Shown here: positions 1-64,000 of the stretch, in pieces
Numbering within the stretch: the first letter of the stretch is position 1
How the letters are laid out: every line of letters starts with the position of its first letter
Assembly: GCF_000737315.1 (NCBI RefSeq)
Contig: NZ_JMCB01000002.1
Span: 310,001 to 374,000 of the forward strand
Direction of reading: 5' to 3'
DNA: 64,000 bases
DNA from: Hyalangium minutum
GTDB lineage: Bacteria > Myxococcota > Myxococcia > Myxococcales > Myxococcaceae
The notes under the pieces: model-generated
Database searches by the model: none
The model's input: the letters and a program-made list of their open reading frames with translations, nothing else
Told to the model about the DNA's origin: nothing
Translations under genes and position numbers: made by a program

Positions 1-2
1 CC

Positions 3-446
3 AATGGACCGCCGTGGTGGTTTGGCTTCCACGCCGTCCCCGGCCTGCCCGAGACCGTCCTGGCTGGGAACGTGGGCGCATACATCGACTGGTTCCTGCG
101 GGTCGGGACCTACGGCCTCTCCGGTGTGCCGAAGCCGCTGCGCGACGCGTTCGTTGCCGCCTACGAGGACCCACGCACGTTGCACTGCGGCTTCCAGCAC
201 TACCGTGCGATGCCCATCAACGCGGCGCTCATCGCCGAGGCGGTGGCCGAGGGCCCGCTCCGGATGCCCGTCCTCGCGCTGGGCGGCAACGTCGTCGGGG
301 ACGCTCTGCACCGCCAGCTCGTCCCGGTCGCACCCGACCTGCGCGGCGCCATCCTGGAGCGCTGCGGCCACATCATCCCCGCCGACGCGCCTGACGCGCT
401 GCTGGCCGAACTCGGGCCATTCCTGGCGGAGAGCCCTGCCGTCTGA
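3..446 (+). CDS. Alpha/beta hydrolase (epoxide hydrolase-like), 5'-truncated by window edge
   Basis: Frame open from base 3: PPWWFGFHAVPGLPE...YRA...PVLALGG...CGHIIP, the C-terminal half of an epoxide-hydrolase-type fold with catalytic His (GH). Confidence 0.8.
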   Translation, partial: NGPPWWFGFHAVPGLPETVLAGNVGAYIDWFLRVGTYGLSGVPKPLRDAFVAAYEDPRTLHCGFQHYRAMPINAALIAEAVAEGPLRMPVLALGGNVVGDALHRQLVPVAPDLRGAILERCGHIIPADAPDALLAELGPFLAESPAV

Positions 447-531
447 GCGCTTCGGGGCGTGCAGCCGTACGAAGCTCCCCTCGGCCAGATACGGCGCCGC
501 GATCCTCTCGCGCGCCAGCGCCGCGCTGATT
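447..531 (-). pseudogene. Possible remnant of a LysR-family regulator C-terminus
   Basis: Minus strand reads GISAALARERIAAPYLAEGSFVRL, resembling the end of GcvA-type LysR substrate-binding domains; no start or HTH seen. Confidence 0.4.
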
Positions 532-670
532 CCAAAGGAGGTCGCGTTCAAGGCAGACGGGGTGTCGGCAGTGGAGGCTGTCCTTTCCTCACCGGGTGCG
601 GTGGGTGCTGTTGAAGGATGCCGGGCTCCTCTCCGGCGTTCTCACGGTGGTCCTACGCGCGCGGTACATG

Positions 671-1843
671 TCACGTGGGGTGCACGCAGGCACGCCTCAA
701 GGCGCCGATGAGCGGGCGGAAGCGGCGCAGGAAGTCTCCCGGGCCCGCGTTCCCGTTCGTGACGATGCCCACCGCCAGTCCCGTCGAGTGGTCGCCGAAG
801 CCCAGCGTGCAGAAGGCGCCGGCGTGGCCGAAGCAAGGGCTCGTGCCCCACGCCCCGTAGAAGGTGGGCCAGGGCGCGCCCACCAGGAACCCACGGCCCG
901 CGGTGATCGGGAGCCGGTTGCTGCGATCCAGGCCGAAGACGGCTCGAGAGGTATAGGCGCGCACGGTGCTCTCGGCCCACAGCCGCTCTCCGCTCCGGGT
1001 GACGCCTCCCCGGACGAGCACCTCATAGAGCCCGGCGAGGTGGGCCGCATTCGTCCAGAGGCTCGCGCCGGGGACGAGCGCCGTCAGGACCTGCGGGGAG
1101 TTATAGGCCTGCTCGAGCTGGACGCTGACGTCCACCTGCCCCACGTGCATGGGGCGGGAGCCCACCCAGTAGCTGTGGGCCACCTGTGACGCCTCCGCGG
1201 CGCTCCCCTGGAAGCTCAGGCCCTTCAGGCCCGCGGGGGCGAGCAGCTCTCGCTCGCAGAAGGCCGGCAGGGGCTGCCCCGTCACGCGCCGGACGACCTC
1301 GGCGAGGATCCACCCGAACTCGTGGGGGTGATAGGCCAGCGTCCCCCGGCGGTAGCGCGGCACGGCCCGCACCAGGGCGTCCACCACCGCCTCCCAGTCT
1401 CCCCACCGCTCCCAGGAGTGGATGAAGTCGGGCAGGAGTACTCCGCCCCGGTGCGTCAGGACATCCAGCAGCGTGATGGCGCCCTTGCCGTGGGCCGCGA
1501 ACTCCGGGAAGTACCGCGCCACCGGTGCCGCGAGCTCCACCTGTCCCGCCTCCTCCAGCCGCGCGATGGCAAGCGCCACCAGCGGCTTGCTCGCCGAGAA
1601 GACATTGAAGCGCGTCTGGAGCGTCACGGAGACTGGGGGCTCCACCTGCCGGAACCCCCGGGCCAGCCCCACCGCGAGCTGGGCGACGCAGTGGCCTCCC
1701 CGGCGCACGACGAGCTGTCCTCCGGGAAAGACGCCCCGGGCCTGTTGCGAGCGGAAGAGCGCCAGCGCCCGCTCCAGCCGCTCTGCCTCCATGCCCACCG
1801 AGGAGGCAGCCACCAGCGGGTCGTGCGGGAAGACGGTGCTCAT
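671..1843 (-). CDS. Serine hydrolase, beta-lactamase/esterase family
   Basis: FSASK (SxxK), LLDVLTHRGG, YHPH, FGHAG motifs. Confidence 0.9.
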   Translation of the reverse strand: MSTVFPHDPLVAASSVGMEAERLERALALFRSQQARGVFPGGQLVVRRGGHCVAQLAVGLARGFRQVEPPVSVTLQTRFNVFSASKPLVALAIARLEEAGQVELAAPVARYFPEFAAHGKGAITLLDVLTHRGGVLLPDFIHSWERWGDWEAVVDALVRAVPRYRRGTLAYHPHEFGWILAEVVRRVTGQPLPAFCERELLAPAGLKGLSFQGSAAEASQVAHSYWVGSRPMHVGQVDVSVQLEQAYNSPQVLTALVPGASLWTNAAHLAGLYEVLVRGGVTRSGERLWAESTVRAYTSRAVFGLDRSNRLPITAGRGFLVGAPWPTFYGAWGTSPCFGHAGAFCTLGFGDHSTGLAVGIVTNGNAGPGDFLRRFRPLIGALRRACVHPT

Positions 1844-2099
1844 GGGGGCCTCTCTTAGCGGAATGTACCTGAGAGCTCACCAGGAACGGGCACCTGGGAG
1901 AGACATCGGGTCGAGCGCTGTTTCCGTAAGACTGCTCAGCACGACACTCCCAGAGTGGGCTTGGCGGAGTTCCGTGGGAGCCCGGACACTTTCATTCCGA
2001 TTGAGGCGGGCGTGGCCCGGCTGTCGCTGCGGGCGAGCGGACTGCGGCCGGCCGCCGGATAGTTGCCGAACAACGCGCGCCGTGCCGTATCATCGGCGC

Positions 2100-2540
2100 G
2101 TGACGACGCGGCGCACACTCACCGACCTGATGGACGAGGTGTCCCGCCGCAACCGCGACTGGTCATCGCCGCAGGACCTCGGCTTCGATCGCGCGACGGT
2201 CGCGGCCGCCTGGCTAGCGAGCGAAGATCCTCTAGCGATGCTGCTCCTGCTCGCCGCGCTGCATCCCCGACGCGACAAGGAGAAGTGCCTCGAGCTGGCG
2301 ACCGAGATGTCGTTCTTCGAGCCCATGCGGGTCGAAGCACACACGATGAGTCGCCTCTACGGCGGCGGCGTGAACTTCAATGGTCCGAGTCCGTTCTACT
2401 TCATTCGGCTCTGCCAGCGGCTGCGCACCGCCTTACCGTGGATCGAGGACACCAAGCGGTCGCAGCTCGAGCCCGAGCTCGCCGCGGCGATCCGCGTCGT
2501 CGTCCACGATCCGTTCACGCTCGTCGGGCCCGCCGCATAG
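2100..2540 (+). CDS. Hypothetical protein (146 aa)
   Basis: GTG start at 2100 inside the long ORF 1422..2540; from there the sequence is non-low-complexity with typical codon usage (TLTDLMDEVSRRNRDWSSPQDLGFD...). Confidence 0.6.
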   Translation: MTTRRTLTDLMDEVSRRNRDWSSPQDLGFDRATVAAAWLASEDPLAMLLLLAALHPRRDKEKCLELATEMSFFEPMRVEAHTMSRLYGGGVNFNGPSPFYFIRLCQRLRTALPWIEDTKRSQLEPELAAAIRVVVHDPFTLVGPAA

Positions 2541-2773
2541 GGCCCGGGACCGCGGTTGGATGGGGCCGGGTTGCTGCGCAGCAGCTTCGCGCTAGGAGCA
2601 TCCTCTATTCTATGCTCCAGACCGAAGGACTTCGAGCCCAGGCCGCTGCGCAAGTGAAGGCGGCTTCCTGAATGACTTCAACTTGCTGGAGCGGCTGGCG
2701 ACCCAGTCCTTTCCCGAGGGCGGCTTCCATAAGAGGGGGCCGGTGGTGCCGCGCTAGACCTATGCGTGGCTGA

Positions 2774-3988
2774 CTACGCCGTGGCAGGAGGGGCCGGCTC
2801 CACCGGTGCTGAGCTGGCCGCCTCCGTGGCCGCGCGCTGGAGCGGCCTTCGATTCGACAGGTGGGAGGCAACGGCGATGAGCGGCACCACGCCAGCGCCC
2901 ACGAAGGGAATCATCTGCAACAGCGAGAATGCCAGCAGCACGCCGACGCGAACCGCGCGCGCCACGAGCCGGTGCTTCCATCGCCCGTGCGCGGCCACCG
3001 CGTTGGCGCTGGAGAGGCGCAGCACGCACAGCCCTGCCACCAGCCCGATGATCGGCACCGCGCCGATGAGCGCGAGGAGGGGCAGAATCCGCAGCAGCGC
3101 GCGATCCGCTGCCCGGAGGAACAGCCGGATGTCGTCCGGGGCCGGGAAGGCCTTGGCGCCGCACCGCGCACAGCACGCCTGAGGCCCGCCCGCCGCGAGT
3201 GGCTCGGCGCATGCGCGGCAGCGGCAGCGGGCGAGCAGCGTGAAGACGTGGGCTTGCATGTCCACGGCGGGTCTGCGCGAGGTGCGGCCAATCACATCCA
3301 GCGCACTCGGCTCGCGAGGCGCACCACAACCTGGACAGCGCTGCGCCGCGCGATGCGTTGATGTGGCACAAGCAGGGCATGCCATGCGCTCCGACTCCTC
3401 CCGAGCACGGAGGAGGAAATACGCGCTGGCTATCAGCCCGGCTGCTGGCAGCACGGCGAAGGCCGCAGCCACCGGCGCGAAGGCGCACAGCGCCATCCCA
3501 CCGATGACGAAGAGCGTCTCTCCCGCCTCCAGCACCAAGAGGACGCCCAGCTCATCCGCGCCAGGGATGGCTTCCAGCCCCTGGCGGATCCGCGTGTGTG
3601 CCCGCGAGTACGCGAGCGTCAGTGCACCCATCGCGCCCACCACCACTCCTCCGAGGAGGAGCGCCGAGGTATGGCGCTCGGAAGAGGAGGCGAAAGCCCC
3701 CACCCGGTAGCCCGCGAAAACCATTCCGGACACCGTGGCTGTCGCGACGGCAGCGTGCCAGCGCCACGGGCTCAGGCGCGGCCACACCGCTTCGATGTGG
3801 CCCCACACGAAACGCTGCGCCGCCCAGACAACCAAGAGGGTTCCAATCACTCCTCCCGCTGCCAGAACGGGGGCGCCGTGGACACCCGCGCCCGGCTCGA
3901 ACGCGCCAAAAGCTACGAGCAGAAGGGCGGCGGCGGAGGCCACCAGGGGACGGCTCCCGAAGTACGGCACAGCGCATAGGATCGCCAT
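2774..3988 (-). CDS. Multi-pass membrane protein with Cys-rich zinc-ribbon motifs (DUF4126-like N-half, tentative)
   Basis: ATG at 3988 with GGAGG RBS; several hydrophobic helices; CPAC..CPGC and CRAC..CARC motifs. Confidence 0.65.
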   Translation of the reverse strand: MAILCAVPYFGSRPLVASAAALLLVAFGAFEPGAGVHGAPVLAAGGVIGTLLVVWAAQRFVWGHIEAVWPRLSPWRWHAAVATATVSGMVFAGYRVGAFASSSERHTSALLLGGVVVGAMGALTLAYSRAHTRIRQGLEAIPGADELGVLLVLEAGETLFVIGGMALCAFAPVAAAFAVLPAAGLIASAYFLLRAREESERMACPACATSTHRAAQRCPGCGAPREPSALDVIGRTSRRPAVDMQAHVFTLLARCRCRACAEPLAAGGPQACCARCGAKAFPAPDDIRLFLRAADRALLRILPLLALIGAVPIIGLVAGLCVLRLSSANAVAAHGRWKHRLVARAVRVGVLLAFSLLQMIPFVGAGVVPLIAVASHLSNRRPLQRAATEAASSAPVEPAPPATA

Positions 3989-4123
3989 GTAACCTCCCAC
4001 GCTTTCTCCTCTTGCTTGGCCGCCGGTCGACAGCGCGGCGCCCACTTTCGAGCGCCGCGCGACCAAGGGTCAAGGAATGGAGTGCAGCCGTGGAGTCCCG
4101 CGTCCCTTGAGCTTCCAAAGGGT

Positions 4124-4139
4124 TGTGACGCGCGTCACA
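4124..4139. promoter_or_regulatory. Perfect CRP/FNR-family-type palindrome TGTGA-N6-TCACA
   Basis: tgtgacgcgcgtcaca, a 16-bp perfect palindrome between the divergent genes 3988(-) and 4238(+). Confidence 0.55.
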
Positions 4140-4237
4140 GAAGGCGCGTGAGCCGCTTCACGGAAACGCGAGGCCAGGACGCGCAGTCTTGCAGCCAAAG
4201 AACGGGCCTCCCGCCCTTTCTCCTGCAAGGAACCCGC

Positions 4238-6490
4238 ATGTCCCCCGTCCGTCTCTTCGTTCTCCTTCCGTTGATGCTCACGTGGCTCGTGGGCTGTCAC
4301 TCGGCGCAGCCCGCCGAGGCTTCCGCCACCGGCTCAGTGCGTCTGGCCGCCTCCACGCGCCAGGCTCTCTCCGCCAACGCCATCTCCCGCGTCACCGTCA
4401 CTTCTTCCGCGGCGGACATGCCCTCCATCACCGTCGAGCTGGCCCAGACCGACGGGGTGTGGGGCGGCATGATCGGCAACATCCCCGCGGGCCTCGAGCG
4501 CATCTTCCAGGCCCAGGCCTTCGACGCCGGAGGCGCTCTGCTGTACGAGGGGCAGGCCGAGCACGTCACGGTGGTGGCGGGCCAGGTGACGCTCGTCACG
4601 CTCACCCTTCAGGACGTCTCCGCCCCCGAGCCCTACGAGAATGAGGCACCCCTCATCGACTCGGTGGTGGCCGCGCCGCTGGTGGTGGCGCCGGGCGGCA
4701 CTGTGACGCTGGCGGGGAGCGCCCACGATCTCAACCCGGGTGACACGCTGGCCTACGCGTGGACGGCCAGCGCGGGAAGCTTCGCGGCGCCCTCGGATGC
4801 CAGCACCACGTGGAGCGCTCCGGCGGACAACGGCCCGGTGACGCTGGCGCTCACGGTGAGCGACGCGCGCGGCGCGGCCTCCTCGGTGTCGCTCGTGGTG
4901 AACGTCTCGGCTGGCGAGGGTGGGGCGGTGCTGGACGTGCGCTTCAACAGCCGTCCGGCGGTGATGGGCTTCACCTCCTCGGAGTCGCAGCTCGAGGTGG
5001 GGGAGAGCACCCTGCTCACGGTGTCGGCGGCGGACCTGGATGGGGACGCGCTGAGCTACCAGTGGAGCGCTTCGTGCGCGGGCAGCCTGCAGGAGCTCGG
5101 CCTGGGCGTCGCGAGCTTCACGCCCAGCGCTCTGCCCGCCGCGGCGTGCAACAACTGCCAGCTGAGCGTCAGTGTCTCCGACGGACGCGGCGGCCAGACG
5201 AGCGCGACGCTCGCGCTCTGCGTGACCGAGCCCACAGTCCACGCCCTGCCTCCTCGCGTGATCCGCTCCTACCAGTCGAGCCTCACGGCCCGCGCGAACC
5301 AGCAGCTCATCTTCGAGGTCGTGGCCAGTGATCCGCAGGGGAGCGCGCTGAGCTTCCAGTGGGGTGCCGCGAGTGGCGTGTTCGGCGCTTCCACGGACTC
5401 GGCCACCAGCAGCCGGGTGGCCTGGACCGCGCCGGCCTGCATCAACGACAGCTCTCAGGGCTCGCTGAGCGTCACCCTCACCAACGCCGCGAACCTGACG
5501 GCCGTCCAGACCTTCTCCGTGACGGGGCTGCCGACTTGCACGTCCAACGGGAGCTGGGTGCCCGTGGGCGCCATGGTGGAGCCGCGGCTCGGGCACCAGG
5601 CGGAGGTGCTGCCCTCGGGCAAGGTGCTCGTCATGGGCGGCAATGGGCCGGGCGGCGACAAGGCCACGGCCGAGATTTATGACCCTGTCTCCCAGACTTG
5701 GGCGGCCACCGGCTCCATGAGCCAGACCCGGAGCTACTTCAGCGCAGTGTCGCTGCCCTCGGGGCAGGTGCTGGTCTCTGGAGGCGAGCAGGGCTGGAAC
5801 AGCTACGACACGGCCGAGCTGTATGATCCGTCCACGGGGAGCTGGTCGCCGACCCCCCGCATGAATGTGCCGCGCAAGGGCCACACCCTGACGGTGTTGC
5901 CCTCGGGCAAGGTGCTCGCCGCCGGAGGCACCACCGCGACGGCGGAGTTGTATGATCCGGCGAGCGGCACCTGGACGCTCACCGGCTCCATGAGCATGTC
6001 CCGCTACGGGCACACGGCCGTGCTGCTGTCCTCGGGCAAGGTGCTCGTCATGGGCGGCTGGAGCGCGACGGCGGAGCTGTACAATCCGGAGACCGGCACC
6101 TGGACGGCTACCGGCTCTCTGAACATCCCCCGGAACCCGGGGCACACTGCCACGCTGCTCCCTTCGGGCAAGGTGCTCGTCGCGAGCGGCAACGCCGATG
6201 GTGGCACGGTGGCGGAGCTGTACGATCCGGCGACCGGCACCTGGACGGCCGCGGGCTCTGCGCTGAATGCGCATGCCGGGGCCACGGCCACGCTGCTCCC
6301 TTCGGGCAAGGTGCTTGTCGTGGGCGGCAACCTCGATAACAGCGCGGCGGCGGTGCTGTACGATGTTGCCTCTGGGACGTGGGCTCCTGTCGCCTCGATG
6401 GGACCGGCTCAGTACAGGCACACCGCGACGCTGCTGTCGTCCGGCAAGGTGCTCTTCACCAGCCGCTCCACGGTGCTCTACCAGCCCTGA
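4238..6490 (+). CDS. Lipoprotein with Ig-like/PKD repeats and C-terminal Kelch beta-propeller
   Basis: Lipobox LVGC; repeated L..GKVLV.GG...AELYDP..GTW Kelch units; D.L.Y.W.A..G Ig-like motifs. Confidence 0.9.
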   Translation: MSPVRLFVLLPLMLTWLVGCHSAQPAEASATGSVRLAASTRQALSANAISRVTVTSSAADMPSITVELAQTDGVWGGMIGNIPAGLERIFQAQAFDAGGALLYEGQAEHVTVVAGQVTLVTLTLQDVSAPEPYENEAPLIDSVVAAPLVVAPGGTVTLAGSAHDLNPGDTLAYAWTASAGSFAAPSDASTTWSAPADNGPVTLALTVSDARGAASSVSLVVNVSAGEGGAVLDVRFNSRPAVMGFTSSESQLEVGESTLLTVSAADLDGDALSYQWSASCAGSLQELGLGVASFTPSALPAAACNNCQLSVSVSDGRGGQTSATLALCVTEPTVHALPPRVIRSYQSSLTARANQQLIFEVVASDPQGSALSFQWGAASGVFGASTDSATSSRVAWTAPACINDSSQGSLSVTLTNAANLTAVQTFSVTGLPTCTSNGSWVPVGAMVEPRLGHQAEVLPSGKVLVMGGNGPGGDKATAEIYDPVSQTWAATGSMSQTRSYFSAVSLPSGQVLVSGGEQGWNSYDTAELYDPSTGSWSPTPRMNVPRKGHTLTVLPSGKVLAAGGTTATAELYDPASGTWTLTGSMSMSRYGHTAVLLSSGKVLVMGGWSATAELYNPETGTWTATGSLNIPRNPGHTATLLPSGKVLVASGNADGGTVAELYDPATGTWTAAGSALNAHAGATATLLPSGKVLVVGGNLDNSAAAVLYDVASGTWAPVASMGPAQYRHTATLLSSGKVLFTSRSTVLYQP

Positions 6491-6800
6491 GCGTCTGGCT
6501 GACTCGCTGGGCCTGAGCAAACCCTTCCACGGGTGGTTCAGTCCCAGGATCCACTGCCAGTAGTCCGCTCACTCACTGTTCCCTCAAGCAGGTGCGGAGC
6601 CTGGGCTTACGGAGGAGAGCCCCGCCTTCTCGGTCCCTCTGCACCAGCCCTCACCCTCAGCACAGCTCCTATCTGTCTTAGAACCTGGAATCTGTAGAGC
6701 CAGCGCGTGTCCAGGCTCGCATGCTGGCTCGGTAGAAGCCCGCCAGGATGGCGGCCCCGCAGCCCTTGGCGTTCAGCGCCCCGGCAGAAGGAAGGCGACC

Positions 6801-6945
6801 CACCGCCGGACCATCTGGCGCGGCGTGGTGGGGCTGCCCAAAGGTGGACGGGAACGAACGGTGGATCTCCCCGCGTCGGCAGTGGAGGCACTCAAGGGAC
6901 ACCGCCACCAGCTAGAGACGCCAGAGGGGCACACTGAGGTCACAT
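6801..6945 (+). pseudogene. Tyrosine integrase fragment (decayed)
   Basis: Frame from 6804 reads RRTIWRGVVGLPKGGRERTVDLPASAVEALKGHRH, the PK(catalytic Lys).GR.R.V.L region of phage integrases; no start and no other catalytic motifs; not in the ORF track. Confidence 0.7.
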
Positions 6946-6959
6946 GAAGGAAACGAGGA

Positions 6960-6998
6960 CAAAGAAAAACTCAGCAACCCGTTAAGATTGCTGGGCTT
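6960..6998 (-). terminator. Intrinsic terminator-like hairpin following the tmRNA-like fragment
   Basis: Minus strand cccagcaa-N10-ttgctgag followed by tttttctttt. Confidence 0.6.
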
Positions 6999-7005
6999 CT
7001 CGGGA

Positions 7006-7030
7006 TGGAGGCGGCGGGAATCGAACCCGC
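7006..7030 (-). repeat. tmRNA(ssrA)-like 3' end copy 1 (att-like core)
   Basis: Reverse complement GCGGG-TTCGATT-CCCGC-CGCCTCC-A gives a T-arm, a 3' acceptor strand with U70 (Ala identity) and discriminator A; no 5' half present. Confidence 0.75.
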
Positions 7031-7061
7031 CGCCGAGCGAGAACACAACCTGTGCATCAGG

Positions 7062-9350
7062 TTACGGCGTGGGGCCGCCGAGGAGCGACGCCAGGCGCTG
7101 CGCGAGCCGCGTGCGGGCCGCTTGAACCTGCGCATCCGTCTTCGCCGTGTCGTAGGGCGCCGGGAAGAGGCTTCGCGCGATGTCCTGCGCCTCGGTGCCG
7201 TAGCCCAGCCGGCGCAGCTGCTCGAGGTACTCGTAGTCCTCGTAACCATCGCGCACGTTCTTCATCCGAACCGACTCGATGGGGATGGGGTCCGTGCCTC
7301 CAATGCGGGCCACCGTCCCGGCGTACATCATGTTCCCGTCGCCGTTGCCCGTCGCGTAGTACTGGTCGTCCCAGGCATGGGGCAGGAGCATGGCCATGTC
7401 GTAGTAGAGCGTCCCCGTCAGCCGGTAGCGGAACGCCAGCCACGCCATGGCCCGGCTCTCCGAGGCGGGCGCATCAATCTCGAGCCCCGCCCAGCCGTTC
7501 GTATACGGTTTGTCATTTTCCACGCAGCCGTGGCTTCCGCAGGCGGCGTACATCCAGAGCTCCTTGGGCCGTCCCCCCGAGTTCTGGAGGAACGAGTCAT
7601 AGAGCGGTCGCTGGTCACCCGCGAACCAGGGACCACCGGCCGGCCCGTCCAGCAGCTCGACGTTGACGACCATGATGTCGGTCTTCTCCGTGCCCCCGTT
7701 CTCCTGTGCGCTCTGGATATGGGCGGTCACCATCCGGGGCGCTGCGGGCCAGGCCCTCTCGGCCTGCGCGAGGTAGTCCTTGCAGATCAACCAGTTGTTG
7801 TGGTCGTCGCCATACTTCGGGAAGAAGTGCGGCTCGTCGCACCCGTAGATGAAGGCGATGTTCTCGAACCCGTTCAGCCGCGCCTCTTCCTTCCACGCGC
7901 CCACGTCGTAGTTCTTGTGCATGTTCACCTGGTACGTGGTGAGCCGGGCGCCAGGGAGGCGAGTGGGCGCGGTGCCCTTGATGAAGGGCAGGGTATAGGT
8001 CCGGAACTCCTGGATGCCGGTGGTGCTGCCCGTCCGCAGGTTGGTGGCGTGCGCGCGCGCCGTGGTGATGCGGTTGTCGAGCGCCGAGCGAACGAACAGT
8101 TGCTTGGCCTTGGCGCGGGCGACGAGGTCGGTCTCACAGTTGGGCGTTCCGAGCTGGCACTCCATGCCCGGCGTGAAGCCGAACGAGCTCTTGAGCGTCG
8201 TGGTGGAGGGGAGCGTGAAGTTGAGCACCTTCAGCTCGACAGGGATGTTCTGCGACAGGTTCTCGGCCGTGAGCTGGAGGGTTCCCCGGTACACGCCCGC
8301 GGCGGCGTCGATGGGGACCAGCACGTCGACCCAGAGGGTCCGGTTCTCACCCGCGGGCACATCGACAGGGAACGCGTTTCGCGTCTGGCCCAGCAGCGGG
8401 TCGACCGCGGGGATGAGCGGATCCGGCCAGCGCCCCGTCGCCCCTTCCAGGTCAGACGGGGTGCGGACGTTGTAGTAGCCCTCGCGATACACGGTCACGT
8501 TCCGGCTCGGGATGACGGCGCCGTTAGGGCCGGTGAGCGGCCCGGAGAAGGACGCGCGAAGCCCGCGCAGCGGCGCGCTCGGTGCCTTGACGACGACCTG
8601 GAACGACTCGAACTCGTTGCGAGCCGCGAAGATGGCAGCACGGGACGGGCCCTCAGGCATCTCTTGGGGACGCACCTTCACCGCCGAGCCGAGCACGACG
8701 TAGTTCGAAGGCATGCCCACCTCTACGTAGGCGGCCCGGATGTTGGCATCGGGGCCACCGAGGCTGCGGAAGCGCAGGCGCAGGTCATCCAGCTCCAGCC
8801 GCTGGCCGACTTTGAAGCGGACCGACCGCCAGCCGAACCCCGCCGTCGCGGGGACGAGGACACTGGCGCGCACCTGGCTGCCCGTGACGGCCTCCACGCG
8901 CACCTGCGTCCCAGCGCCGGTGTTGCCGTAGAACCAGGCAGTCACCTCTCCCGGATCGCCGCGGTACATGGACGGGTTCTGCAGGCTCACCTCGGTGACC
9001 TGATCCGCTCCGCCCGCCCAGAGATAATCGTTGTCAGCAGAGACGGCGGCCGGCTGCGTGACCGGCTCGTCGAGCTTCTCCCAGGCGCTGCCCGTGTCGC
9101 CGGTGCGCCATCCGGACTGGACGGTGCCATCCGGGCGGAGGGCCTGACTGGTGACCAGCGCCTCCTGGACCATTCCTGGCTGTTCGGTATCGGCTGTCAC
9201 CGGGGCAGAGGGTTGTTCGGCGTCACCTGCCCCCGGGTCGAGCGGCGGTGAGCCGTCGCCTGCCATCGGGTCGAAGCCCTCGCCACACGACGTCAGCAGC
9301 AGTAAGGCAGTCACAACAGAGAGTGAGAGGGCGCCGAGCCGGCTCCGCAT
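7062..9350 (-). CDS. Lipoprotein with DUF4091 / GH123-like glycoside hydrolase domain
   Basis: Lipobox LTSC; AARNEFESFQVV, YGCDEP, G.LYY, GNGDGNMMY, ESVRMKNVRDGYEDYEY motifs. Confidence 0.85.
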   Translation of the reverse strand: MRSRLGALSLSVVTALLLLTSCGEGFDPMAGDGSPPLDPGAGDAEQPSAPVTADTEQPGMVQEALVTSQALRPDGTVQSGWRTGDTGSAWEKLDEPVTQPAAVSADNDYLWAGGADQVTEVSLQNPSMYRGDPGEVTAWFYGNTGAGTQVRVEAVTGSQVRASVLVPATAGFGWRSVRFKVGQRLELDDLRLRFRSLGGPDANIRAAYVEVGMPSNYVVLGSAVKVRPQEMPEGPSRAAIFAARNEFESFQVVVKAPSAPLRGLRASFSGPLTGPNGAVIPSRNVTVYREGYYNVRTPSDLEGATGRWPDPLIPAVDPLLGQTRNAFPVDVPAGENRTLWVDVLVPIDAAAGVYRGTLQLTAENLSQNIPVELKVLNFTLPSTTTLKSSFGFTPGMECQLGTPNCETDLVARAKAKQLFVRSALDNRITTARAHATNLRTGSTTGIQEFRTYTLPFIKGTAPTRLPGARLTTYQVNMHKNYDVGAWKEEARLNGFENIAFIYGCDEPHFFPKYGDDHNNWLICKDYLAQAERAWPAAPRMVTAHIQSAQENGGTEKTDIMVVNVELLDGPAGGPWFAGDQRPLYDSFLQNSGGRPKELWMYAACGSHGCVENDKPYTNGWAGLEIDAPASESRAMAWLAFRYRLTGTLYYDMAMLLPHAWDDQYYATGNGDGNMMYAGTVARIGGTDPIPIESVRMKNVRDGYEDYEYLEQLRRLGYGTEAQDIARSLFPAPYDTAKTDAQVQAARTRLAQRLASLLGGPTP

Positions 9351-9523
9351 GCAGTCTGATCCTTTGCGCTTTGTATGTGTGTGCTGCCGAACACCTCCCT
9401 TTGCGCGGTGTATTTCCCCGGCGGCTGCTGGCTGGGATTGCGGGTGGGCAACGCCTCATGAGCGCGCTTGGCGCGAGGCGGTACGACCGGCTGTTCGCTC
9501 GATGGGTGAGCGATCAACCTCAG

Positions 9524-10204
9524 TCAGGGCTCGGCCCACTGCCTGAGCAGGTTGTGGTAGATGCCCGTCAGCATGACCAGGGAGGGGCTCTTGGGCACCT
9601 CCCGGGTGAGCTGCATGATCGACGTGTCGAGGTCGAAGAGCAGCGCTCGCTTGCTCACATCGCGAATCATGCTCTGCACCCAGAAGAAGGAGGCCAGCCG
9701 CACTCCTCGCGTCACGGGCGTGACGTGGTGCAGGCTGGAGGCGGGGTAGATGATGAGATCCCCCGCCGGCAGCTTCACCGAGTGGCTGCCATACGTGTCC
9801 TCCACGACGAGCTCTCCCCCGTCGTAGCTCTCCGGGTCGGAGAGGAAGAGCGTCGCCGAGACGTCCGTGCGCAAGCGCAGCGGCGTCCCGGTGATCGGAC
9901 GGATGGCATTGTCCACGTGCGAGCCGAAGTTCATCCCCGGCTCGTAGCGGTTGAACAGCGGCGGGAAGACCCGCTGCGGCAACACCGCCGAGATGAACAG
10001 GGGGCTGCGCTCGAGCGCCCCCAGCACCAGATCCCCCAGCATCCGCGCCGCCGGGCTGTTCTCCGGAAGCTGCAGGTTCTTCTTCACCTGTGCTGACTGG
10101 TGGCCGGCCGTGCTGCGGCCGTCCTCCCAGTCAGCTCGGGCGAAGGTCTCCCGGCAGTGGGTCACCTGCTCGGCGGTGAGGACGTGGGGGATGTGCACCA
10201 ACAT
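9524..10204 (-). CDS. piuC: PKHD-type Fe(II)/2OG hydroxylase (PiuC/YbiX)
   Basis: FNRY...[35 protein letters not shown]. Confidence 0.93.
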
Positions 10205-10206
10205 GG

Positions 10207-12555
10207 CTAGAACCGGTACTTGCCGGACACGCTGACCGTGCGGCCCTCCGCCGGAACCGCGTGCCCTGCGTAGTACTGCGAATAGTAGAGCGCGTTCGTC
10301 AGGTTGTTGAGGTTGAGCTGCACCTCTACCTTGCCCCAGTGGTAGCCCGCCACCGCGTCGAAGCGCCAGTAGTTGGGCACCTTGAGGAAAGCGACCGTCG
10401 CGGAGGCCGGGTTGTTGACCGTCGTCACGCTCTGATAGATGGCGCCGCCTCCCAACGTGAGGTTCTCGATGACCTCGTAGGTCGTCCAGAGCGAGAGGCT
10501 GTTCTTCGGAGTGTTCGGCAGCGGCTGGCCTTCCAGGTAGTCATTGCTGTGCTCCAGGATGGCCGAGTAGATGTGCGTGAAGTTCGCGAACAGCCGCAGG
10601 CGCTCGGTCACGGTGCCGGCCACGCCCACGTTGTAGCCCTCCGCGCGCTGCCGGCCCGCCAGGATCTGCGGAGGCCCGCTCGGATCCGTGTTCGGCACGC
10701 GCGCATTCCTCTTGTCGATGCGGAACACCGCCGCGCTCAGCCCCAGCCGGTCCTCCAGGAGGTCAGCCTTGGCGCCCGCTTCGATGATCCGGTTCTTCTC
10801 GGGCTCGAGGCTCTCGGTGGCTGCATCGAGCGTCCCGGCCTCCGCGGACGGATTGGCGGAGGTGCCATACATGGCATAGACGCTCGTCTTCTCCAGCGGG
10901 TGCAGCACGAGCCCCGCGCGCCAGTTGAGGAAGGTGTCCTTGTTCTCCAGGTGGGTGACGGCTCCCGCGTTGTTCGTCGAGGCGTAGTCCGTGCTGAAGA
11001 TGTCGTAGCGCAGTGAGCCGACGAGCTCGAGGTATTGGGTGATGCCGAGCTGCTCCGACGCATAGAACGCCAACGTGCGCTGGATGCCCGCGTTGCTGGT
11101 GGAGAAGACTCGGTCGACCGAGGAAAGGTCCGGCGTGGGGTTCGGATCAAACAGATCCGCGGGCAGGTTCGTGCCCGAGGGAAGGCCTTGCGCCAACAGA
11201 TTGTAGCGGCGCTGTTCCCGCGTCTCCCGGGACCACTCGAGCCCGATGTTCGCCGTGTGCTTGGCGATACCGGTCTCGAACTCTCCGCGCAGATCCAACT
11301 GGTCCACCAGATAGGTGTTGTCCGTCGCGGTCTCGAAGCGCTGCCGTCCAATCGTGGTGGGAGCCCCGGCGGGCGTCAGGCCGCGCGGCGCCGTGGGCCG
11401 GGCGAACCGATCCACGCCGCCGTAGCGCAGCGTGTTCGTCAGGCTTAGGGCGGGGCTGAACTGGTGCTGGATACGGCCCGTGGCGATGTGGGCGTTGACC
11501 CGCTCCGTGTCCGAGTCCTGCACGCCGTAGAACGTCTCTCGGGGGACTTCCAGGGTGTTCGAGACCGGGTAGCCGTTGAAGTAGGGCTCACCGTAGTCCG
11601 GGACACTGTCCTCTCGCTGGTAGAGGTAGTCGAACTCGAGCGAGGTGCGCTCCGCCAGCGCGAAGCGCAGCGAGGGGGCGATGCCCGCGCGGTTGGCCTT
11701 CACCACGTCGCGGTCCGCCACATCCGCCAGCTGCCCCGTCGCGTTGATGCGGACCTGGAAGCGCTCGGAGACCGCCTCGTTCACGTCCAGCGCCAGCCGC
11801 CCCGACGGCGCCGTGCCCGCCGTGAGCGACAGTTCCTGGAAGGACCTGCGCTGAGGCTTCTTCGTGGCGAGGTTGATGGCCCCTCCCGTCGAGCCTCGGC
11901 CGAAGAGCACGGCGGAGGGCCCGAAGTAGACCTCCACTCCCCCCAGGTTGAAGGTGTCTCGCGTGTACCAGCCGATATCGCGCACGCCGTCGCGGCTCAC
12001 GTCCGTCTGCGCCGAGAAGCCGCGGAGGATGAAGGAGTCTCCCTGCCGGCCGCCCTCGCCCGCGCTGACCGTGATTCCCGAGACGTTGCGCAAGGCCTCG
12101 CGAACCGTCGTCGCCTTCTGCTCCTCGAGCACCTTCTCCGGGACCACCGTGACGCTCTGAGGCGTGTTGATCAGCGGCGTGGGCAGGCGCGTGAGGTTGC
12201 TCTCCTCGACGCGGTAGGTCTCGGCCTCGCCCTGCACCTGGACCGTCGGCAGCACGAACTGGCCCTCGGTCCCCGCCGAATCCTGGGGCGCTGCAGCGGG
12301 AGCCGCCGTCGCTGGCGCCTCGGGCTGGGGCTGCGCGGGGAGTCCCGCCGGCTGCGGTGGAGGCGTGGAGGGACGCTCCTCGGTCACGGGCGGCGCGGCA
12401 GGTGCCGCGGCCTCCTGGGCGAGCGCTCCAGGGGTGATCAGCGCGGACGCCAGTCCGACGGCCGCAGGCCCCCAGGGACGCACCACCCCGCGCAAGCCTC
12501 CCGCGGTGCCCTTCGTCGAGCGAATGCCCGTGCCACCCTTCTTTGACGCTCCCAC
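10207..12555 (-). CDS. TonB-dependent siderophore receptor (Fiu/PiuA-like)
   Basis: Plug motifs [30 protein letters not shown]; C-terminal F; probable GTG start at 12555 (the ORF-track extension runs through a Fur-like box). Confidence 0.92.
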
Positions 12556-12579
12556 GTTTACCCCGCTGTTGGCGTTAAT

Positions 12580-12598
12580 TGTGATTTTGATTCTCAGT
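12580..12598. promoter_or_regulatory. Fur-like box upstream of the TBDR (imperfect)
   Basis: AT-rich tgtgattttgattctcagt shares the GATTCTCA half-site with the 14763 box. Confidence 0.5.
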
Positions 12599-12667
12599 TG
12601 CAAGAAACGGCCGGAGGCTGTCCAGCTCCTGCTTCAAGAAGAGGCGGAGGCGGGTTCAGCTCCTGCT

Positions 12668-13918
12668 TCAGGAAACGACCGGAGGCTGTTCCAGCTCCTG
12701 CTCCGTGGTCGCCACCGTGGACCGGCGGCGGAAGAAGCGCCGCCAGGAGAGGGTGAAGCCGGTCCACATCAGGAAGGCTCCCGCCAAGGAGGCCACTCCC
12801 GCGACGAGCTGGCCCGCCCACCCGAGCGCCTGTCCCGTGTGCAGGAAGCGCAGCCAGGTGCGGATCTGCCGGCCACTGTTGTAGTCAGCGAAGGTCTCCC
12901 GGCGCAGCACCTCCGCCGTGAAGGGATTGAGCGAGAGCTGCGCGGAAGCGAAGAGGGGCCATCCTCCCTGCTCCTTGATGGAGAAGGTCATGGCCTGCGG
13001 CCCGCGTGGACCTCCTTCGCGCGGGGCTCCTTCGCGTGGGCCACCCTCGCGCTGCCCTCCAGGCCGGGGGCCTCCGCCCATGCGCAGCGAGATGCTCTCC
13101 CAGGCGGGCACCTGCTTCTGGGCCTCCGCGAAAAGCGCGTCGACACCCAGGGGCGTGGCACCGGGAGGCGGCTCGGGCACCTTGACTGCGGTCTGCCCGA
13201 ACGGGCCCGAGTTGGCGGGCGGCTCATTCCCGGTGAGTGTGAAGATGAGGTCCGAGACCGCCTTGTAGGACATGACCACGCCCGACGCGGTCAGGACGAC
13301 GAGGATGGGCATGGCCCAGAAGCCCGCCGCGTTGTGCCAGTTGAAGTCTCGCGCCTTGCCCTTCAGCCCGCCCTTGAACCAGAGGACCGGGCGCACCGTC
13401 TTCCACGTCCACCTGCGAGGCCACCAGAGGTACAAGCCAGAGACAGCCAGGAACAGGAAGGCCGCATTGCAGACGCCGGTGACTCCTCGGCCCAGTGCGC
13501 GATGGTCCTCGGAGGTGGCCAGCCACCGGTGCAGTTCTTCCATTTGATGCAAGAAGGCACGCAGCCCTTTTCCTCCCTGCTCCCGGACGTCGCCCGTGTA
13601 GGGGTCCACGTAGACGCCGCTCCCGCGGCCCGTGCTCACCAGCACGGCGGACTCCGGATCGGCGTACACCGTCACGCCTTGAGGCTGCACCCCAGGCTTG
13701 GCCGCGCGCACTCGCGCCAACAGCTCTTCCACGGGGAGGCGGGCGGCTCCGGACGGGGGGGGCTGCACCTGCCGGGCCTCGCGATCCGCCCATTGCTCGA
13801 GCTGCGGCTCGAAGGCGAGCGCCGCTCCCGTCAGCGACATGAGGCCGATGATGATCCCAGCCACGAGGCCGGAGACCAGGTGCATCCAGAAGAGGATCGT
13901 GCGGAAGGTGCTTTTCAT
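12668..13918 (-). CDS. PepSY-associated TM domain protein (PiuB-like)
   Basis: FWMHLVSG, SLTGA, YVDPYTG, LHRWL, SGLYLWWP, WHNAAG, LHTG. Confidence 0.9.
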   Translation of the reverse strand: MKSTFRTILFWMHLVSGLVAGIIIGLMSLTGAALAFEPQLEQWADREARQVQPPPSGAARLPVEELLARVRAAKPGVQPQGVTVYADPESAVLVSTGRGSGVYVDPYTGDVREQGGKGLRAFLHQMEELHRWLATSEDHRALGRGVTGVCNAAFLFLAVSGLYLWWPRRWTWKTVRPVLWFKGGLKGKARDFNWHNAAGFWAMPILVVLTASGVVMSYKAVSDLIFTLTGNEPPANSGPFGQTAVKVPEPPPGATPLGVDALFAEAQKQVPAWESISLRMGGGPRPGGQREGGPREGAPREGGPRGPQAMTFSIKEQGGWPLFASAQLSLNPFTAEVLRRETFADYNSGRQIRTWLRFLHTGQALGWAGQLVAGVASLAGAFLMWTGFTLSWRRFFRRRSTVATTEQELEQPPVVS

Positions 13919-13919
13919 G

Positions 13920-14681
13920 TCACTTGAGGGAGAACTGGACGGGGATGTCGACGATCACTCGCACCAGCCGGCCGTGCCGTCCGAGGGCGGGGGAGAAGCG
14001 CCACTGACGGACGGCGGCCAGGGCGGCCGCGTCGAGCTCCGGCACCGAGCGGATGATGCGCAGGCTCTCGGGTTCGACGCGCCCATCGATCCCAATGATG
14101 ATGCGGACCAGGACCAGCCCCTCGATGCCTTGGGAGCGGGCCGGCCGGGGATATTGAGGGAGGACCTGCTGGAGCACGGTGGGCGGACGCGACACCTGCT
14201 TCACGTCAACCGCCTCGCCGCCCGAGGCGACTCCCAGCCCCGTGCCAACACCTTCCTTCGCAGCGGAGTTCACGAGGCCCGCGACCACCGCTCCCATCGC
14301 TCCGGTTCCCGCCGCGGACTCAGGCTCTTCGAGGGCAGGGGCTTCCTCCTGCGGGGCTTGCTCCACTTCTTCAGGGACGGGCGCCTTCTCCGGCAGGGGC
14401 GCTGGCACCTGCGGTGGCGGCTTGAGACGAGCAGGGCGTGCACGGGCCCTGGTCATCACTCGCTGGGGCACTGCCGCTGGCGCGGCAGGGGCCGGGGCCG
14501 CCGCAGGGGGCGCCATGAAGGTGAGGAGTACCAACGGCGGGTCCTCGGGAGGTGGCGCTGTCTGCGGGGAGAGGCGGGGAACCCAAAGCACGGCCAAGAC
14601 CGCCCCGACGTGGACGAACGCGGCGATCATCAAGGCCCATCCCCAGCGCTCCCAGTCGCTCGCCCCAGCCGCATGGCCCAT
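13920..14681 (-). CDS. tonB: Energy transducer TonB
   Basis: N-terminal TM helix with His, Pro-rich linker, C-terminal PQYP..AR..GIEG.V...WRF.PA; ATG 14681 preferred because the longer start overlaps the Fur box. Confidence 0.85.
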   Translation of the reverse strand: MGHAAGASDWERWGWALMIAAFVHVGAVLAVLWVPRLSPQTAPPPEDPPLVLLTFMAPPAAAPAPAAPAAVPQRVMTRARARPARLKPPPQVPAPLPEKAPVPEEVEQAPQEEAPALEEPESAAGTGAMGAVVAGLVNSAAKEGVGTGLGVASGGEAVDVKQVSRPPTVLQQVLPQYPRPARSQGIEGLVLVRIIIGIDGRVEPESLRIIRSVPELDAAALAAVRQWRFSPALGRHGRLVRVIVDIPVQFSLK

Positions 14682-14762
14682 GCGGAAGAGCCCCGCTGCG
14701 TCTCTCGCGCCCGCTCTCTGCGCGAGGGCCGGACCCTGGCCGTACGGTTCGAAAGGCGTGAT

Positions 14763-14781
14763 ATTGAGAATCGTTCTCAAT
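14763..14781. promoter_or_regulatory. Fur-like 19-bp palindromic box
   Basis: attgagaatcgttctcaat, a near-perfect 19-bp dyad about 80 bp upstream of the tonB-pepSY-TBDR-piuC run. Confidence 0.75.
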
Positions 14782-14916
14782 TTCATTGCTCCCACAAGTA
14801 TCTTGGGGGAGCGGTTGCGTCAACCCTGCCTGGATCAAAATGGTTGGCGCGGGACGAGGGAGGAAGTCCATGCCTACTGCGAGTGTTCTGATCACCCGAA
14901 CTTGGGGTGAAGACCT

Positions 14917-15978
14917 TCAGGGCTTGGGGACAAAGCCGAGCAAGGTCCGGGGGAACTTGTCAGTCACCAGCAGGAAGCCCCGGTCCTCCAGCCGCACCAC
15001 GCCCTCCCAGTTCCGGGCTGCTTCATTGGAGAGCTGGAGCTGAAGGGGTGGCCTGTCTGTGAGCACGATGCCGCCTGGAGTGACTTGGAGTTCGATGAGC
15101 CGTTCCACCTGGGGCTTCTGCGCTTGGGTCGGTCCGGTGCCATACCGGGCCATGAGCGGATCCGGCGCCGGCTTGAAGTGTTTCTGAGTGCCTGGGTAGT
15201 TGTAGTTCATCACCCAGAACCGGCCCGTCGCATCCAGCGAGGTGGCATCGGTGATGCGGTACTCGATCGCGGGCAGCGTGAGCTTTCCGGAATGGCCCAA
15301 CGAGCCATCGAAGCTCTCGGCGGCCGGCGCCGGGTTCACACGGGCCCCATTCGCTTCGTACAGGGCCAGCACCCGGTTCTCGCCTACCACCAGCGCCTCG
15401 AAGCCCGCGTTCGATACGTCGGCTGGCAAGGGCAGAACCGCCTGAGGTGAAGCCTCGAGCTTCAGCACGCTCAGATCCGGCGCGATGCGGCCGGTGACCA
15501 GGAACGCCTTCCCGGCGAGCCGGTGGGTCTCCACGGTCAGATACGCCTGCTCCCCGGAGAAGCCGAGCGCCTCGTAGCCTTCAAAGCCGGTGATGCGCTT
15601 CTCGAGGCCGCCGCTGTCGAACACGATGCAGCGAGGCTCCAGCGGCCCCGTCGCGGTGTGATCGATCCGCGCGAGGAGTTCCGCTTTCGAGACGGTGTAG
15701 AGGCAGGCGGGGCCGTCATCCTCCCAGCCGGGATATTGCGGCAGCATGACGAGGTGATCGCCGTACCACGCGAGCCCCGAGAGCTCGGCGTCTTCGCTCT
15801 GAAGCGCGCCACCCAGGGGCAGGAGGGTGACGATTTGCTCCGGCGCTGTCCCCCGTAACGCCGGAGGCACATCCGCTAGAGCCACCGGCTGGGAAGAGCT
15901 CGAGACACACCCGGCCATGGCCAGGGAGAGAACGAGCGCGCGAACCGTCCAGCGCACCTGGTTTCTGTCTCGTGTCAT
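14917..15978 (-). CDS. Hypothetical lipoprotein, probable beta-propeller
   Basis: Lipobox MAGC; repeated ELSGLAW / GYEAL / GFEAL / NWEGV blades resembling SdiA-regulated or phytase-like propellers. Confidence 0.7.
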   Translation of the reverse strand: MTRDRNQVRWTVRALVLSLAMAGCVSSSSQPVALADVPPALRGTAPEQIVTLLPLGGALQSEDAELSGLAWYGDHLVMLPQYPGWEDDGPACLYTVSKAELLARIDHTATGPLEPRCIVFDSGGLEKRITGFEGYEALGFSGEQAYLTVETHRLAGKAFLVTGRIAPDLSVLKLEASPQAVLPLPADVSNAGFEALVVGENRVLALYEANGARVNPAPAAESFDGSLGHSGKLTLPAIEYRITDATSLDATGRFWVMNYNYPGTQKHFKPAPDPLMARYGTGPTQAQKPQVERLIELQVTPGGIVLTDRPPLQLQLSNEAARNWEGVVRLEDRGFLLVTDKFPRTLLGFVPKP

Positions 15979-16008
15979 GTTTCGCCCTGACCCGGTTTCT
16001 TCGGTGGC

Positions 16009-17022
16009 TCAGGCGCGCTCGAAGCGGACCTGCGCACGGCTCATCACGTGCTCCACCACCAGCAGGTGCCACGCCACTTGATCGATGCGCGCCATCTGCT
16101 GGGGCTCGGCGCGCAGGGACTGCGCCAGCTCCTCCATCGTCACTCCCGCCGCGGCCGCATGCTCTCGAAGCAGCGCCTCCACGCGCTCGGGAGTCAGGGT
16201 GAGCCCGTCCCGCTCGCGGATGGCGGCCAAGGCCAGGCCGATCCTCAGCCGGTTCTCCACTTCGGCGCGGGTCCGTGCGTCGCGAAGCCAGGTCTGGAGC
16301 GACTCCTGCTGCTGCTCCGGGGAAAGCTCCAGCTCGCGGACGGTAATGCCCTCGCTGGCGTTCCAGCGCGCGATGATTTCCCGGTCGATGAGCTCGGGAG
16401 GAACCTTCACCTCGGTGCGCGCGGCCACCTCGTCCAGCACCCGCTGCTGGGCCAGGAGCCCCAACTGCTGCACCGTCTCTTGCTCCATTTGCTGGTACAC
16501 GCTGCGCATGGCCTCCGCCAGGGTCGCGCCGCGGCCCAGCGCTTGGAGGAACTCCGGGCTCTCCAGATCGGGGTACGTCACCTGGCGCGCTGCGTGGATT
16601 TGAACCATGAAGCGGGCGGGCATGTTGCGCAGCGTCTCGACGGGGTAATCGGCCGGCAACGTGACGTCCACCGCCACGGTCTTGTTGGGGGTGTGGCCAA
16701 CGAGGGCCTCGTACAACCCGGGGAGCTGGGGCTCGGGCAGCAGGGGCAGCCACACCTCTTTGCGGGCACTGAAAGGCACGAGGCGGCCGTTCGAGAAGCC
16801 CACGATGCTCAGCAGCACCTCGTCCTTCCAGGCCACCGGCTCGTTGGGGTACCGGTAGCGCTCGTTGGCGAGCGGTCGCGCCAGCTCGAGGAAGCGCTGC
16901 TGGACTTGCTCCGCGGTGAAATCCTTGGGGGCGGGGACCGTGACTTCCAGTCCCTCCAGGGAGGGCGCCTTGGCCCGAGGCAGCTTCGCCTCGGCCAGAT
17001 CGGGAACAACGAAGCGACTCAT
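16009..17022 (-). CDS. Trigger-factor-like protein (FKBP-like plus C-terminal chaperone domain) lacking the ribosome-binding domain
   Basis: Begins at the PSLEGLEVTVP linker; LPGLYEALVG, FPADY-like LPADYP, VKVPPELIDREI, RLRIGLALAAI; no GFRxGxxP motif; 337 aa. Confidence 0.8.
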   Translation of the reverse strand: MSRFVVPDLAEAKLPRAKAPSLEGLEVTVPAPKDFTAEQVQQRFLELARPLANERYRYPNEPVAWKDEVLLSIVGFSNGRLVPFSARKEVWLPLLPEPQLPGLYEALVGHTPNKTVAVDVTLPADYPVETLRNMPARFMVQIHAARQVTYPDLESPEFLQALGRGATLAEAMRSVYQQMEQETVQQLGLLAQQRVLDEVAARTEVKVPPELIDREIIARWNASEGITVRELELSPEQQQESLQTWLRDARTRAEVENRLRIGLALAAIRERDGLTLTPERVEALLREHAAAAGVTMEELAQSLRAEPQQMARIDQVAWHLLVVEHVMSRAQVRFERA

Positions 17023-17070
17023 GGAAGGCTCCTCCTGGAGGGGGGCAGGGATCCGCCGCCGGCCCTGAGC

Positions 17071-18096
17071 TTAGCCGTTCTTCTTCGGGAGGAACGCACC
17101 GACGAGGGAGGAGACCGCCGAGATCCCCGCGCCCACCTGCGAGACGATGGGGATGTTGGTGGCGGCGGCGACGGAGCCCGCGGCCGAGATGGTGGAGGTC
17201 ACCTTGGCGCCCGTGGAGGACTTGGGGTCCGCCCAGGTGCGCGCCGCCTGGCCGACGTCCAGCGCCGCCAGACCGATGTTGAGGCCCGGCACGAAGCGGC
17301 CGGCCACCTTCGCCGCGGTGCCCGCGCCCTTGGCGCCCGCCTTCACGCCATCCAGCGCCGCGTCGGCCGCCTGGGTCACTTTGGCCGCGTTGCCCGCGCC
17401 GCCCGCGGCCTTCTCACCCGACTTGATGACCTTGCCCTCGATCTTCCCGGCCAGCCCGCCCAGGTGCCCCTTGTGCAGCAGCTCCGCCACGGCCATGCCG
17501 GCGCCGGCGATCCCGCCCTTGATGGCGCTCTTGTCCTTGAGGACCGAGGCCATCGCGTCCGCGTGGCGCAAGGGCCCGCCCTTGTGAGCGGCCTCGGCGG
17601 CCGCGTTGGCCACCGCGCCCGACAGCGGGCCGGCCTTGCCGCCCACCAGGTCCTTGGCCACCTGACCCAGCTTGTCGAAGCTCTTGGCGGAGGAGAAGGC
17701 GGCGGCAGTCTCGAGCGCGCCCTTGGTGGTGCCCAGCACGCCGCGCGCCAGGCCCATGGCGTTCTCCGCGATGGCATGGCCGTCACCGCTCTTCACCGCC
17801 TGCGCCAGCCCGTTGGCGTTGGTGCCGATGCCGACGACGCCGCCCGCCAGGCCCGCGGCGCCCAGGCCCCGGCCCGCCAGGCCCGTGCCACCGTTGTGGT
17901 AGTTCTGGGTCATCGTCTTCCCCGGAGAGAAGAAGTCCTTCGCGTTGAAGGGGGCGGTGGGCGGCTTGACGGTGGTGGCCGGGGGAGGAGACAGCGGCTT
18001 GGCCTTGTCCAGCGCAGGCTTGGTGAAGTCCGAGGAGGGCGTGGTGGTGGAGGGCTGGGGACGGGGAGCAACGGGGCTGGAGTTGATCGTGGTCAT
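17071..18096 (-). CDS. Gly/Ala/Lys-rich hypothetical protein with S/T/P-rich N-terminus and hydrophobic glycine-zipper segments
   Basis: ATG with GAGG RBS; strong G/C third-position bias; no Sec signal peptide visible. Confidence 0.75.
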   Translation of the reverse strand: MTTINSSPVAPRPQPSTTTPSSDFTKPALDKAKPLSPPPATTVKPPTAPFNAKDFFSPGKTMTQNYHNGGTGLAGRGLGAAGLAGGVVGIGTNANGLAQAVKSGDGHAIAENAMGLARGVLGTTKGALETAAAFSSAKSFDKLGQVAKDLVGGKAGPLSGAVANAAAEAAHKGGPLRHADAMASVLKDKSAIKGGIAGAGMAVAELLHKGHLGGLAGKIEGKVIKSGEKAAGGAGNAAKVTQAADAALDGVKAGAKGAGTAAKVAGRFVPGLNIGLAALDVGQAARTWADPKSSTGAKVTSTISAAGSVAAATNIPIVSQVGAGISAVSSLVGAFLPKKNG

Positions 18097-18164
18097 GGCG
18101 GCATCCTCGGAGTGGCGGGGGGCTTGGAAGGGGTGGGAGTCAGTGGCTGACGGACATGAGCATT

Positions 18165-18181
18165 AGCAGGAGGTGTGCCAA
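18165..18181 (-). promoter_or_regulatory. Sigma54 (-24/-12) promoter
   Basis: Minus strand tTGGCACacctcCTGCT, GG-N10-GC, about 70 bp upstream of ATG 18096. Confidence 0.75.
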
Positions 18182-18289
18182 CGCCCCCTGCATCCCACAG
18201 TGGCCCCCTAACCCAGCCATTTTCCAAGAGAAGCGCTCGAGAGCCACCGGCTTGGGGGGCTTCTGGTTTACTTCCCTGGCGGGCTTCCC

Positions 18290-18357
18290 GGGACTCCAGT
18301 CATCAGCCGAGGCCCCTTTACCGTGGGACTCCAGTCATCGGCTGATGAGTCCAGTCA
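18290..18357. repeat. Direct/inverted repeat cluster, candidate enhancer-binding-protein sites
   Basis: gggactccagtcatc at 18290-18304 and 18325-18339; 11-bp inverted repeat 18300-18310/18338-18348; extra tccagtca at 18350. Confidence 0.6.
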
Positions 18358-18474
18358 CCAAGCGGGACTCGAGGCGGGTGGCGGGCTCGGCCAGGAAACT
18401 GGATACGGCAGAGTGGACATGGGTTGGATGAGCCCTGAGTCTCGCCAGTCATTGGCTCACCCCCGAGGCATCTC

Positions 18475-20775
18475 TTGAAAACTCTCTCCCGGCACCTGTT
18501 CTGGGTGCTCGCGCTGGCGTTGCTCGCGAGCTGCTCTGCGTCTTCTCCCGCCCCTGGCGCTGCCCAGTTCGCTGTCTCCCTCCCCCAGGCCCTCTCCTCC
18601 AGCGACGTGACCCGTATTCGGGTGACGGTCTCCGCCTCCGATATGGAGGCCCTCTCCGTCGAGCTCGCCAAATCCAACGGTGCCTGGGGAGGCCTCATCG
18701 GCAATCTCCCCGCGGGCGCCAACCGCTCCTTTCTCGCCCAGGCCTTCGACTCCTCCGGCGCGCTCCTCTTCCAGGGCCAGACGTCCGGCGTCTCCATCGC
18801 TCCCAACCAGACCACCGCCGTCGCCCTGACCCTCCAACAGGTGTCTGCGCCTCCTCCCTATGGCAACGAGGCTCCCATCATTGACTCCCTCGTCGCCTCG
18901 TCGACCTCTGTGCTCACCGGTGGCGCTCTCTCCCTGACGGCCACCGTGCATGATCCCAATCCTGGCGACACCCTCACCCTGAACTGGACAGCCTCCGGCG
19001 GCTCCTTCTCTGCGCCTTCCGCTCTGGACACGTCCTGGACGGCGCCTGCTTCCGCGGGCATCCAGACCCTCATCCTCACGGTGACCGACTCCCAGGGGGC
19101 TGCTGTCTCTGTCTCCCTGGCGGTCAACGTCTCCAGCGCCTCCACGGGCAACGCCGCCCTGAACATCTCCTTCAACCTCTGGCCCACGGTCTCCCGGGTG
19201 TCGGCCTCCCTGAGCCGCCTCGACGCAGGACAGTCCACCACTGTCTCTGTCTTGGCCTCCGATGGGGATGGCGATGGCCTGTCCTACCAGTGGACTTCTT
19301 CTTGCCCGGGCACCTGGACGGACGCCTCCTTCAGCACGGCCTCCTTCGTCCCTTCCTCGGTGCCGGCCGGTGCGTGTAACAACTGCCAGCTCACCGTCAC
19401 CGTCCAGGACAGCCGGGGAGGGCAGACCACGGGCTCCCTCGCCTTGTGCGTCGCTTCCGCTTCCATGGAGCGCTTCCCCCCGCGCATCTCCCATCTCTAC
19501 CAGTCCGCCACCTCCACCGCTCCGGGCCAGACGGTCACCTTCGAGGTCACCGCCCTGGATCCCCAGGCCAGCTCCCTGACGTTCACGTGGAGCGCTACCA
19601 CTGGCTCCCTGGGCACACCGGTGAACGGCGCCTCCTCCAGCCACGTCACCTGGACGGCCCCCTCCTGTGCCTCCGGCGGCATGACCCCTGGCATTACCGC
19701 CACCGTCACCAACGCCTTCCACCTCTCCGCCACACAGAATTTCCGGGTGGAAGGAGTGCCCGCCTGTCCTTCGGGATGGACCTCGACGCAAGCCATGAGC
19801 TTGCCTCGCTACCACCACACGGCGACGCTGCTGCCCAACGGCAAGGTCCTCGTCGCGGGTGGAGTCTTTGTCAGCGCTCATGCGATGGCCGAGGTCTATG
19901 ACCCGGCCTCGGGCACTTGGAGCGCGACGGGCTCCATGGCCCAGGGTCGTTACATCCACACGGCGACGCTGCTGCCCAATGGCAAGGTCCTCGTCACGGG
20001 TGGCTCCAACGGCGTGGCGTCCTTGGCGACGGCGGAGGTGTATGACCCAGCCTCGGGCACCTGGAGCGCGACGGGCCCCATGGCTTCGCCTCGCAGCGAG
20101 CACACGGCGACGCTGCTGCCCAATGGCAAGGTCCTCATCGCGGGCGGATACACGAACCCGGGCACCCATTCCTCCAGTTCCCTGGTGACGGCGGAGGTGT
20201 ACGACCCGGCCTCGGGCACCTGGAGCACGGCCGGCGCCATGGCCACGCCTCGATCCGTCCACACAGCGACGCTGCTGCCCAACGGCAAGGTCCTCGTCAC
20301 GGGGGGCTCGAACAGCGATTTCCTGGCGACAGCGGAGGTGTACGACCCGGCTTCGGGCACCTGGAGCACGGCCGGCGCCATGGCCTCGCCCCGCCGGTAC
20401 CACACAGCGGCGCTGTTACCCAACGGCAAGGTTCTCATCGCGGGCGGATACAGCAGCCCCATCTTCGCGACGGCAGAGGTATACGACCCGGTCTCGGGCA
20501 CCTGGAGCATGACGGGCTCCATGGTCACACCCCGCTACCTCCACACGGTGACGCTGCTGCAAAGCGGCAAGGTGCTCGTCGCGGGGGGAGCCAATGGCCT
20601 CAACCACAGGGAAGCGGAGGCATATGACCCGGCTTCAGGCACCTGGAGTGCGGTCCCTTCCATGATCCATGTCCGCCGCAGCCACGCGGCGGCGCTGCTG
20701 CAAGACGGCAGGGTTCTCATCTCCGGCGGATATAATGGCGGTGGTTTCCCAGATGCGGAGCTGTACTCACCCTGA
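18475..20775 (+). CDS. Lipoprotein with Ig-like/PKD repeats and Kelch beta-propeller (paralogue of 4238..6490)
   Basis: TTG start, lipobox LASC; six HTATLLPNGKVL..GG...AEVYDPASGTW units; shared CNNC motif. Confidence 0.9.
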   Translation: MKTLSRHLFWVLALALLASCSASSPAPGAAQFAVSLPQALSSSDVTRIRVTVSASDMEALSVELAKSNGAWGGLIGNLPAGANRSFLAQAFDSSGALLFQGQTSGVSIAPNQTTAVALTLQQVSAPPPYGNEAPIIDSLVASSTSVLTGGALSLTATVHDPNPGDTLTLNWTASGGSFSAPSALDTSWTAPASAGIQTLILTVTDSQGAAVSVSLAVNVSSASTGNAALNISFNLWPTVSRVSASLSRLDAGQSTTVSVLASDGDGDGLSYQWTSSCPGTWTDASFSTASFVPSSVPAGACNNCQLTVTVQDSRGGQTTGSLALCVASASMERFPPRISHLYQSATSTAPGQTVTFEVTALDPQASSLTFTWSATTGSLGTPVNGASSSHVTWTAPSCASGGMTPGITATVTNAFHLSATQNFRVEGVPACPSGWTSTQAMSLPRYHHTATLLPNGKVLVAGGVFVSAHAMAEVYDPASGTWSATGSMAQGRYIHTATLLPNGKVLVTGGSNGVASLATAEVYDPASGTWSATGPMASPRSEHTATLLPNGKVLIAGGYTNPGTHSSSSLVTAEVYDPASGTWSTAGAMATPRSVHTATLLPNGKVLVTGGSNSDFLATAEVYDPASGTWSTAGAMASPRRYHTAALLPNGKVLIAGGYSSPIFATAEVYDPVSGTWSMTGSMVTPRYLHTVTLLQSGKVLVAGGANGLNHREAEAYDPASGTWSAVPSMIHVRRSHAAALLQDGRVLISGGYNGGGFPDAELYSP

Positions 20776-20814
20776 AGACATTCAAGCGGGGCAGAGCCGA
20801 GGCCGGGCTCTGTG

Positions 20815-20834
20815 TGGAGGCGGCGGGAATCGAA
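20815..20834 (-). repeat. tmRNA-like 3' end copy 2 (att-like core)
   Basis: tggaggcggcgggaatcgaa, a 20/20 match to 7006-7025. Confidence 0.7.
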
Positions 20835-20859
20835 GGCGTGCTCATCTGCTTGAAAGGAC

Positions 20860-21594
20860 GTGGCCATGCGTTTCCGAACGTGCAGCGCACTCCTGTTTCT
20901 CCTCTCGGCCTGCGCCACGACAGAGCCGAGCATCGGAGAACTGGAGGGCCCTGATCCGAGGTTCGCCAACCTTCAGCGGGCGGCGCAGTACCCCTGGACG
21001 GATGACGGGCATTGCGTGGTGCGGGAAGCCTCTCACGAATGGCCGATTCTGGCGGAGCGGTGCTTTCACGCTCTCGATCACGACAGGGTCAAGTTTCGGG
21101 ATGTCGCCGGAAGATGCGCTGTCGCCTCTGCGGGTGCGGCGGCCGTAGGCGTGGGGCTCTGCGTCTTTGTGGCACCCGAGATCATTGTTGGAGCGGTGAT
21201 CATCGCTGGCGTTGTCGTGGTGGCTGTTGCCATCAAAGGCGAGTTGGATGCATACGAGCGAAGGGCATCTCGTGATCGTGCGAGGACCGAGGCTCAAACA
21301 CGGCCATCCCATGAGCAGGAGCCCTCGGCGAATCGAAAGCCCAGCCCCAAAAATCAACCCGACCCCGAGAGACGCCCGAAGCCGTTCATTCACCCCAATC
21401 CCACTCCGGAGGAACGGGAGGAATGGAGGAAGCGGTGTCTTGACTATTACGTGCGCTGTAGCGAGTTCGTGAAAGGGGATAAGCAGTGGCGCGTCTTCGG
21501 GGAGCGCCAGTGTCAATCGTGCTGGTTGCTTTGCGAGCGTACAGGTCAGTGGCCAGCAGAAGCGAACGAGAGACCCTGCCCAGGAGGTGATTGA
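20860..21594 (+). CDS. Lipoprotein, putative polymorphic toxin (SitA-like architecture) with Cys-rich C-terminus
   Basis: Lipobox LSAC; hydrophobic GVGLCVFVAPEIIVGAVIIAGVVVVAVAI segment; Pro/charged linker; 6 Cys in the last ~55 aa. Confidence 0.7.
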   Translation: MAMRFRTCSALLFLLSACATTEPSIGELEGPDPRFANLQRAAQYPWTDDGHCVVREASHEWPILAERCFHALDHDRVKFRDVAGRCAVASAGAAAVGVGLCVFVAPEIIVGAVIIAGVVVVAVAIKGELDAYERRASRDRARTEAQTRPSHEQEPSANRKPSPKNQPDPERRPKPFIHPNPTPEEREEWRKRCLDYYVRCSEFVKGDKQWRVFGERQCQSCWLLCERTGQWPAEANERPCPGGD

Positions 21595-22085
21595 CCGTGA
21601 GGCGCACGCGCGAAGACTGGTGGAAGAGCGTCGCTGAGCGACGCGACGATCACTTGATCAAGCTCTTGAAGGCCAAGGCGCCCTGGCCGGACTTCAAGCA
21701 GGCGATCCGTGCTCAAGAGGCAGAACTGATCCGGGAGGCGCAGACGCCCGTTGAACGGCGGCACATCCAACAGCTTTCCATGCCGGTGCTGCTGACCGAG
21801 GCTTACGCGAGGGGTCTTGAGTGGGACGAATTTGGCCCACTGGTGCGCCGTATTCAGCGGCTCGGCTACGCAGACATGACCCACCGGATCCACGTGGCGT
21901 GTCTCTTTGTCCAATCATTGCCCCGTTTTCCAGAGCGAGCCCGGCAAGCGTTCGCCATGCTTGATGGAGTGGAGGGGAGCCTCAAGCGCATCCGCAAGAG
22001 TCACTACCTACGTAAAGAAGGGATGGAGGGTATAGCCCATGCGCGCGCTGTGGCGGCAGCCGCTGGCATTTCATCGCCAAAGTAG
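21591..22085 (+). CDS. Putative immunity protein (164 aa, helical)
   Basis: TTGA overlap with the upstream lipoprotein stop, GGAGG RBS; small cytoplasmic protein with no signal peptide. Confidence 0.6.
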   Translation: MTVRRTREDWWKSVAERRDDHLIKLLKAKAPWPDFKQAIRAQEAELIREAQTPVERRHIQQLSMPVLLTEAYARGLEWDEFGPLVRRIQRLGYADMTHRIHVACLFVQSLPRFPERARQAFAMLDGVEGSLKRIRKSHYLRKEGMEGIAHARAVAAAAGISSPK

Positions 22086-22139
22086 GTGATCCAGAAGTAT
22101 GGGACATGGCACCATCTGCGGCTTGCGCCATACGTGCAC
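22086..22139 (+). pseudogene. Decayed tyrosine integrase C-terminal motif
   Basis: gtg atc cag aag (t) atg gga cat ggc acc atc -14 nt- tac gtg cac reads VIQK.MGHGTI.....YVH, matching integrase IQELMGH.TI...RY.H with two frameshifts. Confidence 0.45.
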
Positions 22140-22186
22140 CATGGATGGAGGAAGCCGCTAACCATCCGTAGCCACGGAGTGAAAAG

Positions 22187-22211
22187 TGGAAGCGGCGGCA
22201 ATCGAACCCGC
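22187..22211 (-). repeat. tmRNA-like 3' end copy 3 (degenerate att-like core)
   Basis: tggaagcggcggcaatcgaacccgc, a 23/25 match to 7006-7030. Confidence 0.65.
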
Positions 22212-22244
22212 TTCCGCGTGACGAGAAGGCAGGATGGAGTTGGA

Positions 22245-23150
22245 TCAGGCGAGCAGTTGCCGCAGCGCCGGCTCCAGCTGTGGGAAGTGGAAAGTGAAGC
22301 CGGACTCGGTGAGCCGCTTCGGCAGCACCCGCTGGCCCTCGAGCGCCACCATCGCCATCTCTCCCATGGCTGCCTTCACCACGAAGCCCGGGATGTGCAT
22401 CACCGAGGGACGTCCCAGCACGGTCCCCAACGTGTGTGCGAACTCCGCGTTCGAGAGCGGCTCCGGCGAGGTGACGTTGAACGGTCCCTCCAACTCCGGG
22501 TGCTCCAGCAGGAAGCGCAGCGCTGCCACTGCGTCCTCCCGGTGGATCCAGCTCACGTACTGCTTGCCAGAGCCTATGCGGCCTCCCGCCCCCATTCGGA
22601 AGGGCGGCAGCATCGTGTGCAGCGCTCCGCCCTCGGGATGGAGAATCACCCCCATGCGCGCCACCGCTGTGCGGATGCCCGCCTCACGCGCCCGCAGCGC
22701 CTCCGCCTCCCACTCCTGGCACACCCCTGCCAGGAAGTCTTTGCCCGGCGAGTTCTCCTCCGTCAGCACCTCTGCCCCGTGCGTCCCGCCGTAGTAGCCC
22801 ACCGCTGACGTGGACACGAAGCGCTGCACCGTGCCCGCTCCCTGCATCGCGTCCACCAGCGCCCGCGTCCCCTGCACCCGGCTGTCCCGGATGCGCCGCT
22901 TCGCGTCGTGGTTCCAGCGCTGGTTGATCGGCTCTCCCGCCAGGTGGATGACCGCCTGTGCCCCTGCCAGTGACTCGGGCGGTAAGGGCTCGCCTGCCCG
23001 GAAGGCTGCTCCCGTCACTCCCTTCGGCAGCCGCTCCAGGGCTTGTTCAACGTTCCGTACAAGGACGTGGACCGTGTGTCCCGCCTCCAACAAACCTTGG
23101 ACAAGGCGGGGCCCCAGGAAGCCGCTCGCCCCTGTGAGCGCCACCTTCAC
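22245..23150 (-). CDS. TIGR01777-family NAD-dependent epimerase/oxidoreductase
   Basis: GTG start; VALTGASGFLG, HLAGEPI..RW, DSRVQGT, SAVGYYG, SWIHRED, GQRVLP. Confidence 0.92.
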   Translation of the reverse strand: MKVALTGASGFLGPRLVQGLLEAGHTVHVLVRNVEQALERLPKGVTGAAFRAGEPLPPESLAGAQAVIHLAGEPINQRWNHDAKRRIRDSRVQGTRALVDAMQGAGTVQRFVSTSAVGYYGGTHGAEVLTEENSPGKDFLAGVCQEWEAEALRAREAGIRTAVARMGVILHPEGGALHTMLPPFRMGAGGRIGSGKQYVSWIHREDAVAALRFLLEHPELEGPFNVTSPEPLSNAEFAHTLGTVLGRPSVMHIPGFVVKAAMGEMAMVALEGQRVLPKRLTESGFTFHFPQLEPALRQLLA

Positions 23151-23698
23151 AGCTGCGGCTCCGCCTTCAAGTCCTTGCCCACCAGCTTGGAGAGGGCTTC
23201 GAAGAACGCCTTCCGCTCTGCCTCGTCCAGCTTCCCCGAGTACCGGTACACCACCGCCCCCGCCGCATCCATCAGCATGACCGTGGAGGTCTTCTTGGGC
23301 AGCGCCCACGGAGGCCCTCCCAGCGTCCCCTCTAGGTCCACCAGGATGGGCACGCCCACCTTCTTCTCCTCGTCCTTCACGTAGGACAGGGCAATCTGCC
23401 GCGCAGGGAAGAAGTTGAACTTCTCCAGGTTGGCCACCGCCACCACCCAGGCCGCCTCCAACAGGCCGTGCTGCTGGCCCTTGGTAAACAGCTCCTCCTT
23501 CAGCGCTCCGTTCAGCTGCGTGGAGTCCTTGTCCTCGTAGAACAGGATGACGGGCTTGCCTCGCCACTTCGACAGTGACGCCTGGGCCCCATCCGACCCT
23601 TGGAGCGTTGCCTCCAACGGGCTGCTCCCCGAACCTTGGGCAGAGGCCCCCGTCGTGGCCAGAGTCACCGTCAACGCTCCTGTCAGCCAGGCCTTCAT
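23147..23698 (-). CDS. Exported YtfJ/thioredoxin-like protein
   Basis: Signal peptide; WRGKPVILFYED, ILVDLEG motifs; GTGA overlap with the downstream gene. Confidence 0.75.
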   Translation of the reverse strand: MKAWLTGALTVTLATTGASAQGSGSSPLEATLQGSDGAQASLSKWRGKPVILFYEDKDSTQLNGALKEELFTKGQQHGLLEAAWVVAVANLEKFNFFPARQIALSYVKDEEKKVGVPILVDLEGTLGGPPWALPKKTSTVMLMDAAGAVVYRYSGKLDEAERKAFFEALSKLVGKDLKAEPQL

Positions 23699-23731
23699 GG
23701 GGGCTCCTTTGAAAAGGGAACAGCCGAACGA

Positions 23732-23787
23732 GGTTTGAACAAACATTGGACACAGCCTTGACAAAGAATGTACGCCGACGCTACGTG
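23732..23787 (+). promoter_or_regulatory. carB-type promoter with CarH/CarA operator (tandem 11-bp direct repeats)
   Basis: ggttTgaACAa / acatTggACAc / agccTtgACAa / agaaTgtACgc in exact 11-bp phase (nnnnTnnACAn); the third contains -35 TTGACA (23758-63); candidate -10 TACGTG 18 bp later. Confidence 0.85.
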
Positions 23788-23825
23788 TAGGGCAAGATGC
23801 ACACGCGGTGTCGGAGGACGATGCG

Positions 23826-24929
23826 ATGGCTTCTCCCTTCTCCCTGGTGACTGCTCCGCCGCTGCCCGCGGCCCAGCCCCCCCCGATCGCCCCCGATCAG
23901 GCGTGGCTGCGGATGGTGCAGACCCAGGTGGAGGCCTCGCTCGCCGAGCTGTTCGAGCTGCCCGATGAAGCCGCCTTCGATCCACGCTGGACCCAGGCCA
24001 TGGAGCGCACGCGCCAGTACGCCCTGCGGCCGGCCAAGCGGGTGCGCCCCGCGCTCGTCGTGGCCGGGTACAGCCTGGCCCGAGGCTCGCTGAAGGTTCC
24101 CGCAGGGCTGTGGCGCTTCGCGGCAGGGCTCGAGTTGCTGCACACCTTCCTCCTCATCCATGACGATGTGGCTGATCAGGCCGAGCTGCGCCGAGGGGGG
24201 CCTGCGCTCCACCACCTGCTGGGCGCTGGGCGGGCAGGCGAGGACCTCGCCGTGGTGGTGGGCGACCACCTGTTCTCTCGCTCGCTCGAGGCCATGCTCT
24301 CCTCCGAGCTGCGGGGGGCCTCGGCCGCCTCGCGCTACTACCTCGCCGTGTGCCGGCACACCGCCGCCGGCCAGTACCTGGACCTCAGGCTCGCGTCTGC
24401 GCCGCTGTCCCAGGTGACGCTCCTCCAGGCGCTGCGCGTGGCCCACCTGAAGACGGCGCGTTACGGCTTCTGCGCCCCGCTCGTCTGCGGCGCCATGCTG
24501 GCCGGCGCGGATTCGGAGCTGTGCGAGGCCCTGGAGCGCGTGGGCCGCCATGTGGGGCTCGCCTTCCAGCTGCGCGATGACTTGATCGGCCTGCTCGGCG
24601 ACGAGCGCGTGGCGGGCAAGGCCGCGGATGGCGACTTCGTGCAGGGCAAGCGCACCGTGCCCGTGCTGGCGGCGTACCTGCGCGCTCCAGCGGCGGCCCG
24701 CGAGGAGCTGGAGCGGCTCTGGGCGCTGCCCCCCGAGGCCAAGGATGCGGCGGCGCTGGCCCAGGCTCGCGCGCTGGTGGAGGAGTACGGAGGCCGGGCC
24801 GCCTGCGAGCGGCTGGTGGAGCGGGCCTCGCGCACGGGGCGGCGGGCGCTGCAGGCGCTGCCGGACGAGGGCGGCGTGCGGGACTTGCTGGACACTCTCA
24901 TCACCCGGCTGGCGCACCGCGCGGCCTGA
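23826..24929 (+). CDS. crtE: Geranylgeranyl diphosphate synthase
   Basis: AKRVRP, LIHDDVADQAELRRG, GQYLD, KTARY, FQLRDD. Confidence 0.92.
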   Translation: MASPFSLVTAPPLPAAQPPPIAPDQAWLRMVQTQVEASLAELFELPDEAAFDPRWTQAMERTRQYALRPAKRVRPALVVAGYSLARGSLKVPAGLWRFAAGLELLHTFLLIHDDVADQAELRRGGPALHHLLGAGRAGEDLAVVVGDHLFSRSLEAMLSSELRGASAASRYYLAVCRHTAAGQYLDLRLASAPLSQVTLLQALRVAHLKTARYGFCAPLVCGAMLAGADSELCEALERVGRHVGLAFQLRDDLIGLLGDERVAGKAADGDFVQGKRTVPVLAAYLRAPAAAREELERLWALPPEAKDAAALAQARALVEEYGGRAACERLVERASRTGRRALQALPDEGGVRDLLDTLITRLAHRAA

Positions 24930-24945
24930 GACAACGAGCGTCGCC

Positions 24946-26493
24946 ATGGAGCAGGGCAAGCCAAAGGCAGTCGTGGTGGGCGCTGGTGTGGGTGGGCTCG
25001 CGGCCGCGGCCCGGCTCGCGCGCCAGGGGTTCGATGTTCACCTGTTCGAGAAGACCCACGGGCCCGGCGGGCGCTGCAACCAGCTGCGCGCCGAGGGCTT
25101 CACCTGGGACATCGGCCCCACCATCGTGCTCATGCCCGAGGTCTTCGAGGAGACCTTCTCCGCCCTGGGCCGCCGGCTCGAGGACTACCTGACGTTCCAC
25201 CGCTGCGAGCCCAACTACCGCATCCACTACCGCGACGGCTCTTCCATCACCTTCACCTCCGAGCTCACCGCCATGGGCCGCGAGCTGGAGCGCATCGAGC
25301 CCGGCAGCTTCAAGCGCTACCTCGCCTTCCTCGCCCAGGGCCGTGAGCAGTACCGCACCAGCCTTGACCACCTGGTGGGCCGCAACTACTCGGGCGTCCT
25401 GGACTACTTCTCGCCCAAGGTGCTGGCCAAGATTTTCAAGGTCCGCGCGCACCGGCGCATGTACGCGGACGTCAGCCGTTTCTTCCAGGACGACCGCCTG
25501 CGCGCGGCGATGACGTTTCAGACGATGTACCTGGGCGTCTCCCCGTTCGCCTCGCCCGCCGTGTACGGACTGCTCCCGTTCACCGAGCTGGGCGTGGGCA
25601 TCTGGTTCCCCCAGGGCGGCCTGTATGCCATTCCCCTCGCGCTGGAGAAGGTGGCGCGCGAGGAGGGCGTGCGGCTCCACTACGGCGAGCCGGTGGAGCG
25701 CATCCTCACCGAGGGCGCTCGGGCCACGGGCGTGCGGCTGGCCAGCGGGCGCACCGTGCAGGCGGACCTCGTGCTGTGCAACGCCGACCTGCCGTACGCG
25801 TACCAGAAGCTGCTCGAGGGCGCGCCCACCTCGCTGCCGCGCAAGGACAAGCTCCGCTACACCTCCAGCGGCTACATGCTCTACCTGGGCCTGCGTAAGC
25901 AGTACCCCGGGCTGGGCCACCACAACGTCGTGTTCGGCCGCGACTACCAGGGCTCGTTCGACGACATCTTCGAGCGCTTCCGCGTTCCGGAGGACCCGAG
26001 TTTCTACGTGAACGTGCCCACGCGCACGGATCCCAGCCTCGCGCCTCCAGGACAGGACGCCGTCTACGTCCTCGTCCCTGTCCCGCACCAGAACCCGCAC
26101 CTGGACTGGAAGGTGGAGGGGCCCAAGGTGCGCGCCAAGGTGTTCCAGCGGCTCGCCGAGCTGGGCTACCCGGACCTGGAGCGCGACACCGTCGTGGAGC
26201 GCGTCTTCACCCCGGATGACTGGGCCGCCTCGTACAACCTCATGCACGGCAGCGCGTTCGGGCTGGCGCAGAACTTCTTCCAGATCGGCCCCTTCCGGCC
26301 CTCGAACCAGGACGCGCGCGTGAAGAACCTCTTCTTCGTGGGCGCCTCCACCCAGCCAGGCACTGGGCTGCCCACCGTGTTGATCTCCGCGCGGCTGGCC
26401 GCGGAGCGCGTGCAGAACTGGGCGAGGCAGGCGGGTCTGGCACAGGCGCTGAGCCGGACGCCCGCGCCCGTCCAGGCAGAGGTGGCCGCATGA
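24946..26493 (+). CDS. crtI: Phytoene desaturase (CrtIa-type position)
   Basis: VVGAGVGGL, EK..GPGGR, DIGPT, NLFFVGASTQPGTGLP. Confidence 0.95.
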   Translation: MEQGKPKAVVVGAGVGGLAAAARLARQGFDVHLFEKTHGPGGRCNQLRAEGFTWDIGPTIVLMPEVFEETFSALGRRLEDYLTFHRCEPNYRIHYRDGSSITFTSELTAMGRELERIEPGSFKRYLAFLAQGREQYRTSLDHLVGRNYSGVLDYFSPKVLAKIFKVRAHRRMYADVSRFFQDDRLRAAMTFQTMYLGVSPFASPAVYGLLPFTELGVGIWFPQGGLYAIPLALEKVAREEGVRLHYGEPVERILTEGARATGVRLASGRTVQADLVLCNADLPYAYQKLLEGAPTSLPRKDKLRYTSSGYMLYLGLRKQYPGLGHHNVVFGRDYQGSFDDIFERFRVPEDPSFYVNVPTRTDPSLAPPGQDAVYVLVPVPHQNPHLDWKVEGPKVRAKVFQRLAELGYPDLERDTVVERVFTPDDWAASYNLMHGSAFGLAQNFFQIGPFRPSNQDARVKNLFFVGASTQPGTGLPTVLISARLAAERVQNWARQAGLAQALSRTPAPVQAEVAA

Positions 26494-27500
26494 AGTCGCA
26501 CGAGGATCCGCAACTGGTGGCCCAGGGGTACCGGCTCGCCCAGCGCGTGACGCGCGAGCACGCCAAGAGCTTCTATTTCGCCTCGTATTTGCTCTTCGGT
26601 GCGCGGCGGAAGGCGGCCTTCGCCCTCTATGCCTTCTGCCGGCGGTTGGATGACATGGTCGACGAGGGTAGCCAGGGCGCCGCGCCGGTGGACCTGAAGG
26701 CCCGGCTGGCACGGGCCCGGCAGATGGTGGCCGAGGTCTACCTGCCCATGCCGGAGCTGGCGGCACCGGGGCTCGACTCGCCCGCCGAGCGGCTGATGAG
26801 CGCCGAGGCTCAGTCCCCGTGGGATGCGGGCGAGTTCGCCGCGCTCAAGCACGCCGTCTACCACTACCGCATCCCCGAGCAGCCCTTTCAGGACCTCATC
26901 TCCGGCATGGAGATGGACCTGACGAAGGACCGCTACGCCACCTACGCCGAGCTGGACCTGTACTGCTACCGGGTGGCGGGCGTGGTGGGGCTGATGCTGA
27001 CGCCGGTGCTGGGGTGCTCGGATCCGCGCGCGGTCTCGCACGCGGCGGACCTGGGCCGGGCCATGCAGCTCACCAACATCCTGCGCGACGTGCGCGAGGA
27101 CCTGGAGCGCGGCCGCGTGTACCTGCCCGCCGAAGAGCTGCGCGCCTTCGGGCTGAGCGAGGACGACTTGCGCCGAGGCCAGGTGGACAACCGGTGGCGT
27201 GACTTCATGCGCTTTCAGATCTCCCGGGCCCGGGCCCTCTACGCGCGCGCGGGCGCGGGCGTGGACTACATCGAGGGCTTCGGCAGCCGGCGGATGGTGC
27301 GGCTGATGGGCGGAATCTACGGGGACATCCTGCGTGTCATCGAAGCGCGGGACTGCGACGTGTTCAGCGAGCGGGCTTGGGTGCCGGGCCGCCGGAAGCT
27401 GGCCCTGGCGGCGGCGGCCATGGCCCGGCCCTCGGCGGTGCTCCCGGCGCCCGTGGGGGAAGTGAACCTGCCTCTTCTTCCAACGGGGACTCGGGGATGA
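26490..27500 (+). CDS. crtB: Phytoene synthase
   Basis: AKSFYFAS, LYAFCRRLDDMVD, YCYRVAGVVG, AMQLTNILRDVREDL..GRVYLP. Confidence 0.95.
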   Translation: MKSHEDPQLVAQGYRLAQRVTREHAKSFYFASYLLFGARRKAAFALYAFCRRLDDMVDEGSQGAAPVDLKARLARARQMVAEVYLPMPELAAPGLDSPAERLMSAEAQSPWDAGEFAALKHAVYHYRIPEQPFQDLISGMEMDLTKDRYATYAELDLYCYRVAGVVGLMLTPVLGCSDPRAVSHAADLGRAMQLTNILRDVREDLERGRVYLPAEELRAFGLSEDDLRRGQVDNRWRDFMRFQISRARALYARAGAGVDYIEGFGSRRMVRLMGGIYGDILRVIEARDCDVFSERAWVPGRRKLALAAAAMARPSAVLPAPVGEVNLPLLPTGTRG

Positions 27501-28822
27501 GCGACGACAAGGTGAAGACGTTGGAGGTGAGGCGGAGCTCGCGGCTGTCGGGCTTCTACCAGCAGACACCGGAGCGGCGGCGCGCCCGGCTGGTGGAGGC
27601 ACGCTGGCTGGCCCCCGAGGAGGCCGAGGCCTGTGAGGGACTCGGTGGCTTCGACGAGGCGTGCGCGGACGCCATGGTGGAGAACGTCATCGGCCTGCAT
27701 GGCCTGCCGCTCGGCGTGGCACTCAACTTCGTGGTGAACGGCAAGGACCGGCTGGTGCCCATGGCCGTGGAGGAGCCCTCCATCATCGCCGCGGCCTCCT
27801 ACGCGGCCCGGCTGTCCGCCGAGGGCGGCGGCTTCACCGTGGAGGCCGAGCCCCCCATCACCACCGCGCAGGTGCAGCTGCTGGAGGTGCCTCTGCTCGA
27901 GAGGGCACGGGAGCAGCTGCTGGCCCGGGCCGAGGAAGTGCTGGCCGAGGCCAACGCGAAGATGCCGGCCATGGTTGCTCGGGGCGGCGGGGCCCGCGAG
28001 CTGGAGGTGCGCGTGCTGGACGCCACCACCCTCGTGGTGCACCTGCACGTGGACACGCGCGATGCCATGGGGGCCAACCTCGTCAACTCGCTGGCGGAGG
28101 ACCTGGCGCCCCTGCTGGCGCTCATCTCCGGCGGCCGGGCGGGGCTGAAGATCCTCACCAACCTGGCGGATCGCCGGAAGGTGAAGGTGCTCACCCGGGT
28201 GCCCTCGCGCGCGCTGAGCTCGGAGCGCTTCCCGGATGGCGACGCGGTGCGGGATGCCATCCTCGAGGCCCAGCGCTTCGCGGAGCTGGATGTGTACCGG
28301 GCCGTCACCCACAACAAGGGCGTGATGAACGGCGTGGACGCGGTGCTCGTGGCCTGCGGCAACGATTGGCGCGCGGTGGAGGCTGGGGCGCACGCATACG
28401 CGGCACGCCAGGGGGGATACCGGCCGCTCACCTCGTGGTGGGGGGGACCGGATGGTGAGCTGTGCGGCTCGCTGGAGCTGCCGCTGGCCACCTCCACGGC
28501 CGGCGGTGCGGCGCGTGCGCATCCAGGAGTGCAGCGGGCGCTGAAGCTGGCGGGTGTCTCGGGGGCGGTGGATCTGGCGGGGCTCGCGGCGGCGGCGGGG
28601 CTCGCCACCAACCTGTCGGCGCTCAAGGCGCTGTCCACCGAGGGAATCCAGAAGGGACACATGTCGCTGCACGCACGGCGTGTGGCGGCCGAGGCCGGCG
28701 CCAGCGGAGAGTTGGTGGGCATCGTCGCGGAGCGGCTGTCGAGCGAGCGCGTGTACCGGCCCGAGCGGGCGCGGGAGCTCCTCGCGGCGGAGGTGGCTCA
28801 TCGGAAGGGGGTCCGGCGATGA
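27497..28822 (+). CDS. mvaA: Class II HMG-CoA reductase
   Basis: ENVIG, AVEEPS, DAMGAN, HNKGVMNG, GIQKGHMSLH; ATGA overlaps at both ends. Confidence 0.92.
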   Translation: MSDDKVKTLEVRRSSRLSGFYQQTPERRRARLVEARWLAPEEAEACEGLGGFDEACADAMVENVIGLHGLPLGVALNFVVNGKDRLVPMAVEEPSIIAAASYAARLSAEGGGFTVEAEPPITTAQVQLLEVPLLERAREQLLARAEEVLAEANAKMPAMVARGGGARELEVRVLDATTLVVHLHVDTRDAMGANLVNSLAEDLAPLLALISGGRAGLKILTNLADRRKVKVLTRVPSRALSSERFPDGDAVRDAILEAQRFAELDVYRAVTHNKGVMNGVDAVLVACGNDWRAVEAGAHAYAARQGGYRPLTSWWGGPDGELCGSLELPLATSTAGGAARAHPGVQRALKLAGVSGAVDLAGLAAAAGLATNLSALKALSTEGIQKGHMSLHARRVAAEAGASGELVGIVAERLSSERVYRPERARELLAAEVAHRKGVRR

Positions 28823-30282
28823 GGCGCACCCGGGTGGCGGTCATCGGCGGTGGCATCGGCGGGCTGACGGCCGCCGGGCTGTTGGCCAAGGAAGGCCATG
28901 AGGTGACCCTCTTCGAGAAGGGGGCCACGCTGGGCGGCAAGGCGCAGTCCATCACGATGGAGGGTGTGACGCTGGACACCGGCCCCACGCTGCTGACGCT
29001 GCCGGCCCTGGTGCGCGGCACCTTCGAGCGGCTGGACGCGTTGGACTTGCTGCCGCCCTTCACGGAGCTGGAGCCCCAGTGCGTGTACCGCTTCGCGGAC
29101 GGCTGTGGCTTCACCGCATATAAGGATGTGGAGCGCACGGCGGAGAGCGCCGCCGAGCTGCGCCGCAGCGAGCGCCGGGGCGTCGTCTCCTTCTATGAGG
29201 AGGCCGAGGCCATCTACAAGGCGGCGGGCGAGCCGTATCTGGAGGCCCCCTTCGAGGGCATGGCGGGCTTCATGACGCGGGTGGCCCGGCGCGGCGTGGG
29301 AGCCGTGCTGGCGGGCATGCGGCTCAACACGCTGCACGAGCTGGCCGAGAAGCACTTCAAGACCGACCACATGCGGCAGTTCGTGGGGCGCTTCGCCACG
29401 TACACAGGGGCCTCGCCCTACGAGGCGAGTGCGGCGTTCGCGCTCATCCCGCACATCGAGCGGGCGTACGGCACGCACCATGTCCAGGGAGGCATCGGCG
29501 CACTGGTGGAGGCGCTGGGGCGGGCCGTGCAGCGGCTGGGCGTCACCGTGCAGCTGAACGTAGCCGCGTGCTACGAGCGCGAGGCCCGCAGTGGCTACCG
29601 CGTGGGCCCCCAGGGCGCGGCGGAGTTCTTCGACAGCGTGGTGGTGAATGCCGATCCGCTGGCGTCGCTCCGGCGCGAGGGAGAGCCGCTGGCGCTGTCC
29701 GGCTATGTGCTGCTGCTGGAGGTGGATGGGCGCCCACCCGTGCCTCACCACACCGTGCTCTTCAGCCCCGACTATCGCCGCGAGTTCGAGGAGCTGTTCT
29801 CCGGGCGGCTGGCGAATGACCCGACGGTGTACCTCTGCAACCCCTCGGCGACGGACAGCACCGTGGTGCCGCCGGGGCGCACGGGGCTGTTCGCCATGGT
29901 GAACGCGCCGCCTCTGCCCACCCAGGGGCCCGAGTCCGAGCGCGCCGCCGCCGCGTGGGAGCTGAACGCCGAGCGCACCAAGGCGCAGATCCTCGAGCGG
30001 CTGACCTCTCAGTTCCCGGTGCTCAAGGGCCGCGTGCGAGTCCTGGGGCAGCGCACGCCGGTGGACCTCGCGGCGCAGGGTGCACCCGGGGGCTCCATCT
30101 ATGGCTTCCTGCCGCATGGGAAGTTCGGCCCGTTCCGCCGTCCGAGGATCCGCGGCAACACGCCAGGTCTGTTCTTCGCGGGCGGAGGCACGCACCCGGG
30201 CGGCGGGGTGCCGCTGGTGATGCTCTCCGGGAGCTTCGCCGCGGAGATGGCGTCCGCCCACCTGAAAGGAGCCGTGGCATGA
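28819..30282 (+). CDS. crtD: Hydroxyneurosporene desaturase
   Basis: Second CrtI-family FAD enzyme (IGGGIGGL, DTGPT, GGTHPGGGVP) upstream of crtC. Confidence 0.85.
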   Translation: MRRTRVAVIGGGIGGLTAAGLLAKEGHEVTLFEKGATLGGKAQSITMEGVTLDTGPTLLTLPALVRGTFERLDALDLLPPFTELEPQCVYRFADGCGFTAYKDVERTAESAAELRRSERRGVVSFYEEAEAIYKAAGEPYLEAPFEGMAGFMTRVARRGVGAVLAGMRLNTLHELAEKHFKTDHMRQFVGRFATYTGASPYEASAAFALIPHIERAYGTHHVQGGIGALVEALGRAVQRLGVTVQLNVAACYEREARSGYRVGPQGAAEFFDSVVVNADPLASLRREGEPLALSGYVLLLEVDGRPPVPHHTVLFSPDYRREFEELFSGRLANDPTVYLCNPSATDSTVVPPGRTGLFAMVNAPPLPTQGPESERAAAAWELNAERTKAQILERLTSQFPVLKGRVRVLGQRTPVDLAAQGAPGGSIYGFLPHGKFGPFRRPRIRGNTPGLFFAGGGTHPGGGVPLVMLSGSFAAEMASAHLKGAVA

Positions 30283-31199
30283 GCGCGCTGCCCGAGCTGC
30301 CGTCCCTGCCCTGCGAGCCGGGTGCCTACCGCTGGTACTACGCGGACGTCACCGCAGGCGAGCACAGCGCCGTGTTCATCTTCATGGTGGGCTCGCTGTT
30401 CTCCCCGCGCTACTCGGTGGCGGCGCGGCGCGGCGGACTGCCTCGGGAGCACTGCGCGGTGAACTTCGCCCTGTACCACCGGGGCGTGCGGCGGCACTGG
30501 GTGCTCAGCGAGTACCCACTCATGGAGCAGGAGTCTCCGCACTGCCTGCGCATCGGCCGCTCGACGATTCGTTACGAGGGCGGCGGGGTTCGCATGGAGG
30601 TGGATGAGCGCACGGCGCCCTGGGGCCGGCCGGTGCGGGCACGCCTGATGCTGGAGCCGATGACCCCTTTGGGGGATGAGGTACAGCTGGTGCCGGGCCT
30701 GCCGCACTGGTGGCAGCCGATGGCGCCTCGGTCCCGGGCCTGGTTGCAGGTGGACTCCGAGGGCCTGGAGGCCGAGGGGCTGGGCTACCACGACACCAAC
30801 CACGGCGGAGAGCAGCTGGGCGCCCGGCTGAGCGGGTGGCACTGGTCGCGCACACACGGTGAGCACGAGACGGTGGTGGACTACGTGCTGCCCTCCGGTG
30901 TGGCTCCGGTGCGCGTGACGGCCGGAGCCGAAGGCCTCCACTGCGAGCGCGGGGGTGGCACCGAGGTCCTGCCTACGGAGCGCACGGCCTGGGGGCTGCG
31001 CGTGCCTCGGCACCTGCGCGCGGGGAACACGGTGGTGGGCGAGCCCCGGCTGCTGGAGTCCTCGCCCTTCTATGCGCGGGTGGAGGCGCGCCACGCCGGG
31101 CTGGACACGCTGGGCGAGGTGGCGGACTTCCGCCGCTTCCACTCGCCGTTGATTCGCTGGATGGCGCACTTCCGCACGCGGGTGGAGGGAGCGCCATGA
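30279..31199 (+). CDS. crtC: Carotenoid 1,2-hydratase
   Basis: YRWYYAD, FMVGSLFSPRY, YHDTNHG, WHWSR motifs. Confidence 0.85.
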   Translation: MSALPELPSLPCEPGAYRWYYADVTAGEHSAVFIFMVGSLFSPRYSVAARRGGLPREHCAVNFALYHRGVRRHWVLSEYPLMEQESPHCLRIGRSTIRYEGGGVRMEVDERTAPWGRPVRARLMLEPMTPLGDEVQLVPGLPHWWQPMAPRSRAWLQVDSEGLEAEGLGYHDTNHGGEQLGARLSGWHWSRTHGEHETVVDYVLPSGVAPVRVTAGAEGLHCERGGGTEVLPTERTAWGLRVPRHLRAGNTVVGEPRLLESSPFYARVEARHAGLDTLGEVADFRRFHSPLIRWMAHFRTRVEGAP

Positions 31200-32314
31200 G
31201 CCCATGGGTGATGCTGGGGCTGGGCTGGGCCACGATGGCCACGGGCTTCAGCGCGGTGGCGCTGGGCAGGCTGCTGCGGACCCGCCGCGCGCCGGTGGCG
31301 AGCACGCGAGTCCCGGTGCTGCTGCTCCGGCCGGTGGATGCTCCCACGGCGCGGGAGCTGGAGAACCTGGCGCGCCCGGTGGACTACGCGGGTGCGCTGG
31401 AGCAGGTGGTGGTGTCTCCGTTCCGGCCTCCGCTGGCGCCCGAGGTGCGGTGGCTGCCGAGCGATCCGCCCACGCCGAACCGCAAGGTGGGGCACCTGCT
31501 GTACGCGCTGGAGGTGTTGCCCACGCAGGGAAGGGTGGTGCTGGCGGTGGACGCGGACGTGGAGGTGACGGGAGCGCTGGTGGAGTCGCTGGCCGCGCCA
31601 GTGGCTGCGGGAGCGGCGCTGAGCACGGCGGCCCCCACACCGGTGGGTGTGCGCGGCGTGGTGGCCTGGGCCGTGGCGGGGCTGCTGCGGCACAGCCACC
31701 ACAGCTTCCGCGCGTTGCATGCGATGAGCGCGGGGGCCAAGGCCGTGTGTGGCAAGGCGCTCGGGCTGTCTCCCGTGGCGGTGGAGGAGCTGCGCGGACT
31801 GGGAGACCACATTGGGGAGGACCTCGAGCTGGCCAAGCGGCTGCACGCCCGTGGCGCCGAGGTGGCCCTGGCCGAGGAGCCCGCACGGGTGCCCCTGGAG
31901 CCCATGCACTCCTGGCGGCCAGCGCTGGAGCGATTCACCCGGTGGATGCAGGTGTTGGCGAGCCACCGGCCAGGGCTGTACCCCACGGTGCCGCTGCTGT
32001 TCACTCCGACGCTCCCCTTGGGAGCGCTGGCGCTGGTGTTGGGCTCGTGGGAGCTGGGGATGGCGACAGGAATCCTGGGAGGCGTTCGCACGCTCCTGTC
32101 ATGGCGGCTCACGGCGCTCACAAGGTCCGAAGGTTCGCGGGACTTCGCCACCGCGACAGGGGCCTGGCTGTTGGGGGAGGCGTTGCTGCTGGCGGCGTTC
32201 CTGCGCTCCCTGGGGCAGGCGGGCACCGTCACCTGGCGCGGGCGCACCTACGCGCTCGAGCCGGGCGGGCGGATGACGCCCGTGTGGCCCGAGCTCAGCG
32301 GAGGTCCGGGATGA
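31196..32314 (+). CDS. Carotenoid glycosyltransferase (GT2/GT21-like)
   Basis: NRKVGHL, DAD, IGEDLEL, RWMQV; position equivalent to M. xanthus orf6. Confidence 0.8.
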   Translation: MSPWVMLGLGWATMATGFSAVALGRLLRTRRAPVASTRVPVLLLRPVDAPTARELENLARPVDYAGALEQVVVSPFRPPLAPEVRWLPSDPPTPNRKVGHLLYALEVLPTQGRVVLAVDADVEVTGALVESLAAPVAAGAALSTAAPTPVGVRGVVAWAVAGLLRHSHHSFRALHAMSAGAKAVCGKALGLSPVAVEELRGLGDHIGEDLELAKRLHARGAEVALAEEPARVPLEPMHSWRPALERFTRWMQVLASHRPGLYPTVPLLFTPTLPLGALALVLGSWELGMATGILGGVRTLLSWRLTALTRSEGSRDFATATGAWLLGEALLLAAFLRSLGQAGTVTWRGRTYALEPGGRMTPVWPELSGGPG

Positions 32315-32619
32315 CGTACGCGCGCTTCCTCGGGCTGTTCGTGGTCCTGCCCATCCTCTTCCTGGTGGTGCGCTACCGGAAGACGCTCACGGCCCGCGCC
32401 CTGGCGCCGCTGGGACTGCTGCTCATCGTCGTCTACGCCGCCACCTCGCCCTGGGACAACCTGGCGGTGAAGTGGGGCCTGTGGGGCTTCGACCCGGAGC
32501 GCATCTGGGGCATCAAGCTCGGGTACCTGCCGCTGGAGGAGTACCTCTTCTTCGGGCTGCAGACGCTGCTGGTGGGCTTGTGGGCGCGCGCGCGCCTGGC
32601 CCGGGTGGTGCCCCCATGA
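32311..32619 (+). CDS. crtYc: Lycopene cyclase, heterodimeric subunit
   Basis: Small membrane protein with PWDN...W.F...PLEEY.FF. Confidence 0.85.
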   Translation: MTYARFLGLFVVLPILFLVVRYRKTLTARALAPLGLLLIVVYAATSPWDNLAVKWGLWGFDPERIWGIKLGYLPLEEYLFFGLQTLLVGLWARARLARVVPP

Positions 32620-32972
32620 GCGAGCTGATGGAGTCGCGCTGGGCCTACCTCATCCACCTCGTGGCGTGGGCGCTGCCCGTCATCCTCGTGCAGCTGGCGG
32701 CCCTGGTGCACCACTATAAGGAGCGCTCGGGCGCGGTGCTCAAGGCCGTGCTGCCGCCTGCCTTCATCGTCGGCACCTACCTCTCGCTGGCGGACCACCT
32801 GGCCATCTCCGCCGGCATCTGGAACTTCGGCGAGGGCAAGCACCTGGGCGTCTACGTGGGCGCGGTGCCCCTGGAGGAGGTGCTCTTCTTCCTGATGACG
32901 AGCCTGCTCGTCTCGTTGGGAGTGGCCCTGTTCACGGCGGTGCTGCGGCGGAAGGAGGCGGAGGCGCCGTGA
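32616..32972 (+). CDS. crtYd: Lycopene cyclase, heterodimeric subunit
   Basis: Small membrane protein with DHLAI..GIW.F...PLEE.LFF. Confidence 0.85.
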   Translation: MSELMESRWAYLIHLVAWALPVILVQLAALVHHYKERSGAVLKAVLPPAFIVGTYLSLADHLAISAGIWNFGEGKHLGVYVGAVPLEEVLFFLMTSLLVSLGVALFTAVLRRKEAEAP

Positions 32973-33646
32973 TTCAGGCGGCCAAAGGAGGCCCGCTGGG
33001 CTGGTTGTGGGATCGGTACGTGGGCTGGAAGTTCCGGTCCGCCTTCCGAGGCCTGTGGGTGCGGGGCACGCTGCCCACGGGGGACGGGGCCCGGCTCGTC
33101 TACGTGAACCACACCAACTGGTGGGACGGCTTCGTGCTGCACCAGCTCGGGCAGGTGGCGGGGTGGGACGCGTACTGCCTCATGGAGGAGAAGAACCTGC
33201 GCCGCTACCGCTTCCTGTCCCGCATCGGCGCCTTCAGCATCCGCCCGGGCGAGCCGGACTCCGCCCTGGAGTCCCTGCGCTACGCGCGCCAGCTGCTGCG
33301 CCAGCCCCGCGCCGCCGTGTGCCTCTTTCCCGAGGGCGAGCTGCGTCCCTTTGGCGTGGTGCCCATGCGGCTGCAGCGCGGCGTGGAGCTGCTGGCCCGC
33401 GCGGGCAAGGCGGAGTGTGTGCCGGTGGCCCTTCGCTACACCTTCTTCGAGCACGAGCGGCCGGATGTGCTCGTGGAGGTGGGCACGCCCCATGCGGCGG
33501 GCCCGCTGGAGCTGTTCCAGCAGCGCCTGGAGGCCGTGGTGGACCGGGTGGCGATGGCCTCCGACCTCGAGGGCTTCACCCAGCAGGTGCGCGGCGGCAC
33601 CGGCGTGGCCGAGCGCTGGGACGCGGTGAGGGGAGTGCGGGCATGA
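32969..33646 (+). CDS. Acyltransferase (PlsC family), carotenoid ester formation
   Basis: NHTNWWD (HxxxxD), FPEG. Confidence 0.88.
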   Translation: MIQAAKGGPLGWLWDRYVGWKFRSAFRGLWVRGTLPTGDGARLVYVNHTNWWDGFVLHQLGQVAGWDAYCLMEEKNLRRYRFLSRIGAFSIRPGEPDSALESLRYARQLLRQPRAAVCLFPEGELRPFGVVPMRLQRGVELLARAGKAECVPVALRYTFFEHERPDVLVEVGTPHAAGPLELFQQRLEAVVDRVAMASDLEGFTQQVRGGTGVAERWDAVRGVRA

Positions 33647-34506
33647 CGCTGCGCATCCGCACCATCGCCCGGCTCACCGGCATCCGCGAGGCCACCCTGC
33701 GCGCCTGGGAGCGCCGCCACGGCTTCCCCCGCCCCAGCCGCAGCGAGCACAACAATTACCGCTCCTACTCGCGCGAGGAGGTGGAGAACATCCGCCGCGT
33801 GGCCAAGCTCATCGCTGACGGGCTCTCCGTGAGCGAGGCCATTGCCCAGGTGCAGGCCACCCCCGTGCAGGCGCTGCCTCGCGGCGAGCGCCTCTCCGAG
33901 CGCTTCTGGTCCGCGGTGATGATGATGGACGCGGAAGCCGTACGCCGCGTGCTGGACGAGGCGCAGGCCTCCATGGAGGTGGAAGTCTACTGCAACGGCT
34001 TCCTCATGCCGCTCTTGCGCGAGATGGGGATGCGGCTGGACGTCGCCCGCGAGCACATGGCTTCGGCGCTCATCCGCCAGCGGCTCATCGGCCTGCTCAA
34101 CGCGGAGGAGCCGCGGACCGGCGGGCCGCACGTGGTGCTGGCCTGCCCCGCGCAGGATCACCACGAGGGTGGGCTGCTCGCACTGGGACTGCAGCTCAAG
34201 CGCCGCGGCTGGCGGGTGACGATGCTGGGCGCGGACACTCCGGCCGAGGCACTTCACAGCGCGTGCGCGCAATTGTCACCAGAGATGGTGGCGCTCTCCT
34301 TCGTCCGCCGCAGGGAGCCCGAGGAGCTGGCCACGGTGCTGGGCGAGGCGGTGCGCGCCTGCGCCCCGGCGCGTGTGGTGGTGGGCGGACCGGGCGCTCG
34401 TGAGCATTTGAAGACCATTTTTTCGTTGGGCGCGCAGTATGCTGAGTCCGCCGATGAGCTGCTGGCCTTGTGGCAACAGGCTCGCGGTGTACAGACTCGG
34501 ACCTGA
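33643..34506 (+). CDS. carA: MerR-type carotenoid repressor CarA
   Basis: MTLRIRTIARLTGIREATLRAWERR; B12-binding-like domain lacking the Wx9EH Trp. Confidence 0.9.
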   Translation: MTLRIRTIARLTGIREATLRAWERRHGFPRPSRSEHNNYRSYSREEVENIRRVAKLIADGLSVSEAIAQVQATPVQALPRGERLSERFWSAVMMMDAEAVRRVLDEAQASMEVEVYCNGFLMPLLREMGMRLDVAREHMASALIRQRLIGLLNAEEPRTGGPHVVLACPAQDHHEGGLLALGLQLKRRGWRVTMLGADTPAEALHSACAQLSPEMVALSFVRRREPEELATVLGEAVRACAPARVVVGGPGAREHLKTIFSLGAQYAESADELLALWQQARGVQTRT

Positions 34507-34515
34507 GCCCCATGA

Positions 34516-35409
34516 ATGCCTGAGCGTACCTACCGCATTCACATCGCCTCCGCGCTCTCCGGCGTCCGCGTGGAGCTGATCCGCGCCTGGGAGCGCCGCT
34601 ACGGCTTTCCGCGCCCTCAGCGCACCTCCTCGGGCTACCGCGTCTACACCCAGCAGGACGTGGCGTTGCTCAAGCAGCTCAAGCAGCTCACCGAGGAGGG
34701 GGTGGCCATCCGCGAGGCGATGAAGATGCTGCCTCAGCTCCAGCGGAAGGTCGCCGAGATGGGCGAGGCGCCCCTGAGCGAGGTGAGCGTCACGAGTCTG
34801 GAGAGCTGGCGCTCGGCGCTGATCGCCGCGGCCGAGGCGCATGATCAGGTGCGGGTGGGCGCCGTGCTGGACGAGGTGCTGAGCGCGCTGCCCCCGCTCA
34901 AGGCCTTCGACGAGGTGCTCGCGCCAGTGCAGCGCGAGGTGGGCGACCGCTGGCACGCGGGCCGGATGACGGTGGTGCAGGAGCACCTCGTCTCCGAGGT
35001 GGTGCGCGCCCGGCTGGTGGGCCTGCTGCACGCCGCGCCCGAGAACGAGGCGGCCCAGCACGCTGTGCTCGCGTGCTTCCCGGAGGAGCTGCACGAGCTG
35101 GGCTTGCTGGGCTTGGCGCTGCGGCTGCGGCATGCGGGCCGGCGGGTGACGCTGCTGGGACAGCGCGTGCCGCCAGCGGACCTCGGGAAGCTGGTGGCCA
35201 AGCTCCGGCCGGACCTCGTGGGGCTGTCCGCGGTGACGAACTCGGGCTCGGACTCCTTCGAGGCCGCGCTGAAGCAGCTGCTCGAGGCGCTCCCGCGCGG
35301 AGTCCTCATCTGGGTGGGCGGTGCCTCGGCGATGGCCCATGCGGACATCTGCGAGCGGCTGGGAGCCCGCGTCTTTCGCACCGGCGACGACTGGGCCGCG
35401 CTGCTATAA
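34516..35409 (+). CDS. carH: AdoB12-dependent photoreceptor/repressor CarH
   Basis: MPERTYRIHIA...IRAWERRY; WHAGRMTVVQEH (Wx9EH) and EELHELG. Confidence 0.9.
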   Translation: MPERTYRIHIASALSGVRVELIRAWERRYGFPRPQRTSSGYRVYTQQDVALLKQLKQLTEEGVAIREAMKMLPQLQRKVAEMGEAPLSEVSVTSLESWRSALIAAAEAHDQVRVGAVLDEVLSALPPLKAFDEVLAPVQREVGDRWHAGRMTVVQEHLVSEVVRARLVGLLHAAPENEAAQHAVLACFPEELHELGLLGLALRLRHAGRRVTLLGQRVPPADLGKLVAKLRPDLVGLSAVTNSGSDSFEAALKQLLEALPRGVLIWVGGASAMAHADICERLGARVFRTGDDWAALL

Positions 35410-35422
35410 TCCCCCTGCTTCC

Positions 35423-36136
35423 ATGACCGACTTCATCGAAGTCCACGACGGCGCGCTGGAGCCTCAGCTCTGCCGCGACATCATCCAGCGCTTCAACCAG
35501 AGCCCTCACGTGCACCGGGGACGCACGGGGCATGGCGTGGACGTGTCCAAGAAGGACAGCTATGACTTGACCCTCAACGTCGTCCCCGAGTGGGAGCCCA
35601 CGCTGCGGCTCCTGCTGGACAAGTCCTTCCCGCCGCTGCGCAGCTACCTGCGCAAGTACCTCTACACGCTCATTGGCGCCCTCTCTCCCTCCATCAAGGA
35701 TCCGAAGACAGGCCAGCTGGTGACGCTCAACGAGCAGAACTTCGCGCAGCTGGGCGACCCGCGCCTCGACGCGCTCGTGGGTAACTTCTACCGCTACGGT
35801 GTCCTCAACGTGCAGAAGTACGTGAAGGGCTCCGGCGGCTACCCGCATTGGCACTCGGAGATCTACCCGAAGGATGCCGACTGCGAGCAGCTGCACCGCG
35901 TGCTGGCGTTCCAGTTCTACTTGAACGACATCTCCGAGGGCGGTGAGACGGAGTTCTACTACCAGCAGCGCAAGGTGGAGTCGAAGGAGGGCCGCATGGT
36001 CATCTTCCCCGCCGGCTTCACGCACACCCACCGCGGCAACGTCCCGCGCTCCGATGACAAGTACATCATCACCTCGTGGGTGCTCTTCCACCGCGCGGAC
36101 CACATCTACCGGAACACCCCGCCGCCTCCGCGCTGA
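35423..36136 (+). CDS. 2OG-Fe(II) oxygenase
   Basis: HWHSE, FYLND..EGGET.F, FP...THTHRG...DKY. Confidence 0.88.
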   Translation: MTDFIEVHDGALEPQLCRDIIQRFNQSPHVHRGRTGHGVDVSKKDSYDLTLNVVPEWEPTLRLLLDKSFPPLRSYLRKYLYTLIGALSPSIKDPKTGQLVTLNEQNFAQLGDPRLDALVGNFYRYGVLNVQKYVKGSGGYPHWHSEIYPKDADCEQLHRVLAFQFYLNDISEGGETEFYYQQRKVESKEGRMVIFPAGFTHTHRGNVPRSDDKYIITSWVLFHRADHIYRNTPPPPR

Positions 36137-36211
36137 GCTCCGACTGATCCAAAGATCAGTCATTGGATGAACATGTGAAATTATACTGGGGATGTATTAA
36201 ATACGGGGCGC

Positions 36212-37168
36212 ATGGGAAGAGGATGGAGCAGCGGGCTCATGCTCCTGCTGGTGGGGTGGGCCGGCTGCACCCCCGCTCCGCAGACGCCACTGGTGATGGG
36301 AACCGTCCCTTGGGTGGGCACGGAGCCGTTCTTCCTGGCGCGAGAGCTGGGGCTGTACCCGGGCCCCGTTCATCTTGTGGAGTACCTCAGCAGCGAGCAG
36401 CAGCTCCGCGCCTTCCAGAATGGCGTCGTCGACGCGGCGAACGTGACGCTGGATGAGGTGCTCAACCTGGATCGGCTGGGGCAGCGGGTGCAGGTGGTGC
36501 TGGTGCTGGACGCCTCGAATGGCGCGGACTGTGTGATGGCGCGGCCCGAGGTGTCCTCTCTGGCGGATCTCCGAGGCCGGAAGGTGGCCTCCGAGGCTGT
36601 GACGCTTCCCACGTACATGCTCGCGCGAGCGCTGGAGCAGGTGGGCCTCCAGCTCCAGGACATTCGGCGAGAGCCCTGGCCCCTGGCGGAGCTCACCGCG
36701 GCGCTGCGCAAGGACGAGGTGGATGCGGTGGTGGCGTTCGAGCCCTACTGCCATCAACTGGAGGCCGAGGGTGCCCGGAAGCTCTTCGACAGCTCGCAGA
36801 TCCCCGGGGAAATCATTGATGTGCTGGCGGTCCGCAAGAGCTCCTTGGAGGACCACCCGGAACAGGTGGATGCGCTGATTCGAGGCTGGCTCTCCGCGCT
36901 CCAGGTTCTCCAGGAGCGCCCCGCGGAGGCGGCGCGGCGGATGGGGCCTCGCGTGGATCTGGATGAGCGCGCGTTCCTGGAGGCGCTCGAGGGGGTACAT
37001 CACCCGAGCCTCGAGGAGCAGCGGCTCCAGCTCATGAGCGAGCGGCCCCTCTTGCAGGACACCATCGAGCGCATGGGCGCCATCATGGTCCAGGAGCAGG
37101 TGCTCCCCGCGCTGCCGGACTCGCGCCTCCTCATCGACACCGCGCCGCTGCGCCGGGTGGCGCCATGA
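36212..37168 (+). CDS. NMT1/SsuA-like substrate-binding lipoprotein
   Basis: Lipobox WAGC; W.G..P..LAR, D.SNGAD, DLRGRKV, EP, PGEIIDV. Confidence 0.85.
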   Translation: MGRGWSSGLMLLLVGWAGCTPAPQTPLVMGTVPWVGTEPFFLARELGLYPGPVHLVEYLSSEQQLRAFQNGVVDAANVTLDEVLNLDRLGQRVQVVLVLDASNGADCVMARPEVSSLADLRGRKVASEAVTLPTYMLARALEQVGLQLQDIRREPWPLAELTAALRKDEVDAVVAFEPYCHQLEAEGARKLFDSSQIPGEIIDVLAVRKSSLEDHPEQVDALIRGWLSALQVLQERPAEAARRMGPRVDLDERAFLEALEGVHHPSLEEQRLQLMSERPLLQDTIERMGAIMVQEQVLPALPDSRLLIDTAPLRRVAP

Positions 37169-38964
37169 GTTTGCCGGCTCCGCGGTGGCTCCGGGAGCTC
37201 ATCCTCCCGATGCTGCTGCTGCTCGTGTACACCGCCTGCTTCGGCCTCTACTCCCTGCACCACGAGACGGTCGAGGCGGTGGCGCACGCCCGGAGGGAAA
37301 CCCTCCGCAAGGTGGCCGAGGAGATGACGCAGCTCCAGTCCAGCTTGGACTACCTGCTGCACGCGGGGAACCTGGCGGCGGTGCGCGAGTCCGTGTCGAG
37401 CCAGGGCCACAATGTGCAGCTCCAGATGGGACTGCTCGTGGATGATCAGCAGCAGGTGCTGGCCTCCACCCGGCTGGTGCTGGTGGGCCGTCCGGCGCGC
37501 GAGGCCTGGCCGGAGCTGGAGCTGCCGGAGAACGTCCGCCGGAGGCAGGAAGCCCTGGAGCACCTCACCGGCGTGGTCGAGATCAGCGCCGACGGGCGGT
37601 ACATCATCGGCTACTACCCCGTGTCCCTGAGCTTCGGCCAGCCGAGGCGCATGGGCTATCTCTTCTTCCAGCATGACTTGACGCAGCTGGAGAGCGCCAG
37701 TCGCTACTACGCGGAGCGCTCCGTGCTGCGCTCCACGCTGCTGCTGCTGGTGATTGCTGGGGCCACGGGGCTGGGGGTTCAGCTCCTGCTGGGGCGGCGC
37801 ATTCAGCGGCTGGTGGCGGCCACGCAAGGCATGGCGGAGCAGATCGGCCGCAGCCACCAGAAGCTCCAGGAGAATGAGCATCGCTTCCAGACGCTGGTGG
37901 AGCGCACCCCGGACGCCGTCTTCGTCCACCGCGAGGGGCGCATCGTCTTCCTCAACCCCGCGGCGGGCGCGCTGGTGGGGCACGAGCGGGTGGAGGCGCT
38001 CGTGGGCCGGAACCTGGCGGAGCTCGTACAGCCCGGCGACGAGGAGGTGCTCACCGGCCCGGTGGAGGCGCAGGGGGTGCGCGAGGTGCTCTGGCTCCAC
38101 GCCTCGGGACAGCAGGTGCTGGGCGAGGCCGTCACCTTTCCCCTGGTGTTCGAGGGCCAGCCCGCCCGCGTCTCCATCGTGCGGGACGTCACCGAGCGCA
38201 AGCACCTGCGGGAGAAGCTGCAGACGGCCGACCGCATGGCCGCCATCGGCTCGCTGGCGGCGGGCGTGGCGCATGAAATCAACAACCCGCTGTCCTTCAC
38301 CCTGAGCAACGTGCGCTTCATCCGCGATGAGCTGAAGTCGCTCCTGGAGGAGGGCAGGGTGCAGGAGCAGGAGCGGCTGAAGGAGGTGCTCGACGCATCG
38401 GAGGAGGCGCTCACGGGCGCGGACAGGGTCAGCGAGATTGTCACGGACTTGCGGAGGTTCACGCGAGGCGATGATGGCAAGAAGGCGCCGGTCAACCTCC
38501 ACGCGGTGCTGGACTTGTGCGGCAGCATTGCCCGGAGCCAGCTCCGCCACCGCGCGCAGCTGGTGAAGGTGTACGGAGAGCTGCCGCCGGTGCAGGGCAG
38601 CGAGTCCCGGCTCGGGCAGCTCTTCCTCAACCTCATCATCAACGCCGCGCAGGCCATCCCCGAGGGCGGGGACGCCAAGGTCCACGAGGTGCGGCTCACC
38701 ACGTGGCGCGAGGGCGCGGACCAGGTGGTGGTGGAGGTGAGGGACACGGGCGTGGGGATTCCGCCCGAGCACCTGCGCCGGCTGTTCGATCCCTTCTTCA
38801 CCACGAAGCCCGCGGGCGTGGGCACGGGGTTGGGCCTGTCCATCTGCCATGGCATCGTGAAGGGGATGGGCGGCCGCATCACCGTGGAGAGCGAGCCGGG
38901 GCGGGGAACCGCGTTCCGGGTGTTCCTCCCCATTGGGGAGCCCGAGGCGGCGCCGGGCCCATAG
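37165..38964 (+). CDS. Membrane PAS sensor histidine kinase
   Basis: Two TM helices, PAS, HEINNPL, N box, DTGVG, FDPFFTTK, GTGLGL. Confidence 0.92.
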   Translation: MSLPAPRWLRELILPMLLLLVYTACFGLYSLHHETVEAVAHARRETLRKVAEEMTQLQSSLDYLLHAGNLAAVRESVSSQGHNVQLQMGLLVDDQQQVLASTRLVLVGRPAREAWPELELPENVRRRQEALEHLTGVVEISADGRYIIGYYPVSLSFGQPRRMGYLFFQHDLTQLESASRYYAERSVLRSTLLLLVIAGATGLGVQLLLGRRIQRLVAATQGMAEQIGRSHQKLQENEHRFQTLVERTPDAVFVHREGRIVFLNPAAGALVGHERVEALVGRNLAELVQPGDEEVLTGPVEAQGVREVLWLHASGQQVLGEAVTFPLVFEGQPARVSIVRDVTERKHLREKLQTADRMAAIGSLAAGVAHEINNPLSFTLSNVRFIRDELKSLLEEGRVQEQERLKEVLDASEEALTGADRVSEIVTDLRRFTRGDDGKKAPVNLHAVLDLCGSIARSQLRHRAQLVKVYGELPPVQGSESRLGQLFLNLIINAAQAIPEGGDAKVHEVRLTTWREGADQVVVEVRDTGVGIPPEHLRRLFDPFFTTKPAGVGTGLGLSICHGIVKGMGGRITVESEPGRGTAFRVFLPIGEPEAAPGP

Positions 38965-38997
38965 CGGAGGAGCACGCGCGTGGCTGGAGTGGACACG

Positions 38998-39723
38998 ATG
39001 GATCGCATCACCCCCACGCTGCGGCCGGACGAGCGGCCTGTCATGTATCAGCGCTGGCGGACGCTGCTGTTCCTTCACTGGGAGGTGCCGGCCGAGGAGC
39101 TGGCGCGGCTGCTGCCGCCAGGGCTGACGCTGGATACCTTCGAGGGCCGGGCCTTCGTGGGGCTGGTGCCCTTCACCATGCAGGGCGTGCGGCCCGCGCT
39201 GCTGCCGCCGTTCCCCCCGCTGTCCAACTTCCACGAGACGAACGTGCGCACGTACGTGCACCGCGAGGGGAAGGACCCGGGCGTGTGGTTCTTCAGCCTG
39301 GATGCGGCCAACCGCATCGCCGTGAAGCTGGCGCGGACGTGGTTCCGGTTGCCCTACCACTTCGACACGATGGAGCTGAAGCGCGAGGGCTCATGGATTT
39401 CCTACCGCTCCGAGCGCCATTGGCCCGAGCCCGTGCCGGGCCGCTGCGCGGTGCGGTGCTCACCGGGCTCGGAGGTGAGCACTTCAACGCCGGGCACGCT
39501 GCAGCACTTCCTGGTGGAGCGCTACTTCCTCTACACGGTGCACAGCGGAGGGCTGTGGCGAGGCCAGGTGCACCATGCGCCGTACCCGGTGCGCGGCGCG
39601 CAGGTGGAGGGGCTGGATGAATCGCTCCTGGCGGCCGCCGGGATTGCACGGCCGCCAGGAGCCCCCCTGGCTCATTTCTCGGATGGCGTGGACGTGGACG
39701 TGTTCCGCCTCAAGCGCGCCTGA
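38998..39723 (+). CDS. DUF2071 (YqjF) family protein
   Basis: MYQRW..LLFLHW, ETNVRTYV, GVWFFSLDA, FLVERY, HHAPY. Confidence 0.88.
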   Translation: MDRITPTLRPDERPVMYQRWRTLLFLHWEVPAEELARLLPPGLTLDTFEGRAFVGLVPFTMQGVRPALLPPFPPLSNFHETNVRTYVHREGKDPGVWFFSLDAANRIAVKLARTWFRLPYHFDTMELKREGSWISYRSERHWPEPVPGRCAVRCSPGSEVSTSTPGTLQHFLVERYFLYTVHSGGLWRGQVHHAPYPVRGAQVEGLDESLLAAAGIARPPGAPLAHFSDGVDVDVFRLKRA

Positions 39724-39729
39724 GCCCGC

Positions 39730-40731
39730 TCACGGAGCGCACGCGCCGCAGTCCGCCGCGCAGCTGTCGTACTGGCTGCCGTTGCCGCACTTCTCGGTGA
39801 ACTGGCACGTGCCATCACCGCAGCGGTAGATGTCCACGGGGCGGACGCGCGTGGTCAGCGGCTTGTACGTCACCCCGTTGTACGTGCAGGACACGTAGTA
39901 CGTCTTCGTCGCGTCCAGCGTGCAGTACTCCTGGCACGAGCCCACATGCGCCATGGGCGCGCAGTCCGCGCTCTGCCCCGACCAGGTGAGCCCACAGGCG
40001 CGCGAGGTGCTCTCGGACGTCTTCAGGAACGGCCGGTCGATGGCGGCGAAGATGCCCTCGCTGGTGAAGGTGTTGCCGAAGAAGCAGGCCTCGGTCTCCG
40101 AGAAGAGGGCCAGCTCCGAGCTGGTGTACGGAATCTCCGCGTTCGTCGCGCCGCGCCCCAGCACGGACACGTTGACGTTGAGGCCGAACTTGTTGGTGTG
40201 GGCCGCCAGGCACGCGGTGATGATCTGCTGCTCGGCCACCGTGGGCTGCAGGCCCGAGGCCCAGCCCGGCGTCAGCCCGAGCAGGCCGTACCACGTGTAC
40301 GTCTGCCCCGTCACCAGGCTCGTATAGGTGCGGCTCTGGCCCTGGGGCACCGCGCACATGACGATGTACTTCATCACCGTGGCGCGCAGCGTCCGGTCCA
40401 TCTCGAACCAGTCCTTGAACGTGCCCGTCATCAAGCCGTTGGTGGACAGGCCGTTGGTGGACAGGCCGTTGGTGGACAGGCCGTTGGTGGACAGGCCGTT
40501 GGTGGACAGGCCGTTGGTGGACAGGCCCATCAGTGCCATCTCCTCCGCGGTGGCCATCGCCGACTCCTGCGTGGCCAGCGACTCCTGCTGCTCGAAGCTC
40601 TCGCCCTCCTCCACACCGCATCCGGTGGCGCTTCCCAGACAGAGCACCACAGCGAAGAACGACGCCACGACAGGATTGCTGTGCTGCTGTACCGCCAAGC
40701 CACGACGAACGGAGAAGGACGTCTGATTCAT
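39730..40731 (-). CDS. Exported/lipoprotein with (GLSTN)6 pentapeptide repeat and Cys-rich domain
   Basis: Signal ending ATGC; GLSTN x6; KYIVMCAVP, TACLAAHTN, C-terminal CGDGTC. Confidence 0.8.
   Translation of the reverse strand: MNQTSFSVRRGLAVQQHSNPVVASFFAVVLCLGSATGCGVEEGESFEQQESLATQESAMATAEEMALMGLSTNGLSTNGLSTNGLSTNGLSTNGLSTNGLMTGTFKDWFEMDRTLRATVMKYIVMCAVPQGQSRTYTSLVTGQTYTWYGLLGLTPGWASGLQPTVAEQQIITACLAAHTNKFGLNVNVSVLGRGATNAEIPYTSSELALFSETEACFFGNTFTSEGIFAAIDRPFLKTSESTSRACGLTWSGQSADCAPMAHVGSCQEYCTLDATKTYYVSCTYNGVTYKPLTTRVRPVDIYRCGDGTCQFTEKCGNGSQYDSCAADCGACAP
40435..40527. repeat. 15-bp perfect tandem repeat x6 (gccgttggtggacag)
   Basis: Six identical units plus a partial one, encoding GLSTN on the minus strand. 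Confidence 0.97.
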
Positions 40732-40978
40732 GGCACCACCCCCGCGGAAGAGCGGCTGTGGAATCACAGCCGCGTGAGCCCCGCTGCTTTAGCGGCTTCG
40801 AATAATACCGCTGACACAAGCAGTAGCGCTAAGGGCACACGCACGCACTTCAATCTCAATCAAAAGAGCCGCTCGTGTTTCACTTCGGAGGGAACACCTG
40901 CGGGGTAGGGTGTCTCAATGCGAGTGATTGGGCGAGGAACTCTGAGTGGCCATGAGACAAATACACTCACAGAGTGTT

Positions 40979-42478
40979 TCAAGTTGAGACAGGCGGGCCC
41001 AGCAGCTGTACGGCCTTCGGAGTGAGGTGGAGCCCTTCCGGCACCCGCTCCACCCACGCCGCCAAGTCCGTCACGGGGCCTCCGAGCACCTCGAGCACCG
41101 TGTCCTCGCCGCGCACTTCCACCGGGCCAACGTGGACGCAGAGGTGCACGTGCGCGCCGACCTCGGAGGCGAGCAGCTCCGTCTCGCGGCGCAGGTGGCG
41201 CAGCGCCTCGTGCAGCCGCAGCGCCTGCTCGGGCGGGAGCGGGCCGGTGTCCTCTAGCAGGCGGATGCCCAGCAGCGCGGTGCCCGCCTGCAGCGCCAGC
41301 ATGAAGCCGGTGGCGCGCAGCTGCTGCTCGAGGATGTCGAGCACCTCGGCGAGCGCGGCGTGCACCGCCTCGTCATCGTGCCCCGTGTCGGCCAGCTCCA
41401 CCTCCGCGTGCACCGCCAGCGCCTGCCGCAGCTGGCCGGCGGCCACCGGCGTGCCCGGTGCGGACACCGCCTCGCGCAGCGCGGTGAGGAAGGCCTCGGT
41501 GTTCGGGAAGCGCTGCTGCGCTTCCTTCTCCAGGCAGCGCAGCACCACCGCGTCCACCGCGGGAGGCACGGGGGAAATGGCGCTCGCGCGCGGCGGCGGC
41601 GCCTCCAGGTGCAGCCGCTCCAGCTCCATCCGGTCCTTGGACTGGAATGGGTACTGCGCCGTCACCAACTGGAACAGCAGCACGCCCAGCGCGTAGATGT
41701 CCGTGGCGGGGGAGATGTCGCTGCCGCGCAGCTGCTCGGGCGCCATGGCAAAGGCGGTGCCCAGCCGCTGGCCGGCTACCGTCAGCCCCTGCTGGCCTCC
41801 CTGCGGCTGCATCACCTTGGCGATGCCGAAGTCCAACAGCTTGACTCTCGGATGCTCCCCATCCTCCACCACCATCACGTTGCTGGCCTTCAAGTCCCGG
41901 TGGACGATGCCCGCCTTGTGCGCCGCCTCCAGCGCCGCGCAGACAGGCTCCAGGTAGGCGAGCGCCCGCTCGGCCGACATCCTCCCTCGCTCGTGGATGA
42001 GCTGGCTGAGCGTGCGCCCCTCCAACAGCTCCATCACGAAGTAGGGGCTGCCATCCGGCATCATCCCGAAGTCGTACACATCCACCACATTCGGGTGGTG
42101 GATCTGGTTGACGATGCGTGCCTCGCGCACGAAGCGCTGCAACATCTCTCCCTGATCCGCCAGATGGGCGTGCAGCACCTTCACCGCCGCACGCCGCCCG
42201 AGGATGCGGTGCTCGGCCTCGTAGACGCTGCCGTGGCCGCCTGACGCGATGAGCCGCTTGAAGATGTACTCGCCCGCGAGCGCGTACTGTGGGCCCTCGG
42301 CCTTGGGTGGAGGGGAGGCGGTGTCCCAGGGGACCTGCGCCTTTCCGCCCTGGATTCGGTAAGTGTCCTCGGAGTCCCCCATGGGCGACACGCTAACTAC
42401 CTGTGTCGTTGCATGCGAGAATTTGGCCGGGGCGGAGAGCGGCTCTCCCAGGGGATCCGGAAGTCCAGGATCCGTCAT
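40979..42478 (-). CDS. Ser/Thr protein kinase with C-terminal degenerate class III cyclase-like domain
   Basis: GGHGSVY, AVK, HRDLKASN, DFG, APE; start uncertain (42478 or 42382); the ORF-track extension to 43387 overlaps the opposite-strand kinase. Confidence 0.88.
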   Translation of the reverse strand: MTDPGLPDPLGEPLSAPAKFSHATTQVVSVSPMGDSEDTYRIQGGKAQVPWDTASPPPKAEGPQYALAGEYIFKRLIASGGHGSVYEAEHRILGRRAAVKVLHAHLADQGEMLQRFVREARIVNQIHHPNVVDVYDFGMMPDGSPYFVMELLEGRTLSQLIHERGRMSAERALAYLEPVCAALEAAHKAGIVHRDLKASNVMVVEDGEHPRVKLLDFGIAKVMQPQGGQQGLTVAGQRLGTAFAMAPEQLRGSDISPATDIYALGVLLFQLVTAQYPFQSKDRMELERLHLEAPPPRASAISPVPPAVDAVVLRCLEKEAQQRFPNTEAFLTALREAVSAPGTPVAAGQLRQALAVHAEVELADTGHDDEAVHAALAEVLDILEQQLRATGFMLALQAGTALLGIRLLEDTGPLPPEQALRLHEALRHLRRETELLASEVGAHVHLCVHVGPVEVRGEDTVLEVLGGPVTDLAAWVERVPEGLHLTPKAVQLLGPPVST

Positions 42479-42611
42479 CCGAAAGCCCCTCTGGCGGAGG
42501 CCCTGTCTGTTGGTGAATGCTTCCAGGTGCAACAGACGCGCTAGGTTGGACGCCCGGCGGCGAGGCTGCTGGGATTCCCCGGGGAGAGTCTCCCCGGGGG
42601 GGTAACTGCCC

Positions 42612-44888
42612 ATGACGATGCTGGATGATGTGACCACCCATGCGGGGATGCCGCTCATGGCCTCCTCGTCCTCTCCTGGAGCGTGCCTGATTCTGATCAG
42701 CACGGCGCTGCCAGGCTTGATTGGCAAGGCCTTCCCGCTGGCGCCGGGCGAGCACGTGGTGGGCCGCGGCTCCGAGGCCAGCATCCGCATTGATGACCAT
42801 GGGGTGTCCCGGCGGCACGCGCGCGTGGTCCGTACGTCCGAGGGCGCGTGCTTCGTCACGGACCTGAAGTCCACCAACGGCACGTACCTCAACGGGGTGT
42901 CCGTCTCCTCGGCGGAGCTGCGCGAGGGGGACCGGCTGCAGATTGGCACCGGCACCGTGTTCCGCTTCTCCATCCGTGGGCAGCTCGAGCCCCGCGAGGA
43001 GCAGCTTCGCCAGGCGCTGTCCGCCGCGCGTGTGGGCATCTGGGACTGGAACGCCTCCTCCGGCGTGGTGACGTGGTCCGAGCACGTGGACCGCATGCTG
43101 GGCCTGCACGTGGGCAAGCTCTCCGGCCGCCCCATGGAGCTGCGCGAGGTGGTGCACCCGGAGGACCTGGAGCGCGTGAAGGCGGCGCTGGCCTCGGCGC
43201 TGGAGCAGAAGACGCACGTGGAGCTGGAGTACCGCATCGAGCCCGCGGGCAGCGGCTTCCGGTGGATCTCCTGCAAAGGAGACGTGCTGACGGACCTGGC
43301 TGGCGCTCCCGCGCGCATCACGGGCACGGTGATGGATATTACGGCGCGCAAGCAGGCCGAGCAGGAGCTGCGCCGCCACGCGCTCATCTTCGAGAGCTTC
43401 TATGACGGGGTGGTCATCACCGACTTGTCCGGCCGGATTGTGGACTTGAACCCGAGCGCGGAGCGGATGTTCGGCCGCGTCAAGTCGGAGACGCTGGGAC
43501 TGACGCTCTTCTCGGTGCTGCACCCGGGGGAGACGGACGCGCTCACGGCGAAGATTTTCTCCACGCTGGAGCAGATGGGCCGCTGGACGGGCGAGGTGGA
43601 GTTCCAGCGCCGCGACGGCACCAGCTGCACCTGCGAGTCCGTGGCGGTACCGCTGCGGGACTCGGAGGGGCTCGCCATCGCCTGCATCCTGGTCCACCGG
43701 GACATTACGGAGCGCAAGCACCTGCAGGCGCGCCTGGTGATGGCGGACCGGCTCGCGTCCGTGGGCACGCTGGGCGCGGGCGTGGCGCATGAAATCAACA
43801 ACCCGCTGGCCTACATGCTCGTCAACCTGCACCTCATCCGCTCGGGGCTGGAGCGGCTGGAGGCGCTGTCGCCGCCAGGCACCATCGAGCCGCTGCAACA
43901 GCTGGCCCAGGAGACGACCGAGGGCGCCGAGCGGATTGCCGCCATCGTGAAGGACCTGAAGACGTTCGCGCGCGGCGAGGCGGATGCACGGCTGGGCGCG
44001 GTGGACGTGCGGCGCGCGGTGGAGCTGGCGTGCAAGATGGCGGACAACATGCTGCGCCACCGCGCGCGGCTGATGCTGGACTTCGAGTCGGCGCCGCCCG
44101 TGGAGGCCAACGAGTCCCGGCTGTGCCAGGTGTTCCTCAACCTGCTGTTGAACGCGGCGCAGGCCATCCCCGAGGGCGAGCCGCCGGAGCGCCATGAGAT
44201 TGCCGTGCGCATCCGCACGAAGGAGCCCGGGCAGGTGGTGGTGGAGGTGCGGGACACGGGCGCGGGCATGACGTCCGAGGTGCTCTCGCGCGTGTTTGAT
44301 CCGTTCTTCACGACGAAGCCGGTGGGCGAGGGCACGGGCCTGGGGCTCTCCATCTGCCACGGCATCATCGAGTCGATGGGCGGCACCATCTCCGTGGAGA
44401 GCACGCCGGGCAAGGGCAGCACCTTCCGCGTCGTGCTGCGCGCCATGGAGGTGGAGGAGGACATCCCCACGCGCGTCGACTTGCGGACCCTCGGCGCGGT
44501 GTCGGCCGCGCCGCGCGCACGGGTGCTCGTGGTGGATGACGAGCCGAACGTGACATCCGCGCTGCGGCGCGCCCTGGGCTCCGACCACGACGTGTCCACC
44601 GCCAACAGCGCCCGCGATGCGCTGCAGCTGCTGACGCGGGACCGTGGGTTCGACATCATCCTGTGTGACTTGATGATGCCGGGGATGACGGGCATGGACC
44701 TGTACGCGGAGCTGGACAAGGAAGCGCCCGAGGTGGCCACACGGGTGGTCTTCATGACGGGCGGTGCGTTCACTCCCCGCGCCGTCACCTTCCTTCAGGG
44801 CGTGCCGAACCCCAAGATTGGCAAGCCCTTGAACCTGGAGGAGCTGAGGGTGCTCGTCAGCCGGCGCGCCGCCGGGGCCCAGCGATGA
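42612..44888 (+). CDS. Cytoplasmic hybrid histidine kinase FHA-PAS-PAS-HisKA-HATPase-REC
   Basis: FHA GR..SRRHA..STNGT; GIWDW PAS; HEINNPL; VLVVDD, DLMMPGMTG. Confidence 0.93.
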   Translation: MTMLDDVTTHAGMPLMASSSSPGACLILISTALPGLIGKAFPLAPGEHVVGRGSEASIRIDDHGVSRRHARVVRTSEGACFVTDLKSTNGTYLNGVSVSSAELREGDRLQIGTGTVFRFSIRGQLEPREEQLRQALSAARVGIWDWNASSGVVTWSEHVDRMLGLHVGKLSGRPMELREVVHPEDLERVKAALASALEQKTHVELEYRIEPAGSGFRWISCKGDVLTDLAGAPARITGTVMDITARKQAEQELRRHALIFESFYDGVVITDLSGRIVDLNPSAERMFGRVKSETLGLTLFSVLHPGETDALTAKIFSTLEQMGRWTGEVEFQRRDGTSCTCESVAVPLRDSEGLAIACILVHRDITERKHLQARLVMADRLASVGTLGAGVAHEINNPLAYMLVNLHLIRSGLERLEALSPPGTIEPLQQLAQETTEGAERIAAIVKDLKTFARGEADARLGAVDVRRAVELACKMADNMLRHRARLMLDFESAPPVEANESRLCQVFLNLLLNAAQAIPEGEPPERHEIAVRIRTKEPGQVVVEVRDTGAGMTSEVLSRVFDPFFTTKPVGEGTGLGLSICHGIIESMGGTISVESTPGKGSTFRVVLRAMEVEEDIPTRVDLRTLGAVSAAPRARVLVVDDEPNVTSALRRALGSDHDVSTANSARDALQLLTRDRGFDIILCDLMMPGMTGMDLYAELDKEAPEVATRVVFMTGGAFTPRAVTFLQGVPNPKIGKPLNLEELRVLVSRRAAGAQR

Positions 44889-46678
44889 CGGTCCCCTCGA
44901 GGTCCCTGGAGCCGGTGGCTCTTGGAGGCGCTTCCGAGCAGACGCTCGTGCCCCCTCCGGCACAGGAGACACTGGGCACAGGCCGGGAGTTCACTCCGCG
45001 TGCGCTGGCCACCGGGTGCCTCATCGGAGCCGTGCTGACTGTCTCCAACCTCTACATGGGGTTGAAGACGGGGCTCTGGGAGAGCGGCTCCATCATGTCG
45101 GCGGTGCTGGGCTTCAGCGGCCTGGCGGCGTTGGGGCGGCGGTGGGGTGGGGCGCCGGGGCCGCTGGAGACGAACCTCTCGCAGTCGACCTCGAGCGCCA
45201 CGGGTGCGGTGCCCGCCGCGGCAGGGCTGTTGGGCACGGTGCCGGCGCTGGCGCTGATGGGAGTGACCGTGCCCGCGTGGAGCCTGGTGGCCTGGGGCGC
45301 GTCGCTGGGGCTGCTCGGGGTGATGGCCTCGCACCTGCTGCGCAGGCGGCTGCTGGTGGACGAGGCGCTGCCATTCCCCACGGGCGCAGCCACCGCCGAA
45401 GTGATTACCGCCATGCACAGGGAAGGGGCCATGCGGCAGCCGGGGCGGGCCAAGGCGCTGATGGGCGCGGGGCTGTGCTCCATGGCGCTGACCTGGGCGA
45501 GGGATGCGCTCAAATGGGTGCCCGACGTGACGGCGTTTCCGGGGCGGCTGGCGGGGTTGCCCGCGGCCACCTTCACCTGGGGCTTCGGCTGGATGCCGCT
45601 GGCGCTGGGGGTTGGGATTCTGGCGGGGCTGCCCATGGGGCTGAGCATGCTGCTGGGCGCCGTGCTGGCCTTTGGTGTGCTGGCGCCCCCGCTCGTGAGC
45701 TCGGGGGTGGTCGCGGAGAGTGGCGGCTATGAGGCGCTCTCCATTTGGCTCGTCTGGCCTGGCGTCGGGTTGATGGTGGGCGGGGCGCTCGTCTCGCTCG
45801 CGTCGCAGGCGCGCTCGCTCTTCAGGGTGGTGAAGGATCTGCGCGCGCTGGGGAGCGGGGATGTGCGCTCCCTCCGCTGGCTCCTGGTGGCGGCGCTGGG
45901 GGCGTGTGGCGTGGTGCTCGCCCTGGGCGTGGGAGTGTTTGGGCTGTCCCTGCTCCAGGCGCTGGTGATGCTGGCGCTCGTGGTGCCACTGTGCGCGGTG
46001 TGCGCGCGCGGGGCGGGGCAGGTGGATGTGGCTCCGGTGGGTTCCATGGGCCAGGCCGCGCAGATTGCCTCGGGCACCTTCTTCCCAGGGCCGAGCGCGG
46101 TCAATGTCGCCGCGGGCGGCGTGGTGGCGGGAGCGGTGGCGCACACGGGCGTGGGCCTCTGGTCTCTCAAGGCTGGACACCTGCTGGGTGCCGCGCCCCA
46201 GCGCCAGCTCCTCGCACAGTTGCTGGGTGTGCTCGTGGGGTCCGTGGTGGCTGTGCCTGCGTATCTGCTGCTGGTGCAGACCCATGGGCTCGCGAGCAAG
46301 GCACTGGCCGCACCCTCGGCGCAGCCGATCCGCGTGGTGGCGGAGCTCTTTACGCGGGGGGGCTCGGGGCTGCCGCCGTATGCGCTCCTGGCAGCGGGGA
46401 TTGGCTTCGGACTGGGCGTCGTGCTGGCGCTGGCCGCGCGCGGGAGGCTGGAGCGCTTCCTGCCGTCACCGGTGGCCATGGGCATTGGCTTCATTCTGCC
46501 CGCGTTCGTCGCGGTGACGATCGCCCTGGGCGGGCTGCTGGCCGCGGTGGCGCGCCGCGTCCGGCCTCAGTGGACCGAGCAGTACCTCCCTGCGGTGGGA
46601 GCGGGCACCATCACCGGTGAGTCCCTGATGGGGCTGGCCATCGCGGCGCTCACGTGGTTCGGGGTTCTGGGGCACTAG
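44885..46678 (+). CDS. OPT-family oligopeptide transporter
   Basis: NLYMGLKTG, ETN..Q, L.FPTG.ATA, SLKAGHL, many TM helices; ATGA overlap with the kinase. Confidence 0.9.
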   Translation: MTVPSRSLEPVALGGASEQTLVPPPAQETLGTGREFTPRALATGCLIGAVLTVSNLYMGLKTGLWESGSIMSAVLGFSGLAALGRRWGGAPGPLETNLSQSTSSATGAVPAAAGLLGTVPALALMGVTVPAWSLVAWGASLGLLGVMASHLLRRRLLVDEALPFPTGAATAEVITAMHREGAMRQPGRAKALMGAGLCSMALTWARDALKWVPDVTAFPGRLAGLPAATFTWGFGWMPLALGVGILAGLPMGLSMLLGAVLAFGVLAPPLVSSGVVAESGGYEALSIWLVWPGVGLMVGGALVSLASQARSLFRVVKDLRALGSGDVRSLRWLLVAALGACGVVLALGVGVFGLSLLQALVMLALVVPLCAVCARGAGQVDVAPVGSMGQAAQIASGTFFPGPSAVNVAAGGVVAGAVAHTGVGLWSLKAGHLLGAAPQRQLLAQLLGVLVGSVVAVPAYLLLVQTHGLASKALAAPSAQPIRVVAELFTRGGSGLPPYALLAAGIGFGLGVVLALAARGRLERFLPSPVAMGIGFILPAFVAVTIALGGLLAAVARRVRPQWTEQYLPAVGAGTITGESLMGLAIAALTWFGVLGH

Positions 46679-46705
46679 CATCGATGGCCCCCGAAACTCC
46701 GTGAG

Positions 46706-49700
46706 CTACGCCGGGCTCGAGGCCCGCTCCAGCGCTCGTCGCAGCCGCCCTTCCATGAGGTTGGGGATGGTGGCGGCCCGCTCCAGCGCCTCCTTCAGGA
46801 CGCGCACTGCCTCCTCGCGCTCTCCTCGCCGCAGCGCCGCCAGCCCCATCATCTCCAGCACCTCCAGCGGCTCCTGCTCCATGGACACCTCCGCCGAGCG
46901 CAGCCGGAGCTGCTGCCACGCCTCCTGGCTGGCGTCCTGCGTGGTGAGCTCCACCATGGAGAAGAGCACCTCCTCGGAGGCGCTGAGCGCAGAGGCCTGC
47001 CGCTGCCGGGACAGCACCCCGCGCACCTGCGCCAGCCGCTCCATCGCCTGTGCGTACTTGCCCTCCCAGGCCAGCACCCGCGCGTCCAGCAGCAGCCCCC
47101 AGGGCCGAGATGCCACCTCGGGGTGCTGGCGCTCCAGGTCGATGGCCCGTGCAATGTGTGGCGCCGCCGCCCCCGCGTCCCCCGCCTGGTAGTACAGCTC
47201 TCCCAGGTTGTGCTCGGCGAAGTACTCCCAGCCCACCATGCCCAGCTCGCGGCCCAGGTGCATGAACCGCAGCTGATCCTTCACCGCGTTGGCCAGGTCC
47301 TTGCGCGACACCCAGAGGTTGCGCCGGTTGTTGATGGCGCTGCCCAAGTGGAACCGGTCACCGCGCTTCGTGCACGAGGCGATGACGTCCTCCAGCACCT
47401 CCGCTGTCTCCGTGATGCGGCCCAGGTTGGGGAGGATGACGGCCAGCAGCAACTGCGCCACCACCCGCGTCTCGTAGCCCGCGTCTCCCAGCAGGTTCGC
47501 GCTGTCCGCGGCCGCCTCCAGCGGAGGACAGGCCTCCGCCCAGCGGCCCTTGCGGAACCACGTCATGCCCACGCCCAGCAGCAGCCGTGCCCGGACATAG
47601 GTGGAGGCCACCTTGCCCACCCGTGCATGCGCCGCATCCACGCAGGCCGCCGAGCGCTCGTAGTCGTTCATCCAGTCCCGCGCCATCGCCTCGTCCAGCA
47701 GCACCTCCACCTCGGCGCGCACGTCGGCCACCCGCCGGGCCATCTCTCGCGCCTTCGTGAAGTCCGCCAGCGAGTCCTCGTACCGGCCAATGCGGTAGCG
47801 CATCATCCCCCGCCCCCGGTAGAGCGTCAGCCCGCGCAGCTCGTCCGCCGAATCCAACAGCGCCAGCGCGCGTGTGTAGAGTGTCTCCGCGTCCAGGTAG
47901 GCGTGACGGCCGCGGGCGGACTCGGCCAGATCCAAGTAGAGCGCGAGCGCCTCCTCCCGCATGCCCGCCACCGCCGCGTGGAAGGCCAGCCGGGGGATGA
48001 GCTGCCGCTCGTGGGCGGCGCTGCGGCTCTCGAAGAAGCGGAAGGCCGCGCGGTGGATGTGGATGCGCTCGGCCTCGGGCAGCGTGTGGGCCACCGCCTC
48101 GCGTACCAGCTCGTTGCGGAAGCTGATCTCCTCGTGGCGGTGCTCCACCAGCAGCCCCTGGTCCAACAGCCGGCGCGTGGCGTGGCCCGGGTCCAACGGG
48201 AAGTCCGCCGCGAGCCCCTCGCGCTCCAGCTCCCGCACCACGCCCTCGGCCGAGGTGGCGGTGAAGTCCGAGCCCAGCAGTGCGCACAGCCGAGCGTGCG
48301 CCGCCAGCGCCGGAGGGAGGGCCCCCAGCTCACGGTCCGCCAGCCACTCCACCAGCCGCAGCTCCGGGAGGGTGTTCAGCTCGTCGGTGACGAGGTACCA
48401 ACTGCCCCCATCGCCGCGCTGGCGCACCAGGCCCTGCCGCTTGAGGGCTCGCACGAGCTCCACCAAGAAGAGGGGCACGCGGCGGGCGCGCTCGACGATG
48501 CGCTCCACCGCTTGAGCGGGCACGTTGTCCACCGGGCGCAGCAGCGTGCGGCACAGTGCCTGCGCATGCTCGGGCGCCAGCGGCTCCAGGGTGAGGCGGA
48601 GTCGATGGGCGGCGCGCGTGCCCCAGGCGGGACGGCTGCGCTCGAACTCCGGGCGCGCCAGCACGCCGATCCACAGAGGCACCCGGGTCTCCGCCAGACA
48701 CGCGTACTCCAGCGCATCCAGCGAAATCTCATCCGCGAAGTGCGCGTCATCGAGCAGCAGGCACAGCGGGCGCTCGCGGGCGATGGCCGCCAGCAGCTCT
48801 CCGGTGGCGCGCATGGCCAGCGAGCGCAACGCACCCGGTGCTGCGGCCCGGCTCTGCAGCTCGGGGCTGTCCGGGGCGGACCACCCCAGTGTGGCGGACA
48901 CGCCGGGCCACAGCTCCGCGGCCAGCTCGGGCCCCAGCCGCGAGAAGAAGGCATTGCGGCCCTCCTCCACCGAGCCGGTGTCATCCTTCTCGAAGGCGTG
49001 GAGCGCCAGGCGCAGCAGCGTGCGCAGGGTGCCCGAGGGGTCTCCCTGCACGGGCTCGCGCGCGCGCAGCGTGTAGACGCGGGCCCGGGGCAGGGACTCG
49101 CGCACCCGGTGGGCCAGCTCCGCGCTGAAGTGGCTCTTGCCGTGGCCCCGCTCGCCCAGCACCGTGGCCAGCGTGGGAGCGCGCTCCTCCAACGCCCGGC
49201 GCACGCTCGCCCAGAAGGACTTCAGCTCCTCGTCCCGGCCGATCAGCACCTCGCTGCCGAGCTTGAGCACGGTGGCCTCCGTGCGCGGCGCCACTTCGGC
49301 GGGCACGGGGCGCAGCAGGCCCTCGCGGTCGGGGACAGACGCGAAGCTCACGTCGGGCACGGCGTCCGCCGCCGCGGAGGTGAGCATCAGGGGGATGGTG
49401 TCCGTGGCGGCGGGGTAGCGCTCCTTGCGCGTGAAGATGCTGCCCAGGTAGCGCGGCGGCGAGCCCGGGCGCTGCTGCACGGTGACGGTGGCCACGTCCA
49501 CGAGCGCCGTCGTCACCAGCCCGCGCTCCTCCAGCTCCTGCGCCGCGCGCATGGCCCGCTGCACCGGATTCTCCCCGGCGTTGAGATCGAACACGCCGGC
49601 GAACCGGGGGCCGTCGCGCCAGGCCACCTGCCCGCCGAGCCCGCTCAGCACCTTCTGGATGGAGACGGGGTTGCCGGTGGAGGAGCAGAGCAGCACCGCC

Positions 49701-50734
49701 ACCGAGCGGCGGGCCTGGGCGGGGCGAGCGGGCTCCTCGGGGGAAGCGGGACGCGCGGGAGCTTCCCGGACGGGCGGGGCAGAGTAGACGGGCTGGGAGA
49801 GCGCCTCGCGCAGCGCCCCGCGCACAGCGGCCCCACTGTCGAAGCGCCGGAAGCGCTCCTTGGAGAGGCACTGGAGCACCACGGCCTCCACGGCCGGTGA
49901 GACGGGGGCCAGCTCCGAGGGGCGCTGGGGCCTCAGCGAGAGGTGCGATTGAAGCACCTGCGTGTGGAGGCCGAAGAAGGGGGGGCGCCCGGTGAGCATC
50001 TCGTACAGGAGCACCCCGAATGCGTAGACGTCCGTGCGCGCATCCAGCAGGGCGGAGCCCGCGCATTGCTCGGGGGCCATGTACTCCGCGGTCCCCGCGT
50101 AGGCGTGCGCACTGGCCGTGGAGGCGTCTCCGGGGAAGGGGGGCAGGGCCGGGGAGCGCGCCAGCCCGAAGTCGATGAGCCGCACGCGCGCGGGGTCCGC
50201 GTCCAGGAAGAGGTTCTCCGGCTTGAGGTCGCAGTGGATGAAGCCCCGCGTGTGGAGCGAGTCCAGCGCCTCCGCCATGGCGAGCGCGTGCGAGGAGAAC
50301 TCCTGCGGCGGCAGGGGGCCGGAGGGCTCGGCCAGGCGCTGGGCCAGGGTGGGCTGCGCCACATACTCCATCACCATGCAGCGGCCACCGGCCTCGAGCG
50401 GGCTCAGCTCATACAGCGCGGGCGTCAGCGGAGGGCCGATGAGCCGCAGCGCCTCGGCCTCGCGGGTGAGCAGGGCGGCGGCCAGGGAATGGCCAGTCGG
50501 AGGGACCTTGAGGGCCACGGGGGTGTTGTCCGAGAGCCGGTGTCCGCCCAGCACTGTGGCGAAGCCGCCGCGCGCGATGAGGCGATCGACGCGGTAGCCC
50601 ACCAGAGAGAGCTCCGGGGCCGCGAGGCTCTCGGGCAGAGGCGCTGGGGCGTTCAGGCCAGGGCCCCCCTGTGGACACACGGGGTGAGTTCCCTCCCAGC
50701 GCCTGCCGCATGTCTGACAGCGAGGCACGCTCAA
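46706..50734 (-). CDS. Ser/Thr kinase - degenerate cyclase - AAA/STAND ATPase - TPR protein
   Basis: HCDLKPEN, DFG, YMAPE; Walker A GERGHGKS, Walker B LLLDD; helical repeats. Confidence 0.9.
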   Translation of the reverse strand: MSVPRCQTCGRRWEGTHPVCPQGGPGLNAPAPLPESLAAPELSLVGYRVDRLIARGGFATVLGGHRLSDNTPVALKVPPTGHSLAAALLTREAEALRLIGPPLTPALYELSPLEAGGRCMVMEYVAQPTLAQRLAEPSGPLPPQEFSSHALAMAEALDSLHTRGFIHCDLKPENLFLDADPARVRLIDFGLARSPALPPFPGDASTASAHAYAGTAEYMAPEQCAGSALLDARTDVYAFGVLLYEMLTGRPPFFGLHTQVLQSHLSLRPQRPSELAPVSPAVEAVVLQCLSKERFRRFDSGAAVRGALREALSQPVYSAPPVREAPARPASPEEPARPAQARRSVAVLLCSSTGNPVSIQKVLSGLGGQVAWRDGPRFAGVFDLNAGENPVQRAMRAAQELEERGLVTTALVDVATVTVQQRPGSPPRYLGSIFTRKERYPAATDTIPLMLTSAAADAVPDVSFASVPDREGLLRPVPAEVAPRTEATVLKLGSEVLIGRDEELKSFWASVRRALEERAPTLATVLGERGHGKSHFSAELAHRVRESLPRARVYTLRAREPVQGDPSGTLRTLLRLALHAFEKDDTGSVEEGRNAFFSRLGPELAAELWPGVSATLGWSAPDSPELQSRAAAPGALRSLAMRATGELLAAIARERPLCLLLDDAHFADEISLDALEYACLAETRVPLWIGVLARPEFERSRPAWGTRAAHRLRLTLEPLAPEHAQALCRTLLRPVDNVPAQAVERIVERARRVPLFLVELVRALKRQGLVRQRGDGGSWYLVTDELNTLPELRLVEWLADRELGALPPALAAHARLCALLGSDFTATSAEGVVRELEREGLAADFPLDPGHATRRLLDQGLLVEHRHEEISFRNELVREAVAHTLPEAERIHIHRAAFRFFESRSAAHERQLIPRLAFHAAVAGMREEALALYLDLAESARGRHAYLDAETLYTRALALLDSADELRGLTLYRGRGMMRYRIGRYEDSLADFTKAREMARRVADVRAEVEVLLDEAMARDWMNDYERSAACVDAAHARVGKVASTYVRARLLLGVGMTWFRKGRWAEACPPLEAAADSANLLGDAGYETRVVAQLLLAVILPNLGRITETAEVLEDVIASCTKRGDRFHLGSAINNRRNLWVSRKDLANAVKDQLRFMHLGRELGMVGWEYFAEHNLGELYYQAGDAGAAAPHIARAIDLERQHPEVASRPWGLLLDARVLAWEGKYAQAMERLAQVRGVLSRQRQASALSASEEVLFSMVELTTQDASQEAWQQLRLRSAEVSMEQEPLEVLEMMGLAALRRGEREEAVRVLKEALERAATIPNLMEGRLRRALERASSPA

Positions 50735-50879
50735 ACTCTACGTGTCTGGTCCAACGCCTTCCATGGCGGGTACCCGGTAGGTCGGTGGGACAATGTGTCA
50801 CCGCAAGCGGACGAGCCTGGACTGCGCGTGAAGCCCGCTGCTGACCGCGCTTTCAGCCAGTCCCTGAAACAGTGGGGTG

Positions 50880-52454
50880 TCACTCGAGCCCGCCCGAGTC
50901 GTAGCTGGAGGGTACGTCCACGTGGAAGACGAGCTCCACCGTGCGCTTCTCCGCCGGAGCCAGCGGGAGCTTCCAGGTGGCGATGCCGTCCGCTGCGTCC
51001 AGCGCGTAGCCCGCCGTCGTCTTCTTCGCGTCCAGCTCCACCTTCACGTCCTCCAGCTCGGACACGGGGATGTGCTCGGACACCTCGAGCTGCTCGGGCG
51101 TCTTGCGGTAGTTGGCCACCTCGAAGCGGTAGGCGTAGCGGAAGCGCCGCTTGCCGCCGAAGAGGCCCGTGTCCCGGGCCACCTCCTCTACCACCTGCCG
51201 CTCCACGCGCAGGCCCTCCTCGATGCCGAACGTCAGCTCGAAGGGGGCGCCTTGCGCCACGCGCTCCAGCGGCTGGCGGCCGAGGAAGCCCGTCTGCCGG
51301 AACACGTCCACCGGGCCCGCCAGCAGCGGGAAGGGCGCCGTGTTGGTGAGCCGCGCCACGCGGAACACCACCGGGTACAGCTTGGGAATGGTGCGCCAGG
51401 CGAAGGAGGCCTGGAGCGGGGTGCGCGCCACCCTCAGCCGCACCTCCGAGCCGTCTCCCGGCACATTCGCCCGCTCCGGTACGGTGAGCTGCACGGAGAG
51501 CCCCTGGGCCTTGGCATGCAGGGACTCTCCGCCGGAGGGAGGGGTGCTGGCTCCCGACTGCGCGTGCTCCTGGCGCTCCTCGCGGCTCACGAGCACCTTG
51601 CGCTCCACCTTGCGCTCCCGGGAGGAGACGAACAGGGGCCGCAGCTCCGGAGGCGTGGCGTTCTCATCCGGCACGGCGGTGGAGAGCACCAGCTGCGCCT
51701 CCTTCCAGTCCTCGCCGGAGGCCTGCTTCACCGTGGCGTAGGTGGACAGCTCCACCCGCTGGCCCTGCTCGTCGGCGCGGGCCTCGTAGGCCGGCTGCCA
51801 GGAGGCGCCGCCCACCAGGTAGGTGAGCTCCACGCGGGCCTGGGTGCCCGAGGGGCAGTCCAGCCGCACCTCCACGCTCCGGTCGATGCGCGCCGAGGCC
51901 GCCAGCGTCCGCTGCTCCTGGGTGGAGAGCTCGGCCAGGGCGCGCGAGGTGGTGCGCAGCTTGGAGGCTTGGGCCTCCCGCTCGGCGCTGGCGCGCAGCC
52001 GGGAGCCGAGCGCCGTGTCCAGCGCGGTGCCCCACGCGCGGGTGTCCGGCTTGGCCTCGGTGAACTCGCGGCGGATGCGCCCGAGCGCCACGTTCATGAG
52101 GCCCGAGCCCAGCGAGTCCAGGGCCAGGGCGCGCGCGCGGGCATGCTCCAGGGCGGCCAGCTCGCGCTCCAGCTCCACGCGCTGCTTCTCCTGCTTCTCT
52201 CGCTCGGCGCCGTAGCGCGTCTGCCGCGTGTGCTCGGAGGCGAGCAGGCCCTCCACGGTGCCCCGGTCGGCGCGCGCCCGGAAGCTGGAGGGATCCGCGG
52301 CAGGGGGCAGCTCCTCGAAGCGCGCCAGGGTATCGCGGCCCGTGCACGTCACCGTCTGCGCGCGCGTCACCTGGGCGCGGTCGGGGTAGACGACGACGGA
52401 GCTCACCGAGGGAGTGGCGGCGAGCACCCACAACGTCAGGGACAGGGTGTGCAT
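50880..52454 (-). CDS. DUF4139/DUF4140 protein (MuiA-like)
   Basis: SVVVYPDRAQVTR, ASW.PAYE.R, Q.SGEDW...L.LSTA. Confidence 0.88.
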   Translation of the reverse strand: MHTLSLTLWVLAATPSVSSVVVYPDRAQVTRAQTVTCTGRDTLARFEELPPAADPSSFRARADRGTVEGLLASEHTRQTRYGAEREKQEKQRVELERELAALEHARARALALDSLGSGLMNVALGRIRREFTEAKPDTRAWGTALDTALGSRLRASAEREAQASKLRTTSRALAELSTQEQRTLAASARIDRSVEVRLDCPSGTQARVELTYLVGGASWQPAYEARADEQGQRVELSTYATVKQASGEDWKEAQLVLSTAVPDENATPPELRPLFVSSRERKVERKVLVSREERQEHAQSGASTPPSGGESLHAKAQGLSVQLTVPERANVPGDGSEVRLRVARTPLQASFAWRTIPKLYPVVFRVARLTNTAPFPLLAGPVDVFRQTGFLGRQPLERVAQGAPFELTFGIEEGLRVERQVVEEVARDTGLFGGKRRFRYAYRFEVANYRKTPEQLEVSEHIPVSELEDVKVELDAKKTTAGYALDAADGIATWKLPLAPAEKRTVELVFHVDVPSSYDSGGLE

Positions 52455-52466
52455 GGTCGCTCCTCC

Positions 52467-54401
52467 TTATTGAGACTGGGACAGGCGCCAGCCCTTCGGG
52501 CGGCGCAGGGTGTATTCGAAGGACACCACCGTCTTGCCCGAGGCGGGCACGGTGAGCTCCCACTCCAGCGCGCCCTTCACCTTGTCCTGCTTGGCGTAGG
52601 GCTCGGTGCGCACGAGCTTGATCTCCACGTCCTTGTCCTTCGTGAGCGGCCACTGGTCGTGGATGCGCACCGGAAGGGGGAAGGCGTAGGGGTTGGCCAC
52701 TTCGAGGGTGACGCGGTACAGGGTCTCCTCGTCCTTGCTGATGAAGCCCTTCTCTGACTCGACGAGCGTCACGTTGCGCACGGGCCGCACCGCGCGGTCC
52801 ACGCCCAGCGGCAGGGTGAAGCGCTCGCCGGGCGCCACAAGCTTCAGCGAGGCCGTGCCCGCGGGGTCCGAGCCGACGAAGAGGCTGGCCTCGCCCCCGG
52901 GCAGCACCTGCTTCGAGGGGCTCTGCAGCTCCGCCACGAGGAAGGCATCCCGGGCGAGCGCGGGGAACAGCTTGCGCTCGGTCTTCACGGGCCAGGACTC
53001 GGTGAAGAGCGGGACGAGCCGTCCGCCTCCACCGCTGGGGATGGTCTCCCGGCGCGCGGAGGGAAAGGCCAGGTCATAGCCTCCGGCGAGCGAGGCCGGC
53101 AGGCGCGGATCCACGGCGGGCCGACGCCAGGCCGCGGGAGGCGCGAGCCCCACGCCCAGGGTCGTCGTGGGAACGGAGGGCCGGGAGCTGCTGGTCAGGC
53201 CTCCGAACGAGTGGCTCCCGGTGACAACCACCTCTTCGAGATACTCCTCGGGAGGCATGGACCCGGCCGCCAAGGAAGGAGGTGGGGGTGGCGCAGGCGG
53301 GGGCTTGGCCTCGTAGGTGCTGCCTGGAGCCTGATTCCCAGCGAGCACTGACGCGTCCGCGTTGATGCCCGTGGCAGGGGAGTCCACGTCGAGCCCGTTC
53401 ACGACGTACTCCGTCTGCCCAGCCGGCGTGGCCTGAACCCGGGCGAGCAGCCGCTGGCGGAGCTGATCACTCTCCTTCGCCTCGGCGGGGAGGGGCGGAG
53501 GAAGCGGAGGCGGCGGGCGGGACGGCCGGACGAGCGGAGCGGGTGTGGGGATGAAGCGCTCTTGCTGGCCAATCTTCCAGGTGGCGAGCTTGGGCAGGGC
53601 GGTGGCGGTGGCGGGGATGGCGGTGCTGAGCGTGAGCACCGCGTCCTGCCAGTCCTCGCCGGACTCCTGGCTCACGAATCCGAAGAAGGACACCTGCACC
53701 CGGTTCGTCTCAGGGGCGAGCTGCAGCTCGTAGCGGGGGAACCAGCGCGCGTTGCCGGTGACATAGGTGAGGGTGAGCTTCACCGGGCCACTGCCCGAGA
53801 GCGTGGGCGCCACCTCGAGCCCAGGGCTGCGAGGCGCACCGCCCAGCCGGGAGGCCTCCTGGAGCTGGCGCTCGCGCGTTCTCTCGAGGTCTCGAATCCG
53901 CGCGTCCAGCTCGCGCAGCCGCGCCTGGAGCTTGTCGAGGGTATCGATCCAAAAGGTGCTGGCCGCGTTCCAGCCGGAGGGGTCCAAGCGGGGGGGCGGG
54001 GCCTTGTCTCGGTCTCCCTCGGGGAGGGGCTGAGGGTTCAGGCCCCGGAGAGCGGAGAGCTGGGTGTTGCACGCCTCCCGCTCGGAGCGGGTGCGGGTGA
54101 GCTGGTCATCCAGCCGGTCCAGCGCGTCGAGCACCTTGCGGGCCTCGGTGGCGAGCAGCATCTCGGGGCTGACGGGCTTCAGGTCCACGCGGGAGACTTC
54201 GGCGCCCTCGGCTTCCACGCGGACGGAGGAGGCATCTACCGCGCCGTGGAGGAGGGGCAGCTCCACGCGCTGGGAGCCCGAGAGGGTGAGCTGGGCGGTG
54301 CGGACCACCCGCGCCTGGTCGCTGTAGACGGTGACAGAGGTAATGGGCGCATCGACGGCGGTGGCCAGCGCCCCGAAGCCCAAGAGTCCAAGCAGGAGCA
54401 T
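52467..54401 (-). CDS. DUF4139/DUF4140 protein with central insert
   Basis: SVTVYSDQARVVR, W.PRYE, QESGEDW..LSTA; signal peptide. Confidence 0.88.
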   Translation of the reverse strand: MLLLGLLGFGALATAVDAPITSVTVYSDQARVVRTAQLTLSGSQRVELPLLHGAVDASSVRVEAEGAEVSRVDLKPVSPEMLLATEARKVLDALDRLDDQLTRTRSEREACNTQLSALRGLNPQPLPEGDRDKAPPPRLDPSGWNAASTFWIDTLDKLQARLRELDARIRDLERTRERQLQEASRLGGAPRSPGLEVAPTLSGSGPVKLTLTYVTGNARWFPRYELQLAPETNRVQVSFFGFVSQESGEDWQDAVLTLSTAIPATATALPKLATWKIGQQERFIPTPAPLVRPSRPPPPLPPPLPAEAKESDQLRQRLLARVQATPAGQTEYVVNGLDVDSPATGINADASVLAGNQAPGSTYEAKPPPAPPPPPSLAAGSMPPEEYLEEVVVTGSHSFGGLTSSSRPSVPTTTLGVGLAPPAAWRRPAVDPRLPASLAGGYDLAFPSARRETIPSGGGGRLVPLFTESWPVKTERKLFPALARDAFLVAELQSPSKQVLPGGEASLFVGSDPAGTASLKLVAPGERFTLPLGVDRAVRPVRNVTLVESEKGFISKDEETLYRVTLEVANPYAFPLPVRIHDQWPLTKDKDVEIKLVRTEPYAKQDKVKGALEWELTVPASGKTVVSFEYTLRRPKGWRLSQSQ

Positions 54402-54571
54402 GGGGCCATCGTGACAGCTTCACTCGAAGAGGTCACAAAACGGTTGCGCGCGCTCTTTCCATCGGGAGCCCCCGTTTCCTCCTGGGCGGTCCTCGGGTGG
54501 GGGCCTCGTCCCCAAGGTCCCTTCTCTGAGGGAGAGACCGTCGCGACACGGGGGCTCCCATCTCGCGGTGA

Positions 54572-55096
54572 TTACGAGGGCTCGCCGAGGAAGCGGCGCC
54601 GGAGCGTGCGCGTCACTTCCGTGTCCCAGCGGAGCGAGAGGAGCTCCACGACGGTGCGGCGCCAGCGAAGGGCGCACGCCAGACACGCCAGGGTGGCCAG
54701 CAGGCCAATGAGGGTGTTCTGCCAGGAGGCCAGGTTCCACTGTCCCTTCCAGAACCACTCCTGCAGGGAGTGAGGCCAGAAGTAGTGGATGGGCCAGCCG
54801 GGGCCGCTGCCGGCCAGGTCACACAGCAGGTGCAGGTGGAAAGCGGCGAGGGAGAGCAGCGCCACCCCTCCTCGCTTCCGGGCGAAGGCGGTACAGAGGG
54901 CCATCGTCCCGAGCGCTGCCACGTACCCATGGGTGAGGACGTGGTGGTACTTCCCGTAGAGGTCCTCTCCCGCCAGGAGCGTGAGGCCATCCAGGTCCGG
55001 CGCGAGTCCCGCGAGGGTGACGAGCACCCGGTCACGTCTATCCGGCAGACCTTGGGCGGCCAGCCAGGACAGCTCCGCGTGGACGATGGGATTCAT
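54572..55096 (-). CDS. Metal-dependent hydrolase (YdjM-like membrane protein)
   Basis: H, APDLD, HHVLTHG, HLHLLCD. Confidence 0.85.
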   Translation of the reverse strand: MNPIVHAELSWLAAQGLPDRRDRVLVTLAGLAPDLDGLTLLAGEDLYGKYHHVLTHGYVAALGTMALCTAFARKRGGVALLSLAAFHLHLLCDLAGSGPGWPIHYFWPHSLQEWFWKGQWNLASWQNTLIGLLATLACLACALRWRRTVVELLSLRWDTEVTRTLRRRFLGEPS

Positions 55097-55141
55097 GGGC
55101 GGGGAGCATATCCCGGAAAGGGCTGCTCCCCGCCGGAGCCC

Positions 55142-56137
55142 TTAGCGCTTGGGGGCGCGGGCCTTGGCCAGCGCGGGCTTGCGGCGCATGAGCAGCACCA
55201 GCGCGAGCGCCACGGCCGCAGCCATCACCGGCATGCCACCGCTGGCGGAGGCCCCACAGCCCTGGCCGGCCTGCAAGTCACCCGCGGACCCATTGGGGTC
55301 ACGCGGCAGCGAAACAGGGCTGCCTGGTTGCTGGGAGGGAGTCGGAGAGTTGACGGAGGGCGGCGTCTGCTGCACGGGCGTCGTGGGCAGGCCGACGGGG
55401 GGCGGAGCCGGCGTGGTCTCGGCAACGGGAGCCGGCGGCATCACGTCCTCCAGCGTCGTGCCCATGGCGAAGCCGTCGTGGTAGACGACGCCCACCTGAG
55501 AGATGGAGTTGTCGCGGTACAGGCCGAGCTTCAGGTAGTTGCGGTCGCCGCTGAACTGGGTGGCCGCATACGTCTTCGGGGCCGCGAGCTTGCCATCCTT
55601 GTACAGCTCCACGAAGCCCGTGCTGGGGTTGGACGACCACTTCACGTGCAGGACGAAGTCATTCCACTGGCCGCGCACGAGCGGGCCGCTCCAGATGATC
55701 TTCCCCTCGCTGCCGCCGGCGCGCAGGAACATCTCCTCTCCCACGACGTAGAACTCCAGCGGCGGAGAGCCGCAGCAGCCCTCCTGGTGCCACTGGGCGA
55801 AGAGCTGCCACGTGTTGGCGATGGGGTAGTTCGCGGGGAACAGGGTGCTCCACTTGTAGTAGTACTCGGAGCCCTGAGCCTCCTCGGTGAGGTACAGCAC
55901 CTCGTTCCGGTTGCCGCTCGCGGCGATGGGGTTGTCCCCTTGGCGCACGGTCACCTTCAGGGCCTTGGAGCCCTCGCGCGTGACATCCGAGACGATTTGG
56001 AGCCGGTCATCCGCCACGCTCTGGGCACGAGTCCATTGCGACAGGTCACCTGTCTCGAAGTCGCCCTTCCACAACGTAGAGGCAGAGGCGATGGCCGGCA
56101 GCAACAGGACAGGGGCAAGTTTCAGGAAACGCTTCAC
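55142..56137 (-). CDS. Polysaccharide lyase-like protein with MYXO-CTERM-type anchor
   Basis: W.GDFETG, RNE, QWH, W.DFVLH..WS, YLKLGLYR; Pro-rich linker then GCGA+hydrophobic helix+RRK. Confidence 0.82.
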   Translation of the reverse strand: MKRFLKLAPVLLLPAIASASTLWKGDFETGDLSQWTRAQSVADDRLQIVSDVTREGSKALKVTVRQGDNPIAASGNRNEVLYLTEEAQGSEYYYKWSTLFPANYPIANTWQLFAQWHQEGCCGSPPLEFYVVGEEMFLRAGGSEGKIIWSGPLVRGQWNDFVLHVKWSSNPSTGFVELYKDGKLAAPKTYAATQFSGDRNYLKLGLYRDNSISQVGVVYHDGFAMGTTLEDVMPPAPVAETTPAPPPVGLPTTPVQQTPPSVNSPTPSQQPGSPVSLPRDPNGSAGDLQAGQGCGASASGGMPVMAAAVALALVLLMRRKPALAKARAPKR

Positions 56138-56570
56138 TCAAGCTCCTTTTGTCGTTCCTTGAGCCGTTTCGGACAAATGACGCGGGAAAACCCATCCCCA
56201 GGGCTGAGCTCGCCAAGCCTCAGGGGAGCAGGCCCCGGTGGGGCCGCCTCGGCTCGTGACGTGCAGGCCTGCGCTCCTGTCCCTCGCTGCCCACCGAGGG
56301 AGCGCGAATGCGTCATGATTTCAAGGGCGTGCACCACAGCGCCGCAGTGCGTAAGCAGCGGCTGACAAGCCCCAGCGGCGCCTGTGAGTCCTGCTGCTCG
56401 CTCCGCAGGCAGGCGCGAAGAAAGACGCAGTGCACGGCCGGGTTGAGCCTGGTTCCTCGGACGGTATCCAGCAGGCGGCGAAGGGCTGGGCCGAGGGCTG
56501 GAGGGGCTCCGAAAAGCTCTGCCATGCCTAAGAGCCCATGCCATGCTCGCGATGGATCTGAGCTGGAGGG

Positions 56571-58214
56571 GTGGCCGTGAGCCCTGCGTCCCCGCGCAAC
56601 ATGAGCGACTACGAGGCCGTCCGCCGTTCCTTTCAATGGGAGCGGCCCGAGCACTTCAACTTCGCCCAGGATGTCATCGACAAACACGCGGCCGAGCGGC
56701 CGGGGGCCCTGGCGCTCCTGTGGAGCGACGAGGCCGGGAACGAGCGGCGCTTCACGTTCGCGGAGCTGAAGCAGCACTCGGTGCACGCGGCGCAGTTCCT
56801 CCTGAGCTTGGGGATGCAGCGAGGGGACCGGGCCTTCATCCTCATGCCGAGGGTGCCGGAGTGGTGGTTCCTGGTGCTCGGGTGCATCCGGGCGGGCATC
56901 GTCTTCATGCCGGGGACGCCCATGCTGACGACGAAGGACATCCGGTATCGGATCTTCGCGTCGGATGCGGCGGCGGTCATCACGGACGCGAGCTGCCTGG
57001 ACCGCTTCGAGGGCCTGGTGGGCACGGGGCGGGTGGAGAACTGGATCTGCCTGGGGAAGGCGCCCTCGCCGTGGGTGCGCTACGAGCCGGGAGCGGGGAC
57101 AGGCGTGCACGGGCTGACGTTCGAGCACACGCGGGCGGATGAGCCCATGCTCATCTACTTCACGTCCGGCACCACGGGCATGCCGAAGATGGTGCTGCAC
57201 ACGCAGGCAAGCTACGGCCTGGGGCACCAAATCACGGGGCGGTACTGGCTGGACCTGACGCCGGAGGACCGGCACCTGACGTTGTCGGACACGGGCTGGG
57301 CGAAGTGTGCCTGGGGCAAGCTCTTCGGGCCGTGGAGCCAGGGAGCGTGCAACGTCGTCTACGACTTCCGAGGGCGCTTCGACGCGGCGAAGGTGCTGCA
57401 GGTGCTGGAGCGGCAGAAGGTGACGACGTTCTGCGCGCCGCCGACGGCGTGGCGAGCGCTGGTGCTGCAGGACCTGTCGAAGTTCGACCTGAAGGCCATC
57501 CGGCACGTGGTGAGCGCGGGCGAGCCGTTGAACCCCGAAGTCATCGATACGTGGAAGCAGGCCACGGGGCTGTACATCCGCGAGGGCTACGGGCAGACGG
57601 AGACGGTGATGGTGGTGGGCATGTTCCCGTCGCTCGAGCCGAGGGCGGGCTCCATGGGCAAGCCATCACCGGGCTTCACGGTGGACGTCATCAACGAGCA
57701 GGGGCAGCCAGTGCCGGTGGGGCAGGAGGGAGACATCGCGGTTCGAGTGGCGCCCGAGCGTCCAGTGGGCCTGTTCCACGGCTACCTGAATGACGAGTCC
57801 GCGAACCAGGCTTGCCGCCGAGGGGACTGGTACGTGACGGGGGACCGGGCGGTGAAGGACGCGGACGGCTACTTCTGGTTCGTGGGGCGTGCGGACGACG
57901 TCATCAAGACGTCGGGCTACCGGGTGGGGCCATTCGAGGTGGAGTCCGCTCTGCTGGAGCACGTGGCGGTGGCGGAGTCAGCGGTGATTGGGGTGCCGGA
58001 CGAGCGCATTGGCCAGCGCATCAAGGCGTACGTGGTGCTGGCGCCGGGACACCGGGGCTCGCCAGAGCTGGCCATGGAGCTGCAGGAGCACGTGAAGAAG
58101 ACCACGGCTCCTTATAAGTACCCGCGGGAGATCGAGTTCGTCACCGAGCTGCCGAAGACGGTGAGCGGGAAGATCCGCCGTGCGGAGCTGCGAGGCACGC
58201 TGATGTCCTCGTGA
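56571..58214 (+). CDS. Medium-chain acyl-CoA synthetase (AMP-binding)
   Basis: YFTSGTTGMPK, SAGEPLN, YGQTET, TGD, GRADD, PKTVSGKI. Confidence 0.92.
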   Translation: MAVSPASPRNMSDYEAVRRSFQWERPEHFNFAQDVIDKHAAERPGALALLWSDEAGNERRFTFAELKQHSVHAAQFLLSLGMQRGDRAFILMPRVPEWWFLVLGCIRAGIVFMPGTPMLTTKDIRYRIFASDAAAVITDASCLDRFEGLVGTGRVENWICLGKAPSPWVRYEPGAGTGVHGLTFEHTRADEPMLIYFTSGTTGMPKMVLHTQASYGLGHQITGRYWLDLTPEDRHLTLSDTGWAKCAWGKLFGPWSQGACNVVYDFRGRFDAAKVLQVLERQKVTTFCAPPTAWRALVLQDLSKFDLKAIRHVVSAGEPLNPEVIDTWKQATGLYIREGYGQTETVMVVGMFPSLEPRAGSMGKPSPGFTVDVINEQGQPVPVGQEGDIAVRVAPERPVGLFHGYLNDESANQACRRGDWYVTGDRAVKDADGYFWFVGRADDVIKTSGYRVGPFEVESALLEHVAVAESAVIGVPDERIGQRIKAYVVLAPGHRGSPELAMELQEHVKKTTAPYKYPREIEFVTELPKTVSGKIRRAELRGTLMSS

Positions 58215-58234
58215 ATGAGGACCGCGACGGTCTC

Positions 58235-59668
58235 TCAGCTCCAGTCGGAGTGGACGAAGCCCGCTTCGGGCTTGTCGCGGCGCTGGTAGGTGTGCGCGCC
58301 GAAGGCGTCACGCTGCGCCTGCGTGAGGTTCTGCGGCAGCTCCGGGCTCCGGTAGCTGTCCAGGTACGCCAGGCTCGACGTGAACACCGGCACTGGGATG
58401 CCCAGCCGCACCGCCGTTCCCACCAGGCGCCGCCATGCCGGAGCCATCTTCGTCAGCACCGGCGCAAACGCGTCCGACACCACCAGGTTCGGCAGCTCCG
58501 GCTGCTGCGTGAAGGCCTCGCGCAGCGGGCTCAGCAGCTTCGCGCGGATGATGCAGCCACCCCGCCAGATGCGCGCCATCTCCGCCAGCGACACATTCCA
58601 GCGGTACTCCTTCGACGCCGCCTGGATGAGCCGCATCCCCTGCGCGTACGTCACCACCCGCGCCGCGTACAGCGCGTCATGCGCCCAGGACACGAGGTTC
58701 GCCTTCTCCTCGTCCGTGAGCGACAGCGGCGGTGCCGGGAGCTTGGCACTGGCCGCCACGCGCTCCTCCTTCATCGCCGACAGGTTGCGCGCATCCAGCG
58801 CCGCCGCGATGGACGGCACCGGAATCCCCAGGTCCAGCGACACCTGCACCGTCCACTTGCCCGTGCCCTTCTGGCCCGCCTTGTCCAGCACCAGATCCAC
58901 CAGCGGCTTGCCCGTCTCCGAGTCCTTCTTCCGCAGCACCTTGATGGTGGTCTCCAGCAGGAAGGACTCGGCGATGCCCTCGTTCCACTTCGCGAAGGTG
59001 TCCGCCAGCGCGTCCGCCGACAGCCCCAGCCCCCGGCGCAGCACGTCGTACGTCTCCGCCAGGAGCTGCATGTCCGCGTACTCGATGCCGTTGTGCACCA
59101 TCTTCACGAAGTGCCCCGCGCCATCCGGGCCCACGTGCGTCACACACAGCCCCGACTCGGCCCGGGCCGCGATCGCCTCCACCACCGGGCGGATGAGCGC
59201 GTATGCCTCGGCCGGGCCCCCCGGCATCAGCGAGGGCCCGTGCCGCGCGCCCTCCTCACCGCCGGACACGCCCATGCCAATGAAGTGCAGGCCCTTCTCC
59301 CGGAACGCCTTCTCGCGGCGCTGCGTGTCGAGGAACCACGAGTTGCCGCCGTCAATCAGCACATCCCCCGGCGACAGCAGCGGCGCCAGCTGCTCCATCA
59401 TCGAGTCCACCGGCGCGCCCGCCGTCACCATCAAGAGGATGCGGCGCGGACGTTCCAGCATTTGCACGAACTCTGCCAGCGAGCCCGTGCCCTTCATCTC
59501 CGGGTGCCCGTGCTTCGCGTGGATCGCGTCGATCTTCTCCGGGTGCCGGTCCCATGCCGCCACCTTGAAGCCGCGGTCCGCCACGTTGAGTGCGATGCTC
59601 GCCCCCATCACTCCCATGCCGGCCACGCCGAACTGGAATGCGCCCTGGGAATTCGCTGCTGAACTCAT
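58235..59668 (-). CDS. gndA: 6-phosphogluconate dehydrogenase, NADP-dependent
   Basis: GMGVMG, DGGN, VSGGEEGA, VKMVHNGIEY, QKGTG, QAQRDAFGAHTY. Confidence 0.95.
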   Translation of the reverse strand: MSSAANSQGAFQFGVAGMGVMGASIALNVADRGFKVAAWDRHPEKIDAIHAKHGHPEMKGTGSLAEFVQMLERPRRILLMVTAGAPVDSMMEQLAPLLSPGDVLIDGGNSWFLDTQRREKAFREKGLHFIGMGVSGGEEGARHGPSLMPGGPAEAYALIRPVVEAIAARAESGLCVTHVGPDGAGHFVKMVHNGIEYADMQLLAETYDVLRRGLGLSADALADTFAKWNEGIAESFLLETTIKVLRKKDSETGKPLVDLVLDKAGQKGTGKWTVQVSLDLGIPVPSIAAALDARNLSAMKEERVAASAKLPAPPLSLTDEEKANLVSWAHDALYAARVVTYAQGMRLIQAASKEYRWNVSLAEMARIWRGGCIIRAKLLSPLREAFTQQPELPNLVVSDAFAPVLTKMAPAWRRLVGTAVRLGIPVPVFTSSLAYLDSYRSPELPQNLTQAQRDAFGAHTYQRRDKPEAGFVHSDWS

Positions 59669-59714
59669 CGAGTCCTCCTGGAGGATCCGCCCTTGGGGCG
59701 GATCCGAGTCTGCG

Positions 59715-60379
<665 letters not shown>

Positions 60380-60383
<4 letters not shown>

Positions 60384-61924
60384 TTGATCACCGTCCAGCG
60401 CCGGCCGTCCTTCGCGAGCAGCTGTGCCGCCGCGTCCGGCCCCGTGCTCCCCGGTGCGTACTCGTGAATCGGGCCGCCCTGGCCAGACTCCAGCGCCCGG
60501 AGGATGGGAGTGACGTAGGCCCACGCCTGTTCCACGCTGTCCTTGCGCGCGAACAGCGTGGCGTTGCCGCGCATGCAGTCCAGCAGCAGGCGCTCGTAGG
60601 CCTCGGGCACGGGCTTGGCGAAGGACTCCGCGTAGCCGAAGTCCATGGTGACGCCAGCAATGCTCACGTCCTCGCCCGGCACCTTGGACTCGAACGAGAG
60701 GGCGATGCCCTCCTGGGGCTGGATGCGCAGCCGCAGCACGTTGGGCTGCAGCCGCTGGCACGCCTCGCCCGTGCTGAACAGGCTGATGGGCACCGCCTTG
60801 AAGTGGATGGACACCTCCGTGAGCCGCTTCGCCAGCTTCTTGCCCGCGCGCAGGTAGAAGGGCACGCCCTGCCAGCGCCAGTTGTCCACGTTCATCTTCA
60901 TGGCCACGTAGGTGGGCGTGCGCGAGTCCTTCGCCACGCCCTGCTCCTCGCGGTAGCCCTTGTACTGGCCGGCCACCACGTGCGAGGCCACCTCCTCGCC
61001 CTCCACCGAGCGCAGCGCCCGGAACACCTTGTTCTTCTCGTCGCGGATGTCCTCCGCCCCGAACGAGGTGGGCGGCTCCATCGCGCACAGCGCCAGCACC
61101 TGCAGCAGGTGGTTCTGCACCATGTCGCGGATGACGCCCGTCTCGTCATAGAAGTGCCCGCGCCCGCCCTCCATCCCCAGCGCCTCCGTGGCGGTAATCT
61201 CCACGTGGTCGACGTAGTTGCGGTTCCACAGCGGCTCGAAGATGAGGTTGGCGAAGCGGAACACCAGGATGTTCTGCACCGTCTCCTTGCCCAGGTAGTG
61301 GTCGATGCGGAAGATCTGCCGCTCGTCCAGCACGGAGGCCAGGTTGCGGTTCAGCTCCTTCGCCGTCTCCAGGTCGCGGCCGAAGGGCTTCTCGATGACG
61401 AGCCGCCGCCAGGGGCGCTGGCCGGGCTGCTCCTCGCGCGGCAGCAGGCCGGCTCCGGCCAGGCCCTTGAGCAGGGGGGGGAAGGTGGAGGCGGGGGTGG
61501 CCAGGTAGTAGAGCTGGTTGCCCTGGGTGTTGTAGCGCTTGCCCACGGTGTCCAGGCGCTCGCGCAGCCGCTGGAAGGCGGCGGGGTCGTCATAGTTGCC
61601 GGAGATGCACTCCATCCGCGAGGCGAAGCGCTCCCAGGTGGGCTCGTCCAGGGGCTGGGTGCGAGCGAACTTCTGGAGGCCCTCCTTCACCTGGGCGCGG
61701 AAGGCGTTGTCGTCCTGCGCCGAGCGGCTGAAGGCCACCAGGGCGAACTCCTCCGGAAGGAGCCCGGAGCGGGCCAACTCGAAGAGGGCGGGGAAGAGCT
61801 TGCGCTGGGCCAGGTCTCCCGTGGCTCCGAAGAGGACGAGGATACACGGGTCCGGGCGATCCGCGCGGACGATGGGTTCGCCCTCGCGAGGGGTGGTCTG
61901 GATGTGCAGACCCTGGGCATCCAT
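60380..61924 (-). CDS. zwf: Glucose-6-phosphate dehydrogenase
   Basis: GATGDLA, EKPFG, RIDHYLGKE, RDMVQNH, YLRAGK. Confidence 0.95.
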
Positions 61925-62013
61925 GCGGGCTTCCTCCGGGACTGAAGCGGTGGATGGGGGCACACCTTAAGAGGCTTTGCCCCCGGATGCTGGAGAAAGC
62001 GCGCGCAGTGTCC

Positions 62014-62886
62014 TTACCCGAGCAACTGCTTCCAGTTCTGTGCGCGAGCCCAGTCCTCGAAGGAGCGCCAGCCCACCTCGGGGTAGTCCTTGCGGAGGGC
62101 GGCGATGTCAGCGCTGTAACCCTTCGTGTCGAACCACTCGAACATGATGCCCATGTCCTCGTTCTGGGCACGCATCTGCGCCACGGGGACTTCCACGTAC
62201 TTGAACGGCTTGCCGGAGGCGCGCGAGAAGAGCTCCGCCACCTGCTCACCGGACAGCTCGTTGGAGGCCAGGTTGATGCGCTTGCCGAGGAAGTGCTCGC
62301 GCCGGTCGATGACGAGCGCGCCGAAGTTGCCGATCTCCTCCACGCTGATGTGCTGCAGGACGCGCTTGCCGGGCATGGCGAGGGCGACGACGCCCTGCTT
62401 GAGGCCCCCGCCGAACCAGGAGCTCACGAGGTTCTCGGCGAAGAACACAGGGGCGATGATGGTGTAGGGGAGGCCGGACTTGACGAGGTACTCCTCGACG
62501 CGGGCCTTGCTGTCGAAGTGAGGGATGCCCGTCTCTTTGTCGGCGTCGGAGACGGAGGTGTAGACGACGTGCTTGACGCCGGCGGCCTTGGCGGCGTCCA
62601 CGGCGGTGATGCCCTGGCGCGTCTCGGTGTCCATGCCGGCCTCGAAGGGCGTGCTCATGATGAAGACGGCATCCACACCCGTCATGGCGCGCACGAGCGC
62701 ATCGCTGTCATCGAAGCTGCCCACGGCCAGCTCGGCGCCGAGCTGCTTGAGCGCGAGCGCCCCGGCGGAGTCCGGCTTGCGCGTGAGAGCGCGGACCTTG
62801 TGACCCTTCTTGAGGAGTGCGCGAGCGACCGCGCCACCCTGCTGGCCCGTGGCACCGGTGACAAGAACGGAGAGAGGCTTCGACAT
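62014..62886 (-). CDS. NmrA/HSCARG-family NAD(P)-binding protein
   Basis: VTGATGQQG, PHFDSK. Confidence 0.9.
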   Translation of the reverse strand: MSKPLSVLVTGATGQQGGAVARALLKKGHKVRALTRKPDSAGALALKQLGAELAVGSFDDSDALVRAMTGVDAVFIMSTPFEAGMDTETRQGITAVDAAKAAGVKHVVYTSVSDADKETGIPHFDSKARVEEYLVKSGLPYTIIAPVFFAENLVSSWFGGGLKQGVVALAMPGKRVLQHISVEEIGNFGALVIDRREHFLGKRINLASNELSGEQVAELFSRASGKPFKYVEVPVAQMRAQNEDMGIMFEWFDTKGYSADIAALRKDYPEVGWRSFEDWARAQNWKQLLG

Positions 62887-62982
62887 GGGGTTCCTCCTGG
62901 TTTCGAGTAGACGAAAGCCTCCTAAAGCAACCGGGATGCCATCGCCAAGTCCTTGATTCGCCGTGTGACGGCGGGGCAACAG

Positions 62983-62997
62983 CTCTCAATTTGAGAG
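62983..62997. promoter_or_regulatory. Palindrome ctctcaa-t-ttgagag (contains LysR-type T-N11-A)
   Basis: 7-bp inverted repeat between the divergent nmrA-like gene and 63111 ORF. Confidence 0.4.
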
Positions 62998-63110
62998 GAC
63001 GAGACCTCAAGGCGAGGAGGGTCTGGCGGATGTGCTGCTGGGGTCGAGCTAAGCAGGTTCTGCTTGGATTGCAGATCCCTGCTCACCTCATGCCGTGCCA
63101 GAGTGCCGCC

Positions 63111-64000
63111 ATGCCCTCCTCCAAAGACCCTGTCTGCTCACGCTGGCATTTGCTGGGAGTCTCGACCGTGCTCGCCCTCACGGCGGCGGGCTGCGATCCC
63201 GTCGCTGCCAGCGCTCCCGCTGCGCCGCAGGCGCCTCTCACCCAGGCGGCCCAGAGGCTGAACTGCGAGGGCAGCGAGGTGAGCGGCTCATGCGAGTTCT
63301 ACCAGGTGGCCGAGGCCGAGGCCGACACCTACGTCAAGATCGGGTCCCAGCGTGAGCAGGACAAAAACTATGGCCACGAGGCCAGCTTCGCCGTCAGCGG
63401 CTGGTACTATACGTACGGCTACCTCCGCTTCAACCTGGGCAACCTCCCCGCTGGCGTGCAGGTCCACTCAGTGAAGCTCTCGGCCACGGCCTTCAAGGGG
63501 TACTCCCAGAACGGTGATGGCAACGTCTACGCGTACCTGGTCCCGAACAACTCGTGGAATGAGTACTACCTGACCTGGAACTACCGGCCGTGGGAAGTCG
63601 GAGATCCGCTGGGCTCATGGTTCCTGTGGTACCCCGTCGGCGACAGGACCGAGGACAAGGTCGGCGTGAACGCGGATCCGAGCCTCATCCCGGTCGTCCA
63701 GAACGCCGCGAATGCCACGGATCGGCGGATCTCGTTCCTGCTCCGGATCAATGGCGCGTACAACACGACCTACTACTCGCGCGAGGAGGCGGTCGCCTCG
63801 AGGCGCCCCAAGCTCCAGGTCGGCTACGTCTGGCCGGCCCTCACGTCCGAGGACGCCTGGGCGAGCGCGAGCCCCGCGCCTCTCGCCCTCACGAAGCAGT
63901 CCGCGACGCTGCTGGCGGATGGCCGGGTGCTGGTGGCGGGAGGAGCCGACTCCGTGGGGTGGACGGCCAGTGCGGCGGTCTACTCGCCCGCCACGCGCAC
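63111..64000 (+). CDS. Lipoprotein with DNRLRE/CBM96-like domain then Kelch repeats, 3'-truncated by window edge
   Basis: Absent from the ORF track (no stop in window); MPSSKDP...LTAAGC lipobox; ADTYV, YLRFNL, LTWN.RP, YYSRE...RP.L, then ATLLADGRVLVAGG. Confidence 0.8.
   Translation, partial: MPSSKDPVCSRWHLLGVSTVLALTAAGCDPVAASAPAAPQAPLTQAAQRLNCEGSEVSGSCEFYQVAEAEADTYVKIGSQREQDKNYGHEASFAVSGWYYTYGYLRFNLGNLPAGVQVHSVKLSATAFKGYSQNGDGNVYAYLVPNNSWNEYYLTWNYRPWEVGDPLGSWFLWYPVGDRTEDKVGVNADPSLIPVVQNAANATDRRISFLLRINGAYNTTYYSREEAVASRRPKLQVGYVWPALTSEDAWASASPAPLALTKQSATLLADGRVLVAGGADSVGWTASAAVYSPATR

Follow-up and report, generated by a model that had tools for sequence, protein, structure and literature searches.

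The analysed window, a 64-kb stretch of DNA, carries three fragments that match the 3' end of ssrA, the tmRNA gene. They lie on the same strand, are 20-29 nt long and are bounded by genes other than ssrA. We suggest that they are attachment-site scars left by tyrosine-integrase elements that recombine in the T-loop of tmRNA, including at places other than ssrA, and we put the probability of this reading at roughly 0.7. Two of the fragments have integrase relics beside them, a sister strain departs from the window at the edge of these same two, and related genomes hold a multi-copy family of such cores.

A scan of the window for the 20-mer TGGAGGCGGCGGGAATCGAA gave exact matches at 7006-7025 and 20815-20834 and a match with two mismatches at 22187-22206. 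All three are on the + strand in one common orientation, whereas 100 dinucleotide-preserving shuffles gave 0 matches and the chance expectation is 0. The scan thus confirms the three same-orientation copies that an earlier note on this DNA had listed. TGGAGGCGGCGGGAATCGAA is the reverse complement of the ssrA 3' end in Hyalangium-like myxobacteria, so the cognate gene would be on the minus strand with its body toward higher coordinates. True ssrA genes of relatives encode the tag ANDNVELALAA and have the 3' end ...GGACGCGGGTTCGATTCCCGCCGCCTCCA. Where TGGAGGCGGCGGGAATCGAA occurs within RNA genes of other DNA, the gene is always tmRNA and never tRNA, which bears out the proposed descent from the tmRNA 3' end; tRNA-Ala as the origin of the fragments was rejected for the same reason. 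The block of identity starts with the T-stem 5' strand in copies 1 and 3 and with the first T-loop base in copy 2, and in all three copies it stops at the discriminator base. Copies 1 and 3 are equal at 23 of 25 positions. Duplication of a segment made up of a Kelch gene and a core was also considered and rejected because the flanks of the copies fail to align.

There is no ssrA nearby, as the earlier note had stated. ARAGORN found 0 tRNA and 0 tmRNA genes in the whole 64-kb window and Rfam gave 0 matches at the gathering score. The sole weak match to the Rfam tmRNA model (RF00023) is the T-arm and acceptor strand of copy 1, which score 17 bits against a gathering score of 47. With RF00023 and ARAGORN, no tmRNA 5' acceptor strand, tag reading frame or pseudoknots were found in the window. 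The orthologous crt-TIGR01777 loci of six relatives also hold no ssrA, and their homology to the window ends at 22241-22249.

The copy 1 core (7006..7034, minus strand) reads GGCGGCGGG-TTCGATT-CCCGCCGCC-TCCA in the tmRNA sense, with a perfect 9-bp inverted repeat flanking the 7-nt T-loop. It shares 25 identical nt with the true ssrA 3' end. Its left half has the element (attP/attR) form and not the ssrA form GGACGCGGG, and this palindromic left half was found in 0 real tmRNA genes among 57 metagenome contigs. In the classical scheme an element-form left half means that the GH123 side is element DNA, so copy 1 could be a junction within a tandem array. Upstream of the core there is a short tmRNA-like arm (GTTCTCGCTC..., 7035..7050, minus strand) that looks like the arms of 'class d', with a 10-nt gap, at other copies; this arm is also present in the sister strain. 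Beyond the arm is a GH123-like gene (7062..9350, minus strand), the stop codon of which is 27 nt from the edge of the palindrome and 36 nt from the 20-mer. This gene is accessory and is present in other contexts elsewhere.

On its other side copy 1 is joined to the spacer (P' arm) of a family-I element (6938..7005, minus strand), with an intrinsic terminator that consists of a hairpin (6993..6972) and then TTTTTCTT. This spacer is also found after real ssrA genes that hold an integrated element and after the tRNA-Glu gene of M. stipitatus. Because it follows family copies, precedes the convergent integrase and also trails this tRNA-Glu gene, the terminator spacer is element-borne, and the reading of copy 1 as a native ssrA end with its own terminator was rejected. 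Next to the spacer is a family-I integrase relic on the + strand, convergent with the core. The last codons (6913..6937) are 88% identical to L055 5429-5546, and a further 35 codons (6804..6908) correspond, at 97% identity, to residues 256-290 of the intact L055 integrase. About 310 nt that include the catalytic motifs have been deleted and the N-terminal 255 codons are gone. A search of GenBank phages with the copy 1 region gave no match.

The copy 3 core (22187..22215, minus strand) reads GGAAGCGGG-TTCGATT-GCCGCCGCT-TCCA and matches the true ssrA end at 26 of 29 positions. Its host flank is a gene for a TIGR01777-family oxidoreductase of 301 aa (22245..23150, minus strand); the core is 27 nt behind the stop codon of this gene, and a canonical version of the core is found at the same place in the sister strain. 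Throughout the Myxococcaceae the TIGR01777 gene is a conserved chromosomal gene next to the crt cluster, and the DNA beyond copy 3 is a conserved TIGR01777-crtE-crtI carotenoid cluster, in agreement with the earlier description of this flank. Metagenome contigs searched with the TIGR01777-arm junction gave no match.

To the left of copy 3 there is a family-II relic (22121..22186, + strand) comprising the last ~17 integrase codons (22121-22171) and a spacer (22172-22186), with 76-84% nucleotide identity to L091, L143, L176, L202 and L215. It is preceded by a two-gene remnant of a family-II element with a low GC content of 61% (20866..22085, + strand). The first gene encodes a lipoprotein with the lipobox LSAC (20866-21594) and is overlapped by a 164-aa ORF (21591-22085). 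The intact element L215 is collinear with positions 20847-22211 of the window and holds a homologue of the lipoprotein gene, a DUF6310 lipoprotein gene to which the N-terminal part is 77% identical at the DNA level. PADLOC, PHROGs and NCBIfam gave no usable result for the ORFs between the copies.

Copy 2 (20815..20834, minus strand) is a bare half site. It consists of the T-loop, the T-stem 3' strand and the acceptor 3' strand, with 20/20 positions identical, and has no T-stem 5' strand, spacer or integrase. It is 40 nt from the stop codon of a gene for a Kelch/PKD repeat protein (Kelch-2, 18475..20775, + strand), which borders it, is convergent with the tmRNA sense and is common to the sister strain. 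On its other side, it is 13 nt from the start of homology to the intact family-II element. The sister strain lacks copy 2 through a deletion with a 9-nt overlap at the junction, and viral contigs searched with the right junction of copy 2 gave no match.

The integrase relic is thus strong at copy 1, weaker at copy 3 and absent at copy 2, and the earlier note was right to place relics beside two of the copies. The integrase family is phage-type (PF00589 and PF14659). The window holds relics only, and intact homologues occupy the same position in other genomes. Apart from the PF00589 and PF14659 relics, no integrase was found in positions 1-25 kb of the window.

The sister strain, ~94-96% identical to the window, matches it in genes, arms and cores at copies 1 and 3. 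Its locus L161 is homologous to positions 24467-22187 and its locus L162 to positions 9793-7007, and in both the homology stops exactly at the last base of the core, its 3' edge, with unrelated DNA beyond. The earlier expectation that strain breakpoints would lie at the cores is therefore supported in part, for copies 1 and 3. A search of the window for the DNA that follows the cores in the sister strain found none, so neither relic could be paired with an attR; further arms or spacers were likewise not found in the rest of the window. Six more distant relatives have no core behind TIGR01777, and copy 3 thus joins conserved host DNA that is core-less in these relatives, as would be expected of a secondary site. 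In one relative without cores a 353-aa gene and a GH123-like gene are located downstream of TIGR01777 in the same order. The closest strain already has full cores, and no empty secondary site predating any core was recovered. The next relative after the sister strain, L124, has unrelated sequence at the copy 3 site. Behind its TIGR01777 gene there is a weak resemblance by eye to the core (CGCCTCC...CAGCAA), which we do not claim as a core.

Related genomes each hold several cores on different contigs, mostly away from ssrA, although most of these counts come from draft assemblies and MAGs without coordinates and so do not strictly prove dispersal as opposed to long arrays. With this proviso, the dispersed family of recombination cores proposed earlier does exist. 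Some cores are directly behind ordinary genes; for example, the stop codon of nuoB is 14 nt from a core with an adjoining full-length integrase. True ssrA genes of relatives that hold an integrated element end in GGACGCGGGTTCGATTCCCGCCGCCTCCA and are followed by the same spacer and integrase as copy 1. In family I, the integrase gene is open and full-length in L129, L130, L146, L148 and L149; in L141 a full-length match is broken by a stop codon. DUF2381 is present in L130 and in L146, which also has an xis-type (HTH_17) gene and a Ser/Thr kinase. 

From these observations we infer that the crossover falls within the T-loop, that secondary sites are used and cores re-used, and how copy 2 arose, as follows. 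In attP, GGCGGCGGG and CCCGCCGCC would form a perfect inverted repeat on either side of the 7-nt loop TTCGATT, and behind it would come the remainder of the tmRNA 3' end, the spacer and the convergent integrase gene. On integration at ssrA the gene would be rebuilt from the copy carried by the element. In this lineage the same recombination may have taken place at, or been carried to, non-ssrA places in the chromosome. At 70% GC, this DNA is rich in the half-site 9-mer and in near-palindromes, such as those at 17161-17185 and 63182-63206 of the window, so there are plenty of candidate secondary sites. Copy 3 would then be an attL-type junction made up of the host TIGR01777 gene, the core, the family-II spacer and the integrase tail, and the 1.35 kb to its left would be what deletions spared of the family-II element. 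Copy 2 would be a half site on the far side of this remnant and most likely arose from later recombination or deletion. Copy 1 would be an attP/attR-type core, with its left half in the element form, that adjoins what decay has left of a family-I element's left end. After seeding, a core would be a complete target at which later elements could enter and leave, and such re-use would explain why the sister strain differs from the window from precisely the final base of cores 1 and 3 onward. Counting against this scheme, neither an empty secondary site predating the cores nor a matching attR was recovered, copy 1 could be a tandem-array junction, and copy 2 matches perfectly in its right half, unlike what is expected from integration into a merely similar pseudo-site.

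The single orientation of the copies, the position of the integrase relics on the expected side and the element-form left half of copy 1, as expected between two islands, would also fit an ordinary tandem island array at ssrA that was later detached by a chromosomal rearrangement, with no non-ssrA site ever used. Tandem arrays at tDNAs are well documented (PMC4383910). However, the upstream end of such an array would be the stop codon of TIGR01777, the crt linkage of which is family-wide, and the sister strain has the same junction. A random breakpoint would also need to land within ~10 nt of a tmRNA-like block, in other genomes cores of the same family adjoin different ordinary genes, nuoB among them, and the gene order downstream of TIGR01777 in the core-less relative counts against it as well. 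This suggests that a detached array is an unlikely origin. A repeated terminator module is a very improbable one. Here the core and hairpin spacer, derived from the tmRNA 3' end, would spread or persist by terminating the upstream gene, independently of any integrase. The distance from the copies back to a same-sense stop codon is indeed 9-120 nt, the core folds as a 9-bp hairpin with a canonical intrinsic terminator next to it, and about half of the 30 genome loci have no integrase match. Nevertheless, integrase sequence (full-length or relic) is continuous with the module on the expected side in about a dozen of these loci and at copies 1 and 3, copies 2 and 3 have no terminator spacer, and no target duplications or terminal repeats were seen.

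The earlier note had favoured a cassette-like system, in which the cores delimit cargo units without an integrase that are moved in trans by an integrase elsewhere. In other genomes there are core pairs in the same orientation 2.4-5.3 kb apart, and in four of these cases no integrase match falls between the two cores, although in L138 one core has a short integrase relic next to it. The DNA in between includes a helicase, an Imm11 immunity protein and a weak GIY-YIG match. The same genomes have intact integrases of the family, strain differences begin at cores, and the 1.35-kb interval that copies 3 and 2 enclose in the window is a module of two genes. This interval, however, is demonstrably a deleted self-integrating element, and the left half site is missing from copy 2. 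Rather than a clean unit, the 13.8-kb interval is a mosaic of ordinary genes, two of which are ordered alike in the core-less relative. Copies 1 and 3 each have their own integrase remains, which fits decayed self-integrating elements and lends no support to trans-mobilised cassettes. No circle junction and no empty/filled pair for a whole interval were found, and there is no integron-type integrase, attI or promoter. We therefore consider this system quite unlikely. The scars described here, probably of self-integrating elements, are a variant of ordinary island biology.

Island finders count a tRNA or tmRNA fragment as an island mark only if an intact gene is present at the other end. Here, tmRNA fragments conserved between sister strains mark recombination breakpoints behind ordinary genes, and strain-specific DNA starts at their edge. 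If integrases of this family routinely use or create ectopic sites, tDNA-anchored methods would miss part of the accessory genome of myxobacteria with large, GC-rich genomes, and the cores would be precise handles for strain-variable cargo, possibly including kin-discrimination genes. Should one old rearrangement account for the scars, the finding is a routine one. A bolder and doubtful extension is that tmRNA cores outside ssrA might form a standing network of complete landing pads in Hyalangium-like myxobacteria. Resident integrases would insert, swap and delete small, often integrase-less modules there (lipoprotein/partner pairs, immunity proteins and helicases), and the network would be a tmRNA-derived integron analogue that diversifies kin-recognition or defence cargo between strains.

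Myxobacteria are known to have prophage-like elements with polymorphic lipoprotein toxin/immunity pairs (Mx-alpha, sitAI; PMC5562445). The elements described here are likewise mobile and strain-variable, and their cargo is a lipoprotein gene with a small overlapping ORF downstream. As a further likeness, the C-terminal part of the lipoprotein differs from that of its L215 homologue. Unlike in sitAI, neither of the window's two ORFs gave a match to a SitA, toxin or immunity family, and a SitA-like reading of the lipoprotein/164-aa pair may be taken as a lead only. The cores resemble integron attC cassettes in that short hairpin-forming sites in one orientation have variable DNA between them and that an integrase could conceivably act in trans. 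In contrast with integrons, the integrase is phage-type (PF00589 and PF14659), and attI and a Pc promoter are absent. The sites are near-identical and tmRNA-derived, not variable attC hairpins, and copy 2 is unable to form a hairpin. With 2 ORFs in 1.35 kb and ~9 genes on both strands in 13.8 kb, the intervals also differ from cassettes of a single, usually promoterless ORF.

Genomic islands and prophages integrated at the tmRNA gene were reportedly described by Williams in 2003 under the title 'Traffic at the tmRNA gene'. Islands and prophages in tRNA and tmRNA genes, including tandem arrays, are recognized by the Islander signature (PMC4383910). The elements analysed here share with tDNA islands a tyrosine integrase, an attP that contains the 3' part of the target from the T-stem/T-loop, an integrase that in intact homologues lies beside the rebuilt end, displaced 3' fragments kept as direct repeats and decay by deletion. 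They differ in that no intact tmRNA gene bounds the copies, two cores are directly behind protein-coding genes and related genomes hold several cores unattached to ssrA. Phage integrases also use secondary (pseudo-attB) attachment sites, and She et al. are said to have described, in 2001, tRNA-fragment footprints of captured elements in archaeal chromosomes. In common with both, the copies appear to be integrase-made junctions outside the primary site, with short att fragments marking old integrations. In contrast with both, the ectopic sites here are nearly complete targets, with both half sites and the overlap, and could serve again.

The 20-mer TGGAGGCGGCGGGAATCGAA occurs three times in the window, each time on the + strand, without mismatch at 7006-7025 (copy 1) and 20815-20834 (copy 2) and with two mismatches at 22187-22206 (copy 3); from 100 shuffles of the window, 0 copies are expected. 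Read from the minus strand, TTCGATT-CCCGC-CGCCTCC-A, it supplies in turn the T-loop, the T-stem 3' strand, the acceptor-stem 3' strand (with the G3:U70 position) and the discriminator base. In the 64-kb window ARAGORN detects neither a tRNA nor a tmRNA gene, and Rfam gives nothing at gathering score; a weak Rfam tmRNA match at 7003-7146 aligns the T-arm and acceptor strand alone. The 20-mer search, ARAGORN and Rfam thus confirm the earlier note, which had described tmRNA 3'-end copies in one orientation with no ssrA in the window. To distinguish tmRNA from tRNA, 47 loci from 120 viral contigs carrying the 20-mer were run through ARAGORN, and all the RNA genes containing it were tmRNA and none tRNA. 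Genuine ssrA genes of Myxococcaceae/Archangiaceae (L134, L135, L144 and L154; tag ANDNVELALAA) end in ...TTTCGGACGCGGG-TTCGATT-CCCGCCGCCTCCA, with which copy 1 has 25 consecutive bases in common, copy 3 has 26/29 and copy 2 only the last 20. The data show that the three copies originate from the 3' end of ssrA. Their flanks do not align with one another.

The two substitutions of copy 3 (TTCGATTGCCGCCGCTTCCA, 22187-22206) recur exactly in a core, the tmRNA-derived block, of another MAG (L158, 2729-2748) that is followed by a different spacer, suggesting that this variant may be carried by an element lineage rather than reflect random decay. At stray cores elsewhere, ARAGORN reports 'tmRNA' genes with implausible tags (L133, 1451-1939; L153, 2520-2941; ARSDA and a 30-residue tag). 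These look like false positives set off by the core and call for caution in automatic ssrA annotation in this lineage.

The copies abut non-ssrA DNA, and at two of them the sequence runs on into decayed integrase genes, which belong to two related families. At copy 1, read in the tmRNA sense, the stop codon of the GH123-like gene (7062-9350, - strand) is followed by 27 nt, the last ~16 of which form a short tmRNA-like arm, and then by GGCGGCGGG-TTCGATT-CCCGCCGCC-TCCA, in which a perfect 9-bp inverted repeat surrounds the loop. Next come a 68-nt spacer containing an intrinsic terminator, the last codons of an integrase gene (reverse complement), a gap of ~310 nt relative to intact genes, and 35 codons that match L055 integrase residues 256-290 at 97% identity. 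In L055, L007, L091 and many genome loci, intact homologues of this family-I relic (402-406 aa, PF00589 and PF14659) occupy exactly this position and converge on the core. The palindromic GGCGGCGGG-TTCGATT-CCCGCCGCC is present on 57 metagenome contigs (41-71% GC), in 0 cases inside a tmRNA gene, and genuine ssrA has GGACGCGGG where this form has the element half. Because the palindrome never lies in a tmRNA gene on these contigs, the left half of copy 1 is, by its distribution, the element form of the site. Between the relic and the Kelch-1 repeat gene, window 6576-6715 is ~72% identical to L157 2872-3025, which directly follows a truncated family-I spacer whose integrase is wholly deleted.

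At copy 3, the stop codon of a TIGR01777 oxidoreductase gene is followed by 27 nt, by GGAAGCGGG-TTCGATT-GCCGCCGCT-TCCA and by ~65 nt matching the spacer and terminal integrase codons of family II (L091, L143, L176, L202 and L215) at 76-84% identity. An intact family-II element collinear with the window is L215, from a 253-kb metagenome contig; it contains a core, genes for a 406-aa integrase and an HTH_17 excisionase-like protein, another ~5 kb of genes, and genes for a DUF5953 protein, a DUF6310 lipoprotein, a DUF2381 protein and a Ser/Thr kinase. The window's own lipoprotein gene (lipobox LSAC) matches the N-terminal part of the lipoprotein gene in L215 at 77% DNA identity. This collinearity, together with the lipoprotein and integrase-tail homology, indicates that 20835-22186, a 1.35-kb stretch of 61% GC (window, ~70%) with two + strand ORFs, is a family-II element reduced by deletion rather than an autonomous cassette. 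Copy 2 lacks the T-stem 5' strand, the spacer and the integrase. It lies 40 nt behind the stop of the Kelch/PKD repeat gene Kelch-2 (18475-20775, + strand) and 13 nt from the start of the L215 homology; L215 has no core at the corresponding place.

The TIGR01777 protein (301 aa; closest named homologues in Hyalangium, 82-84% aa) is encoded to the right of copy 3, followed by crtE and crtI. We compared the orthologous loci of two Hyalangium sp. (L121, L128), H. gracile (L123), H. versicolor (L127), M. xanthus (L126) and a relative at 91% aa (L124). Homology to the window ends at 22241-22249 in all six, the genes downstream of TIGR01777 differ in each, and a tmRNA gene and a core (up to 4 mismatches allowed) are both absent from all of them. 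Between copies 1 and 2 the window carries the GH123-like gene, an iron-uptake-like block of TonB-dependent receptor, PepSY_TM and TonB_C genes (9401-14917), two ORFs without family match, a trigger-factor-C-like ORF (16012-17022, - strand) and Kelch-2. In L124, TIGR01777 is followed by a 353-aa gene and a GH123 gene (81-82% DNA identity) without cores, Kelch-2 or the TonB block, which argues that the 13.8-kb interval is a mosaic and not a unit. Another GH123 ortholog has a different gene context and no core. The two L124 genes are 100 nt apart where the 9401-14917 block is absent, and no cores or repeats were seen at the block's borders in the window. The trigger-factor C-terminal domain protein also matches a phage family of unassigned function (phrog_26774, E = 1e-18). 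The Kelch genes at 4016-6487 and 18475-20775 are paralogous Kelch/PKD/Big_9 repeat genes with repeat units 65-80% identical, and both stop shortly before a + strand core (516 nt from copy 1 and 40 nt from copy 2), an arrangement that may be chance or may reflect cargo common to the elements; core and Kelch repeats are also combined on metagenome contig L182. Window 566-661 (96 nt) matches L139 383-478 at 83% identity; the L139 stretch is ~150 nt away from a tmRNA-derived core in a Myxococcaceae MAG, and the reading frame of the window stretch (RQWTLSFPYRVRWVLLKEAG...) resembles, by eye, the N-terminal part of a candidate transposase.

A sister strain is represented by two contigs of one run (SRR33780596), ~94-96% identical to the window. 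The first (L161) is homologous to window 24467-22187 and, behind TIGR01777, shares the 27-nt arm, which leads into a canonical core; right after ...CCTCCA come an unrelated hairpin, a Pel9A-like gene and, further along, two short lipoprotein-gene remnants and Kelch-2. The copy 2 region is missing from this contig and the flanking window matches overlap by 9 nt at the junction. The second (L162), homologous to window 9793-7007, shares the GH123 arm and the core; unrelated DNA begins at the very next base. Each breakpoint falls on the 3' edge of its tmRNA-like block, showing that the strain differences begin at the edge of cores 1 and 3.

A scan of one genome per species with the core plus family-I spacer as query gave 30 loci, all in Myxococcaceae/Archangiaceae, only 4 of which are genuine ssrA genes. 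There are four core loci over three contigs in H. versicolor, five in one Hyalangium MAG and seven cores in five stretches in a MAG with two multi-Mb contigs. An integrase matches at full length at 8/30 loci, the L141 match being broken by a stop codon; 4/30 have relics, one real-ssrA locus near a contig end has a partial match, and the remaining loci have none. Upstream, the loci are flanked by one of a few recurrent arms or by unique sequence; the latter is often an ordinary gene's 3' end, such as that of nuoB (stop 14 nt from a core with an adjoining full-length integrase) or of genes for a GATase1-like membrane protein, a PNPOx protein and an LRR protein. Same-family integrases of M. stipitatus are ~72-79% identical to the H. 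versicolor query; one adjoins a tRNA-Glu gene, its spacer having the same terminator hairpin, and a second lies 0.88 Mb away at a site without any tRNA. In M. stipitatus (CP102770, at ~9.76 Mb; L160 5257-5300), an element with a same-family integrase ends at a tRNA-less site, where the last codons of the neighbouring SIMPL-domain gene look by eye like a candidate tRNA 3' end (TCGAGTCCGCGCGGTAGTCA). Known phages gave no DNA match and their integrases are <30% identical, so no close relative is among them.

Taking the anatomy of the sites together with the general scheme for tyrosine-integrase recombination, we infer that the 7-nt T-loop would serve as overlap region, with the 9-bp arms as core-type binding sites. 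At ssrA, integration would yield the ssrA left half, the loop and the element right half, followed by spacer and integrase. The cores behind TIGR01777 and GH123 may have arisen by the same reaction at a secondary site or by an integrase-made rearrangement, probably before the window strain and sister strain split. Candidate secondary sites appear plentiful: the 9-mer GGCGGCGGG occurs 16 times in the window (6.6 expected from shuffles), and near-palindromes with a 7-nt spacer outside the cores number ~3 per 64 kb (17161-17185, 24838-24862 and 63182-63206). A scar with both half sites and the loop would again be a full target, so that later entries, exits and deletions would occur on its 3' side. 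Copy 2 is best read as a product of further recombination or deletion sparing the loop and right half only, yet this is the weakest step of the mechanism.

A tandem array formed at ssrA and detached later would account for the copies having one orientation, for the relics and for copy 1 having a left half in element form. However, it requires a breakpoint within ~10 nt of a tmRNA-like block beside a gene whose linkage is conserved family-wide, and leaves cores behind other ordinary genes elsewhere unaccounted for; we consider it unlikely. The earlier note had proposed cassette-like units bounded by the cores, and this draws some support from same-orientation core pairs 2.4-5.3 kb apart in other genomes; four of these pairs have no integrase match between the cores, their contents being a helicase, an Imm11 protein and a weak GIY-YIG match. 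In the window, however, the small interval is a deleted element on the evidence of L215, the larger one a mosaic and copy 2 a half site only, and no unit-wise presence/absence was seen. That note is borne out in part, integrase relics standing at two copies as it said, but autonomous cassettes are quite improbable. A pure terminator repeat is contradicted by the continuity with integrase sequence and is very improbable indeed. Integrating elements that target tmRNA remain our preferred explanation; the locus is of moderate interest to mappers of mobile DNA and is otherwise ordinary island decay.

The window lipoprotein and its overlapping ORF recall the mobile sitAI toxin/immunity pairs of myxobacteria (PMC5562445) as a lead only, family searches of the pair giving no support for such an identity. 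The system is not an integron. It operates in the manner of islands and prophages whose integration into tRNA/tmRNA genes leaves 3' fragments behind (PMC4383910), but differs from their signature in having no intact target gene at one end. The data suggest a variant of such islands, in which elements target tmRNA and their att cores are retained, and apparently recombine, at ectopic sites.

Follow-up and report, generated by a model that had tools for sequence, protein, structure and literature searches.

The window, that is the whole 64-kb stretch of Hyalangium minutum DNA that was analysed, contains a two-gene cassette, P1-P2, at positions 20835-22186. This segment of 1.35 kb is exactly the interval between the second and the third of three copies of a short repeat, and each element that the initial annotation had described in it was found in its place. 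The GC content of the segment is 61.1% as compared to 69.3% across the window, so that its lower GC bias, earlier noted by eye, is borne out; GC3 is 66% in P1 and 71% in P2 as against 79-94% in 14 neighbouring genes. A conserved leader of 19 nt with the ribosome-binding site AAAGGA (20847..20865, plus strand) marks the 5' limit of nucleotide homology among cassette copies. Homology to three other copies begins at 20847 (L001), 20849 (L002) and 20855 (L003); thus it starts 12 nt past repeat copy 2 and it stops at the P2 stop (22077-22085). The pair had been described as precisely bracketed by the repeats. This holds for the interval, which runs exactly from copy 2 to copy 3, but a spacer of 100 nt (22086..22186) outside the conserved cassette separates the P2 stop from copy 3. 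In the minus-strand direction the spacer lies downstream of copy 3, and its resemblance to the sequence that follows the tmRNA-end fragment beside another cassette (L210) is about 80% as judged by eye.

P1 (20866..21594, plus strand) is an open reading frame for a lipoprotein of 242 aa. Residues 1-16 are the signal peptide and lipobox, with LLSAC at 12-16 conserved across the family, and residues 17-84 form a conserved Cys-containing domain that is assigned to the periplasm. A hydrophobic block of ~40 residues at positions 85-123 of P1 (21118..21234, plus strand) is a putative membrane hairpin. Hydrophobicity is continuous over residues 83-130, split by Pro104-Glu105, and Kyte-Doolittle values of at least 1.6 were obtained in the 19-aa windows starting at 83-112, except start 87. 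The block gives weak matches to two-TM families, AF2 is unconfident in it, and its 40 residues are long enough for two helices. The alternative to a hairpin would be a single transmembrane helix at residues 106-123. Distant relatives have a near-invariant Cys (C99) and charged residues (Asp/Lys) in their first hydrophobic segment, and the charges leave room for a one-TM topology with a cytoplasmic C-terminus. A K/R-rich segment comes after the second hydrophobic segment. Residues 124-180 (21235..21405, plus strand) are a charged helix and then a Pro/Lys-rich disordered linker, which leads to the C-terminal domain; lipobox, hydrophobic block, linker and the six-cysteine C-terminus are all present as the initial annotation had quoted them. 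Searches of P1, P2 and their relatives against Pfam, NCBIfam and PADLOC gave only noise-level transmembrane or low-complexity matches. The best E-value in a Foldseek search of P1 against the PDB was 6.9, and PDB sequence-profile searches with the alignments of the C-terminal domain, P1 and P2 gave nothing meaningful.

The C-terminal domain of P1 (CT, residues 181-242; 21406..21591, plus strand) is a putative toxin warhead with six invariant cysteines, C191, C198, C216, C219, C223 and C238. Its predicted fold is a helix, a beta-hairpin and a second helix (AF2 sub-model, pLDDT 82-88), and in this model helix 1 carries a CX6C spacing and helix 2 carries CX6C and one further Cys. Six invariant cysteines with matched CX6C on two helices would suit disulfides rather than the cytoplasm. 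The initial annotation had not recognised the domain as a known nuclease or deaminase, and it finds no match in Pfam, NCBIfam, PADLOC, PDB sequences or Foldseek; nor does it show a catalytic or nuclease motif or a relative among known toxins. A CT-profile search of a 5.8-billion-protein database returned 5 matches, none of them on Rhs, CDI or T6SS scaffolds; this search missed known members of the family and is thus unusable as evidence of absence. With ~55 residues CT is very small for a toxin.

P2 (162 aa; 21597..22085, plus strand), the putative cognate immunity protein, starts with the GTG at 21597, 2 nt past the P1 stop, and GGAGG lies within the last P1 codons. This agrees with the translational coupling to a small helical protein that had been proposed from the letters, and a gap or overlap of 0-2 nt between the two genes is kept in all homologous loci. 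The predicted model of P2 is all-helical, with seven helices, and TPR-like (pLDDT 95.9). Foldseek of P2 against the PDB found generic helical repeats at a best E-value of 0.48, and P2 matches no named family in Pfam, NCBIfam or PDB and no catalogued immunity family. The mean column identity of P2 is 58%, rather high for an immunity protein, and P2 occurs in two or more copies in several genomes. It carries no signal peptide, and the same is true of DUF5953, the protein found downstream of related lipoproteins. It should be noted that CT appears extracytoplasmic and disulfide-rich, so that CT and a P2 without signal peptide would meet only before export or after import. The small size of CT, its lack of a catalytic motif and the rather high conservation of P2 are further points that run counter to a toxin reading.

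The first ~165 aa of P1 share 60-80% identity with proteins of ~300 aa that end in DUF6310. An exhaustive phmmer search with P1 residues 1-145 found 123 representative clusters, and this N-terminal module (N-module) carries more than 10 distinct C-termini, including DUF6310, the six-cysteine domain, Ntox16, an HExxH-bearing and a GIY-YIG-like end as well as several very small Cys-rich ones. The C-terminus of one relative (P0228) is the Pfam toxin domain Ntox16 at 27.2 bits (cutoff 25), and the HExxH, GIY-YIG-like and D..ExK-like motifs were recognised by eye only. An N-terminus always followed by the same C-terminus was the observation that the initial annotation had named as counting against its proposal; the N-module was found joined to many unrelated C-termini, and the downstream gene switches with them. 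The six-cysteine C-terminus is followed by P2 in L001, L002 and L003, and DUF6310 is followed by DUF5953 in L004, L005, L006 and L210. CT and P2 also stand together behind a second, hairpin-less lipoprotein module (L213, L214, L215, L218) and behind a bare signal peptide (P0208), and in these versions CT must be exported. A P2 homologue lies downstream in 11 of 12 metagenome loci, the contig of the twelfth ending inside CT. Between L002 and L003 the identity is 87% in CT, 80% in P2 and 71% in the N-module; between the window and L003 it is 66%, 64% and 81%, respectively. CT and P2 thus co-vary independently of the N-module. No papers on DUF6310 and DUF5953 were found in a literature search. 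A TraA gene lies 3 kb from the DUF6310-type cassette in L005, which is an anecdotal observation.

The repeats are derived from the end of a tmRNA gene. The 20-mer TGGAGGCGGCGGGAATCGAA is exact at 7006-7025 and 20815-20834 and has 2 mismatches at 22187-22206. A 16-mer search allowing up to 3 mismatches gave 5 matches as against 1.1 expected, a number reached by none of 100 shuffles. All three copies lie on the minus strand, and in the minus-strand reading the 20-mer is the 3' end of tmRNA genes: among 30 viral contigs with the 20-mer it terminates an ARAGORN-called tmRNA in 7 and a tRNA in 0. Copy 1 (7006..7030) has an intact T-arm hairpin of 9 bp and is followed on the minus strand by a strong terminator-like hairpin and U-run (~6950-7000; fold z = -4.3). 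Copy 2 (20815..20834) is the exact 20-nt tmRNA 3' end, TTCGATTCCCGCCGCCTCCA in the sense direction, and lacks the 5' half of the T-stem. Copy 3 (22187..22211) is a diverged fragment with 2 mismatches in 25 nt that sits 34 nt beyond the yfcH stop codon; its variant (24/24 nt) also adjoins a DUF6310/DUF5953 cassette in Hyalangium rubrum. In an Rfam E-value search the 20-mer aligns only to the T-arm of the tmRNA model (17 nt), far below threshold. There is no intact tmRNA or tRNA across the 64-kb window (ARAGORN; Rfam at gathering threshold), and the repeat copies are thus scars and not genes. An alignment to a permuted tmRNA was dropped, as its 19 bits lie far under the Rfam threshold of 47. Ordinary GC-rich terminator hairpins as the sole origin of the repeats are ruled out by the match of 20/20 nt to the tmRNA terminus. 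The repeats may act as terminators in addition to their tmRNA origin, and the scar downstream of yfcH may double as the yfcH terminator. Viral contigs searched for the tmRNA end together with the copy-1 flank gave no match.

The pair is compositionally foreign, and its copies are found in unrelated genomic contexts (L001, L002, L003), as the initial annotation would lead one to expect. IS elements, a group II intron RT-like ORF or tRNA/tmRNA fragments lie near the cassettes. A block of 13.8 kb (7031..20814) separates copies 1 and 2. It codes for a GH123-like protein, a PKHD hydroxylase, a TonB-dependent receptor, a PepSY_TM protein, TonB, the Kelch lipoprotein B and three proteins without clear family, one of which has a match to a trigger-factor C-terminal domain. 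Its genes are absent downstream of yfcH in Corallococcus and other relatives, where synteny is seen on the side of yfcH and crt only. The closest relative (L010) lacks the entire 15.2 kb spanning copies 1-3: there 36 nt lie between the left flank of copy 1 (matched at 92% over 115 nt) and yfcH, as against 15.2 kb in the window. It is most likely that the operon arrived by site-specific or repeat-mediated recombination. The further suggestion that it forms a minimal mobile cassette stands in part. The att-like repeats and the 15.2-kb empty site agree with it, but an integrase, an intact tmRNA and shared ends beyond the operon are all lacking.

It could be that the 1.35 kb is not an independent mobile unit and is the surviving tip of a larger, decayed island that targeted tmRNA, and we lean slightly towards this possibility. 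The three repeats would then be scars, left by one integration after another or by their recombination with each other, and the cassette would spread only as a passenger or by homologous recombination. Such an origin is consistent with a window that has neither an integrase nor an intact tmRNA. No integrase domain or other mobility gene was found between the repeats among the 13 proteins scanned, which comprised yfcH with its neighbour, the two Kelch lipoproteins and all large ORFs lying between copies 1 and 3. Homology among cassette copies ends at the operon limits without common terminal sequences, and an empty site that lacks just the 1.35 kb was not found, the one in L010 being that of the whole block. 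The tmRNA fragments elsewhere lie at variable distance from the cassettes and in both orientations. On the other hand, 8 further loci have a tmRNA-end fragment no more than 1.5 kb from a cassette, and several of these fragments directly abut the operon as in the window, upstream in L218 and downstream in L211 and L216. Abutting fragments fit att-flanked mini-elements mobilised in trans, like cis-mobilisable elements.

With moderate confidence we propose that P1-P2 encodes a toxin and its immunity protein, members of a polymorphic toxin family confined to Myxococcaceae and relatives, a reading which the architecture of the two genes supports at the level of sequence. P1 would be exported by Sec and lipidated at Cys16. 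The N-module, a small disulfide-type domain and the hydrophobic hairpin, could serve as the membrane-anchoring or trafficking part, and the Pro-rich linker would hold the variable C-terminal warhead on the periplasmic side. Here the warhead would be the six-cysteine mini-domain of ~55 residues, probably a helical hairpin stapled by disulfides, and probably without enzymatic activity. P2, made by translational coupling, may be its cytoplasmic TPR-like neutraliser, and the warhead and P2 would be swapped jointly, as one module, among N-terminal delivery modules. The operon could be cargo without an integrase, lodged where DNA has piled up at a scar from a tmRNA attachment site. It should be noted that a hairpin this hydrophobic should keep P1 in the inner membrane, which makes cell-to-cell transfer hard to explain. 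A bolder form of the proposal, which we hold only tentatively, is that these are undescribed kin-discrimination toxins of myxobacteria in which a lipoprotein-plus-hairpin module delivers or self-inserts tiny disulfide-stapled, non-enzymatic warheads, with a TPR-like cytoplasmic immunity protein, on integrase-less tmRNA-att mini-cassettes mobilised in trans.

Two other accounts of the pair have to be weighed. The pair could act in cis, as a membrane-tethered toxin-antitoxin or abortive-infection/programmed-death module from which nothing is delivered to other cells. P1 would then cross the inner membrane a single time, its lipidated sensor facing outward and its variable effector lying inside, and P2 would restrain the effector in the cytoplasm until an envelope signal (phage, damage) arrives. 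The missing signal peptides of P2 and DUF5953 agree with this arrangement, as does the K/R-rich segment behind the second hydrophobic segment; the Asp/Lys residues and C99 of the first segment fit a periplasmic disulfide-bonded site better than a TM helix, and some of the other C-termini (the nuclease-like DUF6310 and Ntox16) would have their site of action in the cytoplasm. We consider this account improbable, since the six-cysteine domain is also found attached directly to a lipoprotein signal or to a plain signal peptide, where it has no TM helix before it and is hence exported, and its invariant cysteines and matched CX6C spacings suit disulfides. Moreover there are no PADLOC matches, and the 40-residue block in the window is sufficient for two helices. 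The pair might also have nothing to do with toxins, P1 being an envelope lipoprotein with a lineage-specific tail (for adhesion, signalling or metal binding, for example) and P2 a cytoplasmic partner, regulator or maturation factor, the two being conserved merely as an operon. A CT without catalytic motif or known toxin fold, the possibility of metal binding by six cysteines, the generic TPR-like scaffold of P2 and the fair conservation of both proteins would be in keeping with such a role. It is nevertheless unlikely in our opinion, because one N-module is joined to many unrelated C-termini that include Ntox16 and nuclease-/peptidase-like motifs, the downstream gene changes with the C-terminus, and CT and P2 together are shuffled onto other export modules. 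The foreign composition, the scattered contexts and the adjoining mobile elements point the same way, and we know of no housekeeping system that acts so.

Recognition of kin and non-kin in myxobacteria rests largely on big repertoires of lipoprotein toxin-immunity pairs. The lipoprotein delivery module and the six-cysteine C-terminal domain described here match no named family. If they represent a further family, the number of compatibility loci now counted per genome would be an underestimate, and such repertoires would include a much shorter delivery module and warheads other than nucleases. If true, the reading would also provide a compact test case, a warhead of 55 residues and a confidently modelled partner of 162 residues, in which one can ask how a cytoplasmic protein neutralises an exported Cys-rich domain and how a hairpin lipoprotein reaches its target. 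It would attach a testable function to DUF6310 and DUF5953, two Pfam domains of unknown function, and tmRNA-derived scars would appear as collecting points for toxin-immunity-like cassettes.

The closest parallel by taxon, and the one drawn by the initial annotation, is with SitA/SitI, the lipoprotein toxin-immunity systems of Myxococcus that depend on TraAB outer-membrane exchange and comprise the families SitA1/2, 3, 4, 5, 6 and 7 (PMC5562445, PMC8546572). The parallel covers a lipoprotein whose lipobox and conserved N-terminal module precede a variable C-terminal domain, the gene of a cytoplasmic partner directly downstream in one operon, and several loci per genome that are tied to mobile DNA. 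It does not extend to the N-module. Each of the six SitA families is defined by an escort domain of ~375 aa (PMC8546572), whereas the conserved module of P1 has ~125 aa, ending at ~125-145 aa, and its strong hydrophobic hairpin sets it apart from the SitA descriptions. P1 matches no NCBIfam or Pfam family, and there is no SitB-like gene at P1-P2. The C-termini of SitA that are assayed or annotated are nucleases, in contrast to a 55-residue six-cysteine domain without nuclease motif; a cytoplasmic P2 would fit a cytoplasmic target, and CT itself has neither such a motif nor a match. A hydrophobic hairpin in the N-module would argue against Lol transport to the outer membrane, and anchoring of P1 in the inner membrane would argue against dependence on TraAB.

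In its surroundings the cassette resembles islands at ssrA or tRNA 3' ends and cis-mobilisable elements, with direct repeats identical in sequence to the 20-nt tmRNA terminus, three tandem copies, foreign base composition and an empty site in a relative. Unlike these, it has no intact ssrA at either end of the insert and no integrase or excisionase, its smallest unit is just 1.35 kb, and the scar lies downstream of yfcH. Alpha-hairpinins and CHCH-type folds are mini-proteins built as cysteine-stabilised helical hairpins, and CT is similarly small, with antiparallel helices and matched Cys spacing (C191/C198, C216/C223). It differs from them in an extra beta-hairpin and a third Cys pair and in having no sequence or Foldseek match, the disulfide pattern of CT being one that we infer.

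Polymorphic toxin systems such as MafB, CdiA-CT, Rhs and the lipobox-anchored APD1/APD2 effectors of Amoebophilus (Zhang et al. 2012, PMC3482391) offer the widest comparison. P1-P2 departs from them in that the N-module and the six-cysteine warhead match no Pfam family in a Pfam scan, P2 matches no catalogued immunity family and no T5SS, T6SS or T7SS genes are adjacent. Several features by which Zhang et al. (2012) recognise such systems are seen here: a lineage-specific conserved N-terminal region is joined to highly variable, unrelated C-termini, the downstream gene follows the C-terminus, the C-terminus and its putative immunity gene recombine as a unit, CT is found on other delivery modules, and some C-termini are recognised toxin domains, one P1 relative bearing the catalogued Ntox16.

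The plus strand of the segment 20835-22186 encodes two genes, P1 and P2. P1 (20866-21594) is a lipoprotein of 242 amino acids, in which a signal peptide with the lipobox LLSAC at its end is followed by a domain of ~70 residues with conserved cysteines, an unbroken hydrophobic stretch at residues 83-130 (Kyte-Doolittle windows) divided by Pro104-Glu105, a charged helix, a linker rich in Pro and Lys, and a C-terminal domain (CT, residues 181-242) with six invariant cysteines (C191, C198, C216, C219, C223 and C238). P2 (21597-22085, plus strand, 162 amino acids) begins with GTG 2 nt past the stop codon of P1, whose final codons contain a GGAGG motif, and lacks a signal peptide. The initial annotation had described a lipoprotein gene coupled to a small protein between repeat copies, in a segment less GC-biased than its surroundings. 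P1, P2 and the repeats were all found where it had placed them, and the GC content of the segment is 61.1% as against the high 69.3% of the window. GC3 is 66% in P1 and 71% in P2 as compared to 79-94% in 14 neighbouring genes.

Over its first ~165 residues P1 shares 60-80% identity with proteins of ~300 amino acids ending in Pfam DUF6310. An exhaustive search with P1 residues 1-145 returned 123 representative clusters, and the C-termini joined to this N-terminal module are of many unrelated kinds. These include DUF6310 (D..ExK-like motif by eye), the 6-Cys type with and without the linker, a domain above the Pfam cutoff for Ntox16, which is a catalogued polymorphic-toxin domain (PMC3482391), HExxH-bearing and GIY-YIG-like ends (both by eye) and several tiny Cys-rich ends. 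Some relatives (P0220, P0222, P0234, P0236, P0252, P0255, P0267 and P0269) have ends of ~45 residues with the spacing CxCxC ... CxxxC ... C, which recalls cysteine-stabilised alpha/beta (defensin-like) motifs.

The downstream gene matches the C-terminus. DUF6310 is followed every time by DUF5953, which lacks a signal peptide (L004 5001-6675, L005 5001-6690, L006 5001-6664 and L210 6235-7267), and the two are probably a toxin-immunity pair. DUF6310 contains four conserved Cys and the motif FDAL..LWE[IV]K, PD-(D/E)xK nuclease-like by eye. The 6-Cys CT is followed by P2 every time in L001, L002 and L003, and P2 homologues lie downstream in 11 of 12 metagenome loci, the twelfth contig stopping within CT. 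The CT and P2 pair is also found on other export modules, namely a short hairpin-less lipoprotein with the motif CCLKEHPGAWERC (L213, L214, L215, L218) and a plain signal peptide (P0208). CT identity tracks P2 identity, independent of N-module identity. Judged by comparative-genomic criteria, P1-P2 is a predicted polymorphic toxin system. This short lipoprotein module of L213, L214, L215 and L218 (GCYMNGMGCQPGDDTETCCLKEHPGAWERC), the second to carry the 6-Cys domain, also occurs at 3748-4288 of L008 and L009; in these two loci, from different samples, module and CT are out of frame with each other, which suggests a common frameshift or pseudogene. P0203 (Stigmatella aurantiaca) and P0199 appear to contain part of P2 joined to a PadR and a DUF2379 domain, respectively, and may represent decayed or orphan immunity genes.

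The AlphaFold2 model of P1 is poor overall (pLDDT 53) with a confident CT part (pLDDT 82-88), consisting of a helix (181-199), a short beta-hairpin and a second helix (213-226). The first helix carries C191 and C198, the second C216, C219 and C223. Three disulfides are suggested by the CX6C spacing common to the two antiparallel helices and by a sixth Cys in the tail. The initial annotation had not placed CT among known nucleases or deaminases, and searches of Pfam, NCBIfam, PADLOC, PDB sequences and PDB folds gave no match to it. P2 is modelled as seven helices (pLDDT 95.9), and Foldseek returned only a generic TPR-like/helical-repeat likeness (best E-value 0.48).

We favour, with moderate confidence, a toxin-immunity pair in which P1 would be exported and lipid-anchored and would bear a variable warhead, and P2 would stay in the cytoplasm and neutralise this particular warhead. 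This reading has real weak points. The putatively toxic warhead is tiny and without a catalytic motif; an apparently disulfide-rich exported CT is paired with a cytoplasmic P2; and the very hydrophobic hairpin should keep P1 in the inner membrane, which is hard to square with Lol sorting and outer-membrane exchange. The first hydrophobic segment of distant relatives bears charged residues and a near-invariant Cys, which would suit a P1 that spans the membrane once with its C-terminus in the cytoplasm, making P1-P2 a cis-acting death or defence module. Such a topology is unlikely in our estimation; the hairpin-less lipoprotein and signal-peptide versions put CT outside the cytoplasm, in agreement with the three putative disulfides.

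The 20-mer TGGAGGCGGCGGGAATCGAA is exact at 7006 (copy 1) and 20815 (copy 2) and has two mismatches at 22187 (copy 3), a repeat count far above the shuffled-sequence level. On the minus strand it reads as T-loop, T-stem 3' half and acceptor strand with U70 and discriminator A. Scanned for exact matches, viral contigs gave at least 120 stretches with the 20-mer; of the 30 checked by ARAGORN, seven have it as the 3' terminus of a tmRNA gene and none as that of a tRNA, and the name tmRNA core given to the repeats is therefore justified. No intact tmRNA or tRNA was found anywhere in the window, and no integrase between the repeats. Copy 1 retains a 9-bp T-arm hairpin, and directly 3' of it (6950-7005, minus strand) lies a strong terminator-like hairpin with a U-run (fold z = -4.3), as if a native tmRNA gene end had been preserved without the gene. 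The terminator-like hairpin is shared with L010, the closest relative of this locus. Copy 2 is trimmed to exactly 20 nt and copy 3 lies 34 nt past the yfcH stop codon. In L210 a tmRNA-end fragment (5321-5362) folds as a 12-bp acceptor and T-arm minihelix before a six-T run, and is thus plausible as an intrinsic terminator; ~60 nt past it resemble the window spacer 22100-22186.

Other P1-P2 pairs, with a nucleotide identity of 73-88%, have unrelated surroundings: in L001 the pair follows a STIG1-like protein and a tRNA-Arg, in L002 (Hyalangium minutum) it lies between hrcA and kup, and in L003 between a kinase and a cupin. Homology runs from 20847, 19 nt ahead of the P1 start and 12 nt past copy 2, to the P2 stop, leaving the 100-nt spacer ahead of copy 3 outside the conserved unit. 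Fragments of tmRNA ends lie within 1.5 kb of family cassettes in 8 further loci (L002, L005 with two fragments, L210, L211, L216, L218, L219), several abutting the operon directly and in varying orientation; cassettes are thus repeatedly associated with tmRNA-derived att scars, which is no local accident. IS transposases or a group II intron RT-like ORF lie near cassettes in three loci. In L005 (Hyalangium rubrum) a TraA gene (Myxo_TraA_N, 9793-10924) lies 3 kb from the DUF6310/DUF5953 cassette, with a 2.8-kb segment between them that carries an HTH gene and a tmRNA-end fragment on each side.

L010 shares with the window, at 92% identity, a stretch of 115 nt made up of copy 1 and its left flank, and this stretch is 36 nt from the yfcH stop as compared to 15.2 kb here. 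The whole block from copy 1 to copy 3 is therefore an insertion in the window or a repeat-mediated deletion in L010. It holds a TonB-receptor/PepSY/TonB gene set, Kelch lipoprotein B and the P1-P2 cassette. In other relatives the yfcH and crt side is syntenic and the opposite side is unrelated DNA; among the relatives compared, no genome differing by the 1.35 kb alone was found. For the flanking yfcH gene the nearest relatives, at 77-80% amino-acid identity, are in Myxococcaceae metagenome-assembled genomes, and those of Corallococcus come next (63-66%). To the right of the segment are carotenoid genes; beside yfcH, 23808-26493 holds geranylgeranyl-diphosphate-synthase-like and phytoene-desaturase-like genes (read from translations), on a side where synteny is kept with Corallococcus and with the Myxococcaceae metagenome-assembled genomes. 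The 13.8 kb at 7031-20814, absent from the closest relative's locus and with no integrase within, encode a GH123-like protein, a PKHD-type 2OG-Fe(II) hydroxylase, a TonB-dependent receptor, a PepSY_TM protein and TonB, a set that looks like one for iron or siderophore uptake, and three proteins without clear family assignment, one with a trigger-factor C-terminal domain match. Two paralogous lipoproteins with PKD/Big_9 and Kelch domains (4016-6490 and 18475-20775) both stop just ahead of a tmRNA-end fragment (7006 and 20815, respectively); in L010, too, a Kelch lipoprotein adjoins the sole such fragment.

The interpretation first offered, a SitAI-like pair on a minimal mobile cassette, is supported in part. 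As for mobility, a foreign unit with att-like flanks and scattered contexts was found, but the cassette has neither ends of its own nor a recombinase, and no empty site for the 1.35 kb was seen. It resembles an integrative element at a tmRNA-type site in being an att-flanked, integrase-less remnant in a tandem array, and differs in having no tmRNA gene and no recombinase. P1-P2 matches no entry in NCBIfam or other named families. It is like SitAI in general outline; however, described SitA families are defined by an escort domain of ~375 amino acids (PMC8546572), which P1 lacks, a distinction drawn from the published description of these families. The arrangement proposed for P1-P2, a carrier with its warhead and a neutraliser, is the same as in SitA/SitI, CdiA-CT/CdiI and the nuclease colicins.

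Follow-up and report, generated by a model that had tools for sequence, protein, structure and literature searches.

Five contiguous genes occupy positions 39730-50734 of the window (the whole 64,000-nucleotide stretch of DNA analysed), as GC3 frame analysis and translation confirmed for the arrangement given in the preliminary description. Their order is pktA5 <- / -> espA-espB / <- pktB8, with the gene for a repeat-bearing lipoprotein directly beyond pktA5. No RNA genes were found in the window by tRNA and Rfam scans. The features are:

39730..40731, minus strand: repeat lipoprotein, 333 aa (GC3 frame, translation, Pfam GLTT PF01744)
40435..40527, minus strand: 15-bp tandem repeat x6.2 coding for the pentapeptide (Tandem Repeats Finder, 100% matches, score 186)
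40979..42382, minus strand: PktA5 orthologue, Ser/Thr protein kinase, ~467 aa (Pkinase 160 bits)
42383..42611, no strand: pktA5/espA divergent intergenic region, a ~230-bp spacer (from sequence)
42612..44888, plus strand: EspA hybrid histidine kinase, 758 aa (Pfam domains and NCBIfam NF052573)
44885..46678, plus strand: EspB, OPT-family transporter, 597 aa (PF03169 281 bits)
46706..50734, minus strand: PktB8 orthologue, 1342 aa (Pkinase, AAA_16 and TPR in Pfam)

The divergence of the first kinase from the hybrid kinase, across a spacer that presumably holds both promoters, was borne out, as was the coupling of the hybrid kinase to the transporter, in which the espA TGA and the espB ATG overlap as ATGA at 44885-44888. 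The earlier account of the genes was accurate except for the start of the first kinase, which is corrected here to the Met at 42382; this yields 467 aa, matching the 457-469 aa of the orthologues. The longest pktA5 reading frame, to 43387, overlaps espA and was rejected as the real gene. An alternative in-frame upstream Met at 42478 is possible, and the orthologue lengths do not favour it. For the lipoprotein, the ATG at 40731 agrees with orthologue starts.

Identity of the kinase and transporter genes

The hybrid kinase matches the NCBIfam EspA equivalog NF052573 at 1569.6 bits (cut-off 1400) over its full length (1-758/1-755), and its Pfam domains (FHA, PAS_3, PAS, HisKA, HATPase_c and Response_reg) are those of EspA in the Esp module. 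As in Esp, espB lies directly downstream; by coordinates, the identical 4-bp overlap is found in Myxococcus (L062), Archangium (L065), Hyalangium (L066) and Melittangium (L067), and in Stigmatella (L064) there is an overlap as well. EspB is a full-length OPT protein, spanning profile positions 1-622 of 623 of PF03169 (281.5 bits) and scoring 244 bits against TIGR00728 (cut-off 128), and the M. xanthus EspB is itself an OPT seed sequence (PMC3061005).

The flanking kinases are likewise placed as in Esp, with pktA5 transcribed away from espA and pktB8 towards espB. PktA5 shares 59-83% identity with the syntenic kinase of Myxococcus, Stigmatella, Hyalangium, Archangium and Melittangium, and PktB8 59-76% with syntenic proteins of 1295-1342 aa. 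The latter comprises a Ser/Thr kinase, a cyclase-like middle region, an AAA_16 (STAND) domain and TPR repeats (AAA_16 45.3 bits, cut-off 32.6; TPR_12 31.7 bits, cut-off 30.1; residues 497-683 and 929-1320), and so has the AAA_16-type NTPase followed by TPR repeats that characterises a STAND NTPase with a TPR sensor. It also shows a partial match to the TOMM kinase/cyclase fusion architecture of NCBIfam. The same gene order recurs in Myxococcus, Corallococcus, Stigmatella, Archangium, Hyalangium and Melittangium; the closest named relative, Hyalangium, is 66-83% identical over the five syntenic proteins, with EspB the lowest and PktA5 the highest.

In M. xanthus, pktA5-espB-pktB8 are MXAN_0930/0932/0933 (bioRxiv 10.64898/2026.08.28.747804), and it is practically certain that the four genes described here are an orthologue of this Esp developmental-timing module. 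The circuit that the preliminary description had put forward as new is therefore not new, since these genes are the known EspA/EspB/PktA5/PktB8 set. Its proposed FHA link between Ser/Thr kinases and a His-Asp relay holds, and is part of the published model: PktA5, PktB8 and EspB function jointly, possibly in contact with EspA (PMC4320627), which they modulate probably via the EspA FHA domain (PMC4320627, citing Stein 2006). EspA and EspC set off the regulated proteolysis of MrpC, a transcription factor (bioRxiv 10.64898/2026.07.28.741289), and this turnover controls developmental timing, delaying aggregation and sporulation (bioRxiv 10.64898/2026.07.28.741289; PMC4320627).

The repeat lipoprotein and its pentapeptide array

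The fifth gene encodes, in order, a signal peptide with a lipobox, an acidic linker, the (GLSTN)6 or N-G-L-x-x array and a Cys-rich globular domain of ~235 aa. The lipobox, ...VVLCLGSATG-C38-GVEE, conforms to that of bacterial lipoproteins and was called by direct reading of the sequence and by conservation rather than by a dedicated lipoprotein predictor; at least 90% of 59 homologues keep its Cys, which can be made out in distant relatives too. In the homologue alignment Cys38 and 14 cysteines of the domain are invariant or nearly so, from which we infer a lipid-anchored, disulfide-rich extracytoplasmic protein. The globular C-terminal domain is highly conserved, more so than any other part of the protein, and is confidently modelled by AlphaFold (pLDDT ~90 for residues 90-300). 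Pfam and NCBIfam give nothing on its function besides GLTT, a profile search of the PDB returned 0 matches, and Foldseek against PDB and BFVD found no structural match (best E-value 0.35). Relatives of the lipoprotein include fusions to Ricin-B, FG-GAP, RCC1 or CBM96 domains.

The array reads MGLSTN(GLSTN)5GLMT, and the perfect repetition noted earlier was recovered by Tandem Repeats Finder as a 15-bp unit x6.2 with 100% identity. Within arrays, codon variants are 34 synonymous against 2 non-synonymous (p = 2e-17), and the repeat sequence is therefore under selection. Arrays are uniform in 102 of 120 cases, with copy number peaking at 5-7. The unit itself differs between close relatives (ST, SV, TT, SL, NL), and one Esp-linked clade has degenerate, non-identical units (NGMPP-NLLGL-NGLQP). 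Across sampled members of the 1033 family clusters, constraint with period 5 is confined to position 1 (Asn) and position 3 (hydrophobic); what is invariant throughout the family is thus N-x-hydrophobic-x-x and no particular peptide, and such an array looks like a structural repeat. One locus (L005) has a hexapeptide unit, and changes at positions 4-5 are concerted over all units; neither is an obvious outcome of a simple stalk model.

The window array has low pLDDT in the lipoprotein model (31-57), and a single-sequence AlphaFold model of a long-array relative (P0274) has a mean pLDDT of 36, with a short strand every 5 residues; Foldseek matches of this model to pentapeptide-repeat proteins were not significant. 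With array models of low confidence and matches that are not significant, a structural stalk is not demonstrated by these means. By profile, GLTT PF01744 was the only match of the window lipoprotein, which gave none to the Pentapeptide profile (PF00805 clan) and lacks the A(D/N)LXX register, and long-array relatives reach 20-33 bits against Pentapeptide_4, under its cut-off of 38.

Asn-Gly is the most deamidation-prone dipeptide. An array of such sites could serve, in place of a stalk or peptide source, as a site of chemical or enzymatic modification, for example a slow Asn-Gly deamidation timer or a target of Ser/Thr glycosylation or phosphorylation that alters lipoprotein activity. Esp is described in the literature as a timing device, and in the close subfamily N-G is invariant, present 6-9 times within a segment predicted to be disordered. 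We nonetheless consider modification highly improbable: the residue after Asn is A, S, R, K or P in distant members, where NG is thus not conserved, and a deamidation timer was rejected; many arrays (NGIVV, NGLNL) have no Ser/Thr at positions 4-5; and the cluster has no conserved modifying enzyme. The array was also considered as an FHA ligand, since GLSTNGLSTN places Leu at Thr+3, a classic pT-x-x-L FHA motif; this was rejected as a general mechanism, since most Esp-linked arrays (SV, SL, NL, SA, IVV) are without Thr.

Linkage of the lipoprotein to the Esp genes

We identified 696 homologues of the lipoprotein, which belongs to an uncharacterised family of 1033 clusters at 50% identity with many paralogues per genome. 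Wherever a locus covers the OPT gene and both kinases in full, the lipoprotein adjoins the kinase/OPT genes; it also does so in 18/39 metagenome loci of 5 kb or longer. Its neighbour in Myxococcaceae and Archangiaceae is PktA5. In Anaeromyxobacteraceae, Polyangiaceae and Myxococcales MAGs it adjoins PktB8 in a different gene order, and these loci lack EspA or have a GAF kinase in its place. In unclassified MAGs it also stands beside two kinases and usually the OPT gene, with or without EspA. One MAG carries a triplication of the whole module (L007-L009), and co-directional PktA5-lipoprotein-PktB8 operons occur with gaps of 48-58 bp and no OPT gene nearby. The joint conservation of the five genes, on which the preliminary description had staked its proposal, is thus upheld.

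The lipoprotein could belong to a mobile, multi-copy family with no functional tie to Esp, its adjacency an accident inherited by descent. The abundance of paralogues would suit this, chance neighbours among kinases are to be expected because myxobacterial genomes are kinase-dense, and Esp genes are missing from 21/39 metagenome loci of at least 5 kb. However, the adjacency survives at least four gene orders and orientations from Polyangiaceae to Myxococcaceae, the spacing is tight and operon-like, and the module has been duplicated as a whole. In a neighbour-joining tree, moreover, the deep branches are all Esp-linked, and unlinked paralogues nest within Myxococcaceae/Archangiaceae sequences. 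Inherited accident is accordingly very unlikely in our judgement, and functional coupling of the lipoprotein to the kinases is quite likely. About half of the sampled family members lie away from Esp genes, so the role of the family is broader.

The new point is thus the fifth gene: the repeat lipoprotein is a conserved member of the Esp gene neighbourhood. In M. xanthus this gene, directly beyond pktA5, is expected from gene numbering to be MXAN_0929; the literature searched makes no mention of MXAN_0929 or of a GLTT repeat, and draws no link between this lipoprotein and Esp. The neighbourhood predates both the association with EspA and fruiting-body formation, the lipoprotein having stood next to two kinases, and usually an OPT gene, since before the Myxococcaceae/Anaeromyxobacteraceae/Polyangiaceae split. 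This distribution suggests that the ancestral unit consisted of the two kinases, the lipoprotein and usually the OPT transporter, with EspA recruited later. That unit is present in lineages without fruiting bodies, and its original role was therefore probably not developmental.

Candidate roles and relation to known systems

The lipoprotein is most likely an extracytoplasmic partner of the Esp sensor. In this capacity it would act in the periplasm or at the surface alongside a cytoplasmic and membrane-embedded sensor formed by the two kinases and the OPT transporter, its globular domain may bind, produce or present the Esp input, and the array would be a selected stalk or spacer from the lipid anchor to that domain rather than a source of diffusible pentapeptides. 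Taken as a whole (Esp orthologue, lipoprotein partner and stalk), this is the reading we favour, with some reserve; for the array taken separately, a structural role is somewhat more plausible than a released signal. The lipoprotein becomes an obvious candidate for the missing extracytoplasmic component of Esp, a system that sets the pace of Myxococcus development via MrpC turnover, and it represents a family of more than 1000 clusters whose array is under unusually strict selection.

The preliminary description had instead treated the repeat protein as a precursor, a multi-copy pro-peptide from which pentapeptides are cut, re-imported by EspB and sensed by the TPR/STAND region of PktB8 as a quorum or kin signal. 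Characterised fungal OPT members have tetra- and pentapeptide substrates, and the 5-residue unit falls within that range; no bacterial OPT protein with a characterised substrate came up in the literature searched. The lipoprotein is linked to OPT and kinases across the phylum, array units stay identical in amino acids despite synonymous divergence (34:2), as in multi-copy peptide precursors, and unit variation among close relatives resembles pherotype variation. If true, a Gram-negative bacterium would here use a peptide for quorum or kin signalling, with 'pherotypes' that differ between lineages (ST, SV, SL, NL and so on). The re-import scheme is nevertheless not supported. PktA5-lipoprotein-PktB8 operons exist without OPT, unlinked paralogues in loci with neither OPT nor kinase bear equally regular NGLST or NGLSV arrays, an Esp-linked clade tolerates heterogeneous units, and family-wide constraint stops at array positions 1 and 3. 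The protein is a 333-aa lipoprotein in which the confidently folded C-terminal domain, not the array, is best conserved, and the cluster contains neither a flanking processing motif nor a protease or exporter.

Nor was the expected co-variation of repeat unit and receptor seen. The TPR and AAA_16 regions are the most conserved parts of PktB8 and follow phylogeny, not unit type: the window TPR (ST) is 80% identical to that of Hyalangium (SV) and 69% to that of Myxococcus (ST). The array unit showed no co-variation with either EspB or the PktB8 TPR in this coarse, domain-level comparison of 21 loci with few independent same-unit pairs. We regard the pro-peptide scheme as quite unlikely, and equally so its wider form, in which pentapeptides released from a surface lipoprotein are imported by EspB and read by a complex of PktA5, PktB8 and EspA, so that the Esp input is a self-made peptide.

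The RRNPP (Rap-Phr) systems of Firmicutes share with the re-import scheme the concept of an exported peptide taken up again and read by a cytoplasmic TPR protein. Here, however, a 333-aa lipoprotein whose domain of 235 aa is folded would stand in for the small pro-peptide, and an OPT protein for the Opp ABC system; the TPR reader is a STAND kinase, and no sign of co-diversification between receptor and peptide was seen (at coarse domain level, 21 loci). Multi-copy precursors such as yeast alpha-factor and fungal KEX2-processed proteins resemble the array in their identical tandem core units, purifying selection and variable copy number, but the units here abut with no spacer or dibasic processing sites, and the array sits between a lipid anchor and a conserved globular domain. 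Classical pentapeptide-repeat proteins (MfpA, Qnr, Rfr), which form a quadrilateral beta-helix, share period 5 and a conserved Asn and hydrophobic residue with the lipoprotein family, whereas the register here is N-x-L and not the N-L of A(D/N)LXX, the window array has only 6-7 units, and no structural match was significant.

The closest counterpart is the Esp system of M. xanthus (MXAN_0930-0933), which belongs to a different genus from the window and shares with it all four genes, their order, their orientation and their domain architectures. The M. xanthus Esp literature searched does not describe the lipoprotein as part of the system; the Myxococcus Esp locus has the repeat lipoprotein as well, directly past pktA5.

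The Esp module and its neighbourhood

Because the G+C content of the window is about 70%, real genes were chosen by third-position GC and then translated. This bore out the five contiguous genes of the preliminary description at 39730-50734, listed here with their neighbours.

36212-37168: NMT1-like periplasmic binding protein gene, overlapping the next gene by 4 bp
37165-38964: PAS histidine kinase gene; PAS-kinase core 44% identical to that of EspA
38980-39723: DUF2071 gene, tail to tail with the lipoprotein gene
39730-40731, minus strand: repeat protein (the lipoprotein), 333 aa, with the sequence MGLSTN(GLSTN)5GLMT
40435-40527, minus strand: 15-bp tandem repeat, 6.2 copies, 100% nucleotide identity (Tandem Repeats Finder)
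40979-42382, minus strand: Ser/Thr kinase (PktA5); Pkinase, 160 bits
42612-44888, plus strand: hybrid histidine kinase (EspA); FHA-PAS_3-PAS-HisKA-HATPase-receiver
44885-46678, plus strand: OPT transporter (EspB); PF03169, 281 bits, full length
46706-50734, minus strand: large kinase (PktB8), 1342 aa; kinase-AAA_16-TPR
50880-54401: two tandem DUF4140/DUF4139 genes; MuiA 'mucoidy inhibitor' family, TIGR02231, 423 bits

The start of PktA5 was set at the Met at 42382 because its orthologues are 457-469 aa long; a longer kinase ORF reaching 43387 overlaps the hybrid histidine kinase gene and is spurious. The ATG of the OPT gene overlaps the TGA of the hybrid kinase gene. The scan of window 1-64000 returned neither a tRNA or tmRNA gene nor any Rfam family at gathering score.

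The hybrid kinase aligns end to end with the NCBIfam EspA equivalog NF052573 (1569.6 bits, cut-off 1400). Scanning genomes with the OPT protein and looking up OPT homologues showed that the order kinase(-), FHA kinase(+), OPT(+), STAND kinase(-) is common to Myxococcus, Corallococcus, Stigmatella aurantiaca, Archangium gephyra, Hyalangium gracile and Melittangium boletus, H. gracile being the closest named relative (61-83% identity over five syntenic proteins). Previously, pktA5-espB-pktB8 have been placed at MXAN_0930, 0932 and 0933 (bioRxiv 10.64898/2026.08.28.747804), and EspB is among the OPT family seed sequences (PMC3061005). The model match, the shared gene order and this placement therefore show that the kinase/FHA/OPT/STAND circuit is not new but is the known Esp developmental-timing module, an orthologue of which lies in the window.

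Upstream of the lipoprotein gene, Hyalangium has a relative of the 37165-38964 kinase (73% identity); there, Corallococcus and Myxococcus have a kinase core that is shorter and EspA-like (52-55% identical to EspA). The DUF2071 neighbour is kept in Stigmatella, Archangium, Hyalangium and Melittangium (70-82% identity), not in Myxococcus or Corallococcus. The tandem DUF4140/DUF4139 genes just beyond pktB8 share about 30% identity with each other and are not conserved there in the other genera compared.

Linkage of the lipoprotein to the kinases and transporter

A tblastn search of the window proteins against all fetched loci supported the co-conservation expected in the preliminary description: the C-terminal domain of the repeat protein adjoins kinase/OPT genes at every fully covered locus. 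In Myxococcaceae and Archangiaceae the lipoprotein is found on the far side of PktA5, which is also its place in the window. The order becomes PktA5(-) OPT(+) PktB8(-) lipoprotein(-) EspA(+) in two Anaeromyxobacteraceae MAGs, PktA5(-) OPT(+) PktB8(-) lipoprotein(-) in five Myxococcales MAG loci, with EspA missing or a GAF histidine kinase in its place, and OPT(+) PktA5(+) PktB8(+) lipoprotein(+) in one Polyangiaceae MAG. A metagenome scan with the domain profile yielded 39 loci 5 kb or more in length, 18 of them with Esp-module genes beside the lipoprotein in several arrangements; co-directional PktA5-lipoprotein-PktB8 operons among them have gaps of 48-58 bp, OPT and EspA being absent within 4-6 kb.

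The neighbour-joining tree built from the domain has deep branches that track taxonomy and are all Esp-linked, and the four unlinked paralogues examined, whose neighbours are a PAS kinase with MbnP/MauG, or PhyH, nest within Myxococcaceae/Archangiaceae sequences. The ancestral context of the lipoprotein is thus an Esp-like cluster, and adjacency outlasted repeated rearrangement. Such persistence is strong genomic evidence that the lipoprotein would be functionally coupled to the module, probably most tightly to the two kinases.

Stigmatella aurantiaca DW4/3-1 carries three tandem lipoprotein paralogues beyond pktA5 (L064 2529-5855), all with NGLSV units that differ in synonymous codons. MAG SMAG_U9411 has OPT, PktB8 and lipoprotein on each of three contigs (L007, L008, L009), either a whole-module triplication or a strain mixture; in these lipoproteins, degenerate NGL units are preceded by long Thr-rich repeats of 13 residues. 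A paralogous cluster in Myxococcus qinghaiensis and M. eversor (L016, L018) consists of a kinase-STAND protein (34% identity), an OPT (33-34%) and another kinase; it lacks a repeat lipoprotein within 10 kb.

Lipoprotein architecture and selection on the array

The only Pfam match of the repeat protein is GLTT (PF01744). Its family comprises 1033 clusters at 50% identity (E <= 1e-3), and the named members looked up are Myxococcota or 'Deltaproteobacteria'. All of the 120 close homologues, and the distant ones that were sampled, follow one plan: a signal peptide with a lipobox Cys (C38 in the window protein, ...LGSATG-C-GVEE), an acidic linker that varies and is 20-35 residues long, a tandem pentapeptide array and a C-terminal domain of about 235 aa, in which about 14 cysteines are conserved. 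From an alignment of 59 sequences, AlphaFold confidently models residues 90-300 as an alpha/beta domain (pLDDT ~90), the N-terminus and array being of low confidence (pLDDT 31-57). Neither Foldseek against PDB and BFVD nor a profile search of PDB sequences found a structural relative. Relatives carry fused Ricin-B, FG-GAP, RCC1 or CBM96 modules, typical of extracytoplasmic proteins; an Esp-linked homologue from a Polyangiaceae MAG (L005 17478-18894) has a uniform hexapeptide, NGLSTM x6, and an additional C-terminal Ricin-B lectin domain. The public gene call of the window protein begins at an internal GTG (294 aa, 'MEEGESF...'), which strips the signal peptide and lipobox, so that it would be annotated as non-secreted.

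Among the top 120 homologues, units are GLSTN (56), GLSVN (44) or one of nine rarer types; arrays are uniform in 102, copy number peaks at 5-7, and near-identical alleles differ in it (six units in P0010, two in P0035). In the 14 arrays with DNA, units differ from one another at 34 synonymous positions versus only 2 non-synonymous (binomial p 2e-17 against neutral expectation), TCN/AGY serine switches included. Purifying selection therefore acts on the amino-acid sequence of each unit, which sets the array apart from a neutral low-complexity linker. The two non-synonymous variants both change Leu to Met and fall in unit four of the two Anaeromyxobacteraceae arrays. A third, related array has this change as well: in L014, L015 and L135, all of Anaeromyxobacteraceae type, Met replaces Leu in exactly the fourth unit, and positions 4-5 (TT, SV, SA) differ among these arrays in every unit.

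In the wider family the units vary greatly (NGINT x25, NGIVV, NGLSR, ANKLA, NALNP, NRLSL and NSLIP, among others). Just two features persist at period 5, Asn in position 1 and a hydrophobic residue in position 3, which is the signature of a putative structural repeat. Long arrays match Pfam Pentapeptide profiles below cut-offs, and a low-confidence model has a strand every five residues, its Foldseek matches being mostly pentapeptide-repeat beta-helices and non-significant; these are no more than hints.

Peptide signal or extracytoplasmic component

The preliminary description had proposed that pentapeptides released from the repeat protein are re-imported by OPT and read by the STAND-TPR kinase. 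The linkage to OPT and kinases, selection at the level of the unit, and differences in units between close relatives would agree with this, as would a unit size suited to OPT cargo, as known for fungal OPTs. However, we consider it improbable: modules without OPT occur, unlinked paralogues bear the same NGLST or NGLSV arrays, and the units of one Esp-linked clade are heterogeneous (NGMPP-NLLGL-NGLQP-NSL), in some cases after unrelated Thr-rich repeats. Moreover, units follow one another directly with no processing sites between them, the cluster conserves neither a protease nor an exporter, and conservation within the protein is highest in the globular domain. In a coarse, domain-level comparison of 21 loci, the anticipated co-variation of unit type with the PktB8 TPR region failed to appear: AAA_16 and TPR track phylogeny instead, and the TPR region of the window (ST units) shares 80% identity with Hyalangium, where the unit is SV, and 69% with Myxococcus, where it is ST. 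Against Hyalangium, AAA_16 (81%), like the TPR, is more conserved than the kinase domain (66%), which points to a probably strong constraint on the sensor half.

The locus is an Esp module, and the lipoprotein most likely provides its extracytoplasmic part. On this reading, a selected pentapeptide stalk would carry a disulfide-rich domain anchored by lipid, and the lipoprotein would act with OPT and the two kinases of the cytoplasm; these in turn would modulate EspA through its FHA domain. In the literature searched, no mention was found of the GLTT repeat or of MXAN_0929, the gene expected beyond pktA5 from gene numbering. The conserved fifth gene of the Esp neighbourhood and its uncharacterised family, which has no solved structural relative, thus appear to be unreported, as does the idea that two kinases and the lipoprotein, usually with OPT, may predate EspA and fruiting-body formation.

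In the known system, PktA5, PktB8 and EspB work jointly and may interact with EspA, and EspA phosphorylates two receivers, its own and the one in EspC, the output being raised MrpC turnover (PMC4320627). Regulated proteolysis of MrpC is triggered by EspAC (bioRxiv 10.64898/2026.07.28.741289).
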